The notes under the pieces were generated by a model. The model made no database searches and had not been told where the DNA came from. It saw nothing but the letters and a program-made list of their open reading frames with translations. DNA of 63,570 nt, counting the filler, from a bacterium (lineage in GTDB: Bacteria; JAJRZV01): assembly GCA_024275095.1 (NCBI GenBank). It is 8 parts of 8 records of this genome, joined end to end, with 100 filler letters (N's around TTAATTAATTAA, not from the genome) between each part and the next. Parts side by side here need not be neighbours in the genome. Positions count along the whole stretch, not along the records: positions 21,591 to 28,079 come from JAJRZV010000124.1; positions 28,180 to 31,484 come from JAJRZV010000125.1; positions 31,585 to 51,095 come from JAJRZV010000014.1; positions 51,196 to 55,867 come from JAJRZV010000015.1; 4 more parts are not named here. The stretch is one strand, 5' to 3'. Below are positions 1 through 63,570 of the stretch, one piece after another; the first letter of the stretch is position 1; each line of letters opens with the position of its first letter. Both the position numbers and the translations under genes were made by a program.

Positions 1-150
1 CGCTACCGCTCATGCCACAGGTCCCGGCTTCGCCCACCTGTTCCTGGAACCTGTCAAAATAGCTCAAAAAGGCTTTGTTTTGCCAGCGATAATATTCGAG
101 GAACCGATTGAATATCATTTTTTTCAGGTCGCTGAATGTGTTCTGTTCCC
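1..150 (-). pseudogene. Fragment of a GHMP-kinase-like (IspE-like) gene, 5'-truncated and running off the window edge
   Basis: Manual minus-strand translation gives EQNTFSDLKKMIFNRFLEYY...EAGTCGMSGS, ending in the GHMP C-terminal MSGS(G) motif. The coding-like sequence begins right at the repeat motif at 151-174. Confidence 0.4.
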
Positions 151-174
151 GGGGTCTGGTCTCAACATTGGACA
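151..174 (+). repeat. 24-bp dispersed motif, copy 1 (GGGGTCTGGTCTCAACATTGGACA)
   Basis: One mismatch to the copy at 63275-63298 and two to the reverse complement of 28302-28325. Confidence 0.85.
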
Positions 175-277
175 TTCGGGGGTTGTGCTAAGGTTTTGCG
201 GGCGGTGCGGCGGGGTTTGGTGTTGCGGGTTTGGGTCTCAAGAGGGAAGAGTTGGTGAGAAAAGGCGGGTGGACGGG

Positions 278-440
278 GATTGCTTCGTCGCTCTCGCGCA
301 ACAGGCGCGATCGCTTCTTGCAGTGAGTGGTGGGCGGGAAATGGCGCGCACGGCACGCGTGATTGGTGCGTGCCGAAAATCAGGGCTCGGGCGGGTGGAA
401 AACATAATTCTCGGCGCACAGCAGGAGGGTGCGCCGAGAA
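278..440. repeat. Cluster of REP-like palindromes
   Basis: GATTGCTTCGTCGCT..TCGCGC/GCGCGA..TTGCAGTGA (278-326); CGGCACGC/GCGTGCCG stem (351-375); TTCTCGGCGCAC/GTGCGCCGAGAA 12-bp stem (408-440). Confidence 0.6.
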
Positions 441-479
441 AGAATCAGGGATAGGGCGGGCGGGTAATGTAAGTAGTGT

Positions 480-1895
480 TTAATGCAATTTCTGGATAAG
501 GTCTTTCAGCACATAGTATGCCTTTTTGGGTGTGCCCTGTGCATCTACCAGGCCCCAGAAGTTTTCCACGCGCTTGATCCCGGTAAATGGAAGTTCAGGA
601 TCGCGAAGCTTGAGGTAGATATAGCCGACACTTCCTGCCTGGTATGCGGAAAGGAAGCTCTGACGTACATACTCAGCCTGGAGGTCTTCTGAGTAGCCTT
701 CGGTTGTGGGACCGGAAGGATAACCAGTTTCCAGCACCATTACGGGCTTGCCTGTTGCCCGGCCTGCAATGGTTATCCATTCGCCCATGGCGTTCCCCAG
801 CACAGGTTCTGGAAAGAGGTAATTGGGGTAAGCGCCAAGGCCGATAAGGTCGAAGGCGGAATGGTAGATGTTCACGTGATACATGAGGTCAGGATCGTGG
901 ACGTTGAAATTCATCGATACGGCAGCACCGGGATGTGCCCGGTGAATGGCATCCGAAACGCTTGAAAGGAGTCGCACGATAAACTCTTCATCGCACCATG
1001 CTCTGCCCACACGCCACTGAGCTACAGTTGTGTGAGTGCATGCCCAGTTGAGCTCGTTTTCCACGTTGAAAAGAAAAACCCGTTCTCTGTAACGGCTGGC
1101 AAGGGCAAAGGCGTAACGCGAGGCAGCGTCAATATAGGCATCTTCACCAACCCCCAGGTAGGTGGTACATCCTGATTCATTGCACAGGGTTTCACGGAAG
1201 TTTTCGTCTTCAGGTGCTGCCCTGCCGCAGATGCTGCCACGGCACACCCCCGGCGCAGTGGTCGCGTCAATGATGAGAGGTACCGCACACAATCCAGCAT
1301 TCGTGAAGTTCTGAATAACACTGTCGGCGGCGTTCCAGTCCTGGGTGATTCCTCCTGAGAACCGGGGTTCTGATGCATTCCACGGCAGCCAGAACTTTAC
1401 GCATTTCACGCCGAGTTCCGTTGCAAGGGGTACGATGTCTTCTATCTGGCGGTCCTGAAGGTACGGCTCCACCACCACACCGCTCATAAAGTCGTTTAAA
1501 GAAGTTGTAAAGGTGATGACTCCGTCGGGACTTTCGGCTTCAATGAGCGGTGCGTGCCATGGCATAAGCACGAGGGGGCAATAATATGTTGTGCCTTTTG
1601 TGTTTGAACGTTTTTGCTCACAGGCTGTTTTTTGGCCTTCTGGAGAAACAACTTTTACATCCTGCAGACCTTCTACAGTAATGGCAAAGGTGTCCTTGTC
1701 AAGTATTTCTGCACGTACCACACGGGCGTTTGAGGAGGGTGCCGTGCATCCGAAGAGGATGCTCGCCACAAGGAGAAAAAGGGTGCTTTTGCGCACGTGC
1801 ATTAAACTTATTTTTACACGGATAAGCCGCATATCATACCTTCTCTCGAATTTTAAAAGGAAAAGGCACACGCATGCGACTATAATGAAAAACAT
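480..1895 (-). CDS. Clan GH-A glycoside hydrolase-like lipoprotein (true start probably ~1802-1832)
   Basis: Lipobox-like ILFGC; acid/base NE in NVENELN; nucleophile-type VLETGYP; C-terminal FWGLVD..G.PK..Y typical of GH-A TIM barrels. Confidence 0.7.
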   Translation of the reverse strand: MFFIIVACVCLFLLKFERRYDMRLIRVKISLMHVRKSTLFLLVASILFGCTAPSSNARVVRAEILDKDTFAITVEGLQDVKVVSPEGQKTACEQKRSNTKGTTYYCPLVLMPWHAPLIEAESPDGVITFTTSLNDFMSGVVVEPYLQDRQIEDIVPLATELGVKCVKFWLPWNASEPRFSGGITQDWNAADSVIQNFTNAGLCAVPLIIDATTAPGVCRGSICGRAAPEDENFRETLCNESGCTTYLGVGEDAYIDAASRYAFALASRYRERVFLFNVENELNWACTHTTVAQWRVGRAWCDEEFIVRLLSSVSDAIHRAHPGAAVSMNFNVHDPDLMYHVNIYHSAFDLIGLGAYPNYLFPEPVLGNAMGEWITIAGRATGKPVMVLETGYPSGPTTEGYSEDLQAEYVRQSFLSAYQAGSVGYIYLKLRDPELPFTGIKRVENFWGLVDAQGTPKKAYYVLKDLIQKLH

Positions 1896-1919
1896 CAGGT
1901 GATTTCGCTACTGTAAAAA

Positions 1920-2696
1920 ATGAAAGAGACCGCGCCCATCATTTCTGTGGCCATTATTGCAATGAACGAGGAAAATCGCATCGGCCGCGCGATAGAGAGC
2001 GTTAAAGACCTGGCTGACGAAATTGTTGTGATTGATGCCTGTTCCGAAGACCGTACGCGCGAAATTGCACGCGAAATGGGCGCGAAAGTGTATGAAGAAG
2101 AGTGGAAAGGCTTTGCCGCACAGCGCAACTCAGCGCTTGAAAAATGCACCGGAGAATGGATTCTTTTTCTCGATTGTGATGAGGTCGTAACTCCAGAACT
2201 CTGCGAGAGCATAAAGCATGCTGTCAATCACGGGAATGCCGACGCTTATCTTTTTCGTCGCAAGACCTGGTACCTCGGTCGTTTCTTGGAGCACGCCTGG
2301 CAGCCTGATTGGAAACTCCGGCTGGTACGTCGCTCTGCCCAACCCCGCTGGGAGGGTGTTGACATGCCCGAACGCCTGGTGTTCCAGGGAAAGGCACGCA
2401 AGATTTCGGGCCTCCTGTATCATTATCCCTTCCAGGACCTTGCAGAACACATGGACAGAACTGTCAAATATGCACGCATTGCAGCGACGGCAGCACACCG
2501 GGAAGGAAAACGCTTCAACATTTTTCGGCTTCTTTTCTCACCTCCTGTTGCATTTTTCAAAGAATTTGTGCTCAAACGCGGCTTTCTCGACGGCCTGCGG
2601 GGTCTGCTTGTCGCGTTCAGTGCAGCCTTCTATTCTTTTCTCACGCATGCACATCTATGGGATATTCAACGTAAGAGGCGGAATACTGCACTGTGA
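1920..2696 (+). CDS. Glycosyltransferase family 2 (LPS core beta-glucosyltransferase, KdtX/LgtF-like)
   Basis: ISVAIIAMNEE, W.GFAAQRN, WILFLDCDE, GFLDG.RG motifs. Confidence 0.9.
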   Translation: MKETAPIISVAIIAMNEENRIGRAIESVKDLADEIVVIDACSEDRTREIAREMGAKVYEEEWKGFAAQRNSALEKCTGEWILFLDCDEVVTPELCESIKHAVNHGNADAYLFRRKTWYLGRFLEHAWQPDWKLRLVRRSAQPRWEGVDMPERLVFQGKARKISGLLYHYPFQDLAEHMDRTVKYARIAATAAHREGKRFNIFRLLFSPPVAFFKEFVLKRGFLDGLRGLLVAFSAAFYSFLTHAHLWDIQRKRRNTAL

Positions 2697-3736
2697 AGGT
2701 TCTCCAGTTCACAACGGAACAGCACTGGCGCGGTGGTGAACGCCAGGTTTTTTACACCGTGCAGGGGCTGGCAGAGAAGGGGGTGGATGTCCATTTGCTC
2801 TGTCTTAAAGGAAGTGCCATTGAGGTACGAGTGCGTGAAAAGGGGGTTGCGGTACATACTGTAAATACCCGTGCCGGTGCTTTTCTTTTTCTTCTCAGGT
2901 ATGGTTCCCGCTATCATGTTATCCATGCCCAGAATCCCCATGCCCACCTTGTGTCCGTGCTTACACAGCCATTTCATCAGCGTCCGGTCGTTTATACCCG
3001 CCGGGTTGATTTCCCTTTGCGCAATGCGTTTTCGCGTCTCATTTACCAACGTACGGATGCAATTGTCGCCATCACACATTTTATCGAACAGGTGGTGGCA
3101 TCAGCAGGAGTAAATGTATGCGGTGTGATTCCTGAAGCAGTTCAAGAACGCATTTTGAACCACAACCGCGCCAGGGAATTTTTACGTGCCCGAACCCTGG
3201 CAGGCCGCCGAATTGTTGCAACGGTGGCAGCGCTTGTGCCGCACAAAGATCCTTTTACCATGGTCAAAGCGATTCATCTGCTCAGAAAGGAGCGGGGTGA
3301 TTTCGTGTTTTTGCATTTTGGCGCCGGTCCCCTCAGAGAGGCTCTCCTTCGAAAAGTTTCTCGCTACAATCTTGAGGGCATATACCATCTGCCGGGATTT
3401 GTTGAGGATGTAGAGGATTTCTTTTCAGTTTTTGATGTGTTTGTTATGAGCTCCAGAATGGAAGGACTGGGAAGCAGCATTCTCGATGCGTTCCTTTACA
3501 GAGTGCCGGTTGTGGCCACAGCCGCAGGTGGAATGAAGGAAATTGTTGAGGGGCGCGGGTGGCTGTGTGCTCCAGGTGATCCCGAGTGTCTTGCCACGGG
3601 AATTTCTCGGATGCTTGATGATGAGCAACTGCGTGCCAGTGTAACCGCAAAGGCGCTTGAATACGTGAAATCGTTTCACAACACCGATCGTATGGTTAAC
3701 CAGTACATTCAGCTTTACGAAAGACTGAAAAAATGA
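2693..3736 (+). CDS. Glycosyltransferase family 4
   Basis: WRGGERQ N-terminus; DVFVMSSRMEGLGSSILDA motif. Confidence 0.9.
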   Translation: MKVLQFTTEQHWRGGERQVFYTVQGLAEKGVDVHLLCLKGSAIEVRVREKGVAVHTVNTRAGAFLFLLRYGSRYHVIHAQNPHAHLVSVLTQPFHQRPVVYTRRVDFPLRNAFSRLIYQRTDAIVAITHFIEQVVASAGVNVCGVIPEAVQERILNHNRAREFLRARTLAGRRIVATVAALVPHKDPFTMVKAIHLLRKERGDFVFLHFGAGPLREALLRKVSRYNLEGIYHLPGFVEDVEDFFSVFDVFVMSSRMEGLGSSILDAFLYRVPVVATAAGGMKEIVEGRGWLCAPGDPECLATGISRMLDDEQLRASVTAKALEYVKSFHNTDRMVNQYIQLYERLKK

Positions 3737-4974
3737 AAATACCGAAACACTCACTGGCTTACCTGCAACTTGTCTCAGCGATTGTCGGGGTTGCCTTTAC
3801 CACCTTCAGTGTCTCGGGAGTTCTTATCGCAGGATACGCATTACTTGTTTTCAGTATCATTTCATGGATCGGGCGAAAGGACTGGACGGTTTTCAAGACC
3901 CACTGGGACCTGACTGTTCTTGTACTCTATCTTCTCATCGTCTCTGGTGTTTATTACCGTGGAGAAAGAGAGCTTTTCTTCTGGGGAAAATTCTTTGGTC
4001 ATGCAGTGTTTCTGTTTTTTGTTACCGACGCAGTTGAGTTGAGTGACAGGTGGTTTCGGCGGGTTTTGCTCGCGATGGTGGTGGTCGCGGATGTTCTCTG
4101 TCTGCGGGTTGCTGGCAGTGTTATTTTCAATGAAAACTATGGACTACCTGTCTCGTTCCTGCCCGGCCTTCAGGAGACAGCAGGAGTGGTTTTCTTCTTT
4201 TTTACTTTTCAAATCGTTGCTTTACTTTACGTTCCCCTGCACGGTGAAGAAAAAAAATATCTGTTTGTCTCGACCGTTTTCAAGGGTGTTACCATTGCGC
4301 TGTTAAAAAGTCGCACGTACTTTTTCGCCCTGGTGCTTGTAAGCCTGTACGCGGCGTTTCTGGCCTTAAGAGACCGGAGCAGGCGCGTGCGCGCTCTCAC
4401 AGTTGGAGCCATCATACTGGTTGCACTTGCCGCAGCGGTTTTTTACCCCGGCATGGACACGAAACTGGCCAATGTGTTTAATTTGCATTTTGAGTCCAAT
4501 GCTCAACGCATATGTGCCTGGAAAAGAAGCCTGCAGGCGTTTGTTCGCTCACCGCTTACAGGTCATGGTATCGGATATTTCAGCGACGAGTTCTTTGACG
4601 GGATTCAGCGTGTTCCAGGATGTGGTCCGCCACTGTGGAACTACTACGGGAGCACGAAAATGCACGACCCACACAACCTGTTTCTTTACTTCCTGGTGGC
4701 GGGAGGGGTGCCGGCGCTTTTCCTTTACCTGGTGTTTGTCTGTCGCACTGTTTTGCTGCTCCTCCGCTTGGCAAATACTGAAGGTATCGAGAACCTCCGG
4801 AAGTGGTGGCCCACGGCTTCACTGCTCTTTTTCATCGCGGTGGTTTTCTTAGGCGGGAGCTTTGACCGCCACCCATTCCTTGACCCCCTTATGGCGTTTC
4901 TCACCGGCGTGGCACTGGCAGGAAGTCGTGCCCTTGCAACACAACTGAAAAGCGGACAAAAACGAACCCGTTGA
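3733..4974 (+). CDS. O-antigen ligase family membrane protein (WaaL/Wzy_C)
   Basis: Multiple TM segments, SRT motif, SNAQR..W, PLTGHGIG, HDPHN; in an operon with glycosyltransferases. Confidence 0.85.
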   Translation: MKIPKHSLAYLQLVSAIVGVAFTTFSVSGVLIAGYALLVFSIISWIGRKDWTVFKTHWDLTVLVLYLLIVSGVYYRGERELFFWGKFFGHAVFLFFVTDAVELSDRWFRRVLLAMVVVADVLCLRVAGSVIFNENYGLPVSFLPGLQETAGVVFFFFTFQIVALLYVPLHGEEKKYLFVSTVFKGVTIALLKSRTYFFALVLVSLYAAFLALRDRSRRVRALTVGAIILVALAAAVFYPGMDTKLANVFNLHFESNAQRICAWKRSLQAFVRSPLTGHGIGYFSDEFFDGIQRVPGCGPPLWNYYGSTKMHDPHNLFLYFLVAGGVPALFLYLVFVCRTVLLLLRLANTEGIENLRKWWPTASLLFFIAVVFLGGSFDRHPFLDPLMAFLTGVALAGSRALATQLKSGQKRTR

Positions 4975-4976
4975 AG

Positions 4977-6116
4977 TCAGTCCCTGAATATTTCCCGGGC
5001 AATGATAAGCTTCTGAACCTCCATTGTGCCCTGCGCAGCAATCCAGGAAAAGGCATCGCGCACGTACCGCTCGACAGGATATGCAGCATCGCAACCGTAT
5101 CCACCGAGTATGCGGTTGGCGAGGGTGACAGCTTTTACCAGGGTCTCGCCGGCGAACATTTTTGCCATGGAGGTTTCTTTGCGGTGATTCAGGCCTTTTT
5201 CACTCATAACCGCTGCACGGTAGGCAAGAAGACGGGCCGCGTCTATCTGAGTGGCGAGTTCAGCAAGAGCAAAAGAAATGGACTGGTGTTGTTTAAGTTT
5301 TTGACCTGCAATTTCCCGTTCAGCCGCAAATGCCCTTGCAGCATCGTAAGCCGCACGCGCCAGTCCTATGTAACCCCAGGCAAGGCTGATGCGGGTGGTG
5401 TTAAGCACCTTCAGGGCGAGGCGCAGACCTTCTCCCTCTTCTCCCACACGCGCGGAAGCGGGCACGCGCACATCCTTGAGAGAGATAGTCCACGCACGAT
5501 GGCCGCGAAGCCCGAAAATGTTGGTGAACTCCGCAAGTTTAAACTGTCCCTTTTCCAGGATAAAAGCAGAAATGCCCCTTGAACCTGCCTGCGGATTTGT
5601 TTTTGCAAAGACTGCACAGAAGTCGGCCATATCTGCAAAGGTGATGAGCCTTTTTTTACCGTTGATGATGTATTCTTCGCCATCGCGCCGGGCGGTTGTT
5701 TTCATGTTCACGGGATCTGAGCCGGGTCCCTCGTCTGTAAGGGCATAACAGCCGATTTGACCCTCCACCAGCCGCGTCAGGTACCTGCGTTGCTGTTCTT
5801 CGCTGCCACTGTACCTGAGCACGTGTACGAAAAGCTGTGCGATCTCCAGCAAAGGAATGAGAGCCGGGCAACCGTAGCCAATTTCTTCCGCGATGATGCA
5901 CACATCCAGCTTTCCCAATTCCAGTCCCCCGTATTTTTTGGGAACCGAGAGGGCGTTCAGATGAAATGGCTCGGTCGTCAGCCTGGGAAGCAGGTCCTGC
6001 GGGATGGCATTCTTTTCGTCTATTTCTTTCACGCGTGGTAATACGTATTCCCTGACCAGTTCTCTGTAATGGTCCCTGAGTTTTTTCTGTTCTTCCGTAA
6101 AAAACACCTCTGCCAT
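4977..6116 (-). CDS. Acyl-CoA dehydrogenase family protein (atypical active site)
   Basis: ALTDEGPGSD, INGKKRLIT, LGGYG, ERYVRDA motifs; ATG at 6116 follows AAGGAGG. Confidence 0.9.
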   Translation of the reverse strand: MAEVFFTEEQKKLRDHYRELVREYVLPRVKEIDEKNAIPQDLLPRLTTEPFHLNALSVPKKYGGLELGKLDVCIIAEEIGYGCPALIPLLEIAQLFVHVLRYSGSEEQQRRYLTRLVEGQIGCYALTDEGPGSDPVNMKTTARRDGEEYIINGKKRLITFADMADFCAVFAKTNPQAGSRGISAFILEKGQFKLAEFTNIFGLRGHRAWTISLKDVRVPASARVGEEGEGLRLALKVLNTTRISLAWGYIGLARAAYDAARAFAAEREIAGQKLKQHQSISFALAELATQIDAARLLAYRAAVMSEKGLNHRKETSMAKMFAGETLVKAVTLANRILGGYGCDAAYPVERYVRDAFSWIAAQGTMEVQKLIIAREIFRD

Positions 6117-6225
6117 AATACGCCTCCTTACAGATGAATTTCGCTCATATTGTGCCACAACACAGGAGCCATGTCGTGGGAAAAGTGGTTATCCCAAGAA
6201 ATATGCGTATAATGTTTTTCCTGAG

Positions 6226-7575
6226 GTGAGAGGTCTGTACGCATTATTGGTGTTGTTTTTGCTTGCTGCCGGGTGTTCGTCGCCCGACAGCGGTGCTTCC
6301 ACTCATCCTCTTTTCCCTGATACCTGGCAGGGGTTGCACCTTTTTGTCTACGGTGGGGGACTGGCGGGAAAGGTAGGGGTACACCTTGAAGAAGAACAAT
6401 TGAGAGAAACCGCCCGGCGTTTTGACGCAGCATTGTGGCTTTATTCGGACACGGGAGTTGCTCAAATTCTCAAGGAGGAGAACCCACAATTTCTCACCTT
6501 TTTGTATTACGATGCTATCTACAGCGGCCTTTACGAGACGCGTGAGGGAATTTACTGGATGCCCAGGGAAGACTGGGAATTTGTTTCGAGATATCCGTCC
6601 ATGTTTGCCAGAAATTGTCGTTATTCAAAAGAACCGCACTGCCGTCTGCGCAATCCTATATGGCGGGATGAATGGTTGATGGACGTGTCTGACCTGGACG
6701 AGGAGGATGCCGATGACATCACCCACTGGGTGAACTATCTCGCCCACATCACCGATAGGCGTATCAGGGAGGACGGGTACATAGACGGTGTGTTTTTTGA
6801 TGAACTTATGCTCCCCTACACTCCCTATATGCCTGAAAGCATGCCTCATTATGGAGCGTGGTTCAACCAGCTCAAGCGAGCTGCTGCTTTTCTTCGCAAA
6901 TACCATAAAAATCGTCCCCTCCTGTTCAACGGACTTCAACAGGATTTTCTTTTTTATCCTGACATCGTTGAATTACTGAATTACACCGATGGAGCACTGT
7001 TTGAATGCTTTGTGCTTTGCTGGGCCATGGGCCCATATATGGGAGAATACATATGGAAGAGAACCCTTGAACTGGCTCTTGAGCTGGAAACACAGGGAAA
7101 GGCCCAGTTTCTCCAGGCGATCTGGACTGCGGGTGACATCCCTCGCGGATACAGGCTTCTTGCTCTTGCCTCCTATTATCTTGTAAAAGGTCACAGAACT
7201 TATTTTTACCTCAACGTACTGGACAGGCAGCAGGCTCCATTGTTTCTGCCCGAATGGGAGCTCGACCTGGGGGAGCCCCTTTATGCACCAAGCACGCTGG
7301 ATTCATTGAGATCATCAGAGGGATATTACACCCGGGAATACACAAATGGCAAAGTATTCGTAAACCCGTTTTTTGACAAAAGCTTTCAGGTGCATCTTTC
7401 GGAAGAATGCGCACGCGTTCTGCCTGCAGGAACAGGATATATCAGCACTCAGGGCCGGGTTGTGCCATACGAAGATTGGAAACTGGACCTTGAAACTGTC
7501 ACTGTATTGACGCTTGAGCCTGCCACCGGTGAAATTCTTCTGTGCCCGCCGCCTTCAGGTGCTTCCGGAGGATAA
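6226..7575 (+). CDS. Putative glycoside-hydrolase-like lipoprotein (GHL15-like TIM barrel)
   Basis: Lipobox LAAGC; DGVFFD; C-terminal LDLGEP and YTREYTNGKVFVNP typical of this family. Confidence 0.6.
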   Translation: MRGLYALLVLFLLAAGCSSPDSGASTHPLFPDTWQGLHLFVYGGGLAGKVGVHLEEEQLRETARRFDAALWLYSDTGVAQILKEENPQFLTFLYYDAIYSGLYETREGIYWMPREDWEFVSRYPSMFARNCRYSKEPHCRLRNPIWRDEWLMDVSDLDEEDADDITHWVNYLAHITDRRIREDGYIDGVFFDELMLPYTPYMPESMPHYGAWFNQLKRAAAFLRKYHKNRPLLFNGLQQDFLFYPDIVELLNYTDGALFECFVLCWAMGPYMGEYIWKRTLELALELETQGKAQFLQAIWTAGDIPRGYRLLALASYYLVKGHRTYFYLNVLDRQQAPLFLPEWELDLGEPLYAPSTLDSLRSSEGYYTREYTNGKVFVNPFFDKSFQVHLSEECARVLPAGTGYISTQGRVVPYEDWKLDLETVTVLTLEPATGEILLCPPPSGASGG

Positions 7576-7588
7576 TGCCCATTTTTAC

Positions 7589-7617
7589 TTGAAAGGATCC
7601 TCTTTTTAGGGCATAGT
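7589..7617 (+). promoter_or_regulatory. Putative sigma70 promoter of the KamA-family gene
   Basis: TTGAAA-N17-CATAGT in the intergenic region. Confidence 0.45.
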
Positions 7618-7708
7618 GAAAGATACTTCCGGGCGTCCTCACGCAGTGCCCATGTGACAATAGAATGCGGCTTTTCCCCGTGGGGGCGTGCTTTGGGGAG
7701 GGGAATTT

Positions 7709-8848
7709 ATGAAAAAAATACGGTATTTCCAGAATGTCAAATATTTGGAAGGACTAAAAAAGGAGGAACTTCAAGAAGCAGAGCTCGTAAGTCGGATATT
7801 TCCTTTCCGGGCAAACGAGTATTATGCTTCACTGATTGACTGGACCTCTCCGGATGATCCTATAAAACGCATTATTCTGCCGACCACAGAGGAGATGGAA
7901 GAGTGGGGTCAGTTAGACGCTTCCCGCGAATCACGTTACACGGTTGCTCCAGGCCTCCAGCATAAATATCCGCCCACGGCCCTTCTCATTGTGACTGACG
8001 TATGCGGGGCATATTGCAGGTTTTGTTTCAGGAAAAGGCTGTTCATGAAACATACTGACGAGGTCATGCGGGATATTGAACCTGCACTTGAATACATTGC
8101 CTCCCACAAGGAAATTAACAATGTTCTCCTCACAGGTGGAGACCCTCTTACCCTTTCCACCAGACGCCTCGAATACGTAATTCGAACCCTTCGACAGATG
8201 AATCACATATATACCATCCGTATTGGTAGCAAGATACCGGCCTTTAACCCCTATCGCTTGCTGAATGATCCCTCGTTGCTTGAAATGCTGGCACGCTACA
8301 GCCGAGGGGACAAACGCATTTATCTCGTGACTCATTTCAATCATCCCAGGGAAATCACTCCGGAAGCTGTAGAAGCAGTCGAAATGGTGCAAAAAGCGGG
8401 AGTGGTGCTGGCCAACCAGACACCGCTGCTCAGGGGGATTAACGATGATCCGGTTGTGCTGGGAGAACTTTTCAACAAGCTCACCCGCATAGGTGTGGCA
8501 CCTTATTATGTGTTTCAATGCAGACCTACCAGAGGCAACCATGCTTTTACTCTACCCGTAGAGTTCTCTCTCGAAGTGTTTGAGGCGGCGAGACGAAATG
8601 GATCGGGGCTTGCCAAGCGTGCACGACTGATCATGTCTCATGAGACGGGAAAAATAGAAGTGCTGGGAAAGGTCAATGGTCAGGTGATTTTCCGTTATTA
8701 CCATCAGGCTGGCGGGGCTGGTCCCGGAGGTGAAGAAATACTCGTTTTCAATTCCAATCCCGAGGCTCTGTGGTTTGATGACTATTCTGAAGCGCAGAAT
8801 GTGATTATGGAAAAGCACAGGTTGATGGACCGCCAGGAGAGCGCCTGA
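7709..8848 (+). CDS. KamA family radical SAM protein (lysine 2,3-aminomutase-like)
   Basis: GLQHKYP, CGAYCRFCFRKR (CxxxCxxC), LLTGGDPL, THFNHPREIT, NQTPLLRGIND. Confidence 0.9.
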   Translation: MKKIRYFQNVKYLEGLKKEELQEAELVSRIFPFRANEYYASLIDWTSPDDPIKRIILPTTEEMEEWGQLDASRESRYTVAPGLQHKYPPTALLIVTDVCGAYCRFCFRKRLFMKHTDEVMRDIEPALEYIASHKEINNVLLTGGDPLTLSTRRLEYVIRTLRQMNHIYTIRIGSKIPAFNPYRLLNDPSLLEMLARYSRGDKRIYLVTHFNHPREITPEAVEAVEMVQKAGVVLANQTPLLRGINDDPVVLGELFNKLTRIGVAPYYVFQCRPTRGNHAFTLPVEFSLEVFEAARRNGSGLAKRARLIMSHETGKIEVLGKVNGQVIFRYYHQAGGAGPGGEEILVFNSNPEALWFDDYSEAQNVIMEKHRLMDRQESA

Positions 8849-8882
8849 AAAAAGCTTTTGGATTTACACATAGGGAGCTTCC

Positions 8883-9880
8883 TTGTTAAGGGTTGTGTCA
8901 GGTTTCTGGTGCGCGTTGATATTGTCGTTGGCGATGTCTGCACATTCGCATTTTCGGTTTTCGTTAAAAGGAGTGGATCTTTTCGCTTATGTAAAAGACC
9001 CTCTGTCGCAAAGTCACGCGTTTTTCAACATTGTTCGGCCCCGTTTCTCTTTCGAGGCCTCTGCCAGAGATACCGTATTTTTACGATTTTCTGGTGACGC
9101 AGAATATTACGCTGGAGAGGCCCTTGCTGTCTCTCAGGCGAAGTTTTTACTGGATTATGAAGATGCCTCCTACTTTCTGCCTTTTCAATATCTTACAGTG
9201 GATAGCAGACATCACCTTCTTTTTTTAAGAACTTATCGTCTGGTTCTCACTGTATCAAAGGGGCCCTTCACGCTTTCCGCAGGCAGGCAGTACATTGACT
9301 GGGGCCGGGGATATTTTTTCTTTCCTTTAAATCCTTTCACTCCCGCACTTAATGTTTCAGCAGAACCCGAGCAAATTCCGGGAATAGACGCTGTTCTCGT
9401 CCGTGCGGACATTACGGATTTTATCAGTACAGAGGGAGTATTCGGGCGTGCCGAGAAAAAATACAAGGGAGGAATTAATTTTGGGGGCTACTGGAAAGGT
9501 GTGGATTTCAATTTCCTGTATTTTTACGATGGCGTGCATCATGCAGGTGGCTCCTCGGTCGCTTTTAACCTTTTTGAAGGGGTGCTCAGGGCGGACCTGA
9601 TTGTTCCTGAGAAGAGATTCAAGCTTCTGCTGGGATACGATAGGGGCTTGGAAGAGGGTTTCGATCTCATTCTCGAGTATTTTCTGAACTACACAGACGG
9701 TTTTACATCATCGGATAAATACCCGTTTAATCAGATTCTCAGTTCATACTCTACCTCTTGATTCTCACAATTGAAAGTGTTGACTCAATTTTTCAGCCGT
9801 CCTCCGGGCACTGGTTCCTTGGGCCGCCATTACGCGGCTTTATATATCAGCAAGTCTCTGAACTATCCGATTACACTTTC
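8883..9880 (+). CDS. Outer-membrane beta-barrel-like hypothetical protein; in-frame TGA at 9759-9761, frame stays open to the contig end
   Basis: Signal peptide; AGRQYIDWGRG.FF.P.N and PGIDAV motifs; 39 more sense codons after the TGA (..SLGRHYAALYISKSLNYPITL). Confidence 0.6.
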
Positions 9881-9980
9881 NNNNNNNNNNNNNNNNNNNN
9901 NNNNNNNNNNNNNNNNNNNNNNNNTTAATTAATTAANNNNNNNNNNNNNNNNNNNNNNNNNNNNNNNNNNNNNNNNNNNN
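9881..9980. other. Artificial contig linker
   Basis: N-run + TTAATTAATTAA (stops in all six frames) + N-run, 100 nt. Confidence 0.99.
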
Positions 9981-10130
9981 AAAGGAGTGCTCAGGGATGC
10001 CGGTAGACTTGTTTTAATTCTTGATCATTCTCGCGTTTTCAAAGAGAGGGCTGTTATAGCTCTTGAGGAATTAAAGAAAGGTATAGAGGAGGTAAAAACC
10101 AGCAAAACAAAATCCAAGAAAGGCAAATGA
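9981..10130 (+). CDS. cheW: CheW C-terminal fragment (5' end lost at the contig edge)
   Basis: Manual translation KGVLRDAGRLVLILDHSRVF matches the CheW C-terminal pattern; directly upstream of MCPs. Confidence 0.7.
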   Translation, partial: KGVLRDAGRLVLILDHSRVFKERAVIALEELKKGIEEVKTSKTKSKKGK

Positions 10131-10154
10131 CCAAAAAATTATCAGGAGATTGAC

Positions 10155-12662
10155 ATGGCTGAGAAGCTTTTTGGAAGGAGAGATTTAAGAATTGAGTTGA
10201 TTGCTGCAACTTACCTTTCATCCATTCTGGCACTTATATGCGTGGGTATTTATCTGGGAGCAGTGCTCAGGCTCGAACCCCGTCAGTGGATCATTACTCC
10301 AATTGTGGCCGTTCTCATGTTTGGAGTTTTTGCCGCAATTTATGTGCTCAGGATCCTTTCAATGGCGTCTGAAATTCTTGAATACAAGCGCAAGGGTAAT
10401 GCTGTAAGAGTTGTCGAACTTTCTTTTTCTCTTCCCTGGAAGGCTGGAAAGCTTGCCTTTATCACCTGGATGGTAGGCGGGTTGTTTGTCGCTATTATGC
10501 TCGTTGTCACAGCAGATTATACCTTTACTGAAGCGCTTATGGCTTACTACGGTGCGATTCTGGGCGGGGTAGTTGGCCCTGTGTTTGCATATTTCTTTTT
10601 CAGAATGGTGATAAAAGCGCATATCCGGGAAGAGATAAAACAATTTTATATGGAAATGAAAGGCGAATACCCTCCAGGAGAACCCATAAGATTGCGCAGG
10701 AAGCTGATGATTCCTTTTACACTCCTGGTGGCCCTCGTACTGGGATTCCTTTCCATTGTTTCGTATGTACTGGCCCGTGATTCCGTGCTCAGAAACGTGA
10801 AAAATTTGGGGCTTGCCAAGCTTTCACTTCTTGCAAAAGATGACGAAGGGGTGAAATACCTGGAAGAAGAAGGATGGAGGCCTTTTTATCTGAATGGAGC
10901 GAAGAGCAACAGCAAGCTTTCCTCAGCGGTGTTGTCGGTGCTTAATTCTGCACCTCCGGGTCCAGGAGCCCACGTGGATTATCGTACTGGCAATGTATAT
11001 CTCTGGATAAAGAAGGGAGAAGCAATAAAGGGCGTGTATTATCCGTGGGAACGGATAAATAAAAGAGACCTGCGCAAAATCGGGGCGATTTCTGTTTCGG
11101 TGATTATATTTTCTCTTCTTGTGGTTTCGGCTGTGGCATGGTTTGTGTCCAAGGACATCTCGGATACCATCACTGAAATGAAGGAGGGAATGAAAAAAAT
11201 TACCATTGGAGACGTAGATGTATCTGTTCAGGTGCTCAGTGACGATGAAATGCAGGAGGCGATTGGCGGCTTTGTTGCACTCCACAACAGGTTGAAAAAG
11301 GTGGTTACTGCAATTCATGAACTCAGCACACGTATCAGTGAGCGGGCGGTCAGGGTTGAGGATGTGTACAACCAGGCGATTACTCGACTTTCGAAGAGTC
11401 TCGAGTTTTCCCGGAAGTCCCTCGCGGACCTTTCAGCGTTGAAAAAGAACATGGATGAATTGAAGAAGAACACCGAAATTTCCTCCAGGTCCGTGGACGA
11501 AATTTCATCTTCAGCGATTGAGATGGAAAGCAATATCCGCAGCGTGTTCGATATTATCGGAGATTTTATGGACAGGGTCTCACGGTCCATAGAGCTTATG
11601 GAGCACGTTCACGCGGAAATTGAGAACTTGCGGTCGTTTCTCAAGGATACATCCAGCGCGGCTTCTGCAGAAATGGATACCGTCAATTCCCTCGAAGAGA
11701 GTTTGAAAGAGGTGGAAGCTCATATAAGAGAATCACATGCGAAAGCACTTCAGGTGATGGAAAACGCGGAAAAAGGTTCGGAAACTATTATGGAAACAAT
11801 AGATATTATTCGCACCATTAAAGCCTTTGTGAACCAGATGATGGAAGTGATCGAAAGACTTCTTTCGCATTCAAAAGAGGTTGGGAACATCCTCTCTCTG
11901 ATTGATGACCTGGCCGATGAGACCAATTTGCTTTCACTTAATGCCTCGATCATCGCTGCTCAGGCCGGAGAGCACGGAAGGGCATTTGCCGTTGTGGCTG
12001 ACCAGGTAAGAGAACTGTCCGAGAGAACTTCCATATCCACGCGTGATGTCAGGCGGATACTGGAAGATATCATGGCTGCAACAAGAAATGCACGTGAAAT
12101 GATGGAAAAAGGAAACAAACAGGTCGAAGAAGGCGTACAGCGTGTGACCACCATGGAGCAGATGTTCAGAAAAATTATGGAGAGTTCACGTGAAGCAGCG
12201 TCTATTGCCGGGGAGGTACTGAAGTTCTCTTCGTCTCAGGTTGGAGCTGTGTCCAGTTCCTTAGAAAGGCTCACCACAGTAATGAAGTTGATGTCTGATG
12301 CCAGCGCGGCTATTGAGGACCTCTCGACAAACGCCCAGACTCTTCACCAGGATAATCAGTACATGAAATCCATGATTGAAAAAGTCATCAATGCTTCCGT
12401 AGAGCAGGAAAAGGGCGGAAAGGTTATTGCGCAGAATATAGAAAATATAGCGGATATGATAAAGTTCCTTGATCAGACTCTACAGAACGAAATAAAACTT
12501 GCTTCTTCTCTTCTTTCTTCAGGCCAGGGCACAGAACAGGAAATCAACAGGGCTTTGGAGGATGTAAGGCGGATAAAAGAGACTCTCTCCGAGATTGCAG
12601 CTGAAGCCAGTGCGCTTGCAGAGCAGACAGCTTTTGGAAGGAAAGACGAGGAAGAAGGATAA
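10155..12662 (+). CDS. Methyl-accepting chemotaxis protein with ~6 N-terminal TM helices
   Basis: HAMP domain; hairpin tip [38 protein letters not shown]. Confidence 0.92.
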
Positions 12663-12675
12663 GCAGGGAGGTATT

Positions 12676-14781
12676 ATGAGCATTCGAAAATTTGTACCTA
12701 TAAGGACCAAGGTTTTCATGGTGGTTATTCCAGGGATGATACTGGTAACTCTGGTGACGGTATCTGTGGTTTTGTTTAAAGCACGAAGTGCTTTGTTTGT
12801 GCAGTTAGAGAGGAGGGCCATTGCGGTTGCCAAAAATTATGCTGCTTCAGCGGTGTTCGCCGTGGCTACCGGAGATACAGGTTACATTGACAGATTGACC
12901 AAGCGTTTTTTCGATGATCCTGATGTGATAGCAGTGGTGATTTCAGGCGCTGATAACAAAGTTGTGTACGAGAATTATCGCTCGGACGCTTATCGTGAAA
13001 CTGTCCATCGTAATATTTTTTCAGATACTCAGACTGAAAAGGGTGCATTTACGCGTGCTGGAATCGTGTTTGCTGTAGAGAGCCTGAAGATTCAGGCGGG
13101 TGGAGAAGAGGGCGCCCTGGGTCTGGACCTCGGTGAGAGAAATCTGGGCAGGGTTTTCGTGATTTTTTCCACTACCAGGATTAAGAAAGATTTTGCAGCG
13201 GTGCTTCTGTTTTCGTTAATCGTGGTGGCTGTGTTTGTGGCAGGAGGAGCTGGCACTGCAGCCGTGGCTATTGGGCGAATATTTCAACCTGTGAGGGAAA
13301 TTGTTACAGGTTCCCAAAGTGTTGCAAGAGGTGATCTTACTGTGTCGCTTGGAATTGAAACCAATGACGAAATAGGAATCCTCGCCGAGAATTTTAACCG
13401 CATGGTCGAGCAGTTGAGGTCTGTAATTCAGCGCATGACGGAGATTGCCTCATCCATAAGTAAAGCGGTAACTGCTGCACGCGAAATTTCTCAGACCGTA
13501 ACAGAGGGATCTATGAAGCAGAAGGACTACATTCAGGAAATCGAAATAAGCATAGATAACATCAATACAGCGGCACATAATATTGCCGAGAATACGGAAA
13601 TTTTGAACTCTTCAGCGGAAGAGAGCGCATCTGCCATTTTGGAAATGAACGCATCGGTTGAAGAGGCTGCGGAGAACATGGAGAGGCTTTCCGGTGCAGT
13701 GGACGAAACCACGGTGTCCATTCAGGAGATGGCAGCGTCTATTAAACAGGTGGCAGATAATATTGTGAATCTTATGAGTGCTCTCCAGGATACTGCAAAG
13801 GCTGTCGAAGCAATTGATGAAAATATCTCCCAGATTGAACGAAATGCAGACGAAATGGCCAGAAGCAGTGAGCGCGTTAGGGAGAATGCCGGAGATGGTG
13901 AGCAGTCGCTCAGGCGCACGAAGGCACAGATGGATCGTATTAAAGTGACAGTGACGAATGTCAATCAGGCCATAGATGTGCTTAGTGACAGGGTCGGAGA
14001 AATTGGAAAGATTGTTAACGTAATAGATGACATCGCTGAACAGACAAATCTGCTGGCACTTAACGCCGCCATCATTGCTGCCCAGTCCGGTGAACGTGGA
14101 AAGGGTTTTTCGGTGGTGGCCGACAACATAAAGGAACTTTCCGACAGAACCTCGGAGTCCACGAAAGAAATTAACGCGCTCATAGAGGGTATTAATGAAG
14201 AAATGTCCAATGTGATTCGAGCTGTTGCAGAAGGAATTGAGACTGTCGAGGAAGGGGTGAAAATGGTTTCCGAGGCTTCTGAATTGCTCACCGAGATCAC
14301 CAGGAGCGCCGAAGAGTCCTACAAGAGGTCAGTGGATATTGCCCGTTCCACCAAGGAGCAGGCCCGTGCTTCGAGTGATGCTGCCAAGTCTACAAAGGTG
14401 ATTTCCGAAATGGCGATGGAGATACAGCGCGCCATCAACGAACAGGCCAAGGGAAGCGACATGATCCGCAACGCTGCCGAGCGGATGAAGGAAATATCAG
14501 ACTTTGTAAAGGGTTCAATGACCGAATTGCTCAAGTCCGGTCGCCAGGTTGGGCAGCTTATCGAGAATATTAGTGAAATGGTTAAGTTTATTGCTGAGGC
14601 AACAAAAGAGCAGAGCGGACGTACAAAAGTGGTTTCAGAAAAGGTTGACGAGATCCTCAACGTATCGGATAAGAACATAGAGGTGGCTCAAAATCTCAGA
14701 AAGTCTGTGGAAGAATTGATGGACAGGTCCACAGAGATGGGTGAGATAACCAAAACTTTTAAAATCAGGAGGAAAGCATGA
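12676..14781 (+). CDS. Methyl-accepting chemotaxis protein (2 TM, periplasmic sensor, HAMP)
   Basis: [49 protein letters not shown] at 12676 after GGAGG. Confidence 0.93.
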
Positions 14782-15806
14782 AGGTGAAATGTCCCAAGTG
14801 TGGAGCACTTTATCAGATTGATCCCTCTCGGATCGCCAAAGACGTTGTAAAGCTCCGGTGTAAAAAGTGTGGCTCGATTTTCGGAGTGAGAATAAAAAGA
14901 GCAGCTCCGTCTCAGCAACAAGAAGTTAAGGCCCCGCCCGTTGAGAAACCGGCTCCTCCACCTCCACCCCCACGGACGGTACTTCTTGGAATAGAAGACC
15001 CCGAACGTCTTGAGGAAGTAGCTAAAGCACTTGAAACTGCGAGGTTTACAGTAAAGAGGGCAACCGATGGACTCCAGGTGCTCGATGTGTTGAGCGCGGA
15101 AAAACCGGATGCGCTTGTTCTTGACGTGGTACTACCCAAAGTATTTGGATTTGAGATTTCGGAACTGGTGCGTAAAAGAGAAAGTTTAAAAGATCTCAGA
15201 ATTGTTCTTATCAGTACTTACAACAAAGAAAAATACGTTCGGCCCGCCCAGGAAAATTATGGCGCGGATGCCTTCGTGGACCCCAAACACGTGGTGGAAC
15301 GACTACCGGGCATGCTGAGGCAGTTGCTTGGGGACGTCTCTGCTCCTGAAAAACCGACGCCCGAAGCTCCTGCTCCGTCTCCGCCAAAACCTGAGGCTCC
15401 TCAGCCTGCTCCTGCTGCACAACCATCTCAACCTGAAGCTCCTCCGGAGCCATCTCCCCCACCGTCTCCGCCTTCACAGGTCAGCGCAACAAAACTTATG
15501 CAGGAGCAGGCAAGAGAAGTGGAAGAAGAATTTCCCGACCTTTCCCCTGAACAGCGCAAGGAAGTGGAAAAGGCCAAACGACTTGCACGCCTGATTGTCA
15601 GTGATATTCTTCTATATAATCCTGACAAGGTAGAACAGGGCGTTAAGTCCGGAACTTTTTTTACATTACTCGAAAAAGATATCGAAGATGGACGTAAATT
15701 ATTTGAAGAACGTGTACCAGAGTGGATCAGACAGCGGTGGGATTTTCTGACAGAAGAATTGAACAGACTTATTGAACGAAAGAAAGCAGAGTACGGAATC
15801 TCTTAA
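14778..15806 (+). CDS. MJ0042-type zinc ribbon + atypical receiver domain + Pro-rich linker + helical C-terminal domain
   Basis: [20 protein letters not shown] receiver; [13 protein letters not shown]-terminal block. Confidence 0.8.
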
Positions 15807-15829
15807 CATTACGGATGTGTTGATTGTTT

Positions 15830-17764
15830 ATGGATTCTGCGGCACTCAAAGAGTTGTTAAGTAGCAGCGATGAAAATGCACGGGTAAATGCAGCAGCCCG
15901 GCTGAGATTTTTGCCCCGTGATGAAGCACAGGAACTTTTTGCTGTGGCACTCTCGGACAGTGCAGTACGTGTGCGTAAAGCAGCTGAGGAGAGTTTCAAA
16001 ATTGGAATTTCCAGTAAGGACCTCCCGTTGCTTTTTCAATGGCTCGGCAATCATGAAAACGCCAACCTTCGTACGGCGGCATTTGAAATGCTCCGCGATT
16101 GTAGAGATATTCTGCTTTCAGGAATTGTTGCAAAAAGCCGATCGAAAGATTCAGAAATTCGCAAGTTTTGTGCAGACCTTTTGTGTGGTGTTACCGACGC
16201 AAAAGGTGTAGAGGCTCTCAAGAATCTTCTTGAAGATAGAGATTTAAACGTTCGCGTTGCTGCTGCCGAATCCCTCGCTGCAACAGGTCTTCCAGATGCA
16301 AAAGATGCCATTTTGAAGCGTTTGAAGGTTCTGCAGGACCCGTATGAGATATTTTCTTTTATGGAAGCTCTGAGGTTTCTTGGTGAAAAGGGGCTTAAAC
16401 TTCCGGTAGGTAAGTGGCTGAACAGGTTTGTACAGAACGCAGTCCTTCGCAAGGCGGTAATTCATTATCTCGGCTCCAGCAGAAACGCATCTGCTGTCTC
16501 GTGTTTAGCTGACATATTTAACCAGTACCCTGAAGATATACTGGATGTGGCGCGGAGTCTTGTGAGATTGAAAAGCACGCTGAAGAGTTTTCCTGCCGGG
16601 AAGGAACTGGCGCGAAAGTTCAAGCTCAAGAAGAATGTAGCAGAGATTCTTCTTGAGAAAGCAAAAGATATGAAACGTGAGGAAATCCTTGATATTATGA
16701 ATTTTGCGATTCTCACTTCTAATGCTCGTCACCTCTTGTCACTTGCGCTTTCACCTGGTTTCACATTCGAGGATCAGAGTATAGTTGCCGAATTTTTTGC
16801 AACAGCAGGCCCATCAGCTCTCCAATGGGCGGAAGAGAGAACCGATATGCTCAGTCCCGTGGTGGCAGCAGCCGCGGCTCTTTCCATGGGGATGATGAAA
16901 TCGCCGACTGTAAGAAAAAAACTTGTAAATGAACTGAAACATATTCTTACATCACATTCTGTTGCTGATTACTTGCTGACTGCTTATTTGCAAGCCGGAA
17001 AAATTGCTCCTTCGCCTGAGATTGCGGAACTCTTATGCAAAAAGTGTTCCAGCCTCAGTGAAGAGGCTATGGAAGCAGCGGCCGAGTATTTTCGAAGTAT
17101 GGGGAAAAAACTGCGATATTCGCCCAGGCTGTTTAAACGCCTTAAAGAAATATGTACTGGCAGGTGCGCAGTGTTTCTCGCTTACTTTGTGGAAGGAGGC
17201 CCACCTGAAAAGGTGAGAGAGGCACTGGAAATTTTTCTCAAGCACGATGATCCCGCTATAAGAGCAAAGGCTGTGGAAGTTCTTGGTCCCTGGATGGAAG
17301 AATATCCGGATTCCCTCGCACCGTTTTTTAATGACGAAAATGAAGATGTACGCATCAGTGCTATAAGTTCTATTTCCAGGTGGAAAGGTGACCAGGCACG
17401 CAGGTACCTTGCGTGTGCATTGCGCGATGAAAGCGAGATGGTCAGGGCGAGAGCAGTAGACACCGCTGCAATGATGAAGAAGTTAAAGTTGAAGGAGAAA
17501 ATGAATATTCTTAAGGTGGCGTTGAGTGATCCATCTCCATACGTGGCCATTTCTGCTATTGCAACGATTAAGCACATAACACAAAGTCGAGAGGAGGCGT
17601 GCTTGAGTTTGATAGAAGCATTGTATCATCCTGTAGAAGACGTGGTTGTTGAAGCTGCCCGTGAGATGAGTTCTTGTCTGGAACACCCCAAAGTAAGGGA
17701 AGCGCTTAAAGAGGCTGCTCAACGGAATGAACGCGTGCGCGCAATTGTGGATAATCTTTTGTGA
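15830..17764 (+). CDS. HEAT-repeat protein of the chemosensory cluster
   Basis: Repeated L.D....VR..AA..L motifs; lies between the MCP/receiver genes and cheR. Confidence 0.85.
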   Translation: MDSAALKELLSSSDENARVNAAARLRFLPRDEAQELFAVALSDSAVRVRKAAEESFKIGISSKDLPLLFQWLGNHENANLRTAAFEMLRDCRDILLSGIVAKSRSKDSEIRKFCADLLCGVTDAKGVEALKNLLEDRDLNVRVAAAESLAATGLPDAKDAILKRLKVLQDPYEIFSFMEALRFLGEKGLKLPVGKWLNRFVQNAVLRKAVIHYLGSSRNASAVSCLADIFNQYPEDILDVARSLVRLKSTLKSFPAGKELARKFKLKKNVAEILLEKAKDMKREEILDIMNFAILTSNARHLLSLALSPGFTFEDQSIVAEFFATAGPSALQWAEERTDMLSPVVAAAAALSMGMMKSPTVRKKLVNELKHILTSHSVADYLLTAYLQAGKIAPSPEIAELLCKKCSSLSEEAMEAAAEYFRSMGKKLRYSPRLFKRLKEICTGRCAVFLAYFVEGGPPEKVREALEIFLKHDDPAIRAKAVEVLGPWMEEYPDSLAPFFNDENEDVRISAISSISRWKGDQARRYLACALRDESEMVRARAVDTAAMMKKLKLKEKMNILKVALSDPSPYVAISAIATIKHITQSREEACLSLIEALYHPVEDVVVEAAREMSSCLEHPKVREALKEAAQRNERVRAIVDNLL

Positions 17765-17842
17765 CATGGAAGGAGCGGAAATTCTGAAAAAACGGAAGAG
17801 AAAAAATCATATAAATCGAATGAATCCTGAGAGTGTTTTTAG

Positions 17843-18727
17843 ATGATTCAGTCTTCTTCTTATCAAAACAGGTTCTCCCAGAAAGATTTTGAGGATTTAA
17901 AAAATTTTATAGAAGAGTGGTGCGGTATTGAGTTCAGCGAAAACAACAGGTACATCCTTGAACGACGCGTACAAACTCGGATTGAGGCTTTGAAATTAAA
18001 AAGTCCCAGGGATTATTACTTTTTTATTCGCTATTCCCCGAAACGTCACGAAGAAGTTGAAAAACTTATTAATATTCTCACCACGAACGAGACGTACTTT
18101 TTTAGGGAAAAACATCAATTGAAAGCCTTTAGTGAAGAAATTTTACCTGAACTACACAGGAATAACAGGGAGTCCAGAAGTTTACGCGTCTGGTCCGCGG
18201 GATGTTCCACAGGAGAGGAGCCTTACACCATCGCTATTCTTATTATAGAAAGCAAGCTCTTCCATAACTGGAACGTGGAAATATTTGCCACGGATATCAA
18301 CACGGAGGTGCTTCAGCATGCACGTGAAGCTGTTTACACCGTAAAGTCATTTCGAGATACCGAGCAGAGATATCTTCGGGATTTTTTTGACAAACTGGAT
18401 GGCGGCCGTTATGTGGTCAAACCGGAAGTGAGAAGTCTTGTTAATTTTGGAAAATTGAACCTTCTTGATACAGGACGCATACGAATGCTGCCTCGCTTTG
18501 ATGTCATTTTTTGTAGAAACGTGCTCATTTACTTTACACAGGAGGCCAAGAAAAAGGTGTCTACTGCGTTTTTTGACTCACTCAAAGATGGTGGCTATCT
18601 TCTCCTGGGACACGCAGAATCGTTAATTAATATTTCCAGTGATTTTGAACTTGTACATTTTAAGAATGATATTGTATACCGTAAACCCAGGCGGGGGGAG
18701 GATGAAGAGACGAGTTCTCGTTGTTGA
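17843..18727 (+). CDS. cheR: Protein-glutamate O-methyltransferase CheR
   Basis: TTNETYFFRE, WSAGCSTGEEPYT, FDVIFCRNVLIYF, LGHAES. Confidence 0.97.
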   Translation: MIQSSSYQNRFSQKDFEDLKNFIEEWCGIEFSENNRYILERRVQTRIEALKLKSPRDYYFFIRYSPKRHEEVEKLINILTTNETYFFREKHQLKAFSEEILPELHRNNRESRSLRVWSAGCSTGEEPYTIAILIIESKLFHNWNVEIFATDINTEVLQHAREAVYTVKSFRDTEQRYLRDFFDKLDGGRYVVKPEVRSLVNFGKLNLLDTGRIRMLPRFDVIFCRNVLIYFTQEAKKKVSTAFFDSLKDGGYLLLGHAESLINISSDFELVHFKNDIVYRKPRRGEDEETSSRC

Positions 18728-19835
18728 TGATTCCGCTTACTACAGACGGGCGATTATCCGGATTCTTGAGAAAGACCCTTCTGTTGAAGTGGTTGGGTAT
18801 GCACGTAATGGTCGAGATGCACTGAAAAAGGTCAAACAACTTAATCCCGACGTTGTAATTCTTGACCTTGAAATGCCTGAACTGGACGGGTTCTCATTTT
18901 TGCGGATTATCATGGCCGAAAATCCTTTGCCAGTGATTGTGGTTTCCTCCTTGAGCGATGATGAGAACGTGTACCGGGCGCTTGAGATGGGGGCGGTAGA
19001 TTTTGTTCCCAAGCCTACGAAAAAGATATCACCGCGCATTTACGATATAGGAGAAGAGCTTCTCAGGCGGGTGGCGTTCGCAGATAAAGTGAACCTCCGT
19101 ACCCGCGCGGAAATACGCCGCCAGATCGGTCTTAAAGTCCAGCAGGGAGAAAGTCCACCGTCACCAAAGGTCAAACCGCTGAGACCGATGCTGGAGCTTT
19201 CTACCACATCTCTGATACCTGTGGCTATTGGAGCATCGACGGGTGGACCGTCTGCGCTTCAGCAGGTTTTATCTGGAATCATCTACGACCGCAATCTTCT
19301 CGTTTTTATCTCCCAGCACATCCCACCAGGATTTTCACGAGCGCTGGCTGAGAGACTTAACCGATATTCGGAGTTGGATGTCAAAGAGGCTGAACATGGA
19401 GAAAGGATCGTGGGAGGCAGAGCTTATCTGTGTCCTGGTGGATATTCCATGATGATTGCTGGTGGCGATGAGGCTCTTTATGTTAAACTTGAACCTCGTG
19501 GGGATGAGAGGTACGTTCCCTCAATAGATAAAATGATGATTTCGGTGGCGGAGGTATTCGGGGAAAGAGTGATGGGTATTCTTCTGACGGGCATGGGAAA
19601 TGACGGTGTGAAGGGTTTGGCTTCTATTCTCAACGCCGGAGGACGTACAATAGCAGAGTCACCTGAGACGGCTGTGATTTTTGGGATGCCGCGCGAGGCC
19701 GTGAAATATAAGGCAGTACACAAAATCGTGAGCCTGTATCACATAGCCCATGAGATTAACGAATGGGTGGCAAGGTGGAACAGAAAAATGAGCCAGCAAA
19801 ATTTGGAGGAAAGTGATGGACAGAGAACACGGTGA
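18702..19835 (+). CDS. cheB: Chemotaxis response regulator protein-glutamate methylesterase CheB
   Basis: N-terminal receiver; GASTGGP, QHIP, LTGMGNDG, FGMP motifs. Confidence 0.97.
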   Translation: MKRRVLVVDDSAYYRRAIIRILEKDPSVEVVGYARNGRDALKKVKQLNPDVVILDLEMPELDGFSFLRIIMAENPLPVIVVSSLSDDENVYRALEMGAVDFVPKPTKKISPRIYDIGEELLRRVAFADKVNLRTRAEIRRQIGLKVQQGESPPSPKVKPLRPMLELSTTSLIPVAIGASTGGPSALQQVLSGIIYDRNLLVFISQHIPPGFSRALAERLNRYSELDVKEAEHGERIVGGRAYLCPGGYSMMIAGGDEALYVKLEPRGDERYVPSIDKMMISVAEVFGERVMGILLTGMGNDGVKGLASILNAGGRTIAESPETAVIFGMPREAVKYKAVHKIVSLYHIAHEINEWVARWNRKMSQQNLEESDGQRTR

Positions 19836-20637
19836 AGATCCTAAGAAAAAAGCTGAAGTTATTCTCCAAATTTTCAAGAAAGGTGAAGTGTTTGCACAGG
19901 AATTGTTGAAGGAGAACGAACGTCTCAGGTACCAGATCATAAAACTGAAAGAAGAAAAGGAAAGTTTGCTCAGGGAGCGGGGAGGAGAACAGCTTGTTGA
20001 ACTTCAAAGGCGCATAGAAGAACTGGAGAGAGAAAAACAGCAGTTGCTCAAACGATATGAAGAAGTGGAAAAGGAAAATATTAATTTCGCAAAAAAGTAT
20101 GTAGAAATTGAAGAAGAAAACAACAAGCTTGCAAACCTTTACATCGCCAGTTATCAACTCCACTCAACTCTTGATTTCGACGAGGTGATAAGGACCATTG
20201 TAGAGATTGTCATCAATCTCATCGGTGGAGAACGGTTTGCAGTGCTTTTGCTGGATGAAAAGGCCAACAGGCTCCAGTTTGTCGCTGGTGAGGGTGTGTC
20301 CAAAGAAGAGTTTCCTGATATTTCTCTGGATGATGAACACCTCATTGCCCAGTGTGTACTTTCAGGTGAGTCGTATTTTTCTGAAAACCAGGAGGCATCG
20401 GATGATATTAATAAACCTATCGTTTGTGTCCCGTTGAAGGTGAAAGAGAAGGTTATAGGTGCTATTGTGGTGTACAAACTGTTAGAACAGAAGGAAAAGC
20501 TTACCGAACTCGACCACGAACTATTCAATCTCATGGCCGCTCATGCAGCTACCGCGATTTTCAGTGCGAAGCTCTACTCTGATTCACGCAGAAAGCTTAC
20601 AACAATTCAGGGGTTTATAGATCTTCTGGTAAAGTAG
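19816..20637 (+). CDS. Coiled-coil + GAF domain protein of the chemosensory cluster
   Basis: LANLYIASYQLHSTLDF; GAF-type CVPLKVKEKVIGAIVV. Confidence 0.85.
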   Translation: MDREHGEDPKKKAEVILQIFKKGEVFAQELLKENERLRYQIIKLKEEKESLLRERGGEQLVELQRRIEELEREKQQLLKRYEEVEKENINFAKKYVEIEEENNKLANLYIASYQLHSTLDFDEVIRTIVEIVINLIGGERFAVLLLDEKANRLQFVAGEGVSKEEFPDISLDDEHLIAQCVLSGESYFSENQEASDDINKPIVCVPLKVKEKVIGAIVVYKLLEQKEKLTELDHELFNLMAAHAATAIFSAKLYSDSRRKLTTIQGFIDLLVK

Positions 20638-20652
20638 ATGGAGGGGGAAATT

Positions 20653-21057
20653 ATGGGGGGGAGCGACAAGAAAGAACGGAAGATTCTCATTGTGGAAGAC
20701 TCTCCCACAATGCGTCAACTTATAATTTTCGCTTTACGGCGGTTAAAAAATGTGAAAATTGTAGAGGCTTCCGATGGGGTGGAGGGTCTGAAAAAATTAC
20801 AGAAGGATGTTTTTGACCTCATCATTACAGATATCAATATGCCCATTATGGATGGACTGAAACTGGTGAGTATTATACGCCGGGATGAAATATACAAAAA
20901 TGTGCCTGTTATCATCATCACCACTGAAAGCGGCAGGGAAGATCGAGAGCGAGCCCTTTCTCTGGGTGCCAATGCGTATGTGACCAAGCCCATTCAGGCT
21001 CCGGAGGTGCTTAAACTGGTGGAACAGTATCTCTCCACCAACCAGAACCAATTATAA
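20653..21057 (+). CDS. cheY: CheY-like single-domain response regulator
   Basis: ILIVEDS, IITDINMP, IITTE, YVTKP. Confidence 0.88.
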   Translation: MGGSDKKERKILIVEDSPTMRQLIIFALRRLKNVKIVEASDGVEGLKKLQKDVFDLIITDINMPIMDGLKLVSIIRRDEIYKNVPVIIITTESGREDRERALSLGANAYVTKPIQAPEVLKLVEQYLSTNQNQL

Positions 21058-21148
21058 CTTTTCAAGTTTTATTGATCATTTGTTGGTAGCTGAGGAGGCG
21101 GATAAACACTTTTTGGAATATGTTATTTAACTTTACAGGGAGGTAATA

Positions 21149-21490
21149 ATGGCTGAACGCACACTTGTCATTGTGAAACCAGATGCTGTGAAGAAAGGCG
21201 TTGCTGGCAAAATTATTTCACGGTTTGAAGAAGAGGGGTTTTCCATTGTGGCACTTCGCCTTTTTCGGCTCAGCAGGGTGGATGCCCAACGGTTTTATGA
21301 AGTACATAAAGAAAAACCTTTTTATGATAGCTTGTGCGAGTTTATGTCTTCCGGGCCCTGTATAGCAGCGGTTCTGGAAGGAGAAAATGCTGTTAAAAGG
21401 GTCAGGGATATTATGGGAGCGACGGATCCGGCGAAGGCCGAGCCGGGTACTTTGCGTAAACTTTACGCCACGGATGTGGAGAAAAACGCT
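21149..21490 (+). CDS. ndk: Nucleoside diphosphate kinase (3'-truncated by the gap)
   Basis: ERTLVIVKPDAV, FY..HKEKPF, MGATDP..A.PGTLR. Confidence 0.97.
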
Positions 21491-21590
21491 NNNNNNNNNN
21501 NNNNNNNNNNNNNNNNNNNNNNNNNNNNNNNNNNTTAATTAATTAANNNNNNNNNNNNNNNNNNNNNNNNNNNNNNNNNNNNNNNNNNNN
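21491..21590. other. Artificial contig linker
   Basis: N-run/TTAATTAATTAA/N-run. Confidence 0.99.
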
Positions 21591-21921
21591 TGATCCGGAA
21601 AAAGTCCAAAAAGCTGTGGAAGAAGAAATGGCTTACCGACGGTCCACACAGCCTCTGGGCCGCCGTACTGCAGGGTGTGCATTTCTCAATCCGCGAAAGG
21701 GTAGAGTGTCTGCAGGAAAGATTGTTGAAGAGGTCGGTCTTAAAGGATTACGTGTGAGGGGAGCCCGTATTTCGGAAGTCCACGCGAATTTCATAGAAAA
21801 CGTGGGCAATGCTGAAGCACGGGATATTCTCGCCCTCATACAGGCGGTCAAGGACACTGTGCGCACCAGAAAAAACATTACCCTTGACCTTGAAATCGTT
21901 GTTGTGGGGGAGGAAGGGTGA
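21591..21921 (+). CDS. murB: UDP-N-acetylmuramate dehydrogenase, C-terminal part
   Basis: TQPL...AGC.F.NP, ISEVHANFI.N.G.A; directly upstream of ddl. Confidence 0.92.
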
Positions 21922-22814
21922 AGGTGGCTGTTCTTTACGGTGGCCTGTCGCCGGAAAGAGAGATTTCTCTGAAGTCAGGACTTGCGGTGGCAGGTGCGCT
22001 TCGCCGCCGGGGGTTTGACGTTATAGAAATAGATGTTGATCGAAACCTGCCCGCGGCTCTTATGGATGTTCAGCCAGATTGCGTTTTTGTGGCACTTCAC
22101 GGGCCCATGGGTGAAGACGGAACGGTTCAGGGTTTGCTGGAGGTGCTGGGTATTCCATATACGGGCAGTGGTGTGCTGGGATCCGCACTGGCGATGGACA
22201 AGCTGCGTTCGAAATTGATTTTCTCTGCAACAGGCATACCCACACCGGAATGGACGGTGGTACACCCTGAGGAAAATGCCCTGCCTTCATTTTCATCCCC
22301 CTGGGTGGTGAAGCCTTCGGGAAGCGGCTCCTCCATCGGAGTAAGCATTGTTTCTACTGCTGAAGAACTGAAAAAAGCCGTGCGCAGAGCAGCGGCTTTT
22401 TCACATGAGATTATTGTTGAAAAATACTGTGGAACAAAGGAGCTCACTGTTGCCGTACTGGAAGGTGAGGCGCTGGGGGTTCTGGAGATACATCCGAAGA
22501 AGGGTTTTTACAACTTCGATGCAAAATATACTGCAGGTGCAACTGAATATCTGATTCCCCCCCGCGTGTCACAGAAAATCCAGCGAATGGCGATGAAAGT
22601 GGCCGAACAGGTTTTCAATGCTCTTGCCCTGGCAGGGGCTGCACGAATTGACATGAGAGCTGATGATTCGAACGTTTACGTGCTGGAGGCCAATACAATC
22701 CCCGGCATGACCGAGACAAGTCTGCTTCCCAAGATAGCCGCTCACGCGGGCATGGATTTTGACACGCTGTGTGAAGTCATGGTTCGCAAGGCGCGGACGC
22801 ATGTGAGGGTGTGA
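21918..22814 (+). CDS. ddl: D-alanine--D-alanine ligase
   Basis: GGLSPEREISLKSG, LHGPMGEDG, GSSIGV, LEANTIPGMT. Confidence 0.97.
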   Translation: MKVAVLYGGLSPEREISLKSGLAVAGALRRRGFDVIEIDVDRNLPAALMDVQPDCVFVALHGPMGEDGTVQGLLEVLGIPYTGSGVLGSALAMDKLRSKLIFSATGIPTPEWTVVHPEENALPSFSSPWVVKPSGSGSSIGVSIVSTAEELKKAVRRAAAFSHEIIVEKYCGTKELTVAVLEGEALGVLEIHPKKGFYNFDAKYTAGATEYLIPPRVSQKIQRMAMKVAEQVFNALALAGAARIDMRADDSNVYVLEANTIPGMTETSLLPKIAAHAGMDFDTLCEVMVRKARTHVRV

Positions 22815-23548
22815 TGACCAAACAAAGGAAAAAGAAAAAAAGTGCACGCAGAAAAAAAAGAGAACTGGTTACTTCAGTCCGTAAAATTATGACAGGTCTG
22901 GCAGCTGCTGGAGTGATGGTGTATTTGCTTTACGTGATTCTCACCAGTCAGTTTCTGCAGGTGAAGCAAATTATAGTGCAGGGTTGCAATCATTTGAAAC
23001 CCGAAACAATTGTAAAAATTGCAGGTATTGAAAAAGGCTCAAGCATGCTTTTCCTCTCGTATGAGAACATCCGTAAAGCCATCCTCAAGAATCCCTGGGT
23101 AATGGATGCGGAGGTCATGGGCAAACTTCCCTCAACTGTTGTCATCACGGTTCGGGAAGAGACCCCTGTGGCCAATTATAAATACACCGGCAAATGGTAC
23201 CTGGTGGATGAGCGGGGCTCGGTTTTTGTAGAAGGTAAAATGGCAAACCTGCCGGTTATCGGGGCTTCTACTTCTACTGATGATCTTTCCGTGGCTACAG
23301 CTTTGATTCTTTTCCTTCATGCTCGTGGGTGGTCTCCAGGGGTGGTTAACGTGGAATACAGGCGTGTGGCTTTTTCTCTTCCATCTCACAATCTGGATCG
23401 AGTGGTTTTTCCACTTTCACCGGGGAAATGGGAGCAGGCTCTTTCACGGTTCAACACTGTACTGCGCATCGCCCGCGAGAGGAATTTAAAACTCAGGGAA
23501 GTGTATCTGAACTTTGAAAAAACAGGTCTTTTAAAAATAAGGGGGTGA
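22811..23548 (+). CDS. ftsQ: Cell division protein FtsQ/DivIB
   Basis: Single TM + POTRA pattern (NPWV..A.V...LP.TV.I.V.E); position between ddl and ftsA. Confidence 0.88.
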   Translation: MMTKQRKKKKSARRKKRELVTSVRKIMTGLAAAGVMVYLLYVILTSQFLQVKQIIVQGCNHLKPETIVKIAGIEKGSSMLFLSYENIRKAILKNPWVMDAEVMGKLPSTVVITVREETPVANYKYTGKWYLVDERGSVFVEGKMANLPVIGASTSTDDLSVATALILFLHARGWSPGVVNVEYRRVAFSLPSHNLDRVVFPLSPGKWEQALSRFNTVLRIARERNLKLREVYLNFEKTGLLKIRG

Positions 23549-23553
23549 AAGAG

Positions 23554-24783
23554 ATGAGTAAAAACGGAATCGTTGCTGCGCTGGATGTGGGCACTTCAAA
23601 GATTACCGTACTCGTTGGCCAGCCCACCGAAGAAGGACTGAGCATCATCGGCGTGGGCGTTCATCCATCCAAAGGAGTCAAAGACGGGGTGGTTCTCAAC
23701 ATTGAGGAGACGGCCGGGTCTATTCGTAAAGCGGTGGAGGATGCAGAACTCATGGCGGATGTGGAAGTCGAATCGGTATTTGTGGGTATATCGGGTACAC
23801 ACATCCAGTGCACGCCGGCCAAAGGGGAGGTCTCGCTGTCCGATGGTGTTGTGAAACGCCAGGACGTGTCCCAGGCAGTTGACGTGGCCACAGCTATTAC
23901 AGTGCATTCTGACAGGGAAATCATCCATATCCTGCCGGTGGAATTCGCCATAGACGGCCACCGCGGCATCAAGGAACCCATCGGCATGTCCGGCCGCAAG
24001 CTGGAGGTGCGCGTGCTCATCATTACCGCCATGCAAACGCACATCAAAAACCTCATCAGCAGCTGCCGTCGTGCGGGTCTGCGGGTCTCAGAAGCTGTGC
24101 TCAGCTCCCTGGCCTCTTCTGATGCTGTGCTCACGCCGGATGAAAAGGAGCTGGGGGTGTGTCTCGTGGATATCGGTGGTGGAACCACCAATGTGGCTGT
24201 ATTTCACGGGGGGGCGGTGGAAGGAACGTTCGAGATCCCGCTTGGCGGACGTCACATCACACGTGACCTGGCCGCAGGACTCCGCACGACCCTGGCCGAG
24301 GCCGAACGTGTCAAAAAAGAATTTGGTTCTGCGGTGCTTTCGAACACCCGTAAAGACGAAGAAGTGGAAATTGCTCCGCTTTACTCCACGGGAACAGTGC
24401 AGCGTGTCTCGCGCAGGCACATTGCCGAAATTATCATCCCGCGCACGGAGGAAATCCTCGAATTCGTGGACGAGCATCTTGAAAAAAACGGCCTGCGGTC
24501 TCTTCTTGGTGCAGGTGTGGTGCTGACCGGTGGTTCTTCGCAGCTTCCCGGGCTTCCGGAGCTTGCCGAGGAAATGCTCGGGTTGCCCGTGAGGATAGGT
24601 TCACCTTCGGGCCTTTCCGGACTTATGGATGTGGTTGACAGCCCCTCACATTCCACATCGGTTGGTTTGCTACTCGCAGCTTACCGTCAAAGTGCCCTTG
24701 GAGACTTCCAGGACGTAAAGGTTGCAAGGAGTGGTGCGGGGGTAGTGAAGAAAATCAAGCGCTTTTTTGAACAAATTTTGTAA
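23554..24783 (+). CDS. ftsA: Cell division protein FtsA
   Basis: LDVGTSK, VDIGGGTT, GVVLTGG, C-terminal amphipathic helix. Confidence 0.97.
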   Translation: MSKNGIVAALDVGTSKITVLVGQPTEEGLSIIGVGVHPSKGVKDGVVLNIEETAGSIRKAVEDAELMADVEVESVFVGISGTHIQCTPAKGEVSLSDGVVKRQDVSQAVDVATAITVHSDREIIHILPVEFAIDGHRGIKEPIGMSGRKLEVRVLIITAMQTHIKNLISSCRRAGLRVSEAVLSSLASSDAVLTPDEKELGVCLVDIGGGTTNVAVFHGGAVEGTFEIPLGGRHITRDLAAGLRTTLAEAERVKKEFGSAVLSNTRKDEEVEIAPLYSTGTVQRVSRRHIAEIIIPRTEEILEFVDEHLEKNGLRSLLGAGVVLTGGSSQLPGLPELAEEMLGLPVRIGSPSGLSGLMDVVDSPSHSTSVGLLLAAYRQSALGDFQDVKVARSGAGVVKKIKRFFEQIL

Positions 24784-24797
24784 AAAGGAGGTGCAGC

Positions 24798-25955
24798 ATG
24801 ATCGAACTCATCAGGGAGGAACAATTCAAGGCGAGAATCCGGGTCATAGGCATAGGCGGATGCGGTAACAATGCAGTGAACACGATGGTTGAAGAGCGCA
24901 TCCGCGGTGTGGAATTCATTGCCATGAACACGGATATCCAGGTGCTTAAGCAATGCCGTGCAGAGGAAGTCATTCAGATTGGCGAGAAGCTCACCCGCGG
25001 CCTTGGTGCAGGTGGAAATCCTGAAGTTGGTCGTGAAGCCGCGATAGAGAGCATGGAGAAAATCCGCGAGACAGTAAGTGGTGCCGACATGATCTTCATT
25101 GCAGCGGGCATGGGTGGTGGAACAGGAACCGGGGCGGCACCAGTGGTTGCAGAACTGGCAAAGGAAGAGGGCACGCTGGTCGTGGGCGTGGTGACAAAGC
25201 CCTTTGCTGGCGAGGGAACTCACCGCAATGAAATCGCACAGCGTGGAATAGAAGAACTCAAGCGCTACGTGGATGCCCTTATTGTCATTAACAACGATCG
25301 CCTCATTTCCATGAACAAGACCCAGACTGCAAAAGAGAGCCTGCTTCTGGGCACCCAGCCCCTGGCCCAGGCTGTAAAAGGCATTGCTGAAATTATCACT
25401 GTTCCCGGCCTTATCAATGTGGACTTTGCGGACGTACGCGAGGTTATGAAGGAGACGGGAATGGCTGTTATGGGCAGTGCAGAAGCCTCGGGAGAAGACC
25501 GCGCCATGACCGCCCGTAACAATGCCATCAACAATCCGCTGCTGGAGTACAGTGGCATCAGCGGTGCCCGGGGTGTCCTTGTCAACGTAACGGGAAATGA
25601 CGTGACCCTGCCAGAATTCAACGACATTGTTGCCAGCATCCAGGAGGAAGCCGACCCCGAGGCCCGCATCATATCTGGACTTGTAATTGATGAGACCTTG
25701 GACAATCGTGTGAGAGTGACCGTGATTGCTACAGGCTTTGGCCGCAAGAAGAGGACTGCATCGCGATCCGTAAGAAGTGAAATAAAAGAAATTCTGAATA
25801 ATGATACTGGCGCAACGGACAGCCTGGAAATACCCGCTTTTCAGCGCCGCAGCATTCTCAACCACAAAATCCGTCACCACCGTGCTCCTGTACACAATGA
25901 CGTTGACCCGATGGCCATTGCCATGCGCGTGTTCAAAAACGAGCCGGAATCATAA
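24798..25955 (+). CDS. ftsZ: Cell division protein FtsZ
   Basis: GGCGNNAV, GLGAGGNP, GMGGGTGTG, INVDFAD, LEIPAF.RR. Confidence 0.98.
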   Translation: MIELIREEQFKARIRVIGIGGCGNNAVNTMVEERIRGVEFIAMNTDIQVLKQCRAEEVIQIGEKLTRGLGAGGNPEVGREAAIESMEKIRETVSGADMIFIAAGMGGGTGTGAAPVVAELAKEEGTLVVGVVTKPFAGEGTHRNEIAQRGIEELKRYVDALIVINNDRLISMNKTQTAKESLLLGTQPLAQAVKGIAEIITVPGLINVDFADVREVMKETGMAVMGSAEASGEDRAMTARNNAINNPLLEYSGISGARGVLVNVTGNDVTLPEFNDIVASIQEEADPEARIISGLVIDETLDNRVRVTVIATGFGRKKRTASRSVRSEIKEILNNDTGATDSLEIPAFQRRSILNHKIRHHRAPVHNDVDPMAIAMRVFKNEPES

Positions 25956-25972
25956 ACCGGACGAGGTGATTT

Positions 25973-27421
25973 CTGCTCAGGGCGGCATTTATATACCCCA
26001 ATCTCAAGAAGGCAGCGTACAGCAACCTGGGATTTGTCCGCATTGTCGCCCTGTTTGAGCGGTTTACACCCTTTCACGTCCAGGCCTTTGCACTGGATGA
26101 AATTACCCCCCGCGTTTACAGGTATCTGGAGCAGTGTGAACTCATTGCATTTTCCGTTGCCTTTGAAAACGACTTCGTCAACATAGCCCGTATTCTTTCC
26201 AGTATTTCACCTGGCAAAAGGCGCATGACCATTGCGGGTGGCGTGGCTGCATCCGCCAATCCAGAGGTATGTACAGGGCTTTTCGATGCGGTGATTGTAG
26301 GCGAAGCCGACACCGCGGTTGAAGAGATTACTGATGCAATCATACCCTATCTAACATCCCGCGCGGACAGAGAAACAGCCCTGGAGCGCCTTGCTGCTAC
26401 GGGTTACGTGTACGTTCCAGAAGGCTACGAATTTCGCTTTGGAGAACAATTTCGTATTGCAAAAGCTGATCCCCGTCCTGGCTATCCAGCGAAAGTTGCC
26501 TGGAGAAGGGAAATGCACTCATGGCAGCCTGCATTTCGTGAGGCCGTGGGCAGAGGGGTCGAATTTGGCGAGCACTTCCTCATTGAAATTTCACGTGGCT
26601 GTCCCTTTCGGTGTCGGTTTTGCCTTCCCGGAAATGTGTGTGGTGCCCAGCGTGACGTGCCTCTCGATGTGATTCTTCAGAACATCGAAAAGAGTCGGTC
26701 CCGCTCTGCAGCACTCGTAGCCCCACTTCCATCAGCCCACCGCGCTTTCAGGGAGTTGTTGCATCGGCTTGTCGAAAAAGGCGTATCCGTCACCGTTTCA
26801 TCACTGCGCGTGGAGGATGCACGGGAGGACATTCTTGCTCTCCTTGCAAAGAGCGGGATGCGTACACTCACGCTTGCTCCAGAAACAGGAAATGAAATCC
26901 TTCGCAGAAAACTCGGCAAACTCTTCAAAAATGAAGAAGTAATAGAGGCTGCTGTCAGAGCAGAGAAGGCAGGGTTCAGGAACGTTAAACTCTACTTCAT
27001 GGTGGGCTTTCCCGGGGAGACCCCGGACCATGTGAAGGAATCTGTTGAATTTGTTGTGGAGATCAAGTCCCGGCTCAAACGTGCGCGTCTTTCGGTCGGC
27101 ATTGCGCCTTTTGTACCCAAGCCTCACACACCGTTGGAAAGGCAGCCCATGAAAAGAGTGGAAGAACTGCAGGCGGCATACCGCCTCTGGAAGAAAGTGG
27201 AAGCGAAAGGCATCCGCCTTAGCAGCGAATCCATTAAATCTTCCCTTGTTCAGGCACTGCTTTCAACAGGCGGCAGGTGGGTTGCTGAATTCGTCACTGC
27301 TGCTGCACGTGAGAATCCTTCCAGGGCATTGAAAAAGCACTCCGTCATGCTGGAACAGTGGGTTTACCGCCCCAAGGAAGAGCACGAAATCCTGCCCTGG
27401 CACTTTATACGCGCCCGGTGA
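25973..27421 (+). CDS. Radical SAM protein (B12-binding/YgiQ-like class); probable CTG start
   Basis: EISRGCPFRCRFC; KLYFMVG.PGET; PFVPKPHTP. The frame is open 84 codons upstream of the 26225 ATG and encodes FIYPN....YSNLGF and FSVAFEND. Confidence 0.85.
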   Translation: MLRAAFIYPNLKKAAYSNLGFVRIVALFERFTPFHVQAFALDEITPRVYRYLEQCELIAFSVAFENDFVNIARILSSISPGKRRMTIAGGVAASANPEVCTGLFDAVIVGEADTAVEEITDAIIPYLTSRADRETALERLAATGYVYVPEGYEFRFGEQFRIAKADPRPGYPAKVAWRREMHSWQPAFREAVGRGVEFGEHFLIEISRGCPFRCRFCLPGNVCGAQRDVPLDVILQNIEKSRSRSAALVAPLPSAHRAFRELLHRLVEKGVSVTVSSLRVEDAREDILALLAKSGMRTLTLAPETGNEILRRKLGKLFKNEEVIEAAVRAEKAGFRNVKLYFMVGFPGETPDHVKESVEFVVEIKSRLKRARLSVGIAPFVPKPHTPLERQPMKRVEELQAAYRLWKKVEAKGIRLSSESIKSSLVQALLSTGGRWVAEFVTAAARENPSRALKKHSVMLEQWVYRPKEEHEILPWHFIRAR

Positions 27422-27714
27422 ATCGGACGATTGTTGCGCGAACATTCACAGGAAGAACCGGGAAGTTTTGAAGGGAGGAGGAAAAGAAACTGAAAATGTG
27501 TAATATCAAATGTCGAGGCCTGCTCCCGGTTCAATAGCCAGGGAAAATTTACTTGTCCCGACGGTGGAACGAGCAGGTGCAGAAACGAATGGTATGGTTA
27601 CACCCGGGACTATCTTGTTCTTATTCTGGATGGATTTTAGGTGGTGGTCAGGCAGGAGCCGGTTCACCTTGACCCGTACAACCCCCGAAAAATAAAATGA
27701 ATGCAATCACACAC

Positions 27715-27788
27715 GTGCCCGTAGCTCAGCAGGACAGAGCGCAGGACTCCGGATCCTGAGGTCGCGGGTTCAAATCCCGCCGGGCACG
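27715..27788 (+). tRNA. tRNA-Arg(CCG), CCA not encoded
   Basis: Acceptor GTGCCCG/CGGGCAC; anticodon arm CAGGA-CTCCGGA-TCCTG; T loop GGTTCAAATCC. Confidence 0.96.
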
Positions 27789-28011
27789 GTAAGTGCGTAT
27801 TTGGGTATGTGTGGGGGGTGGTATATACGTGCGAGAACCCGCGACAGCCGGAGGCTCGTATTGGGAGTTCCGCGTAGCGGAACGCCATATAAATTGAGCG
27901 AGCGGTGGTATCAAGGCACCTCTGTGGCATTTGATTTATTTGAAGCATCAATAAGTGAGCGAGCTTGCGCGTGAGCGAGCGTGTGCTGGTTCAAATCCCG
28001 CCGGGCACGGT
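27789..28011 (+). repeat. tRNA-linked module ending in a 24-bp direct duplicate of the tRNA-Arg(CCG) 3' end
   Basis: 27988-28011 = 27767-27790; 27835-27845 is the reverse complement of 27761-27771. Confidence 0.85.
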
Positions 28012-28079
28012 TTATTTTTTAAGGAGTTACGGCAATTAAGGGCTGAGGCTCATAAGAATGAGCTACCAATAAGCTACCA

Positions 28080-28179
28080 NNNNNNNNNNNNNNNNNNNNN
28101 NNNNNNNNNNNNNNNNNNNNNNNTTAATTAATTAANNNNNNNNNNNNNNNNNNNNNNNNNNNNNNNNNNNNNNNNNNNN
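28080..28179. other. Artificial contig linker
   Basis: N-run/TTAATTAATTAA/N-run. Confidence 0.99.
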
Positions 28180-28301
28180 TCATCGGTTTTTAAAAGGGCT
28201 GTTTTCGTAGAAGCACAACATGAAAAATGAAAACAGTCCACCTTCAAACTCAGAATAAAAAACAAAGCCGGGTTGAAAGTTTTAGTGAAACAGCAATCAA
28301 A

Positions 28302-28325
28302 TGTCAAATCTTGAGACCAGACCCC
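28302..28325 (-). repeat. 24-bp dispersed motif, copy 2
   Basis: Reverse complement is GGGGTCTGGTCTCAAGATTTGACA. Confidence 0.85.
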
Positions 28326-28336
28326 GAAAGGGCTTC

Positions 28337-28577
28337 TTTATGCCGGGGGTGGGATTGCCACGCGCACTACACGCTCAAGCAATGTCAACCCAACAAAAAA
28401 AACAAAACTTACTCCCACGCCTCTGCATCACCACCTCCTCTACACGCGCCCATTATATGTCGCTCCGCTCCCTCACGCCTCACGGCGTTCAAATCCCACC
28501 CCCGGCCAAATTTTTTATCCCTTCCAAATGGAAAACCTTGATGCAAAAAAATGCCCTGCTGGCTTCAGCTTAATTTA
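28337..28577 (-). repeat. tRNA-linked module downstream of tRNA-Leu with inverted and direct copies of the tRNA 3' end
   Basis: 28337-28356 = 28574-28593 (20-bp direct); 28487-28506 = reverse complement of 28579-28598 (20-bp inverted). Confidence 0.88.
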
Positions 28578-28663
28578 TGCCGGGGGTGGGATTTGAACCC
28601 ACACGGGGAGGGATCCCCTGCGGATTTTGAGTCCGCCGCGTCTGCCAATTCCGCCACCCCGGC
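28578..28663 (-). tRNA. tRNA-Leu(CAA), CCA not encoded
   Basis: Minus strand GCCGGGG/CCCCGGC acceptor; GCGGA-CTCAAAA-TCCGC anticodon arm; long variable arm; GGTTCAAATCCC. Confidence 0.96.
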
Positions 28664-28670
28664 TTAAGGC

Positions 28671-30230
28671 TTATCTGCTCCGCAAGGGCGGAGGTGCCGG
28701 AGGCCTCCGCAACCTTGGCGGTTTGGGCGGTTTCAACTTCGTAAGAATAATGTCAAGATAAATCACCGAATCTTTATCTGCAACGAACTCTTTGGTCACA
28801 GGCTGATAACCCATTGCTGAAATCTCTACCACGTGTTTGCCCGGCGGAATTTCACTGCGAAATCCACCGCTCACCGGATTGGTCACAATCGGTTTTATTC
28901 CCCCGGTCTGAAACTTGATGGTGGCAGCAAGTGGTTTCCCTGTTTCGCTGAAAACAGCTCCCATAAGTACTGCCGTGGGAGGCTTCAATGGTCTAAGGGG
29001 CACAACGCTCACCTTTGCTTTACCTTTGTATTTCTTGGATATAAAACGTGCGACCACCCTTTTGTACCCCGGAGCATAAATTTCAGCCTTGTACTGGTTC
29101 GCCGGCGGCAGTTCTGCAATCCTCGCCAGCCCCTTGCCATTGGTCACTATTGCGGGCAGACTCCTCTTTTCAAATCGAATAACTGCATCCTTGATGGGTT
29201 CCTTTGTTTTCTTGTCTATAACCTTTATCATGATCATGCCCTTGGGCTTTTCAGGAGGCTTGGCCTTGACCGTCACGTATTCAACCTTCGGAATTCGAGG
29301 AAGAAAAGTGTAGGAAATCCCTAAACCAACCTTCCAGGGAGGATACCTGTAGAAAAAGATAATCTTCTGAGAAAGGCACTGGTCATAAAATACATCCACA
29401 GCAAATCCTCTGAACGGAGTCATTCTCACCCCAAGAGAAAGGTACTGGGGAGAATCATCATAATTGTTATTGGTATCTCCATCGTTATCTGCATCAATGA
29501 TCTGATGTGTCCAGTACTCAACAAAAGGTGTTGCATACTTTGTGGGTACCTCCAAAGCCACACCGCCATCAACTGCATCATCGTGAAAGATACTGTACAC
29601 GTAATCAGCAAATCCTGTGTAATACCCTGCGTTCATGAGATGCTCGCGCCGGTTGTGGTAGTACCCTATATTGAGGTGAAACCGTAAAGGCACATCTTTC
29701 ATCTTGAGAAAATCAAGTGAAATGAGAAGACCGCCGCCTCCGCTGAATGCCCGGATGTCGTATGTCAGGTCGTCAAGCCCCGAAACAAAATCCCCCCTTC
29801 CGTAAAGGGCCATACCGAACCCGGTCCCTGTCATGTAACCCATCTTCAGGCCCACGTGAATATCTCCGCCGCTCGTAAAGTACGCTGGTGATCCCCCCAG
29901 AGCCTGGAATTTAGCAACACGCGCACTCGTCCCCAGTGTCAGCTCTCCAACATTACCCAGAGCCGTAACGAATGAAAAATACGTGTCAAAAAGGCGGAAT
30001 CTGTTGTTCTGCAGGTTGGGGTTATAGAAGTCTCGATAATTAATGTACTCAAAAGTAGTGCGCAGGGCCCAGTTGCCGGCACCGATATTATCCGCAGTGA
30101 GCACATGAACAACCCCTGAAAGCCCCTTATCAGAAGGGGAAAGGAACATGGCTCCCGGGGCTGCATAATGATACAAAAGCACCATCAAAAAAATAACGCC
30201 TGAAATGTGGGAATAAACATGCTGCTTCAT
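28671..30230 (-). CDS. Outer-membrane beta-barrel + two carboxypeptidase-regulatory-like (Ig) domains + Pro-rich tail
   Basis: Signal peptide; alternating beta-strands; VIDKKTKEPIKDA.I and ISAMGYQP Ig-like patterns. Confidence 0.6.
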   Translation of the reverse strand: MKQHVYSHISGVIFLMVLLYHYAAPGAMFLSPSDKGLSGVVHVLTADNIGAGNWALRTTFEYINYRDFYNPNLQNNRFRLFDTYFSFVTALGNVGELTLGTSARVAKFQALGGSPAYFTSGGDIHVGLKMGYMTGTGFGMALYGRGDFVSGLDDLTYDIRAFSGGGGLLISLDFLKMKDVPLRFHLNIGYYHNRREHLMNAGYYTGFADYVYSIFHDDAVDGGVALEVPTKYATPFVEYWTHQIIDADNDGDTNNNYDDSPQYLSLGVRMTPFRGFAVDVFYDQCLSQKIIFFYRYPPWKVGLGISYTFLPRIPKVEYVTVKAKPPEKPKGMIMIKVIDKKTKEPIKDAVIRFEKRSLPAIVTNGKGLARIAELPPANQYKAEIYAPGYKRVVARFISKKYKGKAKVSVVPLRPLKPPTAVLMGAVFSETGKPLAATIKFQTGGIKPIVTNPVSGGFRSEIPPGKHVVEISAMGYQPVTKEFVADKDSVIYLDIILTKLKPPKPPRLRRPPAPPPLRSR

Positions 30231-30321
30231 TCTCGCCTCCAATTGCCCTCCCTCAGAGGTGTTTCTGAGGCTTTATGCTATAATAACACAGCCAGTATAA
30301 GAAAAAAAATTAAGACTCTCC

Positions 30322-31484
30322 ATGAATATGAAACGTTTCATCTGGCCAGCAGGAGTCACGGCACTCAGTGCACTGACTCTTGTAATGGGGATTTACTCTT
30401 TTGTGCCTTCGGTCAAGCTGGTGGGCCGGCCATTTCCAGGGTTTTTCCTTTATCCCAATCATTTCATATCCATCTCTTTCAGGCCGGGCTGGGAATATGT
30501 AAATCCCGAAATACGACCCCTGCAAAAGGTTGTCCGCATTAACGGTGAACCCCCTTACGTCGTTAAACCGAACCATCTCAAAGGCGTTAAAACAATAACC
30601 GTGCTGTCGGAAGAGGGGCAAAAAGAAATTTGCGTAACACAGATACCCTTCTCATCCTCAGATTTTGTAATGATATTTTTGCTTCCCTTTATCCTGGGAC
30701 TCATCTTCCTCGTTACAGGGACAACTTTAGCCTTGCTCAAACCGCGTGATCGTCCTGTCCAGCTCTTTTACTTCGTAACCCTCGTCGTAGCCGTATTTTA
30801 TTTTGCATCCATGGATGCCAACCTGACGCATCGATTCTTCCGCGTCTGGCTTACATTCCCGTTTTTTGCAACCTTTTCATACCTCCTCTTTATGAAATTC
30901 CCCGGCCATCACACTCCAAAATTTTTCCGTGTAGCAGCCTACCCCATCGTCATTACGGCTGTGCTATTGTTCCTTGCCGCGCAGGTGTTCCTGTATCACT
31001 CCAAAGGATTTCCAAATATCCTTAAAGGGTACACCATCTACATGGGGATGGTTTTTATTGCAGACATTGCACTGCTGGCAACCAAATGGGTGAAGTCTCA
31101 CGACCCGCTGGTAAAGAAAAAGGCAAGGGTTATGATTTTTACCGTTCTCTTAGCATCCCTTATTCCGGGCATCTGGTCCTTCACATTTCCATTTGGAATT
31201 CCTTTTATCAACCTGGACCGGGTAATGATCCTGTCCATCGCGTTTCCAGCCATTACCGTGTACGCCATACTCAAGGTCAATGTGTTCGAAATGGATCGAA
31301 TGATCCAGAAAGGTTTCGGATATCTCGTGCTCAGTACAATTGTTGTAGCTCTGTATCTTTTTATGGTATTTCTCGGGACACTCCTGTCCCAGGGATTCTT
31401 AGGGCTGCAATTCACACCTGCTGGTACAATCATTTCGACCCTTTTAATTGCTCTGATATTCCATCCTCTGAGGGTACAGATTCA
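30322..31484 (+). CDS. Polytopic membrane sensor N-terminus (PDZ-like + multi-TM), 3'-truncated
   Basis: Multiple TM helices; YAILK..VFEMD..I.KG..Y and FHPLR pattern that typically precedes GAF/kinase/cyclase outputs. Confidence 0.65.
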
Positions 31485-31584
31485 NNNNNNNNNNNNNNNN
31501 NNNNNNNNNNNNNNNNNNNNNNNNNNNNTTAATTAATTAANNNNNNNNNNNNNNNNNNNNNNNNNNNNNNNNNNNNNNNNNNNN
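31485..31584. other. Artificial contig linker
   Basis: N-run/TTAATTAATTAA/N-run. Confidence 0.99.
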
Positions 31585-31664
31585 AAAGCTGATAACCCTT
31601 CCCTTTGAACCTTCGACGACTCTTTTGTTATATAAAGAACAAAACTTTCAGCGGGAGGCGTAAA

Positions 31665-32453
31665 ATGCCAGAATACAAATTCATCACCGTTGAGAAAAAG
31701 GGTGAAGGCGTAGCTCAGGTAACAATCAACAGACCGGACGTGCTTAATGCGTTGAACGTTGACGTTCTCAAAGAACTGGAGTGTGCTTTTTACGAACTCG
31801 AGCAGGGTGGGGATGTAAAGGTGGTCGTACTCACAGGGGCGGGCGAAAAAGCGTTTGTAGCGGGGGCAGACATTGCCTACATGAAAGACCTCGGTCCTAC
31901 CGGAGCAGAGAATTTTGCAGAACTGGGACAAAAACTCACGCGCTTCATGGAACGCTCGCCACTGATATTTATCGCGGCCGTAAACGGATACGCCCTGGGT
32001 GGTGGGATGGAGCTGGCCATGGCGTGTGACATCATCATCGCGGACGAAAAAGCACAGCTGGGACAGCCAGAAATTAATCTTGGAATCATCCCCGGTTTCG
32101 GTGGAACCCAACGGCTTGCCCGTCTTGCAGGAACCAAGGCGGCCCTGGAACTCGTGCTCTCAGGGCGACGAATAAAAGCAGAAGAAGCCCGTGAATTGGG
32201 CATAGTAAACCGGGTCACCGAAACAGGAAAATGTTTAGAAGAGGCCTTGAATCTTGCGCGCGAAATTGCGTCCAAACCAGCACCGGCACTCAAGCGGGCC
32301 AAAGCAAGTATTCTTGAAGGTACGGACAGCACGCTCGAAGCAGGTCTCGCCTCGGAACGACGCAACTTCGCACTCTTGTTCGATACTCACGACGCCAAAG
32401 AAGGACTCACTGCTTTTGTTGAAAAACGCAAGCCACAATTCAGGAACATGTAA
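31665..32453 (+). CDS. crt: Enoyl-CoA hydratase (crotonase)
   Basis: AFVAGADI, ALGGGMELA, GQPEINLGIIPGFGGTQRL; both catalytic Glu present. Confidence 0.92.
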   Translation: MPEYKFITVEKKGEGVAQVTINRPDVLNALNVDVLKELECAFYELEQGGDVKVVVLTGAGEKAFVAGADIAYMKDLGPTGAENFAELGQKLTRFMERSPLIFIAAVNGYALGGGMELAMACDIIIADEKAQLGQPEINLGIIPGFGGTQRLARLAGTKAALELVLSGRRIKAEEARELGIVNRVTETGKCLEEALNLAREIASKPAPALKRAKASILEGTDSTLEAGLASERRNFALLFDTHDAKEGLTAFVEKRKPQFRNM

Positions 32454-32463
32454 GGAGATAAAA

Positions 32464-32877
32464 ATGAAAGCCTGCACGGAATACCTTACATTCAATACAC
32501 GCAAAAGAGTCGAAATTGTCAACATTACCTCCCGGGTAGAAGAAATTGTGAAAAAAAGCGGTATTCAGGAAGGATTCGTACTGGTCTCTGCAATGCACAT
32601 TACAGCAAGCGTATTTATCAACGATGACGAAGAAGGTTTCAGAGAAGATCTACTGCGAATGCTTTCAAGTATTGCTCCTCAGGATGGTTCCTACAGGCAC
32701 AATCTTACGGGAGAGGATAACGGTTATGCCCACATGTGGAACATCCTTGTTCACCATGAGGTAATCGTACCTGTGACCGGGGGGCAACTGGACCTGGGCC
32801 CATGGCAGAGAATTTTTTACGGCGAATGGGATGGAAGACGGCCCAAACGCCTGGTTATAAAAGTTATGGGGGTGTAA
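32464..32877 (+). CDS. yjbQ: YjbQ/UPF0047 family protein
   Basis: HITASVFINDDE, YRHN.TGEDNG.AH, LGPWQRIFYGEWDG. Confidence 0.92.
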   Translation: MKACTEYLTFNTRKRVEIVNITSRVEEIVKKSGIQEGFVLVSAMHITASVFINDDEEGFREDLLRMLSSIAPQDGSYRHNLTGEDNGYAHMWNILVHHEVIVPVTGGQLDLGPWQRIFYGEWDGRRPKRLVIKVMGV

Positions 32878-32882
32878 CAGCC

Positions 32883-33344
32883 ATGAGTCAGGACATATTC
32901 AGAAAGTTATATTTCGAAGAAGTCAATGAAGGTGACTCCTGGGAAACCCCGGGACGCACCGTCACCGAAGCGATGATCGACCTGTTCGCCGGGCTCTCGG
33001 GAGATTTTAACCCCTTGCACACGGATGAAGCCTTTGCAAAACAGACACCTTTTGGTAAACGCATTGCCCACGGTATCCTCGGAATTGCCGTTGCAACAGG
33101 GCTTGTGCAAAATTATCCGCCCATGAGAACCCTTGCATTTTTAGGGATAAAAGAATGGAATTTCAGGGCCCCTATCTTCCCGGGTGATACAGTGCGCGTA
33201 AGAAGTACGGTATTGAACAAACGTCTTTCCTCCAAGAGTGACAAAGGCATCATTACCTGGAAAAGAGAACTCATTAACGAGAGAGGTGAAGTGGTCCAGG
33301 AGGGAATCACCGTTACAATGGTTGAAGTTAAGGAAAAAAAGTAA
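32883..33344 (+). CDS. MaoC-family (R)-specific dehydratase
   Basis: FAGLSGDFNPLH.D..FA..TPFGKRIAHG. Confidence 0.92.
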   Translation: MSQDIFRKLYFEEVNEGDSWETPGRTVTEAMIDLFAGLSGDFNPLHTDEAFAKQTPFGKRIAHGILGIAVATGLVQNYPPMRTLAFLGIKEWNFRAPIFPGDTVRVRSTVLNKRLSSKSDKGIITWKRELINERGEVVQEGITVTMVEVKEKK

Positions 33345-33345
33345 A

Positions 33346-33990
33346 TCACCGACTTAAAGCCAGTGAAACATTTTTCTCACCGGTAGGAGTTTCACCTCCC
33401 TCATGGGATCCAGTTTTGCCTAAGTGCGTTGCTTCACCACACGCCTGTGATGCTGTTGCAGGGCCAACGATAACGCTGCTTTTCCGGTACCTGACAATGA
33501 ACTGGAATTGTTCCCCTGCTATCGCGTAAAAACTGTAAAGCGGCGTTTCAAGCATATCTACAACTTCTTTCAGTTGACCCCGGGAATTAAGTACTACAAG
33601 CTCAATGTTCCCGCATGTGCTGGAAGGACTTACACTCCATAAAATTTCCATATTCCCCGACTTTTCCACATCCACATAAAACCGCCACGAAATTTCCTTC
33701 GAAGATGCCCGAATATCACGCCAGTAATAATCAGATGCTTTGTTCCAGGCCCGGTGAAAAAAATACGCTTTAAATGGCTCTCCCCCCCAGAAAAAAGCAA
33801 ATGTTTCATATCGCCTGTCAAACGCATCTGTTGCATCCGGCGCAACACCTAAAACCAAGCGCTGATATACCGGCCCCTGCTTTACACGAACCTCCACCTG
33901 CCAATTGTTGCCTGCTGCAAAGGACAAAACAGGAAGCAGGAGTGGCGCCAACACTCCTATGATCAGTTCACGTTTCTGTATTATCTTCAT
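33346..33990 (-). CDS. Secreted hypothetical protein
   Basis: Signal peptide ending SFA-A; LGVAPDATDAFD and ..DIR block; RBS GAGGAGG. Confidence 0.65.
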   Translation of the reverse strand: MKIIQKRELIIGVLAPLLLPVLSFAAGNNWQVEVRVKQGPVYQRLVLGVAPDATDAFDRRYETFAFFWGGEPFKAYFFHRAWNKASDYYWRDIRASSKEISWRFYVDVEKSGNMEILWSVSPSSTCGNIELVVLNSRGQLKEVVDMLETPLYSFYAIAGEQFQFIVRYRKSSVIVGPATASQACGEATHLGKTGSHEGGETPTGEKNVSLALSR

Positions 33991-34118
33991 TGTGCCCTCC
34001 TCAAGGTACTTTTTCTGGTACTCAAGACCCTTTCAAAAGGCATACCATGTGCGTCATGGCACAAACATCAGCTTTTTTAACGGGTTAAGGCAGTATTTTT
34101 ATGAAAGTATGTGGGTGG

Positions 34119-36968
34119 TCAATAACCCTGGTGTGGTAGCAATACCCCTCTTTCTGAAAAACGCGTCCATAAAGTGAGCGGGGATGAAAAACCAATGCTC
34201 AGGTAAAACTTCACACCTTCAACATCTTTGAGAGGCTTCGCCACATGAAAAGAGAAAGTGAAAGGGAAATGATACGCCAGATAAAGGTCTACATTTATAC
34301 CCCCACCCACCGAATGTATGAATTGAGGCTGAGGAAGAAAAGAAACGGCAGATTCGTAAAATGCGTCCAGGTAAAAAACACGGAAAAACAGAGGGAAGGT
34401 AGAAGCAATACCAGTGTCAGGAAAGTAAAAGGGATACAGTATAGAAAAAGCAGCAGAGGCCATGCGTGACCCGTTAATCCCTTCCGAATAGCTGTAGCCC
34501 CGCACAGTAAAGGTATCAGGGAAAAGCTCATCGGAACCTCCTGTATCAGACGTCTCAAAAGCCCTATCCCTATCCGGTCCCCACGCCGCCCCGGCAAGCA
34601 GACGACCCTGGAGAAAAACATTGATTCCAGGAAGCTTAATCGCAGGTGCAAGCTCCCATGCTGTTGCAGAATAGGAAACATCGCTTCCCGTGTACCTGCC
34701 GAGAGTTTTGAAAAACAGTGATACCTTCATTCCTGACTGGGGGGCAATGGAGGTACGGAAAAATTTTCGACTGTCAAAAGTAAAGTTCACTCCAACAGAA
34801 TTTCTCCATCCTCTTTGAATCATACCAGCGAGCTCCTCAGGAAAAGGAGAAAGGCTGCGGTGTTTCTTGAACAGATAGTAAAAACGCCCCCCGGCAAACC
34901 ACCTCTCGCGCAAATAGGGCACGCCGACAAGTACCCCTCCTTCCAGCCAGGACTGCCAGTATCTTCGAGCTTCACCATCAACTGTATAATCTACGCGCTC
35001 CGGTGGAACATGAGATAAAAACAACGCCACGGTCGGATAGAACCGATTGATACCAAAAAGCAACGAGAAAGGAAAAGTATTCCCATCACGAGAATGCTGG
35101 TAGCCCACACTTATGTAGTAGAAATACCTGAGAAGTACATCCCAGTTGAATGTGCGTGCAGACACATAAGTTCCTGTTTTGGAACTATACGCGTAGTATG
35201 GATACCAGAAAAGCGGACGCAGCGACTTGAAAGAACTGTATGCCTTGCCGGATATTCCGGGAGTAGAAAGGAAGGGGATAATCACCTCACCCTTGGGAAA
35301 TTCAATTTCCTTTTCTTCTTTCAGGTCCTGCCTGCAAATTTCGTAACCACGGGAGGTATAACAGGTATAAAAAACTTCGTTTTCAGCTGGGTCTATATCG
35401 AATTCATATATACCTGAATCGTCTCCACCCACAAGGTAATATTTTCCTTCTTCGGGTACGTACAGATAAAGGTAAAAACTTCCATTTCTTGAAGAAGTAA
35501 AGTAAATCCCTTTTTGCGTCCATACCGGAAAACGGTTCATCCATCTGTCTCTTGTTACAAAAGATACAAGTTGTGTTCTTACGTCCAGCACACATATATC
35601 CTGTGGTTCATTTGGGATTTTGCATGTATAAGCAACAAGCTGGCCGTCCGGGGCAACCGACGGGTCAGTGAGTTCAACTCCTTCCACAGTGAAACTTGAC
35701 TCCTTCTTTAACGAATCCCCATTTTTTGAAAAAAGGAAAATCTCCGTCCCGCGTGACGTTCTGCGAGTACCGACCATTATGTGGGAGGGGGGCAACCACA
35801 CTGCTGTCTCTACCCCACTGCCCTTGGTCAGTCGTGTAACCCTGCTGGAGTCAAGGTTTAACTCGTAGATGTCATATCTGGTATAAAACGTTTTCTTTCT
35901 CTCAATGGCAGTAAAAATAACAGAATTACTCCTATCACCAGCAGAAAGGCTCTGAACTTCGTAAGCATCCCACTTGGAGAGCAACTTTCCCGTGTTGGCA
36001 TCTATAAGATACAGCCCGGGATACTCCGAACCATTGTTGCCGTAAAAAAGAACCGCTCCATAAGATGCAAGTACTTTTACTTTCCCTTTGTAAAAGCCAC
36101 TGCGCGTAATAACCGTACGCCACAAATGCGTTTCCGGGGGAGCGTTTTCTAATTCGTGGAACTGAAAGTCACGCCAGAGGTCGTCCAGGGTGTATCCCCA
36201 GATGTTGTAACCGATTATGTTCGCAAAAAAAGGTACGGTTCTGCTGTAGCGTTCAAAAAATTCGGAGACGGTCTTTTCTCCGTATTTACTGCTCAAATAG
36301 TCAATAAACCGTGACCCGCTGAGATACTGGAAAAGACCGTCAGGCCATAAAGAAAGCTGGCCTGCACTTTTTGCGAGTGAAAATCTTTCGCGTGCAAGCG
36401 TTCTTGTAAAGATAAGACTGAAGGGATGTTTAACGCGGCCGAAGCCGGTAAACTCGCTTTCATAATAAGTGGCGATACCCTCTATAAGCAAATCCGGCAT
36501 AAGGAAATTTGGAAAGTACAAACGGCCCAGAATGTACCTGGGCACCAAGGAAATACCGCGTACCTGGTCAAGGGTGAGAATATGAACGAGCTCGTGCACA
36601 AATACAGTTTCAAGCCAGGTGGAATAATAACCGATTGAATCGGAAGGAAATGGTGGACGGGTGTCTATGTAGATCACAGGTCGCGGGAAGACCGTCGCAA
36701 TCCCGTTTGTGTCATCGTAATTTTCCAGGAGCACCACATGAATTTTCAGGGACGGTTCCCAGTTCAAACGCGACGATAACCTGGAAAGGATTTTCTCCGC
36801 ATTTCCAACAAGCCAGGTGGCATCAGATTGGGTCTTATCATAGTAATGAATGTAAAAATGTTGAGTTTCAACAGTACGCCATTTCAATCCAGGAGGCAAA
36901 AAAGTCGCACTTAAAGAAAACAAACACACCAGTGCCGCGACAGCGGCGGTGGAAAAACCGTTCCTCAA
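34119..36968 (-). CDS. Gluzincin (peptidase MA-like) + TolB-like beta-propeller + BamA/TamA-like C-terminal barrel protein
   Basis: W.TVETQHF.IHY; HELVH..EGIA; PSVAPDG; VRGYS; terminal FYLSIGF strand. Confidence 0.8.
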   Translation of the reverse strand: MRNGFSTAAVAALVCLFSLSATFLPPGLKWRTVETQHFYIHYYDKTQSDATWLVGNAEKILSRLSSRLNWEPSLKIHVVLLENYDDTNGIATVFPRPVIYIDTRPPFPSDSIGYYSTWLETVFVHELVHILTLDQVRGISLVPRYILGRLYFPNFLMPDLLIEGIATYYESEFTGFGRVKHPFSLIFTRTLARERFSLAKSAGQLSLWPDGLFQYLSGSRFIDYLSSKYGEKTVSEFFERYSRTVPFFANIIGYNIWGYTLDDLWRDFQFHELENAPPETHLWRTVITRSGFYKGKVKVLASYGAVLFYGNNGSEYPGLYLIDANTGKLLSKWDAYEVQSLSAGDRSNSVIFTAIERKKTFYTRYDIYELNLDSSRVTRLTKGSGVETAVWLPPSHIMVGTRRTSRGTEIFLFSKNGDSLKKESSFTVEGVELTDPSVAPDGQLVAYTCKIPNEPQDICVLDVRTQLVSFVTRDRWMNRFPVWTQKGIYFTSSRNGSFYLYLYVPEEGKYYLVGGDDSGIYEFDIDPAENEVFYTCYTSRGYEICRQDLKEEKEIEFPKGEVIIPFLSTPGISGKAYSSFKSLRPLFWYPYYAYSSKTGTYVSARTFNWDVLLRYFYYISVGYQHSRDGNTFPFSLLFGINRFYPTVALFLSHVPPERVDYTVDGEARRYWQSWLEGGVLVGVPYLRERWFAGGRFYYLFKKHRSLSPFPEELAGMIQRGWRNSVGVNFTFDSRKFFRTSIAPQSGMKVSLFFKTLGRYTGSDVSYSATAWELAPAIKLPGINVFLQGRLLAGAAWGPDRDRAFETSDTGGSDELFPDTFTVRGYSYSEGINGSRMASAAFSILYPFYFPDTGIASTFPLFFRVFYLDAFYESAVSFLPQPQFIHSVGGGINVDLYLAYHFPFTFSFHVAKPLKDVEGVKFYLSIGFSSPLTLWTRFSERGVLLPHQGY

Positions 36969-36984
36969 GCTCTTCTCAAAATTC

Positions 36985-37731
36985 CTACGGGCGTTTTTCA
37001 GTGAATGCTTTGAGCAATTCCAGGGGCACAGGAAGGATGGTCACAGAATTTTTCTCAGAAGCGATTTCAGCAACGGTTTGAAGGAACCTGAGCTGGATTG
37101 CAATAGGATTGCGTGAGATGATTTCCGATGCCTGTGCCAGTTTTTCCGATGCCTGGAATTCACCTTCGGCAGCAATAATTTTTGCCCTTCTCTCACGTTC
37201 TGCTTCTGCCTGCTTGGCCATTGCACGCTGCATTTCCTGTGGAAGGTCTATGTGCTTGACCTCCACGGCCGAGACCTTAATTCCCCAGGGGTCGGTGTGC
37301 TTATCCAGGATTGTCTGTATTGTGGCGTTAATTTTCTCCCGATGGGCAAGGAGCTCATCAAGCTCTGCTTCACCGCACACACTGCGCAGGGTTGTTTGTG
37401 CAAGTTGGGAAGTTGCAAACATAAAGTTTTCTACCTCAATAACACTTTTTACGGGGTCAACCACGCGAAAATACACAACAGCGTTGACCTTGATGGATAC
37501 ATTATCCTTTGTAATTACATCCTGCGGGGGCACATCCATTACGATCGTTCGCAGGGAAATTTTAACCATCTTATCAATGACAGGGATTACGTAAATAATT
37601 CCCGGTCCTTTCGCATCGATGACCCGTCCCAGCCGAAATATTACACCTCTTTCATATTCGTTAAGCACCCTGATACCTGAAAGAAGAAAAATCATAAAAA
37701 GAACAATAAAGCCAAGGGCGAATGTAGACAT
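36985..37731 (-). CDS. Slipin/stomatin (SPFH) family protein
   Basis: [42 protein letters not shown]. Confidence 0.95.
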
Positions 37732-37732
37732 T

Positions 37733-39028
37733 TCACACCTCCCTTACTTTTTTTATCAGGAGTTTCATTCCTTTCCTTCCTGTAACCACAATTCTATCAC
37801 CTTTCGTGAGAGGTTCATCGGAAATTGCATCCCAGTACTCCCCGTGTACAAAAATTTTCACGTTCCTGTGATTGTGAACCAGAACGACCTCGCCTTCTTC
37901 ACCTTCGATGCCCTCAAATCCCAGAGCCGGTTTCTTCAGCTGTGCCTTTACTGCCAGTGCCACCGCCAACACAATAAATCCCAAAGTCACAAAAAACGTG
38001 GGCAGAAGCACCCGATAAGATATGCGATAATACGGGGCCCCTCCCTCAAACAACATTATACTTCCAATAAACATGCTGATAGCACCGGCGATGCCCAAGA
38101 GACCGTACGATGTGATTTTGATTTCCGCGATAAAGAATATAATTCCAAGAATAATAAGAAATATGCCGGCATAGTTAACAGGGAGAGTTTGAAAGGCGAC
38201 AAAAGCCAGAATCAGTGAAATAGCACCGATAACACCAGGAAATATGGCTCCTGGGTTGGATAGTTCGAAAAATATTCCCCAGAAACCAATCATCATAAGA
38301 ACGTAAGCAAGATTGGGGTTGCTCAGAGCTTTAAGAAAACGGAGACGAAATGACATTTCATATCTATCCAGCGTTACTCTTGAAGGGTCCACAACCAGTT
38401 TCTTTTCCACACCCTGAATGCTCACAATTCGACCGTTGAGTTCCTTGAGAAGGTCGTTAATGTCTGAAGCCACAATTTCCACAACGCCTATCTCTCGAGC
38501 CTTTTCCGCATCCGTGGAAATGCTCTTTCTGACAGCTTTCTCGGCCCATTCAACATTTCGTTTGTGCTTTTTGGCAAGTGATATGGCATAAGCGGCGGCA
38601 TCATTTTCTACCTTTTTCAGCATTTCTTCGCTGATCTTCTCTCCGCCCATGTTCACAGGGTGCGCCGCACCTATGTTTGTACCTGGTGCCATGGCAGCAA
38701 TGTGAGAAGCAAGCGTAATAAATGCTCCTGCTGACGCGGCTCTCGCCCCAGGAGGAGCAACATATACCACTACAGGCACCGGGCTGTTCTCGATGTATTT
38801 GATGGTCTCCCGCATGGCTGTATCCAGTCCACCCGGGGTGTCCAGCTGAAGAATGACCATCTGAGCCCCGCCCTCCACTGCATAATTAATGGCCTTGCCC
38901 ACATACTCAGCAGTCACCGGACCTACAGGCCCCTGAAACGTGGCCAGAACGACCTTTTCCACGTTGAGCGTAACAGGAGAGGGTGAAGTGATACCAATAC
39001 ACATTGCGAGAAGAAGCCATACACTCAT
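37733..39028 (-). CDS. nfeD: NfeD family membrane-bound serine protease (long form)
   Basis: [27 protein letters not shown]-terminal OB fold GEYWDA; adjacent to slipin. Confidence 0.93.
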
Positions 39029-40164
39029 GACTCTATTCCTGCGAGTAAGCCTTTCAAATAATGGGTAGCAGGTACTGATGCAACATAAGGATGGTCTTCG
39101 GGTTGAGTAAAAGAGCGATACACTATCCACCGTTTTGAAGAAGGAGGCAAGCTCTTCACCAGATCTTCCAGTGTCACATGATACGAGCACGAAAAAGAAA
39201 AGAGAAGGCCACCATCATTAAGAAGCTGTAATGCAAGATGATGAAGGCGCCTGTATGCCTGAACAGCCGGAATTTTCGAACTTCTATCGGGTGCAAATGC
39301 AGGTGGATCCATGATCACAATATCGAACTTCGCCTTTTCATTGTTCAAGTGGTTAAGTACATCAAATACATTTCCATGAATTACCCGGATGTGTGAAAAA
39401 CCGTTCAATCCAGCATTTTTTCTAATCATGTTACACAGTTCAGCTGAAGACTCCACACAAACGGCCGAACATGCCCCACCTGCAACGGCGTGAAGTGCAA
39501 AGGCTCCATTGTACGAAAAGCAATCGAGAACGCTTTTCCCTTCGGCGATGCTGGTAAGGTAACGCCGTGCATGCCTCTGGTCAAGATAAAATCCTGTTTT
39601 ATGACCTTCAGCAAAATCCACGGTGTACTGAATTCCATCAACTGCAAGGGTAATCGGCGAGTGAAAACCGGGTGACCTTTTCACAACCCGGGAACCCTTT
39701 CGAAAGACAAAGTGTCTCAAATGCAAGAGAGAAGAAAGAGTGTCCTGAATAATATCAGCAAATGTGGCGGCTGCTTCAGAGTGAAACAAACACACAAAAA
39801 AATCTTCGTACACATCCACAACCACACCCGGAAACATATCACCTTCTGCATTAATAAGTCTAAATGACCCCCATTCTGTAACGCCCAGCCGGCGACGTCT
39901 GGTGAGTGCATTCATAATTTTTTTGCGAACCACACCTTCCAAATCCCCGTCTACATTAACATCAAATACTCTGAGCGGTACCGTGCCCTCCTTTTCCCAT
40001 AATCCGAGCACCCCATCGGGCAGATTTTTACCGGACACCCGGACAAGAGCTACATCCTGTGTCACATTCACACGTTTAATATCCTTCTGTGTAAACCACA
40101 TCCCTCCAGCGAGCAAGCGCCTCTCTGCCCTTGGGTGAAGAGTTACGGATCCTGCAATTCTCAT
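39025..40164 (-). CDS. RlmI-like class I SAM-dependent rRNA methyltransferase
   Basis: RLINAEGD.FPG, GHKTGFYLDQR, DPPAFA, FSCS, YLKG. Confidence 0.9.
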   Translation of the reverse strand: MRIAGSVTLHPRAERRLLAGGMWFTQKDIKRVNVTQDVALVRVSGKNLPDGVLGLWEKEGTVPLRVFDVNVDGDLEGVVRKKIMNALTRRRRLGVTEWGSFRLINAEGDMFPGVVVDVYEDFFVCLFHSEAAATFADIIQDTLSSLLHLRHFVFRKGSRVVKRSPGFHSPITLAVDGIQYTVDFAEGHKTGFYLDQRHARRYLTSIAEGKSVLDCFSYNGAFALHAVAGGACSAVCVESSAELCNMIRKNAGLNGFSHIRVIHGNVFDVLNHLNNEKAKFDIVIMDPPAFAPDRSSKIPAVQAYRRLHHLALQLLNDGGLLFSFSCSYHVTLEDLVKSLPPSSKRWIVYRSFTQPEDHPYVASVPATHYLKGLLAGIES

Positions 40165-40850
40165 TTCAACCCCAATTCCTTCATTACTTTCTTTAAATCA
40201 TCCCATGCAGCGCGTTTCATGGAAGGATATCTCAGCAAAAAAGCCGGGTGAAATGTTGGAAGAATACGCATCCCCATATTATTGTACCATCGCCCGTGGA
40301 CTGTTGTGACCCCTGCACGTTCACCTGTAAGCACTTTGAGGGCATGCTTGCCCAGCGTTACCACAACCCGGGGCCTGATAATTTCCAGTTGTCGTTTGAG
40401 AAAAGGAAAGCACGTGGAAACTTCATCTGGTAGTGGATCACGGTTATCAGGCGGGCGGCATTTCAAAACATTGCATATGTAGACCTTATCGCGCTTCAGC
40501 GTCATGGCTTCAATCATGCGCGTAAGCAACTGTCCGGCACGTCCTACAAAAGGCCTTCCCGTTCGATCTTCTTCTTCTCCAGGGGCTTCTCCTACAAACA
40601 CAACTGCAGCATCTGGATTTCCTTCCCCAAATACAACATTCGTTCTGGTTTCGTGAAGCCTGCAACGACGGCATTCACCAAGCTCGCGTCTCAAATCCTC
40701 AAGCTGACCTTTTTTAAGGTCTTCCGTACCAGTTTCTACTGATCTCATGAACTTTCTCTGATTCTTTACCGATGGTAACGGAATGAAATCTACTCCCTGA
40801 GACCGCAGATATTCTACGTAGGAAAGAATGTCGAAACCTTTATCCTTCAT
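40161..40850 (-). CDS. Uracil-DNA glycosylase family 4
   Basis: C..C.L, GEAPG..ED..G.PFVG.AG, KCRPP.NR.P, FHPA. Confidence 0.95.
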   Translation of the reverse strand: MKDKGFDILSYVEYLRSQGVDFIPLPSVKNQRKFMRSVETGTEDLKKGQLEDLRRELGECRRCRLHETRTNVVFGEGNPDAAVVFVGEAPGEEEDRTGRPFVGRAGQLLTRMIEAMTLKRDKVYICNVLKCRPPDNRDPLPDEVSTCFPFLKRQLEIIRPRVVVTLGKHALKVLTGERAGVTTVHGRWYNNMGMRILPTFHPAFLLRYPSMKRAAWDDLKKVMKELGLK

Positions 40851-42031
40851 TAATCCGTACGTTCCCAGAGCGTCGCGATGGCTTCACCTCCGCCAATACA
40901 TATAGCTGCACAAGCGACTTTCCCGTTAACCACCTCAAGCGCACTTAACATGGTTACCACAATACGTGTGCCACTGGCTCCTATGGGATGTCCAAGGGAC
41001 ACGGCTCCACCCAGAATGTTCACTTTTTCGTGGGGCAGTTGCAACTCTTTTATTGCGACCATAGGCACCACGGAAAAGGCTTCGTTGATTTCAAACACGT
41101 CGACCTTCTCCAGAGATATTCCGGTACGCTCAGACAACTTTTTCATGGCCTCAACAGGCGCAGTCGTAAACCACTTTGGTTCCTGGGCGTGAAATGTGTA
41201 ACCCAGAAGTTTTGCCAGAGGTTTGAGGTTATATTTCTTTACAGCGCCTTCTGAGGCAAGGACAACTGCCGCAGCTCCATCATTGATGGATGAGGCATTT
41301 GCGGCAGTGATGGTTCCATCCTTTTTAAATGCAGGACGAAGTGAAGGAATTTTTTCGAATTTAACCCTGAAAGGTTCCTCATCCCTGTCCACCTTAACCT
41401 CTCCCTTTTTCCTGTCCTGGTAGGTAACAGGTACAATTTCCTGCGAAAATATTCCATCCTCGGTGGCCTTAATGGCGCGTTTGTATGACTCTATCGCGTA
41501 TTCATCCTGAGCTTCTCGCGTGAGGTTATACTCTTCGGCACATAGTTCACCACATTGACCCATATGCACATTGTCGTAAGGATCCCAGAGTCCATCGTGT
41601 ATCATTAAATCTATAACGTCGGCGTCTCCCATTCTGGCTCCTTCACGCGCCCATTTGAGTGCATACGGGGCCTGAGACATGTTTTCCATGCCTCCTGCAA
41701 CAACAATATCCGCATCTCCTGCTCGAATAGCCCATGTCCCCATGATCACTGTCATAAGCCCCGAACCACACACCTTATTCACCGTCACAGCCGGGGTGGA
41801 ATCGGGAATTCCAGCATATCGCATGGCCTGGCGTGCTGGTGCCTGACCTGCCCCCCCCTGGAGCACGTGACCCATAAACACCTGGTCCACGGCGTCTGCG
41901 GAAATACCTGCATGTTCAAGAGCCGCTGTAATGGCGCTGGCTCCCAAACGTGCCACATGTACATCCTTCAAAACTCCCTGAAATGAGCCGATAGGGGTGC
42001 GCTTGGCACCTACAATATACACACCACTCAT
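40850..42031 (-). CDS. Acetyl-CoA C-acetyltransferase (thiolase)
   Basis: NKVCGSG, EINEAF, GHPIGASG, CIGGG. Confidence 0.96.
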   Translation of the reverse strand: MSGVYIVGAKRTPIGSFQGVLKDVHVARLGASAITAALEHAGISADAVDQVFMGHVLQGGAGQAPARQAMRYAGIPDSTPAVTVNKVCGSGLMTVIMGTWAIRAGDADIVVAGGMENMSQAPYALKWAREGARMGDADVIDLMIHDGLWDPYDNVHMGQCGELCAEEYNLTREAQDEYAIESYKRAIKATEDGIFSQEIVPVTYQDRKKGEVKVDRDEEPFRVKFEKIPSLRPAFKKDGTITAANASSINDGAAAVVLASEGAVKKYNLKPLAKLLGYTFHAQEPKWFTTAPVEAMKKLSERTGISLEKVDVFEINEAFSVVPMVAIKELQLPHEKVNILGGAVSLGHPIGASGTRIVVTMLSALEVVNGKVACAAICIGGGEAIATLWERTD

Positions 42032-42543
42032 TTTCCGCCCTCCTCCATAACGCGTTTTTCATTAAATGCTATACATGTGTTTTTGAGCACGTCAAAACTT
42101 TTAGCTATGCGTTCTTCGTCCGTAAGTTTTTTAATCATTTCCTCGTCCATTTTTAAACGCAAGCCAATAAGATTCGCTGACGTAAACCTCAGTGCAGACT
42201 GCAAAATCTCCACAAAATGAGTGCATCCTTCGGGGCCTCCCACACGAGCTGCAATTTCCCTGTTCACACCCTTCTGAATTCTGAGACCCTCAATTGAACG
42301 AATTTTTCCCTCTGAAAGCCGACACGCGCGGAAAGGTACCCGCATCATGCGTCCATGCGCTTCAATTATAGAAGCGGTTGAAGAGTTCACTTTGAGGAAA
42401 ACGTGTAATGAGTGTTCCAGATCCAGCAGCGAAGCGTGTACATGGATGACATCCCTGTGTTCAGGGTCAAGTGAAAACTTGATGTTAATACTTCTCTCAA
42501 ACACCAGCTCTCTTGATGAACTGCACGTGGAAACTTTGTCCAT
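42028..42543 (-). CDS. DUF2889-like protein
   Basis: D..H; M.RVPF..C; GG.EGCTH; NTCIAF pattern. Confidence 0.75.
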   Translation of the reverse strand: MDKVSTCSSSRELVFERSINIKFSLDPEHRDVIHVHASLLDLEHSLHVFLKVNSSTASIIEAHGRMMRVPFRACRLSEGKIRSIEGLRIQKGVNREIAARVGGPEGCTHFVEILQSALRFTSANLIGLRLKMDEEMIKKLTDEERIAKSFDVLKNTCIAFNEKRVMEEGGK

Positions 42544-42794
42544 GAAAAAAACCTCCTTATCTTTAAGTAAGATAAAAATAAAAAAAACAAGAAATCTGTA
42601 AACCTGAAAATTCTATCTATCAATTGTGAGTCTGGACGATTATAATATCAGTGCAAGCACGGGCAGACAACTTTATTCGGGTTCATTCAGGCCAGGAGAA
42701 TCACAGGATCTAAATCTGTACACCAATCATTGTCACAATGCACACATTTCGTTTAACCTTCTAAACCACAACAGACCCGTCGCGGAGGTGTGCT

Positions 42795-43226
42795 GTGGGA
42801 GAAGGGATTGCACTGGCGCTTATAACTGCGGTACTGTGGGGTATTGTTCCCATCATGGAAAAGGTGGGGCTCGAGGTCAAAGCATCACCTTTTAATCTCG
42901 CAATTCTCAGAAGTATTACAGTGGGAATGTTCGCTCTGGTTCTTTCCTTCTTCAGTGGATTTTATTCAGAAATTCAAACAGTCCCTGTGAAAAAGGGGAT
43001 TCTCATTGCATCCAGCGGTATTATTGCAGGATTCATTGCAATGACAGTGTACTATTCAGCTCTTAAACGAATCGGTGCTTCCGTGGTTGTACCACTTGCG
43101 TCAACGTACCCTCTATTCGCTTTGATATTTTCTATTATCCTCCTGCACGAGAAAGTTACTTTCACGCGCGCTGCAGGAGCAGCGCTTGTAGTCACCGGAG
43201 TTATTCTCATCAGTAGTGGAAAATGA
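42795..43226 (+). CDS. EamA/DMT family transporter (single domain)
   Basis: Five TM helices; YYSALK..GASVVVPL...YPL; LHEKVT. Confidence 0.9.
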   Translation: MGEGIALALITAVLWGIVPIMEKVGLEVKASPFNLAILRSITVGMFALVLSFFSGFYSEIQTVPVKKGILIASSGIIAGFIAMTVYYSALKRIGASVVVPLASTYPLFALIFSIILLHEKVTFTRAAGAALVVTGVILISSGK

Positions 43227-43276
43227 CAAACTCTCTTGCCCTCTACTTATCAGTGGTGATACTCTTTTAGCGCGCC

Positions 43277-43948
43277 ATGAGGTTCCCTGTAAAATCATTG
43301 CTGGCCATTGTGTTAATCGCCTGTACTTCCGCATGCCTTACAATCGAAGAAGAAATATGGCTAAAACCTGATGGTAGCGGTCTGGCAAAAGTAAAATTCA
43401 TCATGCCGGTGAGTTTATTTGAGAACGAAAAGGTGAGGAGAGCCCTCTCGTATCAGATTCCCCTCACCCCGGAAAGACTCCGGCAAAAATTCAGTAAAAT
43501 GCCAGGAATTTCAGTAAAGAACGTGGATGAATACATAACCCCTCAAAAAATGCGGGTGATGGAGGCAGACCTTGCGTTTGATCACATCGGCCGTTTGAGT
43601 GACAAGGCCGTGATGTACCAGCTCACGGAATACCAGGATACCGTCACCCTTACCGTAACAATTACGCGGCAGCATAGGAAAGGTGCGGCAAGTCGACGCA
43701 AGAGGAAAATAAACATCGAAGAAATACTGGAGAAAAATTTTCAGAAATACCAGATTAAATTTCTCGTTCACTTTCCAACGCGTATCATCCAAATTGAAAA
43801 TTTCGAAAAAGCGGGGAAGCGGGATGCAAAATGGCATGTTTCTTTCAGCACGATCTTTAAAGACGGACCACCCATTAAAGGCAAAGTAACATATTACAAG
43901 GAGCCGAATTTATGGGAAAAATTAATAAATTACTTCCGCTTTCCATAA
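43277..43948 (+). CDS. Lipoprotein, LppM/DUF3153-like
   Basis: Lipobox TSAC followed by LTIEEEIWLKPDGSG. Confidence 0.6.
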   Translation: MRFPVKSLLAIVLIACTSACLTIEEEIWLKPDGSGLAKVKFIMPVSLFENEKVRRALSYQIPLTPERLRQKFSKMPGISVKNVDEYITPQKMRVMEADLAFDHIGRLSDKAVMYQLTEYQDTVTLTVTITRQHRKGAASRRKRKINIEEILEKNFQKYQIKFLVHFPTRIIQIENFEKAGKRDAKWHVSFSTIFKDGPPIKGKVTYYKEPNLWEKLINYFRFP

Positions 43949-45003
43949 TCCTTGGAATCTCCTTGGGAATCCACACTCAAAGTTGTGCATGGATGGACAA
44001 ACCTCAGAAGGGACGGGTAAAGATCCAGATGACTCTTTCCCATATCAATACAAACCGTTACTACGATGGAAACGGCGATCTTCACCACTCCCCTTACATA
44101 AATTTTGCAGAAACCCGAATCACTCTGGGTGTTGAATGCAACATTACCGCATTCTTTTCCCTGTTTGCCAAAGTGCCTTTTGTGCAGAGGACTGGTAGCA
44201 CGTACATACCGGTATACTTTGTCACGGACACAGGGGCAATCACCATGGACGAAATTAATCTCTCGGTGAGGGGGTCTGGACTTGGAGATGTAGAAGCAGG
44301 TGTCCACATTTACCTCGACAAATCAATCGCTGAATACCTGAAAGAAGGTCTCTTTATTCGTCCACATTTTTCTATCATCTACCCTACAGGCGACAGCACA
44401 GGAGAATACCCGCGTTCTCTCAATCCATTTCAGGATTCTGTAAAACTTCCCACAGGCACAGGACAGGCAGATTACAGGCTGGGAATACTCGTGGGCTTCA
44501 AGTGGAAAATATTAAGGCTTGTTTTCGATTACACTTACACCATCCGTACAGCCACGAAGGACCTTACAAACTGGATTGCATACCTCCTCCCGGATAGCAT
44601 CGACCCCGGCGACCGCATGGACTTCTTGCTCAAAGCTGACATATTCCTCCCGGAAGGCTTTATCGTGAATACAGGCATTCGACATTCATTGCTTCAGGGA
44701 TTTAATGTCAAAGGTACAGACCTTATCACCGGCCAATACCTGGACTACAACACAACTCATGCGGTGCTCACGTATGGATCCGCTGGCATCCGATACTCCC
44801 ATAATTCGAAAATTTCATTTGGAATTACGTTTCACTTTCCAATTACTGGCAAAAATTATCCCGAGGCTTCAGCCTACGCAACTTCCAAAGACCCTTACAG
44901 GGTTAACGAAGGGGTACGGGACTTTGACGGGTTGTACCTCACGATGAGAGATCCTGTGCTTCCGGGGTTCTACACGGTAGCAGATATTACGTATGAATAT
45001 TAA
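43912..45003 (+). CDS. Outer-membrane beta-barrel of the CopB/MetA-pathway 'transporter' type
   Basis: Signal peptide; KVPFV, SGLGDVEAG, .PTG, PTGTGQ.D, DPGD; terminal YEY. Confidence 0.6.
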   Translation: MGKINKLLPLSIILGISLGIHTQSCAWMDKPQKGRVKIQMTLSHINTNRYYDGNGDLHHSPYINFAETRITLGVECNITAFFSLFAKVPFVQRTGSTYIPVYFVTDTGAITMDEINLSVRGSGLGDVEAGVHIYLDKSIAEYLKEGLFIRPHFSIIYPTGDSTGEYPRSLNPFQDSVKLPTGTGQADYRLGILVGFKWKILRLVFDYTYTIRTATKDLTNWIAYLLPDSIDPGDRMDFLLKADIFLPEGFIVNTGIRHSLLQGFNVKGTDLITGQYLDYNTTHAVLTYGSAGIRYSHNSKISFGITFHFPITGKNYPEASAYATSKDPYRVNEGVRDFDGLYLTMRDPVLPGFYTVADITYEY

Positions 45004-47953
45004 CCGCCTCATAGGTGTTTCGATAGTCGCTCTTGTCTGCCCTTTTGTTGCAAGGGCGTTCAACGACACCGGCATACGATGGATGTACACCGAAACAACC
45101 CACTTCAACATCGTGTATCATTCCGAATCAGCACACACAGCCTCTGAAGTCGCTTCCAAATGCGAAACATTTTATGCAAACATCGCCAGTTTCTTCGGCA
45201 TAAAGCCGCCACCCTGGAAAATCACCATTGTGGTAAAAGGCAAAGACGACATTGCCAATGGGTTCGCACTCTATAATTACGACCTTATCCAGTTGTGGAC
45301 GGTCAATCTGCATTATCCCATTCGTGACAAACATCGCTGGATAGACAACGTTCTTTATCACGAACTCACACACATCTTTCAGGAAAAGCTTTCCAGTGCC
45401 ACAGATCCATCCTTTCCTGCCATTATCGTAAATGCCGGGCTGGCAATAACACGCACTCGTGCACTCAAAGATTTTTCTCTAATAGACCCGGTGTTTCAGG
45501 CTGGTGGAGTCATCATCTATCCCACAGCACAGGCTCCTTCATGGTTTGTTGAGGGTGTTGCCCAGTACGTAGCATCCCGTTTCGGAAATGAATCTTATGA
45601 CTCCATTCGAGAAATGATTATGCGAACACTTGTGCTGGAAGAGAAATTTCCTCTGCCCGGGGAACTTCTCAACTTCAGGGGCAAACGCGGAATTAAATCC
45701 GAAATTGTCTATAACGCGGGATTCAGTCTTTCACGCTACATCGCTGACAACTTTGGGAACGATGCTCTTGCTTCTATTGCTGTGAAAGCATCCGCATTTC
45801 CAGGTGCTTTCGAACAGGCTGTTAAGAAAACTTTGGGAATTTCATACCGCGAGCTTTACTCACGCTGGCGCTCCCATGTGGAAGAATATGTATACAGGGT
45901 CACAGCAAGTATTAAAAACCCGGATGTAGAAAAACCGTTCATCTCCAAAGACCGCGGGATTCAAATGCTACCGCGTATAACACACAGCGGCCTGTATTAC
46001 CTCAGTTACTCTCCTTCCCGCGGCAAATCGCGTATTATGCTACTCACTCGGGACGCAAAAACTCCTCGTGTGATCGTTTCAAATGTAGGTGGCGGCTTTG
46101 ACGTGGATGCATACGCCAACTTCATTGTGTACGTAAAAAGAAAACTGAACATGAAAAATCATATTGTAAAAAGTATTTATGTAATGGATTTAACAACAGG
46201 TAAAACACATCCCCTGGTGTAAAAAGAAGGATTGGGAGAACCTGCTGTTTCTCCTGACGGAAAATACGTTGCAGCCGTAGCATGGGGTGACTCTTCAACC
46301 TGGTTGGAACTATACACCATGGATGGTGAATTCATCCGTCAGATCACCACATCTTATGGAATAGAAATCCACAACCCGACATTTTCTCCGGACGGAAAAT
46401 TTATTGCTTTCGAAATATTCGATGGAGAGCAACTGGATATTGGATGGACCAGCATATCCGGCGGGCCCATCTCAGTGTTAAAACTGACCCACAGTAACGA
46501 GCGCTTCCCTTCATTCATCAGTAACGACGCAATCTTCTTCTCATCAAACCAGAACAACATTTACAACATTTTCGCCGTTCAGATAACCACACAAACTGTC
46601 TCTCAGCTAACCAACACGCTGAAAGGCAACATGACGGTCGACTATGATCCTGTTACGCATACTTTATATTACGGGTGTTTTACCTCCTCAGGCTTCAAAC
46701 TGTGTCGGAGGAAATACCCAGTACTTACATTCCAGAACTCGGTGACAGATGTACGTATAACCGCTGCAAAGCTTTCCAAGTCCCAGATTCCCTTCTCACT
46801 CATCAGTAACGGTTTGCCCTACAAATTTATTCCATCAAGAGCAAACGTGTATCCGGTACTGAGTGCTATGGATTACCAGTTCGTGGCAGGAGCACAGTTC
46901 ACCTTTTCCGATCAGCTTTTTAAACATAATTTTTCATTTGCGGGTTTTTTAGGAACACGCGGATTTCAGTGGTTAAGCTTTCTTTACGTAAACCGCCAGC
47001 TTCCTGTCAACATTTTCGCAACAGCAGACCGCCTTAAATATCTTTTGGAAGAGAGTTTTTCGGTCAGTGGACTGACTTTTTCAAATATGCTCATAAGCGA
47101 TAGAGTGGGAGTCGGTGTTACAGCAAATGCAGGTGAACATGTGGCAGGTTCAATATCTTACTTTTATAATCATGCGAAGCTCATCTCACCACTTATGGAA
47201 TTTTCCCTGATAAAAGCTTATTCCGCCACACCTTCGGGTGAAATATACGAGCTTCACTCGATCCCCTTGAACTTGACTTTCCGCTGGCGTCATCCGGTGA
47301 ATCTCAAAATCTATTTTCGGGTATCCGGTCACTTCAACCGCAGCCTTTCTTACATGGACTATTATTACAACACAGGAGATTATTCATTTGTGAAAACGCG
47401 GCTTATAATTACAGGAACACACAAATTATACAAAGGGCTCAAACTCGGGTGGACACTGGCGGGTGGGCTAATCTCACGCAATGTAGATCCATTACACGAA
47501 TTTTTCCTCGGGGGTTTTTATTATCCTCTCTTCTTCGGCTTCTACGGAGATGTATACATGCCCGGTTATCCTTATCTCTCAATACATGGCGAATATCTGT
47601 ACTTCAACAGGATTCTTATGCCATACACCAAAGGAGTACGAACGCGGGCGATACTGGGCAATCATCTCACATTTCACGGACTGTCCGTATACGGCTTTGT
47701 AGACGTTGGTAATGCATTCTCTCGAAAAAAGTGGTTCACGGAAGATGAATACACGCGGTGGAACGAGATTTGCACCGATGCAGGAGTCGGCATGAGATTA
47801 AAACTGAACATTTTCTACAACGTCCCTTTTGACCTTTTCGTCATGGTTGCATATCCTTTCAATAACATACCGGTAAAGAACGAAAATGGAGAAGTATACA
47901 AGACCAGAGGAAAGGTAAAAACGTACTTTCTTCTGGGCTGGTCGTCGTTGTAA
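44993..47953 (+). pseudogene. Second gluzincin + TolB-propeller + barrel protein, interrupted by one in-frame TAA (46220-46222)
   Basis: ORFs 44993-46222 and 46232-47953 share a frame. HELTH..EGVA is in part 1; the propeller repeats (PAVSPDG, PTFSPDG) continue across the stop; combined ~985 codons, like the 949-aa paralog. Confidence 0.75.
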
Positions 47954-47979
47954 ACACCGGCGGGGAGGTCTGAAAAGGG

Positions 47980-49371
47980 ATGTTTGAGCAGAAAACCATT
48001 GAAAATACGGTGATAGAAAATGAAGTAATTGAGGGACTTTCGCTCGAAAATAAAGTGTTTGAACGCGTAACATTCCGGAGTACTGTTTTTCGAAACGTGA
48101 AAATCCATAACACCCGCTTCGTCAGGTGTAACTTCATCAATGTACAATTCCTTACAGTGGAAGGGACGTACATGGACATGGCAAATAGTTCCTTTCAATC
48201 TTCCAGTGTCGAAAATTCAACGTTTAAAAACTTCCGGGCAACAGGACTCCACGTCGAAAACTTCACCATCAAAGAAAGCACTTTCTATCATTTTTCCGTA
48301 TCCGGCTCATTCGTGCGATTAAAACTGACCAAATCACATGCAGAAAGCATCCAGATCGAGCCACTTAAAATCTCCGGGGCCGATGTTCTCTCCTGTAGTA
48401 TTGTTGGTGCCTTTATACGGGACATAGAAATGCAAAACTTCTCAATGCAGGATACCGACCTTTCGGATATAGACTTCGCAAATGTGAAAATAGAATCATC
48501 AGGATTTAAAAATGTCAGATTTTCAGGCATATCCGTAGAAAAAGCCATACTCAATGAAATTAATCTCAGCGAAAGTTCCTTATCTGGAATATCAATTTAC
48601 GATTTTGTTATGGCGGCAGCACTTATTAAAAACACCACTGTTAAAGAGTGCGAAGGTACCAGGTGGTCAATTAACAACTCAAATATGACGGGATTATCTG
48701 TATTTAACAGTAGCATATCGCTCCTGTCCCTTCGTAAAACCACAACGAGCAAGTGCCGAATGGAAAATCTCTCTTTTAATTCGGCACAGGTAGAAAACTG
48801 TATCTTCAGAGACTGTTCTCTCATTTCCGTAGAATGGACTTACTCGCATTTAAAAAACACGTCGTTCCCGGGTTCTGTATTCGAAAGAGTCAATTTATCA
48901 ACTTCAATCCTTGAAAACAGCGACATCTCCAAAATTTCATCACGTGAGTCCATATTTCCCCCCATCACCTCAGGGCAAAGTCAATGTCCAGCATGTGGAA
49001 GTTCCTTGAATACAGAAACAGGAACGTGCGAAAAATGCGGTAAACAATGGGCCCAAAAAAAACTTCGCATTTATTCAGGAACAGCGTCTATATTCTCTTT
49101 CACTCTCGCACTGCTTTCAGGTCCTTTTATGTTCGCGCTGGCGTTTGTTCTTAAACGTGCTGGAATGGAAACCATCTGGCCATTATTAATTATGTCTTCG
49201 GTGCCCCTTACAGTGCTTTCACTTTTTGGTTAACTTTATGCCATAGTGAGAAGCGTTTTATCTCGTGCTTCAGTGCGGGGGGTTTATGCGTATCTCGGCT
49301 TTGTCATCAGTGTTGCCAACCTCGCCTGCCTTTTTCTCTTGCTCCAGGCAGTGATGAGGCGATGGCTTTAA
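47980..49371 (+). CDS. Pentapeptide-repeat beta-helix + zinc ribbon + C-terminal TM helices; in-frame TAA at 49231-49233
   Basis: About 320 aa of 5-residue periodicity; CPACG..CEKCG; 45 more codons incl. a TM helix after the TAA, ending over the next gene's start. Confidence 0.7.
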
Positions 49372-50789
49372 CAGCGAAAATCATTGGTCCATCTGGCGAA
49401 CGTGAAGTAAAGATAACCTCGTTTCCGTGTACATTCGGGCGTTCAAGTACATGCGATGTAATTCTCCGTGACCCGGCGGTATCAAAAAAGCACTTCAGAA
49501 TCTACCGAGAAGGTGGTCGTTTCTTTGTCGAGGATCTCGGGAGTTCCAACGGTACTCTAATTCACGGCAAACGAATTACACAAGTACCTTTACAGGATGG
49601 CACTCGTATTCGTGCTGGCAAAACTGAAATCATTGTTTCATATCGCAAAACAACCACCACTCACCGTGACGGAGAAATCACAAGGTTGTTCTCCTCATTT
49701 TTTCAGGTTGCCAAGCTACTGCTGGTAAATATAGAAGAGAAGTATGTGTTTAAAGCGGTTCTCGAAGACATGCTAACGCTATTCAATATAGACCGCATTG
49801 CACTCTATCTGGACCAGGAAGGAATTTTCCAGAAGGTGGCGGAACAAAGCATAGATGCAACCCTTGTCCACGGCTGCGAACCGCCTGTCGAGCTTATCAA
49901 AGAAGAAGCTTCACGAGGCGAGGGAATACAATGGTTAGATTCGGAGCAACTGCCTTTTGATGTGGTTTCAGCATGCGTGGTTCCTGTAAGCGAATCGCTG
50001 GATGTACTTGGTGCCTTTTATATGGACACATTCTCTGCGCCCTTGCGACTGGATGAACGTGAAGGCTTTCTACTCACAGGGATTGCCGGATTGCTTGGTG
50101 TGCACTTGAAAGCTCGCCATCTTGAAAACAAGCTGGAAGAAGAACGTATGTTTCGCGACAGTCTTTCGCGCTTTGTTCCCCCCGATGCCCTGGAAACCAT
50201 CATCGGTGACAGGGAAAAGTTGATGCAATTAACAAATCGTCTGGAGCGCCAAAACGTCACATCCATGTTCGTGGATATCGTGTCCTTCTCAAGCATGTCT
50301 GAACGCCTCTCCAGCGAAGAGACAGCATTTGTAGTCAACGAGTTTATGAGCCGTGTCACATCGTGTGTGTTTAACCATGGAGGATCAGTAAACAAATACA
50401 TCGGTGATGCTGTGTTTGCATTGTTCGGTACCCCCATCCCGAGAGGAGACGAGGAAAAAAGAGCCATTGCGTGTGCTCAGGAAATTATCCATCAAATGGA
50501 CCTCATTCGTGTCCCAGGACTCCAGGAAACACTTCAGGTGCGCATCGGCATCAATACCGGCCCGTGTGTAGTTGGATTCATCGGGCCTGCCCAGCGACTC
50601 GAATATACAGCCATAGGCGATGCTGTCAACGTAGCAGCACGACTGCAAACTCTCGCCAAACCCAACCAGATTCTCGTGGGAGAGGCTACCTACCGCATGG
50701 CCGGTGAGGCCTTCAAATTCAAACTTGTGGGACAGCTCAAGCTCAAGGGAAAAACCGAACCTGTCGGAGTATACGCTGTAATCGGTTAA
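49362..50789 (+). CDS. FHA + GAF + class III adenylate cyclase
   Basis: FGR..VSKKH..DLGSSNGT (FHA); FVDIVSFS, NKYIGDA, YTAIGDAVNVAARL (ATP-specifying K/T). Confidence 0.92.
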   Translation: MALTAKIIGPSGEREVKITSFPCTFGRSSTCDVILRDPAVSKKHFRIYREGGRFFVEDLGSSNGTLIHGKRITQVPLQDGTRIRAGKTEIIVSYRKTTTTHRDGEITRLFSSFFQVAKLLLVNIEEKYVFKAVLEDMLTLFNIDRIALYLDQEGIFQKVAEQSIDATLVHGCEPPVELIKEEASRGEGIQWLDSEQLPFDVVSACVVPVSESLDVLGAFYMDTFSAPLRLDEREGFLLTGIAGLLGVHLKARHLENKLEEERMFRDSLSRFVPPDALETIIGDREKLMQLTNRLERQNVTSMFVDIVSFSSMSERLSSEETAFVVNEFMSRVTSCVFNHGGSVNKYIGDAVFALFGTPIPRGDEEKRAIACAQEIIHQMDLIRVPGLQETLQVRIGINTGPCVVGFIGPAQRLEYTAIGDAVNVAARLQTLAKPNQILVGEATYRMAGEAFKFKLVGQLKLKGKTEPVGVYAVIG

Positions 50790-50800
50790 TCAAATATCCA

Positions 50801-51095
50801 TAGTGTTTCTCCAATTGTGTCTCAAAATATTTAATCATCATACAACCTCCCGGGCAAGAGAATGAAAAGTATCAGAAAATACAAATTCAAAGCCCGGAAG
50901 TTTCCTCTTTGAGATTTTCTCACCCCATCCAGGAATATGAGGAAGAGGATTTTATCAGCATTTTCTTCATCAGGGAGGATTTCCATCACCTTAAGCCTGC
51001 GTTTTACTTCTTCGAACAGTCTTTGGGGCTCATTAGTGGTGTAGATGAATCTCCTTATCTCAAGGGGAAATTCAAAAAATCTCAAAAGATCATCA
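50801..51095 (-). mobile_element. IS256-family transposase 3' remnant with probable right end
   Basis: IRRFIYTTN...RL..EVKRR.KV...LP motif; apparent frameshift before KRKLPGF; minus-strand end GACACAATTGGAGAAACACTA. Confidence 0.75.
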
Positions 51096-51195
51096 NNNNN
51101 NNNNNNNNNNNNNNNNNNNNNNNNNNNNNNNNNNNNNNNTTAATTAATTAANNNNNNNNNNNNNNNNNNNNNNNNNNNNNNNNNNNNNNNNNNNN
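51096..51195. other. Artificial contig linker
   Basis: N-run/TTAATTAATTAA/N-run. Confidence 0.99.
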
Positions 51196-51269
51196 GCGCC
51201 CGTGGCTCAACAGGATAGAGCAGCGGACTTCTAATCCGCGGGTTGGGGGTTCGAGTCCCTCCGGGCGCG
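51196..51269 (+). tRNA. tRNA-Arg(TCT), CCA not encoded
   Basis: GCGCCCG/CGGGCGC acceptor; GCGGA-CTTCTAA-TCCGC anticodon arm; GGTTCGAGTCC. Confidence 0.96.
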
Positions 51270-51480
51270 CGGTGAAATGCGTTTCGGAGAGGTAAGGGCG
51301 GTTTTTTCAGGCACTTCCGGATATGAACCCCCAATGCGTATAGCAAGTGGTGAGCGGAGCGAACATTTCCAAAAAGAGCGAGCAAAAAGCATCAAAGAGA
51401 GAGGGTGTTTTTTTCAGTGCTTCAAGGTAATTCAGAGGAGAATTTTAACTCGCGTGAGGGTTCGAGTCCCTCCGGGCGCG
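51270..51480 (+). repeat. tRNA-linked module ending in a 23-bp direct duplicate of the tRNA-Arg(TCT) 3' end
   Basis: 51458-51480 = 51247-51269; 51325-51334 is the reverse complement of 51243-51252. Confidence 0.85.
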
Positions 51481-51694
51481 ATGGGGTTAAACGGTAAGGT
51501 TACAAACACTGAAACCGGTAAGAGAACGGTACTGCGACCCCCCAATGGCGCCGGCCAGGAGATATTGAAAAATATCCTGGTTAACATGCGTTTGCCAGTG
51601 CATTGTTTACATGTTCATGCACAGTGCAGAAAACTTTTTGCCTCACACTTAAAAGTGCCTCGGGCATACTCCTCCCCGGTTTGTTCATAACTTA

Positions 51695-52699
51695 ATGAAT
51701 AAAATGTTTTTGGAAGTATCTGCGAACATCTGCTACCATATTCGAGAATTGAAAGACAATTCTCCCAAATTGACAATTCTTCTGTTCCTGGCCTTGGCGG
51801 TTTTGTTGTATGGATGTGGAGAAGCACCTGTTACAGACGAAATTGTATGCGTCACGAGCACGGGAGAAATTATTCCTGGAAGAACCTTTCGTTTTCTGCC
51901 CTCGCTCATCTACTATCAGGAAGGTGATGTAACCCTTCGAGGAGATCTCTATCTGCCTGCAAGTGGCAGTAGTCCCCCTTATCCAGCGGTGGTGTTCAAC
52001 CACGGCGGTGCATGGATGCTCGGCTCACGCAGATTTTTCAATTCTCAATATCTTGGCGAGCACCTGGCGTGTCGGGGATATGCTTTCTTTGACGTGGATT
52101 ACAGACTTGCTCCTTCCATTAAATTCCCCCAGGACATCCGGGATGTCAAGTGTGCCATTCGCTGGCTCAGAGGTAACGCGGATAAGTATCACATTGACAG
52201 GACCAGGTTTATCTCGATGGGCGGTTCTGCAGGTGGTCATATTACAGCTATGATTGCGACAACTCCCAACGAGCCGTTTTTTCAGCCCACATGTGACGTG
52301 TTTCCAGAAGAAAGTATTGAAGTCCAGGCAGCCATTCCATTTTACGGGGTTTTCAACTGGGTCGATTTTTACGAGCCTTACGGAAAATTTCTTGATGCTG
52401 GAAAGATTTATTTTGGCGAGGAACCTCCATCTGAAGAAACACTGAGGCGAGCCTCTCCCCTCACTTATGTAAACGAGACGAATGCGCATTTTCTTATTAT
52501 CCACGGTACGGAAGATATTGGAGTTCCCATTACTCAGGCAATTGAGTTTCACGAGGCACTAATCAATGCGGGAAAGGACAGCACGCTTGTTGTGATCGAG
52601 GGTGCTACGCACGGTTTTGACGGAGCGATCTGGTCGGATTTCAGCGGGGCAGCGGAAAAGGCCATTGACGAATTTTTGGCGAGGCTCTTTGGAAGATGA
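51695..52699 (+). CDS. Alpha/beta hydrolase (HSL/BD-FAE-like esterase), probable lipoprotein; start uncertain
   Basis: HGGAW, VDYRLAP, GGSAGG, HGTED, HGF; lipobox LLYGC. Confidence 0.88.
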   Translation: MNKMFLEVSANICYHIRELKDNSPKLTILLFLALAVLLYGCGEAPVTDEIVCVTSTGEIIPGRTFRFLPSLIYYQEGDVTLRGDLYLPASGSSPPYPAVVFNHGGAWMLGSRRFFNSQYLGEHLACRGYAFFDVDYRLAPSIKFPQDIRDVKCAIRWLRGNADKYHIDRTRFISMGGSAGGHITAMIATTPNEPFFQPTCDVFPEESIEVQAAIPFYGVFNWVDFYEPYGKFLDAGKIYFGEEPPSEETLRRASPLTYVNETNAHFLIIHGTEDIGVPITQAIEFHEALINAGKDSTLVVIEGATHGFDGAIWSDFSGAAEKAIDEFLARLFGR

Positions 52700-54501
52700 A
52701 AGCACAGAGGAGAAACCTTAAAAAGTCTCTACTTCCTTTGCTCCTTGTCCTTTTCGCCTCCTGTTCCTCGGAGAAGAGTTTGCTGGAAAAGGCACGGTGG
52801 CATCTTGAAAACGGATACTTCAGGGAGGCAGAGGCACTTTACAATGAGGTGATCCAGAAAGAAAAATCGACCTGTGAAGCCCTTTACGGCCGAATGCTGG
52901 CTCATATCTTCACGGCTCTTGGCGCAGCCCTTTCGACAGGTGGAGGACTGGACATCCTTTCCATATACGCGCCTCAAACTTTCAACGCGTCCACTCTTCT
53001 ACCTCTCCAATATAACAACGCGGATATGGATTCGATAGTGGACACATTTCTCGTCCCATTTGAAGAACACCTTATCGACCCTGGAATTGAGTATGCAACG
53101 GAAGTTATCACCAACGCGTGCAGTTTTTACACTGAGAAAGGGATTGAACTCACAGTAAGCATCATTCCCGAGAAGAAAATCTGGCTTGGCAGGGATTTCA
53201 GAACCTACGATGCATTTCTTATGCGAGGCGTGCTTCACTTTGTCAAAGCAGTATTTGATGCGTTGATTTCGCACAACCTGAACATGGCGTACATGGAAGG
53301 TATTACCTATTACACCAGCATAACCCGGATAATAGACCAGATTTCTCATGACCCTGTCGGTGTGTTGAGGGAATTGGCCGTTCTTGTCGATGCAAGTCCT
53401 GAATTCCTCGACTGGAAGGAGGAGAGAAAAAGTCACTTTGCTGAAGTTTCACCCAACATCGCTTGCGGGCTCGAAGATTTTGCTGAGTGGATGAGCGCGG
53501 TGTTTGTGAAAGGGGACCCGGAAGACCCCGACCCCACAGATAATGTTTTTGGATACGTGGATACAAACAACAACCACCTGGTGGATCCCGAAGACCAGCT
53601 ATGGCTTGGCATAATCAATGCATGGTCAGAAGAAGGACCGGTTGAGGTGTTTGGGTTTGAACTCAACGAGTTCCCTGTGAGCATCAGCTCGGGAGACCTC
53701 GCGGGTATTATTCTGTTCGGCATCGGCAACGAATATGTGACCAATGTAATCGCTCTTGTGAAGGAACTGTCCCTTGTCTTCAGTGGCAGGAAACATCGGC
53801 TGGTAAAACTTTCAGAGTTCAACGCATTTGTTCCCTTTGGCTTATCGTTTTTTCCCGACACCATTTCTATAGATTTTTCAAAGCTCCTGCCATCAGACAT
53901 CAACCAGGCTGTACCTCTCAGGCGCCTTTTGCCTGCCTGGGGTACGTATGATCCTCCAGGGAGCAACGGGACCTTCACAGGAGAAGCACATCCTGTGTTT
54001 CTCATCGAAGGAGAACTGGGAAAATCGGCCGATGCGTCCATGCTTGTTCAGGAAGTAACAGCAAACGATCCCCTCACTTTCTGCTATACCTGCAAGCCAG
54101 GGGTTCACTTTAAAAGCGAAGTGTACGGTGCGAGTTCGACCTATTTTGTGCTTGCCCCCGAAGTCTCGGATTTTATGAACCAGAAGTTCGGCAGAAGTTA
54201 CGTGGAACAGATTGCAGACGACTGTCTCAGCCCGGGCAAAGCACAATATACAATTTCGGGAATTACTTCGCCTGTATTTTATGCTTACTGGCAGGACCCC
54301 ACATTTAACGGCAGTCTTTACGTGGATCTCACGAGCATTGCTGATTCAGGAGCGTGTGCAGCCAGGGACGCCGGTTACAGTGGTGACAACATACCGGCAG
54401 ACAATTATTCTCTCAACAAGGCTCTTGTGCACTTCCAGATACAACTTCTTGATACGTTATCTATACTTGATGTGCTGGTGAAGTCGCTGGAGCGAAAATA
54501 A
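52696..54501 (+). CDS. Hypothetical lipoprotein with N-terminal TPR-like helices
   Basis: Lipobox FASC; TPR-like pattern; EF-hand-like DTNNNHLVD; overlaps the upstream stop. Confidence 0.65.
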   Translation: MKAQRRNLKKSLLPLLLVLFASCSSEKSLLEKARWHLENGYFREAEALYNEVIQKEKSTCEALYGRMLAHIFTALGAALSTGGGLDILSIYAPQTFNASTLLPLQYNNADMDSIVDTFLVPFEEHLIDPGIEYATEVITNACSFYTEKGIELTVSIIPEKKIWLGRDFRTYDAFLMRGVLHFVKAVFDALISHNLNMAYMEGITYYTSITRIIDQISHDPVGVLRELAVLVDASPEFLDWKEERKSHFAEVSPNIACGLEDFAEWMSAVFVKGDPEDPDPTDNVFGYVDTNNNHLVDPEDQLWLGIINAWSEEGPVEVFGFELNEFPVSISSGDLAGIILFGIGNEYVTNVIALVKELSLVFSGRKHRLVKLSEFNAFVPFGLSFFPDTISIDFSKLLPSDINQAVPLRRLLPAWGTYDPPGSNGTFTGEAHPVFLIEGELGKSADASMLVQEVTANDPLTFCYTCKPGVHFKSEVYGASSTYFVLAPEVSDFMNQKFGRSYVEQIADDCLSPGKAQYTISGITSPVFYAYWQDPTFNGSLYVDLTSIADSGACAARDAGYSGDNIPADNYSLNKALVHFQIQLLDTLSILDVLVKSLERK

Positions 54502-54637
54502 TCACCTGTGACAAAAAGGCACAAACGGCGTGAAAGGTGCCTCGTACTTGCAAATACTTGTTTCAGGCGCAGGTGGTGTGGGCACGTGGTTTAAGTGTCA
54601 AGAATTGAGAGCAAACCCAGAGATACCTGGTTCTGCG

Positions 54638-55867
54638 TTACGGTTGAATTAAGCAGTTGGGTATATATCTGGCACCATAACCGTAAACAGCGCCGGTAGA
54701 ATCTAATCCTCCAAATATAATCATCTCGGAACCCGTCCACACCGCCGTGTGCATATGTACTCCGTGCAAAGGCGCCTTGGGTATAGCAGTCCAGCGATCA
54801 GAGGCTGGATCATACACAGCTCCTGTGTTAAAGCAGGTAGAAGAACCACAGCCCCCCCATATTATCATCTTTGTTCCTGTCCACACCGCCGTATGAAATG
54901 CTCGAGCAGCTGGTGCCCCCTGATCAGTCATCGGTCTCCAGCTATCGGTATCGGGATTGTATATTCCTCCGCTACTGAGAACTTCTCCATTAATATCCGT
55001 CTTCCCACCCCATATAATCATTTCGCTTCCAGTCCATACGGCCGTGTGACCGAACCTGGCCGAAGGAGCTCCTGTACCAGAAATTTTGGTCCACGAATCT
55101 GTTGCAGGGTTGTATTTATATCCATCATTCCAGACATTTTTACATGCCCCCACCCCATCGAAATCGCACCCACCCCATATAATTACCTCCTTTCCTGTCC
55201 AGATCATGGTATGATCCTGTCGGCTCGTCGGGGCATTTGTGGCAGATAGGGGTTCCCACGTATCAGTGGTGGGGTTATATTTAGCACCATCCCCCAGACT
55301 GACTCCAGCGTCATTTCCTCCAAATATAATCATCTCGGAACCCGTCCAGACCACCCCTTCTCCTATTCTTCCACTTGGGGCTCCGGTATCGGAGATGGGC
55401 ACCCATGTGTCTGATGCGGGATTATATTTGGCCCCCGTAGTTACATGGGCAGCGCAATTTGTAATGGCACCTCCCCACACAAGCATTTCCTCACCTGTCC
55501 AGGCTGCCACATGACGACATCTTGCATCAGGAGCATTTACACTCGGGAGTTCTCTCCACGTGTCCGAAGACGGCGAATATGCAAACCCTGTATTAAACAT
55601 GTCACAGCCTTCTGTTCTGCCGCCCCATATAATCATTTCGGAACCCGTCCAGACTGCCGTATGAGCAGCACGTGGAGAGGGTGCCCTTGTAGAATTTAAA
55701 AGGACCCATTCCCCCTCATCCACAACTCCATTGCAATTGTTATCCCAGCCATCGCATACCTCTGTGCTTTCCACACAGACACCTGCAGATTCAGGGTTGA
55801 GCGCCACCACCCCCAGCGTCACATCCAGCGCGTACTCGCTCAGGCACACGAACTTCACCGTCTCAGC
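54638..55867 (-). CDS. Kelch-repeat protein with a MopE-like/putative metal-binding motif (5'-truncated)
   Basis: EVCDGWDNNCNGVVDEG followed by ~7 repeats of P..R..H.AVWTG.EMIIWGG. Confidence 0.88.
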   Translation of the reverse strand, partial: AETVKFVCLSEYALDVTLGVVALNPESAGVCVESTEVCDGWDNNCNGVVDEGEWVLLNSTRAPSPRAAHTAVWTGSEMIIWGGRTEGCDMFNTGFAYSPSSDTWRELPSVNAPDARCRHVAAWTGEEMLVWGGAITNCAAHVTTGAKYNPASDTWVPISDTGAPSGRIGEGVVWTGSEMIIFGGNDAGVSLGDGAKYNPTTDTWEPLSATNAPTSRQDHTMIWTGKEVIIWGGCDFDGVGACKNVWNDGYKYNPATDSWTKISGTGAPSARFGHTAVWTGSEMIIWGGKTDINGEVLSSGGIYNPDTDSWRPMTDQGAPAARAFHTAVWTGTKMIIWGGCGSSTCFNTGAVYDPASDRWTAIPKAPLHGVHMHTAVWTGSEMIIFGGLDSTGAVYGYGARYIPNCLIQP

Positions 55868-55967
55868 NNNNNNNNNNNNNNNNNNNNNNNNNNNNNNNNN
55901 NNNNNNNNNNNTTAATTAATTAANNNNNNNNNNNNNNNNNNNNNNNNNNNNNNNNNNNNNNNNNNNN
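55868..55967. other. Artificial contig linker
   Basis: N-run/TTAATTAATTAA/N-run. Confidence 0.99.
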
Positions 55968-56321
55968 GAGGCCGCCTTTATTGTCCGGTATATCAAGCGC
56001 GCTAAAAGAAACGACATCACCGGAGCGCAGTAATGGAAGCGTTCGAACTTTTTCTTTTTTGAAAGGTGCCCCGCCCTGCCGAAAGTGAAAGTAAAGAGTT
56101 GCATCTTCAACAGGTTTACCGGAGTACAGAACGTCAAAAAACAGGGAGCTCTCGGGATGTGGTTGAAGTTTGCATGTCGGAGATTTAAGAAATTCGCATG
56201 AATTGAAGTAAAGCAATGTTAATCCTGCAATTATTGCTAAAAAACGTGATGCTTCTTTCATAACACTATCATCAACAAAGTGTAACTTTTTTTCAACCGG
56301 TCCAATACTGATTATGGGCAC
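55968..56321 (-). CDS. Hypothetical exported protein, 3'-truncated
   Basis: Hydrophobic segment plus Cys (possible lipoprotein from MKEAS..); open to the contig edge. Confidence 0.45.
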
Positions 56322-56416
56322 AACAGAATTACATTATGGTTGAAATCATTAAAGTCCGCCTGCTCCACACATGCTGTATGCCGGGCACCTGTGCATTAAA
56401 CGTAATGACGGATTTT

Positions 56417-56839
56417 TTATGCTTTTTCCGCTTCTTCTTTAAAACGCTTTAACATGGCAGGCAGTGAAACCTGAATTACTCTGTTGAGTATCCCTTTGGG
56501 AACAAAGAATCCGAAATCAAGTTCGGCACTGTATGTGACAAAGGTCTTGTTTTTACCTTTCTTCTCAAGTTTCCACGAACCACGATTGTCCTTGAAGTCA
56601 CCCTCTATCTGAACCCATGTTACTTCTTCCGGCTTTTTAAAAGTAAATTCCAGCGTATAACTAAAGCTTTTTACATACTTTACCTGGAACTTCACCACTG
56701 CCTTTTTAGGCGTACGCTTCAAAACTTCAACGGTTTTCACTTCATTGAACATTCCGGGGTAGCGTTCATAGTCGGTGATAACCTGAAAAACCTTTTCTAT
56801 CGGTGCGTTTACCTCAATGCTTTCTGTTGCTGCAGCCAT
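56417..56839 (-). CDS. SRPBCC/polyketide-cyclase (RatA-like) family protein
   Basis: SIEVNAP..KVF.VI.DYERYP; GDFK...GSW.LE. Confidence 0.88.
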   Translation of the reverse strand: MAAATESIEVNAPIEKVFQVITDYERYPGMFNEVKTVEVLKRTPKKAVVKFQVKYVKSFSYTLEFTFKKPEEVTWVQIEGDFKDNRGSWKLEKKGKNKTFVTYSAELDFGFFVPKGILNRVIQVSLPAMLKRFKEEAEKA

Positions 56840-56856
56840 TTGCAACCTCCTGTGAT

Positions 56857-58092
56857 TTATGCTCCAAACTTTTTCAATCTTTCAGCATGAGCCAGAAGTA
56901 ACAACATGATATTCCTCGAACGGATAATACCCAGTTCACCCCGCAGGCAGTCACGTTCGGTGAAACGGCTCTCGGGCGAGCCCAGCACATAGGGTGAGTG
57001 TATGAGGAGTGGCACGGGATGCCAGGAATGACTTTTCATAATGCAGGGCGTGGAGTGGTCACCCGTTATGCACAGCACCGTATCCTTCACAGGAAACAAC
57101 TTTGCAAGCTGTGTATCGAATTCTTCTATCACAGAAACCTTCTTTTCAAAGTTCCCATCCTCACCGTATGAGTCGGTTTTCTTAATGTGCACAAAGAAAA
57201 AATCGTACCTTCCTGAATCCATATATTTCTTCAAAACGTTAATTTCATCTTCGATACTGTCTGTACGTTCCTTGGCCACATCCATTCCGACCAACTTTGC
57301 AATACCCCTGTACATTGGATAGGCAGCAATGGCAAGAGCACGAACGAGATAGCGTTTATAAAATGGTGTAAGTACCGGCTTTACCGAAAATCCCCTCAGT
57401 AAAGCGTAGTTTGCCGGTTGTTCTTTGCCGATAACTTCTCTTATGCGTGTGAGAAGCGTGTGGACAATTTCTGCTGTCTTTTGGGCTTCAGAGGCCTCGG
57501 GGACTATTTTCAACTCGGGCTCTCCTGTCTTTTGGGGATCGTTTTCTGTAACCAGTGCGTGTGCAGGGGTAACAGGATGTGGAAACCGTAGAATAACAAC
57601 AAACCGATGCTCCCGAACGGTATTAAAGATCACCTGAACTCCTTCTATTTCTTGAATGTTCTCGCGGAGTATGGATACAAGCTCCGCATTTTTTTCTGTG
57701 GGAATGCGTCCGGCACGCCTGTCAACAATAATCAATTGACCATTTTCCTCTTCTGCTGTACAGAAATTGCCCCGTATGGCTATATCTGTATCCTCAACTT
57801 CCATTCCAATACCCACAGCTTCAAGCACTCCTCTACCAATGAGGTTCGCCACGGGATCGTAACCAAACAATCCCAGGTGTCCGGGACCTGAACCAGGGAT
57901 AATACCTGGCTCCACAGGGATGTGCATGCCCAGGGCAGACTTTTTCGCAAGAGAATCAAGCATCGGAGTGCGGGCTGCCTCCAGCGGGGTTTTACCGCCG
58001 TATGGAAGATCACCCACTCCATCCAGCACAATTAGCGCGATACGATTCGTTCCCGCTGTGACAATCTGTCCCAGTATTTCTTCATCAATCAT
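56857..58092 (-). CDS. apgM: 2,3-bisphosphoglycerate-independent phosphoglycerate mutase (archaeal type)
   Basis: LDGVGD, TPLEAA.TP, PGSGPGHL.LFGYDP, KTDSYGEDG, TGDHSTP, HSWHPVP. Confidence 0.93.
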   Translation of the reverse strand: MIDEEILGQIVTAGTNRIALIVLDGVGDLPYGGKTPLEAARTPMLDSLAKKSALGMHIPVEPGIIPGSGPGHLGLFGYDPVANLIGRGVLEAVGIGMEVEDTDIAIRGNFCTAEEENGQLIIVDRRAGRIPTEKNAELVSILRENIQEIEGVQVIFNTVREHRFVVILRFPHPVTPAHALVTENDPQKTGEPELKIVPEASEAQKTAEIVHTLLTRIREVIGKEQPANYALLRGFSVKPVLTPFYKRYLVRALAIAAYPMYRGIAKLVGMDVAKERTDSIEDEINVLKKYMDSGRYDFFFVHIKKTDSYGEDGNFEKKVSVIEEFDTQLAKLFPVKDTVLCITGDHSTPCIMKSHSWHPVPLLIHSPYVLGSPESRFTERDCLRGELGIIRSRNIMLLLLAHAERLKKFGA

Positions 58093-58105
58093 AAAAAACC
58101 TCCCT

Positions 58106-59944
58106 TTACGCCTCACGACATCTGACTTTCATACGCTTGCGATCAATGTATAACATTACTTTTTTTCTGCTTCCAGTTTCATCCGAAACCTGTCCGCTCA
58201 TGACCACGAACTGGCATATTTCAGGTACGTATAGAACAGTCTCACGCTGCCTTTTCTCTATGACAATCGCATCAACGGGTTTTTTTTCATAATTGGCTTC
58301 AACATATCTGGCCAGGTAATAAAAAAACCTTTCTGATGCACATGATGCAGCCGCAGATCGTGACTGTTCTGCAGTTGCAAGAAGTTCCTTCATTTCATCC
58401 TCGTTAAAAAGCGGTGATCCTCTGCGAAGGTGCGTGGAGATCTGAACAATATTAATCAGGTCCAGCGCTCTCCTCAAAGGTGAGGTGCCCCAGCCATACG
58501 GTTCCAATCCCACGAACTCATGAGGACCCGGAAGTAACGACGTGATGTTATGCTCAATGCGCCCCATGGACTGATGAAACACGAGAGGATCGCGCATGTC
58601 GCGAAATTGAGGAGCCTCGGGAGGCTCCTCCTTGAGTGTAAGGCGCCGGTAGAAAAAAGGAATTGCATGCCTCTGTGCAAAAAGTGCCAGCAAGTGTGCT
58701 GCAAGATTCATAAATTCGGCAACGGCAATTCTCGAAGGTGTCACCGGCACACGTTGCACTCTCAATTCCTTTGACTCTGGATCCAGTCTTATCTCCAGGG
58801 CCTCACGCATCATCATGAAACCGCCCTGCCTTTCGCGAATATTGAAAATGGCCTGTCCTGCTTGAATGATCGAATGGTTCTTCTGGTTATCCATTTCTTC
58901 ATAAGAGGTGTTATCTTTTACTTCTACCACAACGCGCCTGAGTGTGTAGTGCACAATGGAGTGTCGAGAAATTTCAAAGTAAATTTCGAGTGCTCCCCGA
59001 GTCTCACCCGCTTTTAAACTGAGTGATGCAAGAAGATCTGGAGGCAGCATATCAACCTTAACATCAGGCATGTAAATGGTACTGCCTCTGCGGGTTGCTT
59101 CCTGAACAATTGCACGCCCGCTGGATTCGAATGCCTGCAACGAGGAGGGGTCAGCGATATAAATCCAGCCCCTTGTTACTTTATCCTCCTTTTCTACCCA
59201 AAGAGCATCGTCATAGGTTTCCGTGCCCTCGGGATCAATGCTTACAGGCTTGACATCTGCAGGCTCTCTTTCATCCAACTCTATATCGGGACTTACGGAA
59301 GCCATCTGCCGGGAGAATTCAACAGGAATGTCATATTTAATAATGGAAAGGTTTGTCTCTTCAGTAATAATGCCGTGATTTATGAGAAAGGAACGGGCTG
59401 CATGTGGCGAGTTTATATCAAAGGTGTTCAAAAGTTTTTCCATTCGTTCTCCCTTACGCACCGGCGCACCTTTCACGGCGTATTCCAGTAGCATACTTAT
59501 TAACTCCTGGAATTTCTTGATGCGTGCACCGTCCCCTTCTGCAATAGCCTCAGCAAATTTTTTGATTTTTTCATTCCATTCTTGTTCCTTCTCTCTCCGG
59601 GTTTCCAGTTGTTGCACCTGCTGGGGGGTGTAGGGATAAGCGGTATCCCGGTGAACCTTGAAAAAAATATTTTCATCACCGTGTAACGCTTTGAGCATGG
59701 CGGCTTCTTCATCAGGTGTGCAGTTCTCTTCTCCAAACCACACACGTGCCAGCTCTGTTACAGAAAACGTTCCGCCATCCTGACAGTACTCCCAGAGATC
59801 CCTGAGGTTCACAGTCTGTGAAATTTTCTTTCTGCGCTCTTCGATCGCTTCTACATCATCCTCTTCCACCTGAAGTTCAGCTTTAAGAACAATCTGAGAA
59901 GGACTCACATGTTTTTCTGCACCCCCCGGGATCCTGACCTTTAC
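58106..59944 (-). CDS. RNB-domain ribonuclease (RNase II/R family), 5'-truncated
   Basis: SIDPEGTETYDDAL, IADP, RGSTIYMP...MLP, TSPLRR..D. Confidence 0.85.
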   Translation of the reverse strand, partial: VKVRIPGGAEKHVSPSQIVLKAELQVEEDDVEAIEERRKKISQTVNLRDLWEYCQDGGTFSVTELARVWFGEENCTPDEEAAMLKALHGDENIFFKVHRDTAYPYTPQQVQQLETRREKEQEWNEKIKKFAEAIAEGDGARIKKFQELISMLLEYAVKGAPVRKGERMEKLLNTFDINSPHAARSFLINHGIITEETNLSIIKYDIPVEFSRQMASVSPDIELDEREPADVKPVSIDPEGTETYDDALWVEKEDKVTRGWIYIADPSSLQAFESSGRAIVQEATRRGSTIYMPDVKVDMLPPDLLASLSLKAGETRGALEIYFEISRHSIVHYTLRRVVVEVKDNTSYEEMDNQKNHSIIQAGQAIFNIRERQGGFMMMREALEIRLDPESKELRVQRVPVTPSRIAVAEFMNLAAHLLALFAQRHAIPFFYRRLTLKEEPPEAPQFRDMRDPLVFHQSMGRIEHNITSLLPGPHEFVGLEPYGWGTSPLRRALDLINIVQISTHLRRGSPLFNEDEMKELLATAEQSRSAAASCASERFFYYLARYVEANYEKKPVDAIVIEKRQRETVLYVPEICQFVVMSGQVSDETGSRKKVMLYIDRKRMKVRCREA

Positions 59945-60044
59945 NNNNNNNNNNNNNNNNNNNNNNNNNNNNNNNNNNNNNNNNNNNNTTAATTAATTAA
60001 NNNNNNNNNNNNNNNNNNNNNNNNNNNNNNNNNNNNNNNNNNNN
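59945..60044. other. Artificial contig linker
   Basis: N-run/TTAATTAATTAA/N-run. Confidence 0.99.
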
Positions 60045-60083
60045 AAAAAAAATCCCCGGACCCGAATGCTCAGGCCCGGGGAT
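60045..60083 (-). terminator. Intrinsic terminator (riboswitch expression platform)
   Basis: Minus strand ATCCCCGGGCCTGA-loop-TCGGGTCCGGGGAT followed by a T run. Confidence 0.8.
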
Positions 60084-60143
60084 GCCGTTTTCCATCCTCG
60101 GTCGTCCCCTTCCCCCAGTCCACGAGGGGCGGAGACCTATGTC

Positions 60144-60306
60144 CGGATGAGCAGGTCTTCCGGCTTCCGGATCATCCTACTCGCCGCGCCTTCCCGTCCT
60201 TAACGGACAGTGGCATTCGTGCGGCTTTCGTCCCCGGTCACGGCGGCGGGTCCGCGACGGATTCTCACCGTCTTCCCTTTTAAGGCCCTCTCAGGCCACT
60301 CATCCG
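60144..60306 (-). ncRNA. Cobalamin riboswitch
   Basis: Minus strand AAAAGGGAAGACGGTGAGAATCCGTCGCGGACCCGCCGCCGTGA..GCCACTG..GGGAAGG..GAAGCCGGAAGACCTGC (B12 box); P1 CGGATGAGT/GCTCATCCG. Confidence 0.92.
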
Positions 60307-60315
60307 TGGCAAAAT

Positions 60316-60344
60316 AAAATACTCACTCTGCTTGATTTGGTCAA
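60316..60344 (-). promoter_or_regulatory. Putative sigma70 promoter of the riboswitch leader
   Basis: TTGACC-N17-TATTTT ending ~10 nt before P1. Confidence 0.55.
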
Positions 60345-60562
60345 GCCTTTTGTTTCAAGTCCGCAACAATACGAACAAGCAACCCCAAAATACGCTCAAA
60401 ATTATGGTCGCTTTTATCCACCCACAACCGACGTTATCACGTGCGTGAAGTTCACCCCCGCGCATGCATTGTCATAAACGTGTGCGCACAACTCTTTCAT
60501 CCTGCAAAACCTCATCAATGTCCACCAAGGAGAGACCAACCCAAAAACGTCGGACAAAACTT

Positions 60563-61783
60563 CTACAACAACCTCTTCTCGCCCTCGATCTTCTTTATAT
60601 CCGTGATGTCCTGTGTCACTTCCAGAGACCCCAGGTAATTCCCGCTTTTATTGCGAACAGCAAAGTAACGGATATGAATCAACCTGCCTCCCAGCTCAAT
60701 CCAGAACTCGGCCGCATCCCTGCGCCCGCTTTTGAAATCCTCCAGTATTTGGTTGACCACGTGAATGCTCTTTTGAGGGTGACACTGCTGGACCTTGCGC
60801 CCGATTATTGCTTTTGTTCTCGGGAAAATTCTTTCCCGTGACTCGCTGAAATAGCGGACAGTATCTTCTTTATCCACAAATGTAATATCCAGGGGTAGCG
60901 TGTTGAAAATCGCTTCAACCTCTTCCTTTGATAAGTTCCCTGTCTTGAAAGAAACCTTTTCTTTCGCGTCGGATTCGTAGATCATTGAAGGTGTCTCCGT
61001 TCTTTCACTGACAACAATTGCCATTGCAGAGGGGGGAGTGAAGCAACAATACCCAAGTTCGTCAAATTGACGCCTTATCTCCTTCCACTCGCCTTCTTCT
61101 ATAACCTTCAAAGATGCAGGGAAAAGGATGTTGTTCTCCTTGTAAAAATGGCTTGAAAGCATATCGGCAAGGGCTGTCGCCACCTCCTCCAGTTGCTCCG
61201 CAAAGTCTTTAAAGTCCATATCACCGAAAGCATCAACAAGCCTGTAAACTTTCTTTTTAATCCCTCTTATCTCATTGTGCTCGCTCCACATGATCGCAGG
61301 GGGCTGTGTAATTCCGTGTTTCTCAAGATACGGAAACAGGATGTTTTCTTCCCGCAAATAGTGGCTTTCGGACTCCTTGAAATGCTCCGCAATGTGGTTT
61401 AGTTGCGTCACGTTTTCACCGGCAGAGTCGAAATCCCTGGCGCTCTTTATCTTCATCGCGGTATTTTTCAATTCCCCGGCGAACTTCAGAAGCATCTTGT
61501 GCTCTTCCATGAGTATATGAACCGGATGCCCCGCCGGCGCCAACACCTTCCCTTTCTCAAGTGACTCTCGAAACACTGCAATGTGAACATCACAAAGCCT
61601 CTGCACCTCTTCCCTCGGCATGCCTTCATTTACAAGTTCCTCTTCCATCTGTGCGATCTCAGTCGGCGTCACATCTTTCATCAATTCCTGGAACTCTTGC
61701 TTTATCTCCTCAAAGTCCGCTCCCTCGTGCAATCTTTTTATTAACTTCTTCAGCACTTCTTTCCTGTCAAACAATTCACTCAC
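60563..61783 (-). CDS. DUF438 + hemerythrin-like + PAS_10 domain protein
   Basis: EI..ME.EL..EG, LCDVH; GHPVH.L..EH, HY.REENILFP; LPLDITFVD..D.VRYFS, CHPQKS; GTG start after AGGAGG. Confidence 0.9.
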   Translation of the reverse strand: MSELFDRKEVLKKLIKRLHEGADFEEIKQEFQELMKDVTPTEIAQMEEELVNEGMPREEVQRLCDVHIAVFRESLEKGKVLAPAGHPVHILMEEHKMLLKFAGELKNTAMKIKSARDFDSAGENVTQLNHIAEHFKESESHYLREENILFPYLEKHGITQPPAIMWSEHNEIRGIKKKVYRLVDAFGDMDFKDFAEQLEEVATALADMLSSHFYKENNILFPASLKVIEEGEWKEIRRQFDELGYCCFTPPSAMAIVVSERTETPSMIYESDAKEKVSFKTGNLSKEEVEAIFNTLPLDITFVDKEDTVRYFSESRERIFPRTKAIIGRKVQQCHPQKSIHVVNQILEDFKSGRRDAAEFWIELGGRLIHIRYFAVRNKSGNYLGSLEVTQDITDIKKIEGEKRLL

Positions 61784-62034
61784 AACACGACCTCCTTTTC
61801 TGTATTTGTTCCTTCTGTGATTGTACCATCCCCATCGGGAACAGGAGACTTCGCACAATGGAACCCGGTCCAGTCATACCAACCAGTGTAACCTTCCCCC
61901 GTATTTCACACAACCGGCAGGGGTTCACCCGCCTTCTTCGGTTACGAAAATTAATATCGTCGAGTTTTTTTAATGAGTCAGCACATAACGTTATATGACA
62001 GTGAATTTGAATTTTTTAGATTAACTGGTTTGAA

Positions 62035-62274
62035 TTATTCCGGTATTTTTTCAGCGGTGACAACAAATAGCGTATCTGAATAACGTGCCAATCCGATTTT
62101 GCGAAGAGCTTTTGATAATAATGGAACTTGGCCGTAATAAATATATTCCAATACTTGGAATCCAAGACCCTGGAGCATTTCTTTTATATGATTTGTTGTG
62201 CATACATGGCGAACAAATTTGTGTATTGCCCGCCCAATTTTTGTTTTGTATTTTGTCCCTGGCTTCTGAACTGT
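62035..62274 (-). pseudogene. Possible C-terminal remnant of a class I methyltransferase-like gene
   Basis: Start-less open frame ..TNHIKEMLQGLGFQVLEYIYYG..SDTLFVVTAEK in AT-rich DNA. Confidence 0.3.
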
Positions 62275-62502
62275 TTAAATTCCTAAGTTCGCCCTGACTC
62301 ATCTTATACAGTTGTGTTTAAAAAGTTCTTATAAATCAACGTGTTATGGATACGCAATTTTCTTTTGGCACCACGTTTTTCTATCGCAGGAAAGAAAGGG
62401 TGTTTATTTAGTTTTCTTTCTCTACGGGTATCAAAATGCGTTGACCCGGAATGTTCCATTACCTCTCACCCAACGTGCTTTTCGGTTCGAACAGGGGTAT
62501 AA

Positions 62503-62925
62503 CTACACCTGCGAAAGCCTGGTAATTGATGGAAGCCTCTTCACACGCTCCGCAAACCTGTAATCCGCTGTAATAAGTTTCTTCTTTTCTCTTACGGCCA
62601 GAGCGAGAAAATATGCGTCATAAACGGTAATATCATACTTACAGGCAATTTCAATTGAATAACGCAAAACCTCCTGATCAGCACCTCTCACTTCAACACC
62701 CAGCGCAATTATACTATCAACTGCCTCCTTAACATCATTTGCATCCAGGCTCCTGTTGTACCTTAAGGCATTTGCAAGCTCGTAAAGCAAAAGGTCCGGG
62801 ACTATCCCACGCCACCTGCCCTCTGCTATCCTGTCCCTCACAGCAATGGCTTTTTCAAGATCCCCTTCATCGTATTCGCTGAACCACTTCACTACCACCG
62901 AGGTGTCTATCACAAAGGACCTCAT
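62503..62925 (-). CDS. vapC: VapC-family PIN-domain toxin
   Basis: VIDTSVVVKW, PDLLLYE..N, YDAYFLALA, LITAD. Confidence 0.93.
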   Translation of the reverse strand: MRSFVIDTSVVVKWFSEYDEGDLEKAIAVRDRIAEGRWRGIVPDLLLYELANALRYNRSLDANDVKEAVDSIIALGVEVRGADQEVLRYSIEIACKYDITVYDAYFLALAVREKKKLITADYRFAERVKRLPSITRLSQV

Positions 62926-63182
62926 TTTTTTCCTTCACGAATCTTTCTGAGTACACGAACACCATCCCACCCGCCAGCTTTTGCACGAAGTCTCTCCTGA
63001 ACCTCAACCGCCCTTCTGGCTCTTTCCCTTCTGAGTTTTTCCTCTCGCATCCTTTCGTATTCCCTGATGAACATCTCCGCTGCTTCTCTCAACAAATGGC
63101 TCCGGCTTTTCTTCTCCGCCTTCGCAATCTCGTCCAGCTTTTTTATCATCTCCTCGTTCATAACCGTATTTATGCGTATCAT
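62922..63182 (-). CDS. CopG/RHH-family antitoxin
   Basis: RINTVM..E...KLDEIAK..KKSRS.L.REA; ATGA overlap with vapC. Confidence 0.88.
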   Translation of the reverse strand: MIRINTVMNEEMIKKLDEIAKAEKKSRSHLLREAAEMFIREYERMREEKLRRERARRAVEVQERLRAKAGGWDGVRVLRKIREGKK

Positions 63183-63199
63183 AATTCCACCTCTAATAT

Positions 63200-63247
63200 T
63201 ACACATTTTTGTTGTGTATCATAAATCGCTCCCCTCACCCCTGTCAA
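63200..63247 (-). promoter_or_regulatory. vapBC promoter with palindromic operator
   Basis: TTGACA-N18-TATGAT; TACACA-N7-TGTGTA inverted repeat (63200-63218) over the predicted start site. Confidence 0.7.
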
Positions 63248-63274
63248 CGGCGTTTCATCAACCAGAAGCAACCC

Positions 63275-63298
63275 GGGGTCTGGTCTCAACATTTGACA
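63275..63298 (+). repeat. 24-bp dispersed motif, copy 3 (GGGGTCTGGTCTCAACATTTGACA)
   Basis: Matches copies at 151-174 and 28302-28325 with one mismatch each. Confidence 0.85.
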
Positions 63299-63442
63299 AA
63301 AGATTGTCTGCTTCCACCGGTGTACCGTCCCGGGCGATACCGGGTACCGTCTGGCCGCCTCCTCAACCGATAGCCCGCCTCTCGAAACCGCAAGCACAAC
63401 CTCAAGCTTCTGCTCCAGCGGTATCTCTGCCTTCCTGCCCGT
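63299..63442 (-). mobile_element. IS3-like OrfA (HTH) transposase remnant
   Basis: GAGGAGG RBS, then ACG in place of ATG, then GRKAEIPLEQKLEVVLAV.RG.LSVEEAARRY.VS.GTVHRWK; breaks off at the repeat motif. Confidence 0.6.
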
Positions 63443-63570
63443 GGCTCACCTCCTCATTTGAAACTGTTTCTATTTTATCCCTGACCTTTGAACTGATTGA
63501 ATTCCTGCCAGTTTTTCTTTTTCTATTTTCGCCCTGAAGGCCCCGAGCCTGCTCGTGAGGTCTCACTTAT

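Follow-up and report, generated by a model that had tools for sequence, protein, structure and literature searches.

CTX-type phages integrate via a folded single strand with two inverted target-like sites, and IS110-family elements use a bridge RNA in which short segments complementary to both sides of the target lie around a small core. The attP site of phage lambda is about 240 bp long, and known cis-mobilizable elements (CIMEs) are kilobases long and recognisable as decayed ICEs. One account describes CIMEs as a class of decayed ICEs and IMEs that keep attL and attR and have lost their integration and transfer genes (PMC5704250). Phage mv4 has an attP of 234 bp, revised to 215 bp, with a 17-bp core identical to the 3′ end of tRNA-Ser (bioRxiv 10.1101/2023.11.06.565760). 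Another source names the T-loop as an integration point and lists Arg and Leu among the four tRNA targets most used by prophages (PMC1635311), and a further one states that mobile-element integration leaves tRNA gene fragments (PMC9897764).

We analysed a stretch of 63,570 nucleotides (the window), consisting of eight linker-joined contigs from a draft, Myxococcota-like genome. The window holds exactly three tRNA genes by ARAGORN and Rfam, each on a different contig, and every one is followed by about 200 nt of non-coding DNA and then by an exact copy of its own 3′ end. The order of parts is the same behind each tRNA: an inverted host-matched segment, the motif AGCGGARCG, and the direct host-matched copy of the 3′ end. 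The features are as follows.

27715..27788, + strand: intact tRNA-Arg(CCG), putative attL side (ARAGORN; Rfam RF00005, 70.9 bits)
27789..27987, + strand: Arg-CCG insert, about 199 bp, non-coding, between the two copies; no Rfam match
27835..27845, + strand: inverted copy, 11 nt, of tRNA-Arg(CCG) positions 48-58
27876..27892, + strand: Arg-CCG shared core, AGCGGAACG then CCATATAA
27985..28011, + strand: second Arg-CCG T-arm and 3′ acceptor strand, putative attR, exact over 27988-28010
28337..28356, − strand: second Leu 3′ end, 16 nt plus TAAA
28357..28577, − strand: Leu insert, 221 bp, non-coding; no Rfam match
28453..28469, − strand: Leu shared core, AGCGGAGCG then ACATATAA
28487..28506, − strand: inverted copy, 20 nt, of tRNA-Leu positions 66-85
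28578..28663, − strand: intact tRNA-Leu(CAA), putative attL side (ARAGORN; Rfam, 60.9 bits)
51196..51269, + strand: intact tRNA-Arg(TCT) (ARAGORN; Rfam, 68 bits)
51270..51457, + strand: Arg-TCT insert, about 188 bp, non-coding; no Rfam match
51325..51334, + strand: inverted copy, 10 nt, of tRNA-Arg(TCT) positions 48-57
51353..51366, + strand: Arg-TCT shared core, AGCGGAGCG then AACAT
51456..51480, + strand: second Arg-TCT T-arm and 3′ acceptor strand, putative attR, exact over 51458-51480

An earlier note on this DNA had reported the same layout behind all three tRNAs, and our analysis confirms it. The background was taken from 100 distinct tRNAs of three other genomes, with other tRNA genes masked. 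A direct copy of at least 12 nt within 400 nt was found for one control tRNA, where it is a tandem pseudo-tRNA, and an inverted copy of at least 10 nt for two; none of the 100 had both. Six further tRNAs gave no direct copy and one inverted copy (11 nt). The layout common to the three inserts is far beyond chance, and "miniature, gene-less, tRNA-associated insert" is the best description of the modules.

The exact direct copies were found at the offsets given before, 221 (Arg-CCG, 23 nt), 237 (Leu, 16 nt at 28341-28356, extending to 20 nt if the TAAA that follows is counted) and 211 (Arg-TCT, 23 nt), so that the modules keep a narrow period of 211-237 bp. Pooled over the three loci, 62/62 bases of the second copies are unmutated. 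Over the whole T-arm the Arg-CCG second copy agrees with its gene at 26/27 positions, and the T-arm extension of the Arg-TCT copy agrees at 24 of the first 25; each Arg pair has its lone mismatch on the 5′ side of the T stem, and in the Arg-TCT second copy GAGGG replaces GGGGG, giving a perfect T stem. The Leu repeat is in a different register from the Arg repeats, with the T-loop partly absent from its second copy relative to the gene. All repeat and inverted-copy boundaries fall within or adjoin the T-loop, and GNGGGTTCRARTCCCNC is common to all three T-arms.

The antisense copies that had been described were recovered at 11, 20 and 10 nt, starting 45 (Arg-CCG), 71 (Leu) and 54 (Arg-TCT) nt past the tRNA; however, they mirror non-homologous tRNA parts. 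The Arg copies mirror the variable loop, 5′ T-stem and start of the T-loop, whereas the Leu copy mirrors the T-loop to the acceptor end, and the three mirrored regions have only GTTC in common. For both Arg modules, the host sequence mirrored by the inverted segment falls beyond the identity block. The inverted segment matches the host to the left of the repeat and the direct copy matches the right side, the two overlapping on GGTTC. In the Leu module the mirrored region lies inside the repeat, not beside it.

Between these copies, AGCGGARCG occurs three times in 63.6 kb, always inside an insert, on the tRNA strand and 83-109 nt past the tRNA. The shared core proposed earlier stands as a motif unique to the three inserts, but its significance is modest: 4/100 window shuffles had at least three matches, and a 9-column window with 8 columns identical across the three inserts was reached in 9/300 shuffles. 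The matching positions help. CGCGTG, also listed earlier as part of the layout, occurs 42 times in the window where about 20 would be expected, and it is therefore uninformative. Otherwise the inserts are nearly unalignable pairwise (local-alignment z 1.1-2.4), leaving a 9-mer as the one sign of a single shared integrase family. The proposal of a family of mini-elements holds insofar as these are gene-less tRNA-associated inserts; they are not recent copies of one mobile family. Searches of phages and plasmids, of contigs of viral and metagenome origin, and of 401 sampled genomes found neither similar elements nor the longer ORF-bearing copies that the note had envisaged, and no known RNA family (Rfam scans) or tRNA-linked repeat accounts for the inserts.

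We propose that the modules may well be attL/attR pairs from site-specific recombination in the T-loop, that is, gene-less integrative elements or relics, a reading that we favour tentatively. Each module would then be 188-221 bp of foreign non-coding DNA that entered a tRNA gene by such recombination, with the crossover probably in the T-loop. The intact tRNA would be the attL side, joining the host 5′ part to an element-supplied 3′ part, and the downstream copy would be the attR side, where the host 3′ end, displaced by the element, follows the element's imperfect core site, predicted to be the T-stem 5′ strand carrying a single mismatch. A match that is perfect beyond the start of the T-loop and nearly so just upstream is as predicted by C-O-B′ versus B-O-C′ core sites, and an exact bounding repeat with a full-scoring tRNA at one end is the signature described for tRNA-integrating elements. 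With one repeat counted, the unit of 211-237 bp has the size of a complete lambda-type attP, which suggests that the modules are either "attP-only" mini-elements lacking an integrase or what is left of larger elements after extreme reduction (mini-CIMEs). Recombination as the origin would also be in keeping with the folding results, where energies against shuffles (z = -1.27, -2.15, -0.05) gave no support for an RNA-level role.

Several observations count against recombination. Pfam, run on 43 of the window's 50 ORFs of at least 120 aa (the other seven being cell-division genes, radical-SAM genes and spurious frames), identified neither an integrase nor any other recombinase, and the inserts are too short for any coding capacity; if still mobile, the modules would need a recombinase encoded elsewhere, presumably an integrase that works in trans. 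It is unlikely that three separate decays would all stop at the same ~200 bp. The attP-like internal anatomy is weak: significant internal direct repeats occur in one of three inserts, Arg-CCG (GAGCGAGC three times and GGTGGTAT twice; P ~0.006), and none of the 45 window matches to the IHF consensus (at most one mismatch) falls within an insert. Occupation of all three tRNAs suggests a genome-wide feature and is awkward for one-tRNA-specific integrases. Finally, the host-matched inverted segment is absent from classical attP sites and has no explanation in the attL/attR model, leaving room for bolder readings. The earlier suggestion that the variable parts are templated from each host tRNA was a conjecture, and the classical integrase model already covers the direct copy.

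Set against the described systems, the modules resemble tyrosine-integrase prophages and islands in that the insert is flanked by directly repeated tRNA 3′-end sequence, one end restores the tRNA, the boundary falls in the T-loop and the targets are Arg, Leu and Arg. Unlike prophages and islands, they lack an integrase or any gene, measure 0.2 kb rather than kilobases, add a host-matched inverted segment and occupy all three sampled tRNAs. Their unit matches the full attP length of the lambda and mv4 type (~215-240 bp) without clear arm-type or IHF sites, and our literature search found no precedent for a 0.2-kb attP-only element. In line with CIMEs, they are gene-less, flanked by att-type repeats and at a tRNA 3′ end (PMC5704250), and the distal copy could be usable as an attachment site by other elements; they differ from CIMEs in being only ~200 bp, three times, with the same size and a common layout. 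A partial, non-canonical tRNA 3′ piece near a canonical gene also resembles the tRNA fragments described elsewhere (PMC9897764). Those fragments usually sit at the distal end of a large element, whereas the module copies lie only 211-237 bp from the gene and are accompanied by an inverted fragment and a shared motif.

A functional role has a small but real chance: the module could belong to the tRNA transcription unit as a lineage-specific component, acting as a 3′ trailer RNA or as a DNA signal, in which selection keeps the tRNA-matched segments, for example through pairing with the tRNA body or precursor in 3′ maturation or through read-through regulation. A conserved architecture in almost free sequence, with two segments co-varying with the host tRNA, is typical of functional structured elements, and both the presence of a module behind 3/3 tRNAs and the unmutated second copies fit. 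CCA is encoded by none of the three genes, so 3′ processing would be endonucleolytic with CCA addition, and since no promoter-like site lies inside an insert (a sigma-70-like promoter is at 27669-27698, upstream of tRNA-Arg(CCG)), co-transcription with the tRNA is expected. However, a stable RNA fold is not supported, with folding no better than shuffles in two of the three inserts, and the structured trailer RNA suggested by the earlier note gains no backing from folding. Moreover, the inverted segment pairs with different tRNA parts in Leu and Arg, which gives no common structure, pairing of the T-arm with a trailer would unfold the tRNA, and no Rfam family matches.

A new T-loop-directed mini-element appears unlikely. 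It might use cuts staggered by ~23-27 bp that produce a long target-site duplication, like casposases or Cas1-Cas2, or its inverted segment might be a guide that reads the target, like IS110 bridge RNAs; either way the host-matched parts would come from, or serve, insertion at any tRNA. The near-constant repeat length in one register, from T-arm to 3′ end, at three different tRNAs is consistent with this, as is the occupation of all three tRNAs, and one enzyme could read all three T-arms through GNGGGTTCRARTCCCNC. The Arg segments overlapping on GGTTC may resemble two guides meeting at a core, with element segments complementary to both target sides, as in a bridge RNA. Yet in both Arg modules the repeat has its mismatch at the 5′ edge, and the Leu register differs, which points to a recombinase core site more than to a clean duplication, and the Leu inverted segment lies within the repeat, without two-sided geometry. 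The duplication is 20-27 bp versus 2 bp for IS110, and the modules, unlike IS110 elements, have no recombinase gene and no supported RNA structure. Among the same 43 ORFs of the window, Pfam identified no transposase, Cas1 or DEDD recombinase. The insert interiors contain no inverted words of 8 nt and hence no sign of terminal inverted repeats of at least 8 nt, and their divergence is too great for recent copies. With 63-72 nt between them, the sense and inverted target copies could pair to give a folded, target-like duplex, as in CTX-type phages; these modules differ in targeting the tRNA T-arm, not dif, in lacking phage genes, and in an Arg inverted copy that is a closer match to the host side than to the core of the element itself.

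We consider an assembly artefact quite unlikely. In that case the genome would really contain an empty tRNA locus and, apart from it, another molecule or locus, the two being combined by a graph cycle threaded into the tRNA locus via the shared tRNA tail, or by assembly of chimeric amplification products. None of the three modules is more than ~160 nt from a contig end (the contig stops 69 nt past the Arg-CCG second copy, the Leu second copy is 157 nt from an edge, and the first base of tRNA-Arg(TCT) is a contig start), and repeats of 20-24 nt are probably near small k-mer sizes. Nevertheless, breaks at tRNAs are common in fragmented drafts and need no special cause, assembler output requires both insert-repeat junctions in reads, k-mer effects do not produce the near-match to the T-stem 5′ strand that precedes the second copy, and an artefact would not create the order, spacing and motif common to three unrelated inserts.

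Decayed tandem tRNA duplicates in which the 3′ quarter alone is still recognisable are highly improbable: a control tRNA-Glu (L128) does carry a 23-nt copy 112 nt downstream and a permissive Arg-TCT alignment stretches over tRNA positions 7-74, but the tRNA 5′ parts have no significant resemblance to the 70 nt that precede the second copies (P = 0.79, 0.28, 0.16 for the three own pairs, which do no better than cross pairs), a permissive Rfam scan found no partial tRNA upstream of the second copies, neutral decay would not spare 62/62 bases beside unrecognisable sequence, and the inverted copies and shared core are left unexplained.

The CGCGTG of the Arg-TCT module sits in a 22-nt stretch (51452-51473) that recurs unchanged in the T-arm regions of phage tRNA genes that are annotated as such. 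In support of the attL/attR reading, in viral contigs 18/32 loci with the Arg-TCT 23-mer lie outside a called tRNA, some at contig-end cuts, and these fragments indicate that phage-borne copies of the Arg-TCT tRNA tail exist.

Each tRNA gene in the window (exactly three, one on each of three contigs) is followed by a second, direct copy of its own 3′ end, and the exact copies at offsets of 221, 237 and 211 bp claimed in an earlier note were confirmed at all three. Scores of 70.9 (Arg-CCG), 60.9 (Leu-CAA) and 68 bits (Arg-TCT) over the full RF00005 model mean that an intact tRNA stands at one junction of each insert, the non-coding DNA between gene and second copy. An inverted copy of part of the same tRNA lies within each module.

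Features of the three modules; the strand is that of the tRNA gene.
27715-27788, plus strand: tRNA-Arg(CCG) gene
27835-27845: inverted copy, 11 nt, starting 45 nt after the tRNA
27988-28010: second copy, 23 nt exact, offset 221 bp
28578-28663, minus strand: tRNA-Leu(CAA) gene
28487-28506: inverted copy, 20 nt, starting 71 nt after the tRNA
28341-28356 (28337-28356 with TAAA): second copy, 16 nt exact (20 with TAAA), offset 237 bp
51196-51269, plus strand: tRNA-Arg(TCT) gene
51325-51334: inverted copy, 10 nt, starting 54 nt after the tRNA
51458-51480: second copy, 23 nt exact, offset 211 bp

In the Arg modules the similarity starts with base 1 of the T stem, with 26 of 27 positions and 24 of the first 25 identical, and the sole mismatch in the second copies sits in the 5′ strand of that stem, which makes the second copy a full T-arm followed by the 3′ acceptor strand. 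The antisense copy that the earlier note placed after each gene is present at all three, but it does not derive from the same part of the tRNA throughout: both Arg inverted copies correspond to tRNA positions 48-58, which lie to the left of the T-loop and reach into it, whereas the Leu copy corresponds to positions 66-85, running from the T-loop as far as the 3′ end. As a control we used 100 distinct tRNAs from three other genomes, with neighbouring tRNA genes masked and a 400-nt span for direct copies. A direct copy of at least 12 nt followed one of the 100 (a tandem pseudo-tRNA), an inverted copy of at least 10 nt followed two, and none had both features. A further control of six tRNAs gave no direct copy and one inverted copy. 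Both copies at three of three tRNAs, alike in order and spacing, are far beyond chance, and the layout is solid as an observation. As a rough one-sided estimate from these three, a genome-wide fraction of occupied tRNAs below about a third is unlikely. The pseudo-tRNA among the controls lies in genome G001, where a tRNA-Glu (locus L128, 1653-1870) is followed about 60 nt on by a partial second tRNA-Glu-like copy with extra bases in the T-loop region and a 23-nt identical 3′ end.

A tRNA 3′ segment thus stands at both ends of each insert, the direct repeat expected of an attL/attR element, and a direct repeat combined with an intact gene is what textbooks give as the outcome when an element integrates site-specifically into a tRNA gene. 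The period of the modules (211-237 bp) is that of one full attP, which in lambda measures about 240 bp. For mv4, attP is given as 234 bp, a figure since revised to 215 bp, and its 17-bp core has the same sequence as the end of a tRNA-Ser (bioRxiv 10.1101/2023.11.06.565760). Integration of this kind is described as leaving the element's copy of the 3′ part on the gene and displacing the host 3′ end to the far junction, and Arg and Leu tRNA genes are listed among the favourite prophage targets (PMC1635311). Crossover would have taken place in the T-loop, joining the element-borne 3′ part to the tRNA and leaving the displaced host 3′ end at the far junction. We place it there because identity is unbroken between the loop and the 3′ end, because the 5′ strand of the stem, immediately upstream of the second copy, nearly matches, as for an element's own core-binding site, and because every breakpoint of the direct and the inverted copies lies within the loop or next to it. 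In addition, the T-arm, with its 7-nt loop between 5-bp inverted stems, appears to have the shape of a tyrosine-recombinase core site.

From the repeat with its intact gene, the T-loop details, the attP-like period and the Arg and Leu targets, we therefore read the modules as attL/attR pairs enclosing arm DNA alone, a reading that we hold tentatively, with a little less than even confidence. They would then be "attP-only" mini-elements, or else the end point of the decay from which CIMEs arise (PMC5704250). As CIMEs are described there, the likeness is one of form only: attL and attR are kept, and integration and transfer genes are gone. Since no integrase was found and the CIME likeness is formal, the modules belong to no family that we tested.

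Several points hold our confidence down. No integrase is in view: Pfam covered 43 of the 50 window ORFs of at least 120 aa and gave no recombinase family, and two of the three contigs end 69-157 nt past the second copy, with the far side unseen. Convincing arm-type or IHF-type sites are missing from the arms. That three elements should each have shrunk independently to the same 0.2 kb calls for an explanation, the inserts differ too much to have been copied recently from a single element, and all three sampled tRNAs are occupied. Finally, in the Arg modules the host sequence matched by the inverted segment lies beyond the identity block, a feature that classical attP sites lack.

The interiors of the inserts have little in common. 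Overall pairwise similarity between inserts gives z of 1.1-2.4, and the only 7-mer present in all three is GCATCAA (P ~0.07), so that we reject extensive common sequence. Of the "shared core" proposed earlier, what stands is AGCGGARCG, which has three occurrences in the window, all of them in the inserts and 83-109 nt after the tRNA; the match is short, however, and 9 of 300 shuffles of the three inserts gave a 9-column match as good. The sequence GAGCGAGC is enriched, with six matches in the window, four of them within the two Arg inserts, a total of six that none of 100 shuffles reached. CGCGTG, also put forward as a module signal, is simply frequent (42 window sites); in the Arg-TCT module it lies inside a 22-nt stretch identical to the T-arm regions of annotated phage tRNA genes and reads as tRNA-like sequence with no separate signal, and we dropped it. 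Internal direct repeats were significant in one of the three inserts. The Arg-TCT insert holds an imperfect direct repeat of about 24 nt near each insert end (51294-51320 and 51401-51428, AGGG.G.TTTTTTCAG.GC...), whose only exact 8-mers are T-run words; these copies are possible arm-type sites. IHF-consensus sites matched 45 times in the window and in none of the inserts, and the inserts (188-221 bp) contain no promoter-like or terminator-like site and no ORF of note.

The doubts about the attL/attR reading keep rival readings alive. One is that the unit is a tRNA-linked module under selection; another is an element that targets the T-loop by means of a guide or a long duplication. The furthest-reaching reading would have most tRNA genes of this deep, poorly sampled lineage carrying a module of about 200 bp, whose inverted and direct segments are the working parts of a programmable T-loop-directed system and not passive scars, which we think quite unlikely. 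Such a system could be a mini-element without genes that recognizes its target through base pairing and relies on an enzyme supplied in trans to move it, or else an att-site "occupier" or decoy kept by the host at its tRNA genes. An assembly artefact is also kept alive, and the location of all three modules within about 160 nt of a contig end speaks for it.

Other identities fared worse. The earlier note had offered a structured trailer RNA, yet folding of insert plus second copy gave z = -1.27, -2.15 and -0.05 against shuffles, on which we reject a stably folding RNA; tRNA plus insert gave z -2.04, the tRNA itself included. A known RNA family was checked for and rejected, as no Rfam 15 covariance model matched over the inserts at gathering or permissive thresholds: in the window the gathering score is reached by nothing besides the three tRNAs and one cobalamin riboswitch, and permissive scans returned chance-level matches only. 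A decayed whole-tRNA duplicate or tRNA pseudogene is rejected as well, since the 70 nt upstream of the second copy resemble the tRNA 5′ part no better than shuffles do (P = 0.79, 0.28 and 0.16) and permissive Rfam scans showed no partial tRNA. A MITE or other TIR transposon is excluded by insert interiors with no inverted 8-nt word and a duplication of 20-27 bp. Judged on gene and repeat length, an IS110-type bridge-RNA element does not fit, there being no DEDD recombinase gene in the window and repeats of 20-27 bp vs a 2-nt core. Three more were dismissed by eye: a retroviral-type primer-binding site (the Leu inverted copy has neither discriminator base nor CCA), a promoter invertible between inverted and direct copies (the Arg inverted copy pairs better with the gene itself) and, because there are no terminal inverted repeats, a casposon.

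Searches for relatives of the modules gave none. Metagenome contigs held no match to the Arg-CCG 23-mer or to the Leu tRNA end with its inverted copy, and viral contigs none to the latter or to the Leu 21-mer. Core plus CATATAA matched 16 viral loci, which we take as chance matches because none has a tRNA nearby. The Arg-TCT 23-mer occurs at 32 viral loci, with a single match in each: 14 are whole tRNA-Arg genes and 18 are fragments outside any called tRNA, a few of them cut by contig ends. No module motifs accompany these loci, which have the look of ordinary phage copies. Searches by blastn, with all three inserts for phages and with the Arg-CCG insert for plasmids, gave only chance or tRNA T-arm matches. 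The pattern of T-loop, inverted GAACC and core was absent from 401 genomes of one candidate phylum, that of genome G002; these pattern scans required exact words, so diverged relatives could be missed.

Genes for tRNAs are the main landing sites of prophages and genomic islands. Tail duplications at these genes are well known, and a set of attP-sized inserts that lack genes, follow one layout and carry an inverted segment matched to the host is a variant that we could not find described in the open-access literature searched. Island finders usually seek elements of kilobase size, so inserts no larger than an attachment site would escape notice. Should the modules be minimal integrative units without genes, they would show how little DNA a site-specific mobile element needs, and how att sites persist, block further integration or act as stepping stones to it. 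Should the inverted segment matched to the host be functional instead, the modules would point to an unknown way of recognizing tRNA genes or handling tRNA precursors.

A 24-nt repeat, GGGGTCTGGTCTCAASATTKGACA, occurs on three contigs at 151-174 (+), 28302-28325 (-) and 63275-63298 (+), and none of 100 shuffles gives any match. The copy at 28302-28325 lies 11 nt beyond the 20-nt second copy of the Leu module. Similarity among the three sites is confined to about 27-45 nt, and the repeat had no match in viral contigs; a REP-like repeat is one possibility, the edge of a mobile element another. An ORF fragment at 63182-63445 (-) encodes a transposase-type helix-turn-helix (HTH_23, HTH_28, HTH_Tnp_1), directly after which the repeat is found, and looks like a truncated insertion-sequence gene.

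The window's 63,570 bases are made up of eight contigs with N/TTAATTAATTAA linkers between them, and the genes on these contigs are ordinary bacterial ones, including a cell-division cluster, chemotaxis and fatty-acid genes and a cobalamin riboswitch. Queries with FtsA, an FtsZ-like protein and a radical-SAM protein found no close relative of the organism in the collections searched. The best outside match to FtsA has 60% identity, and its named matches are Myxococcales or "Deltaproteobacteria" metagenome-assembled genomes at about 50%; the radical-SAM protein, a neighbour of tRNA-Arg(CCG), reaches 45%, and the FtsZ-like query found 80 loci among genome contigs (one genome per species), the best at no more than 55%. 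The Arg-TCT contig starts at exactly base 1 of its tRNA gene (51196), and this tRNA sequence may have more than one upstream context in the sample. The riboswitch (60133-60318, minus strand, 120 bits) is 88 nt from its contig start, and the gene that it would control is off the contig. On the minus strand, a ribbon-helix-helix protein gene (62925-63218) immediately precedes one for a PIN-domain protein (62503-62925), and the two look like a VapBC-type toxin-antitoxin pair. In a Kelch-repeat gene (54638-55858), a 54-nt unit recurs at a spacing of 144-303 nt over 54698-55663; this is a reflection of the Kelch protein repeats and no separate element.
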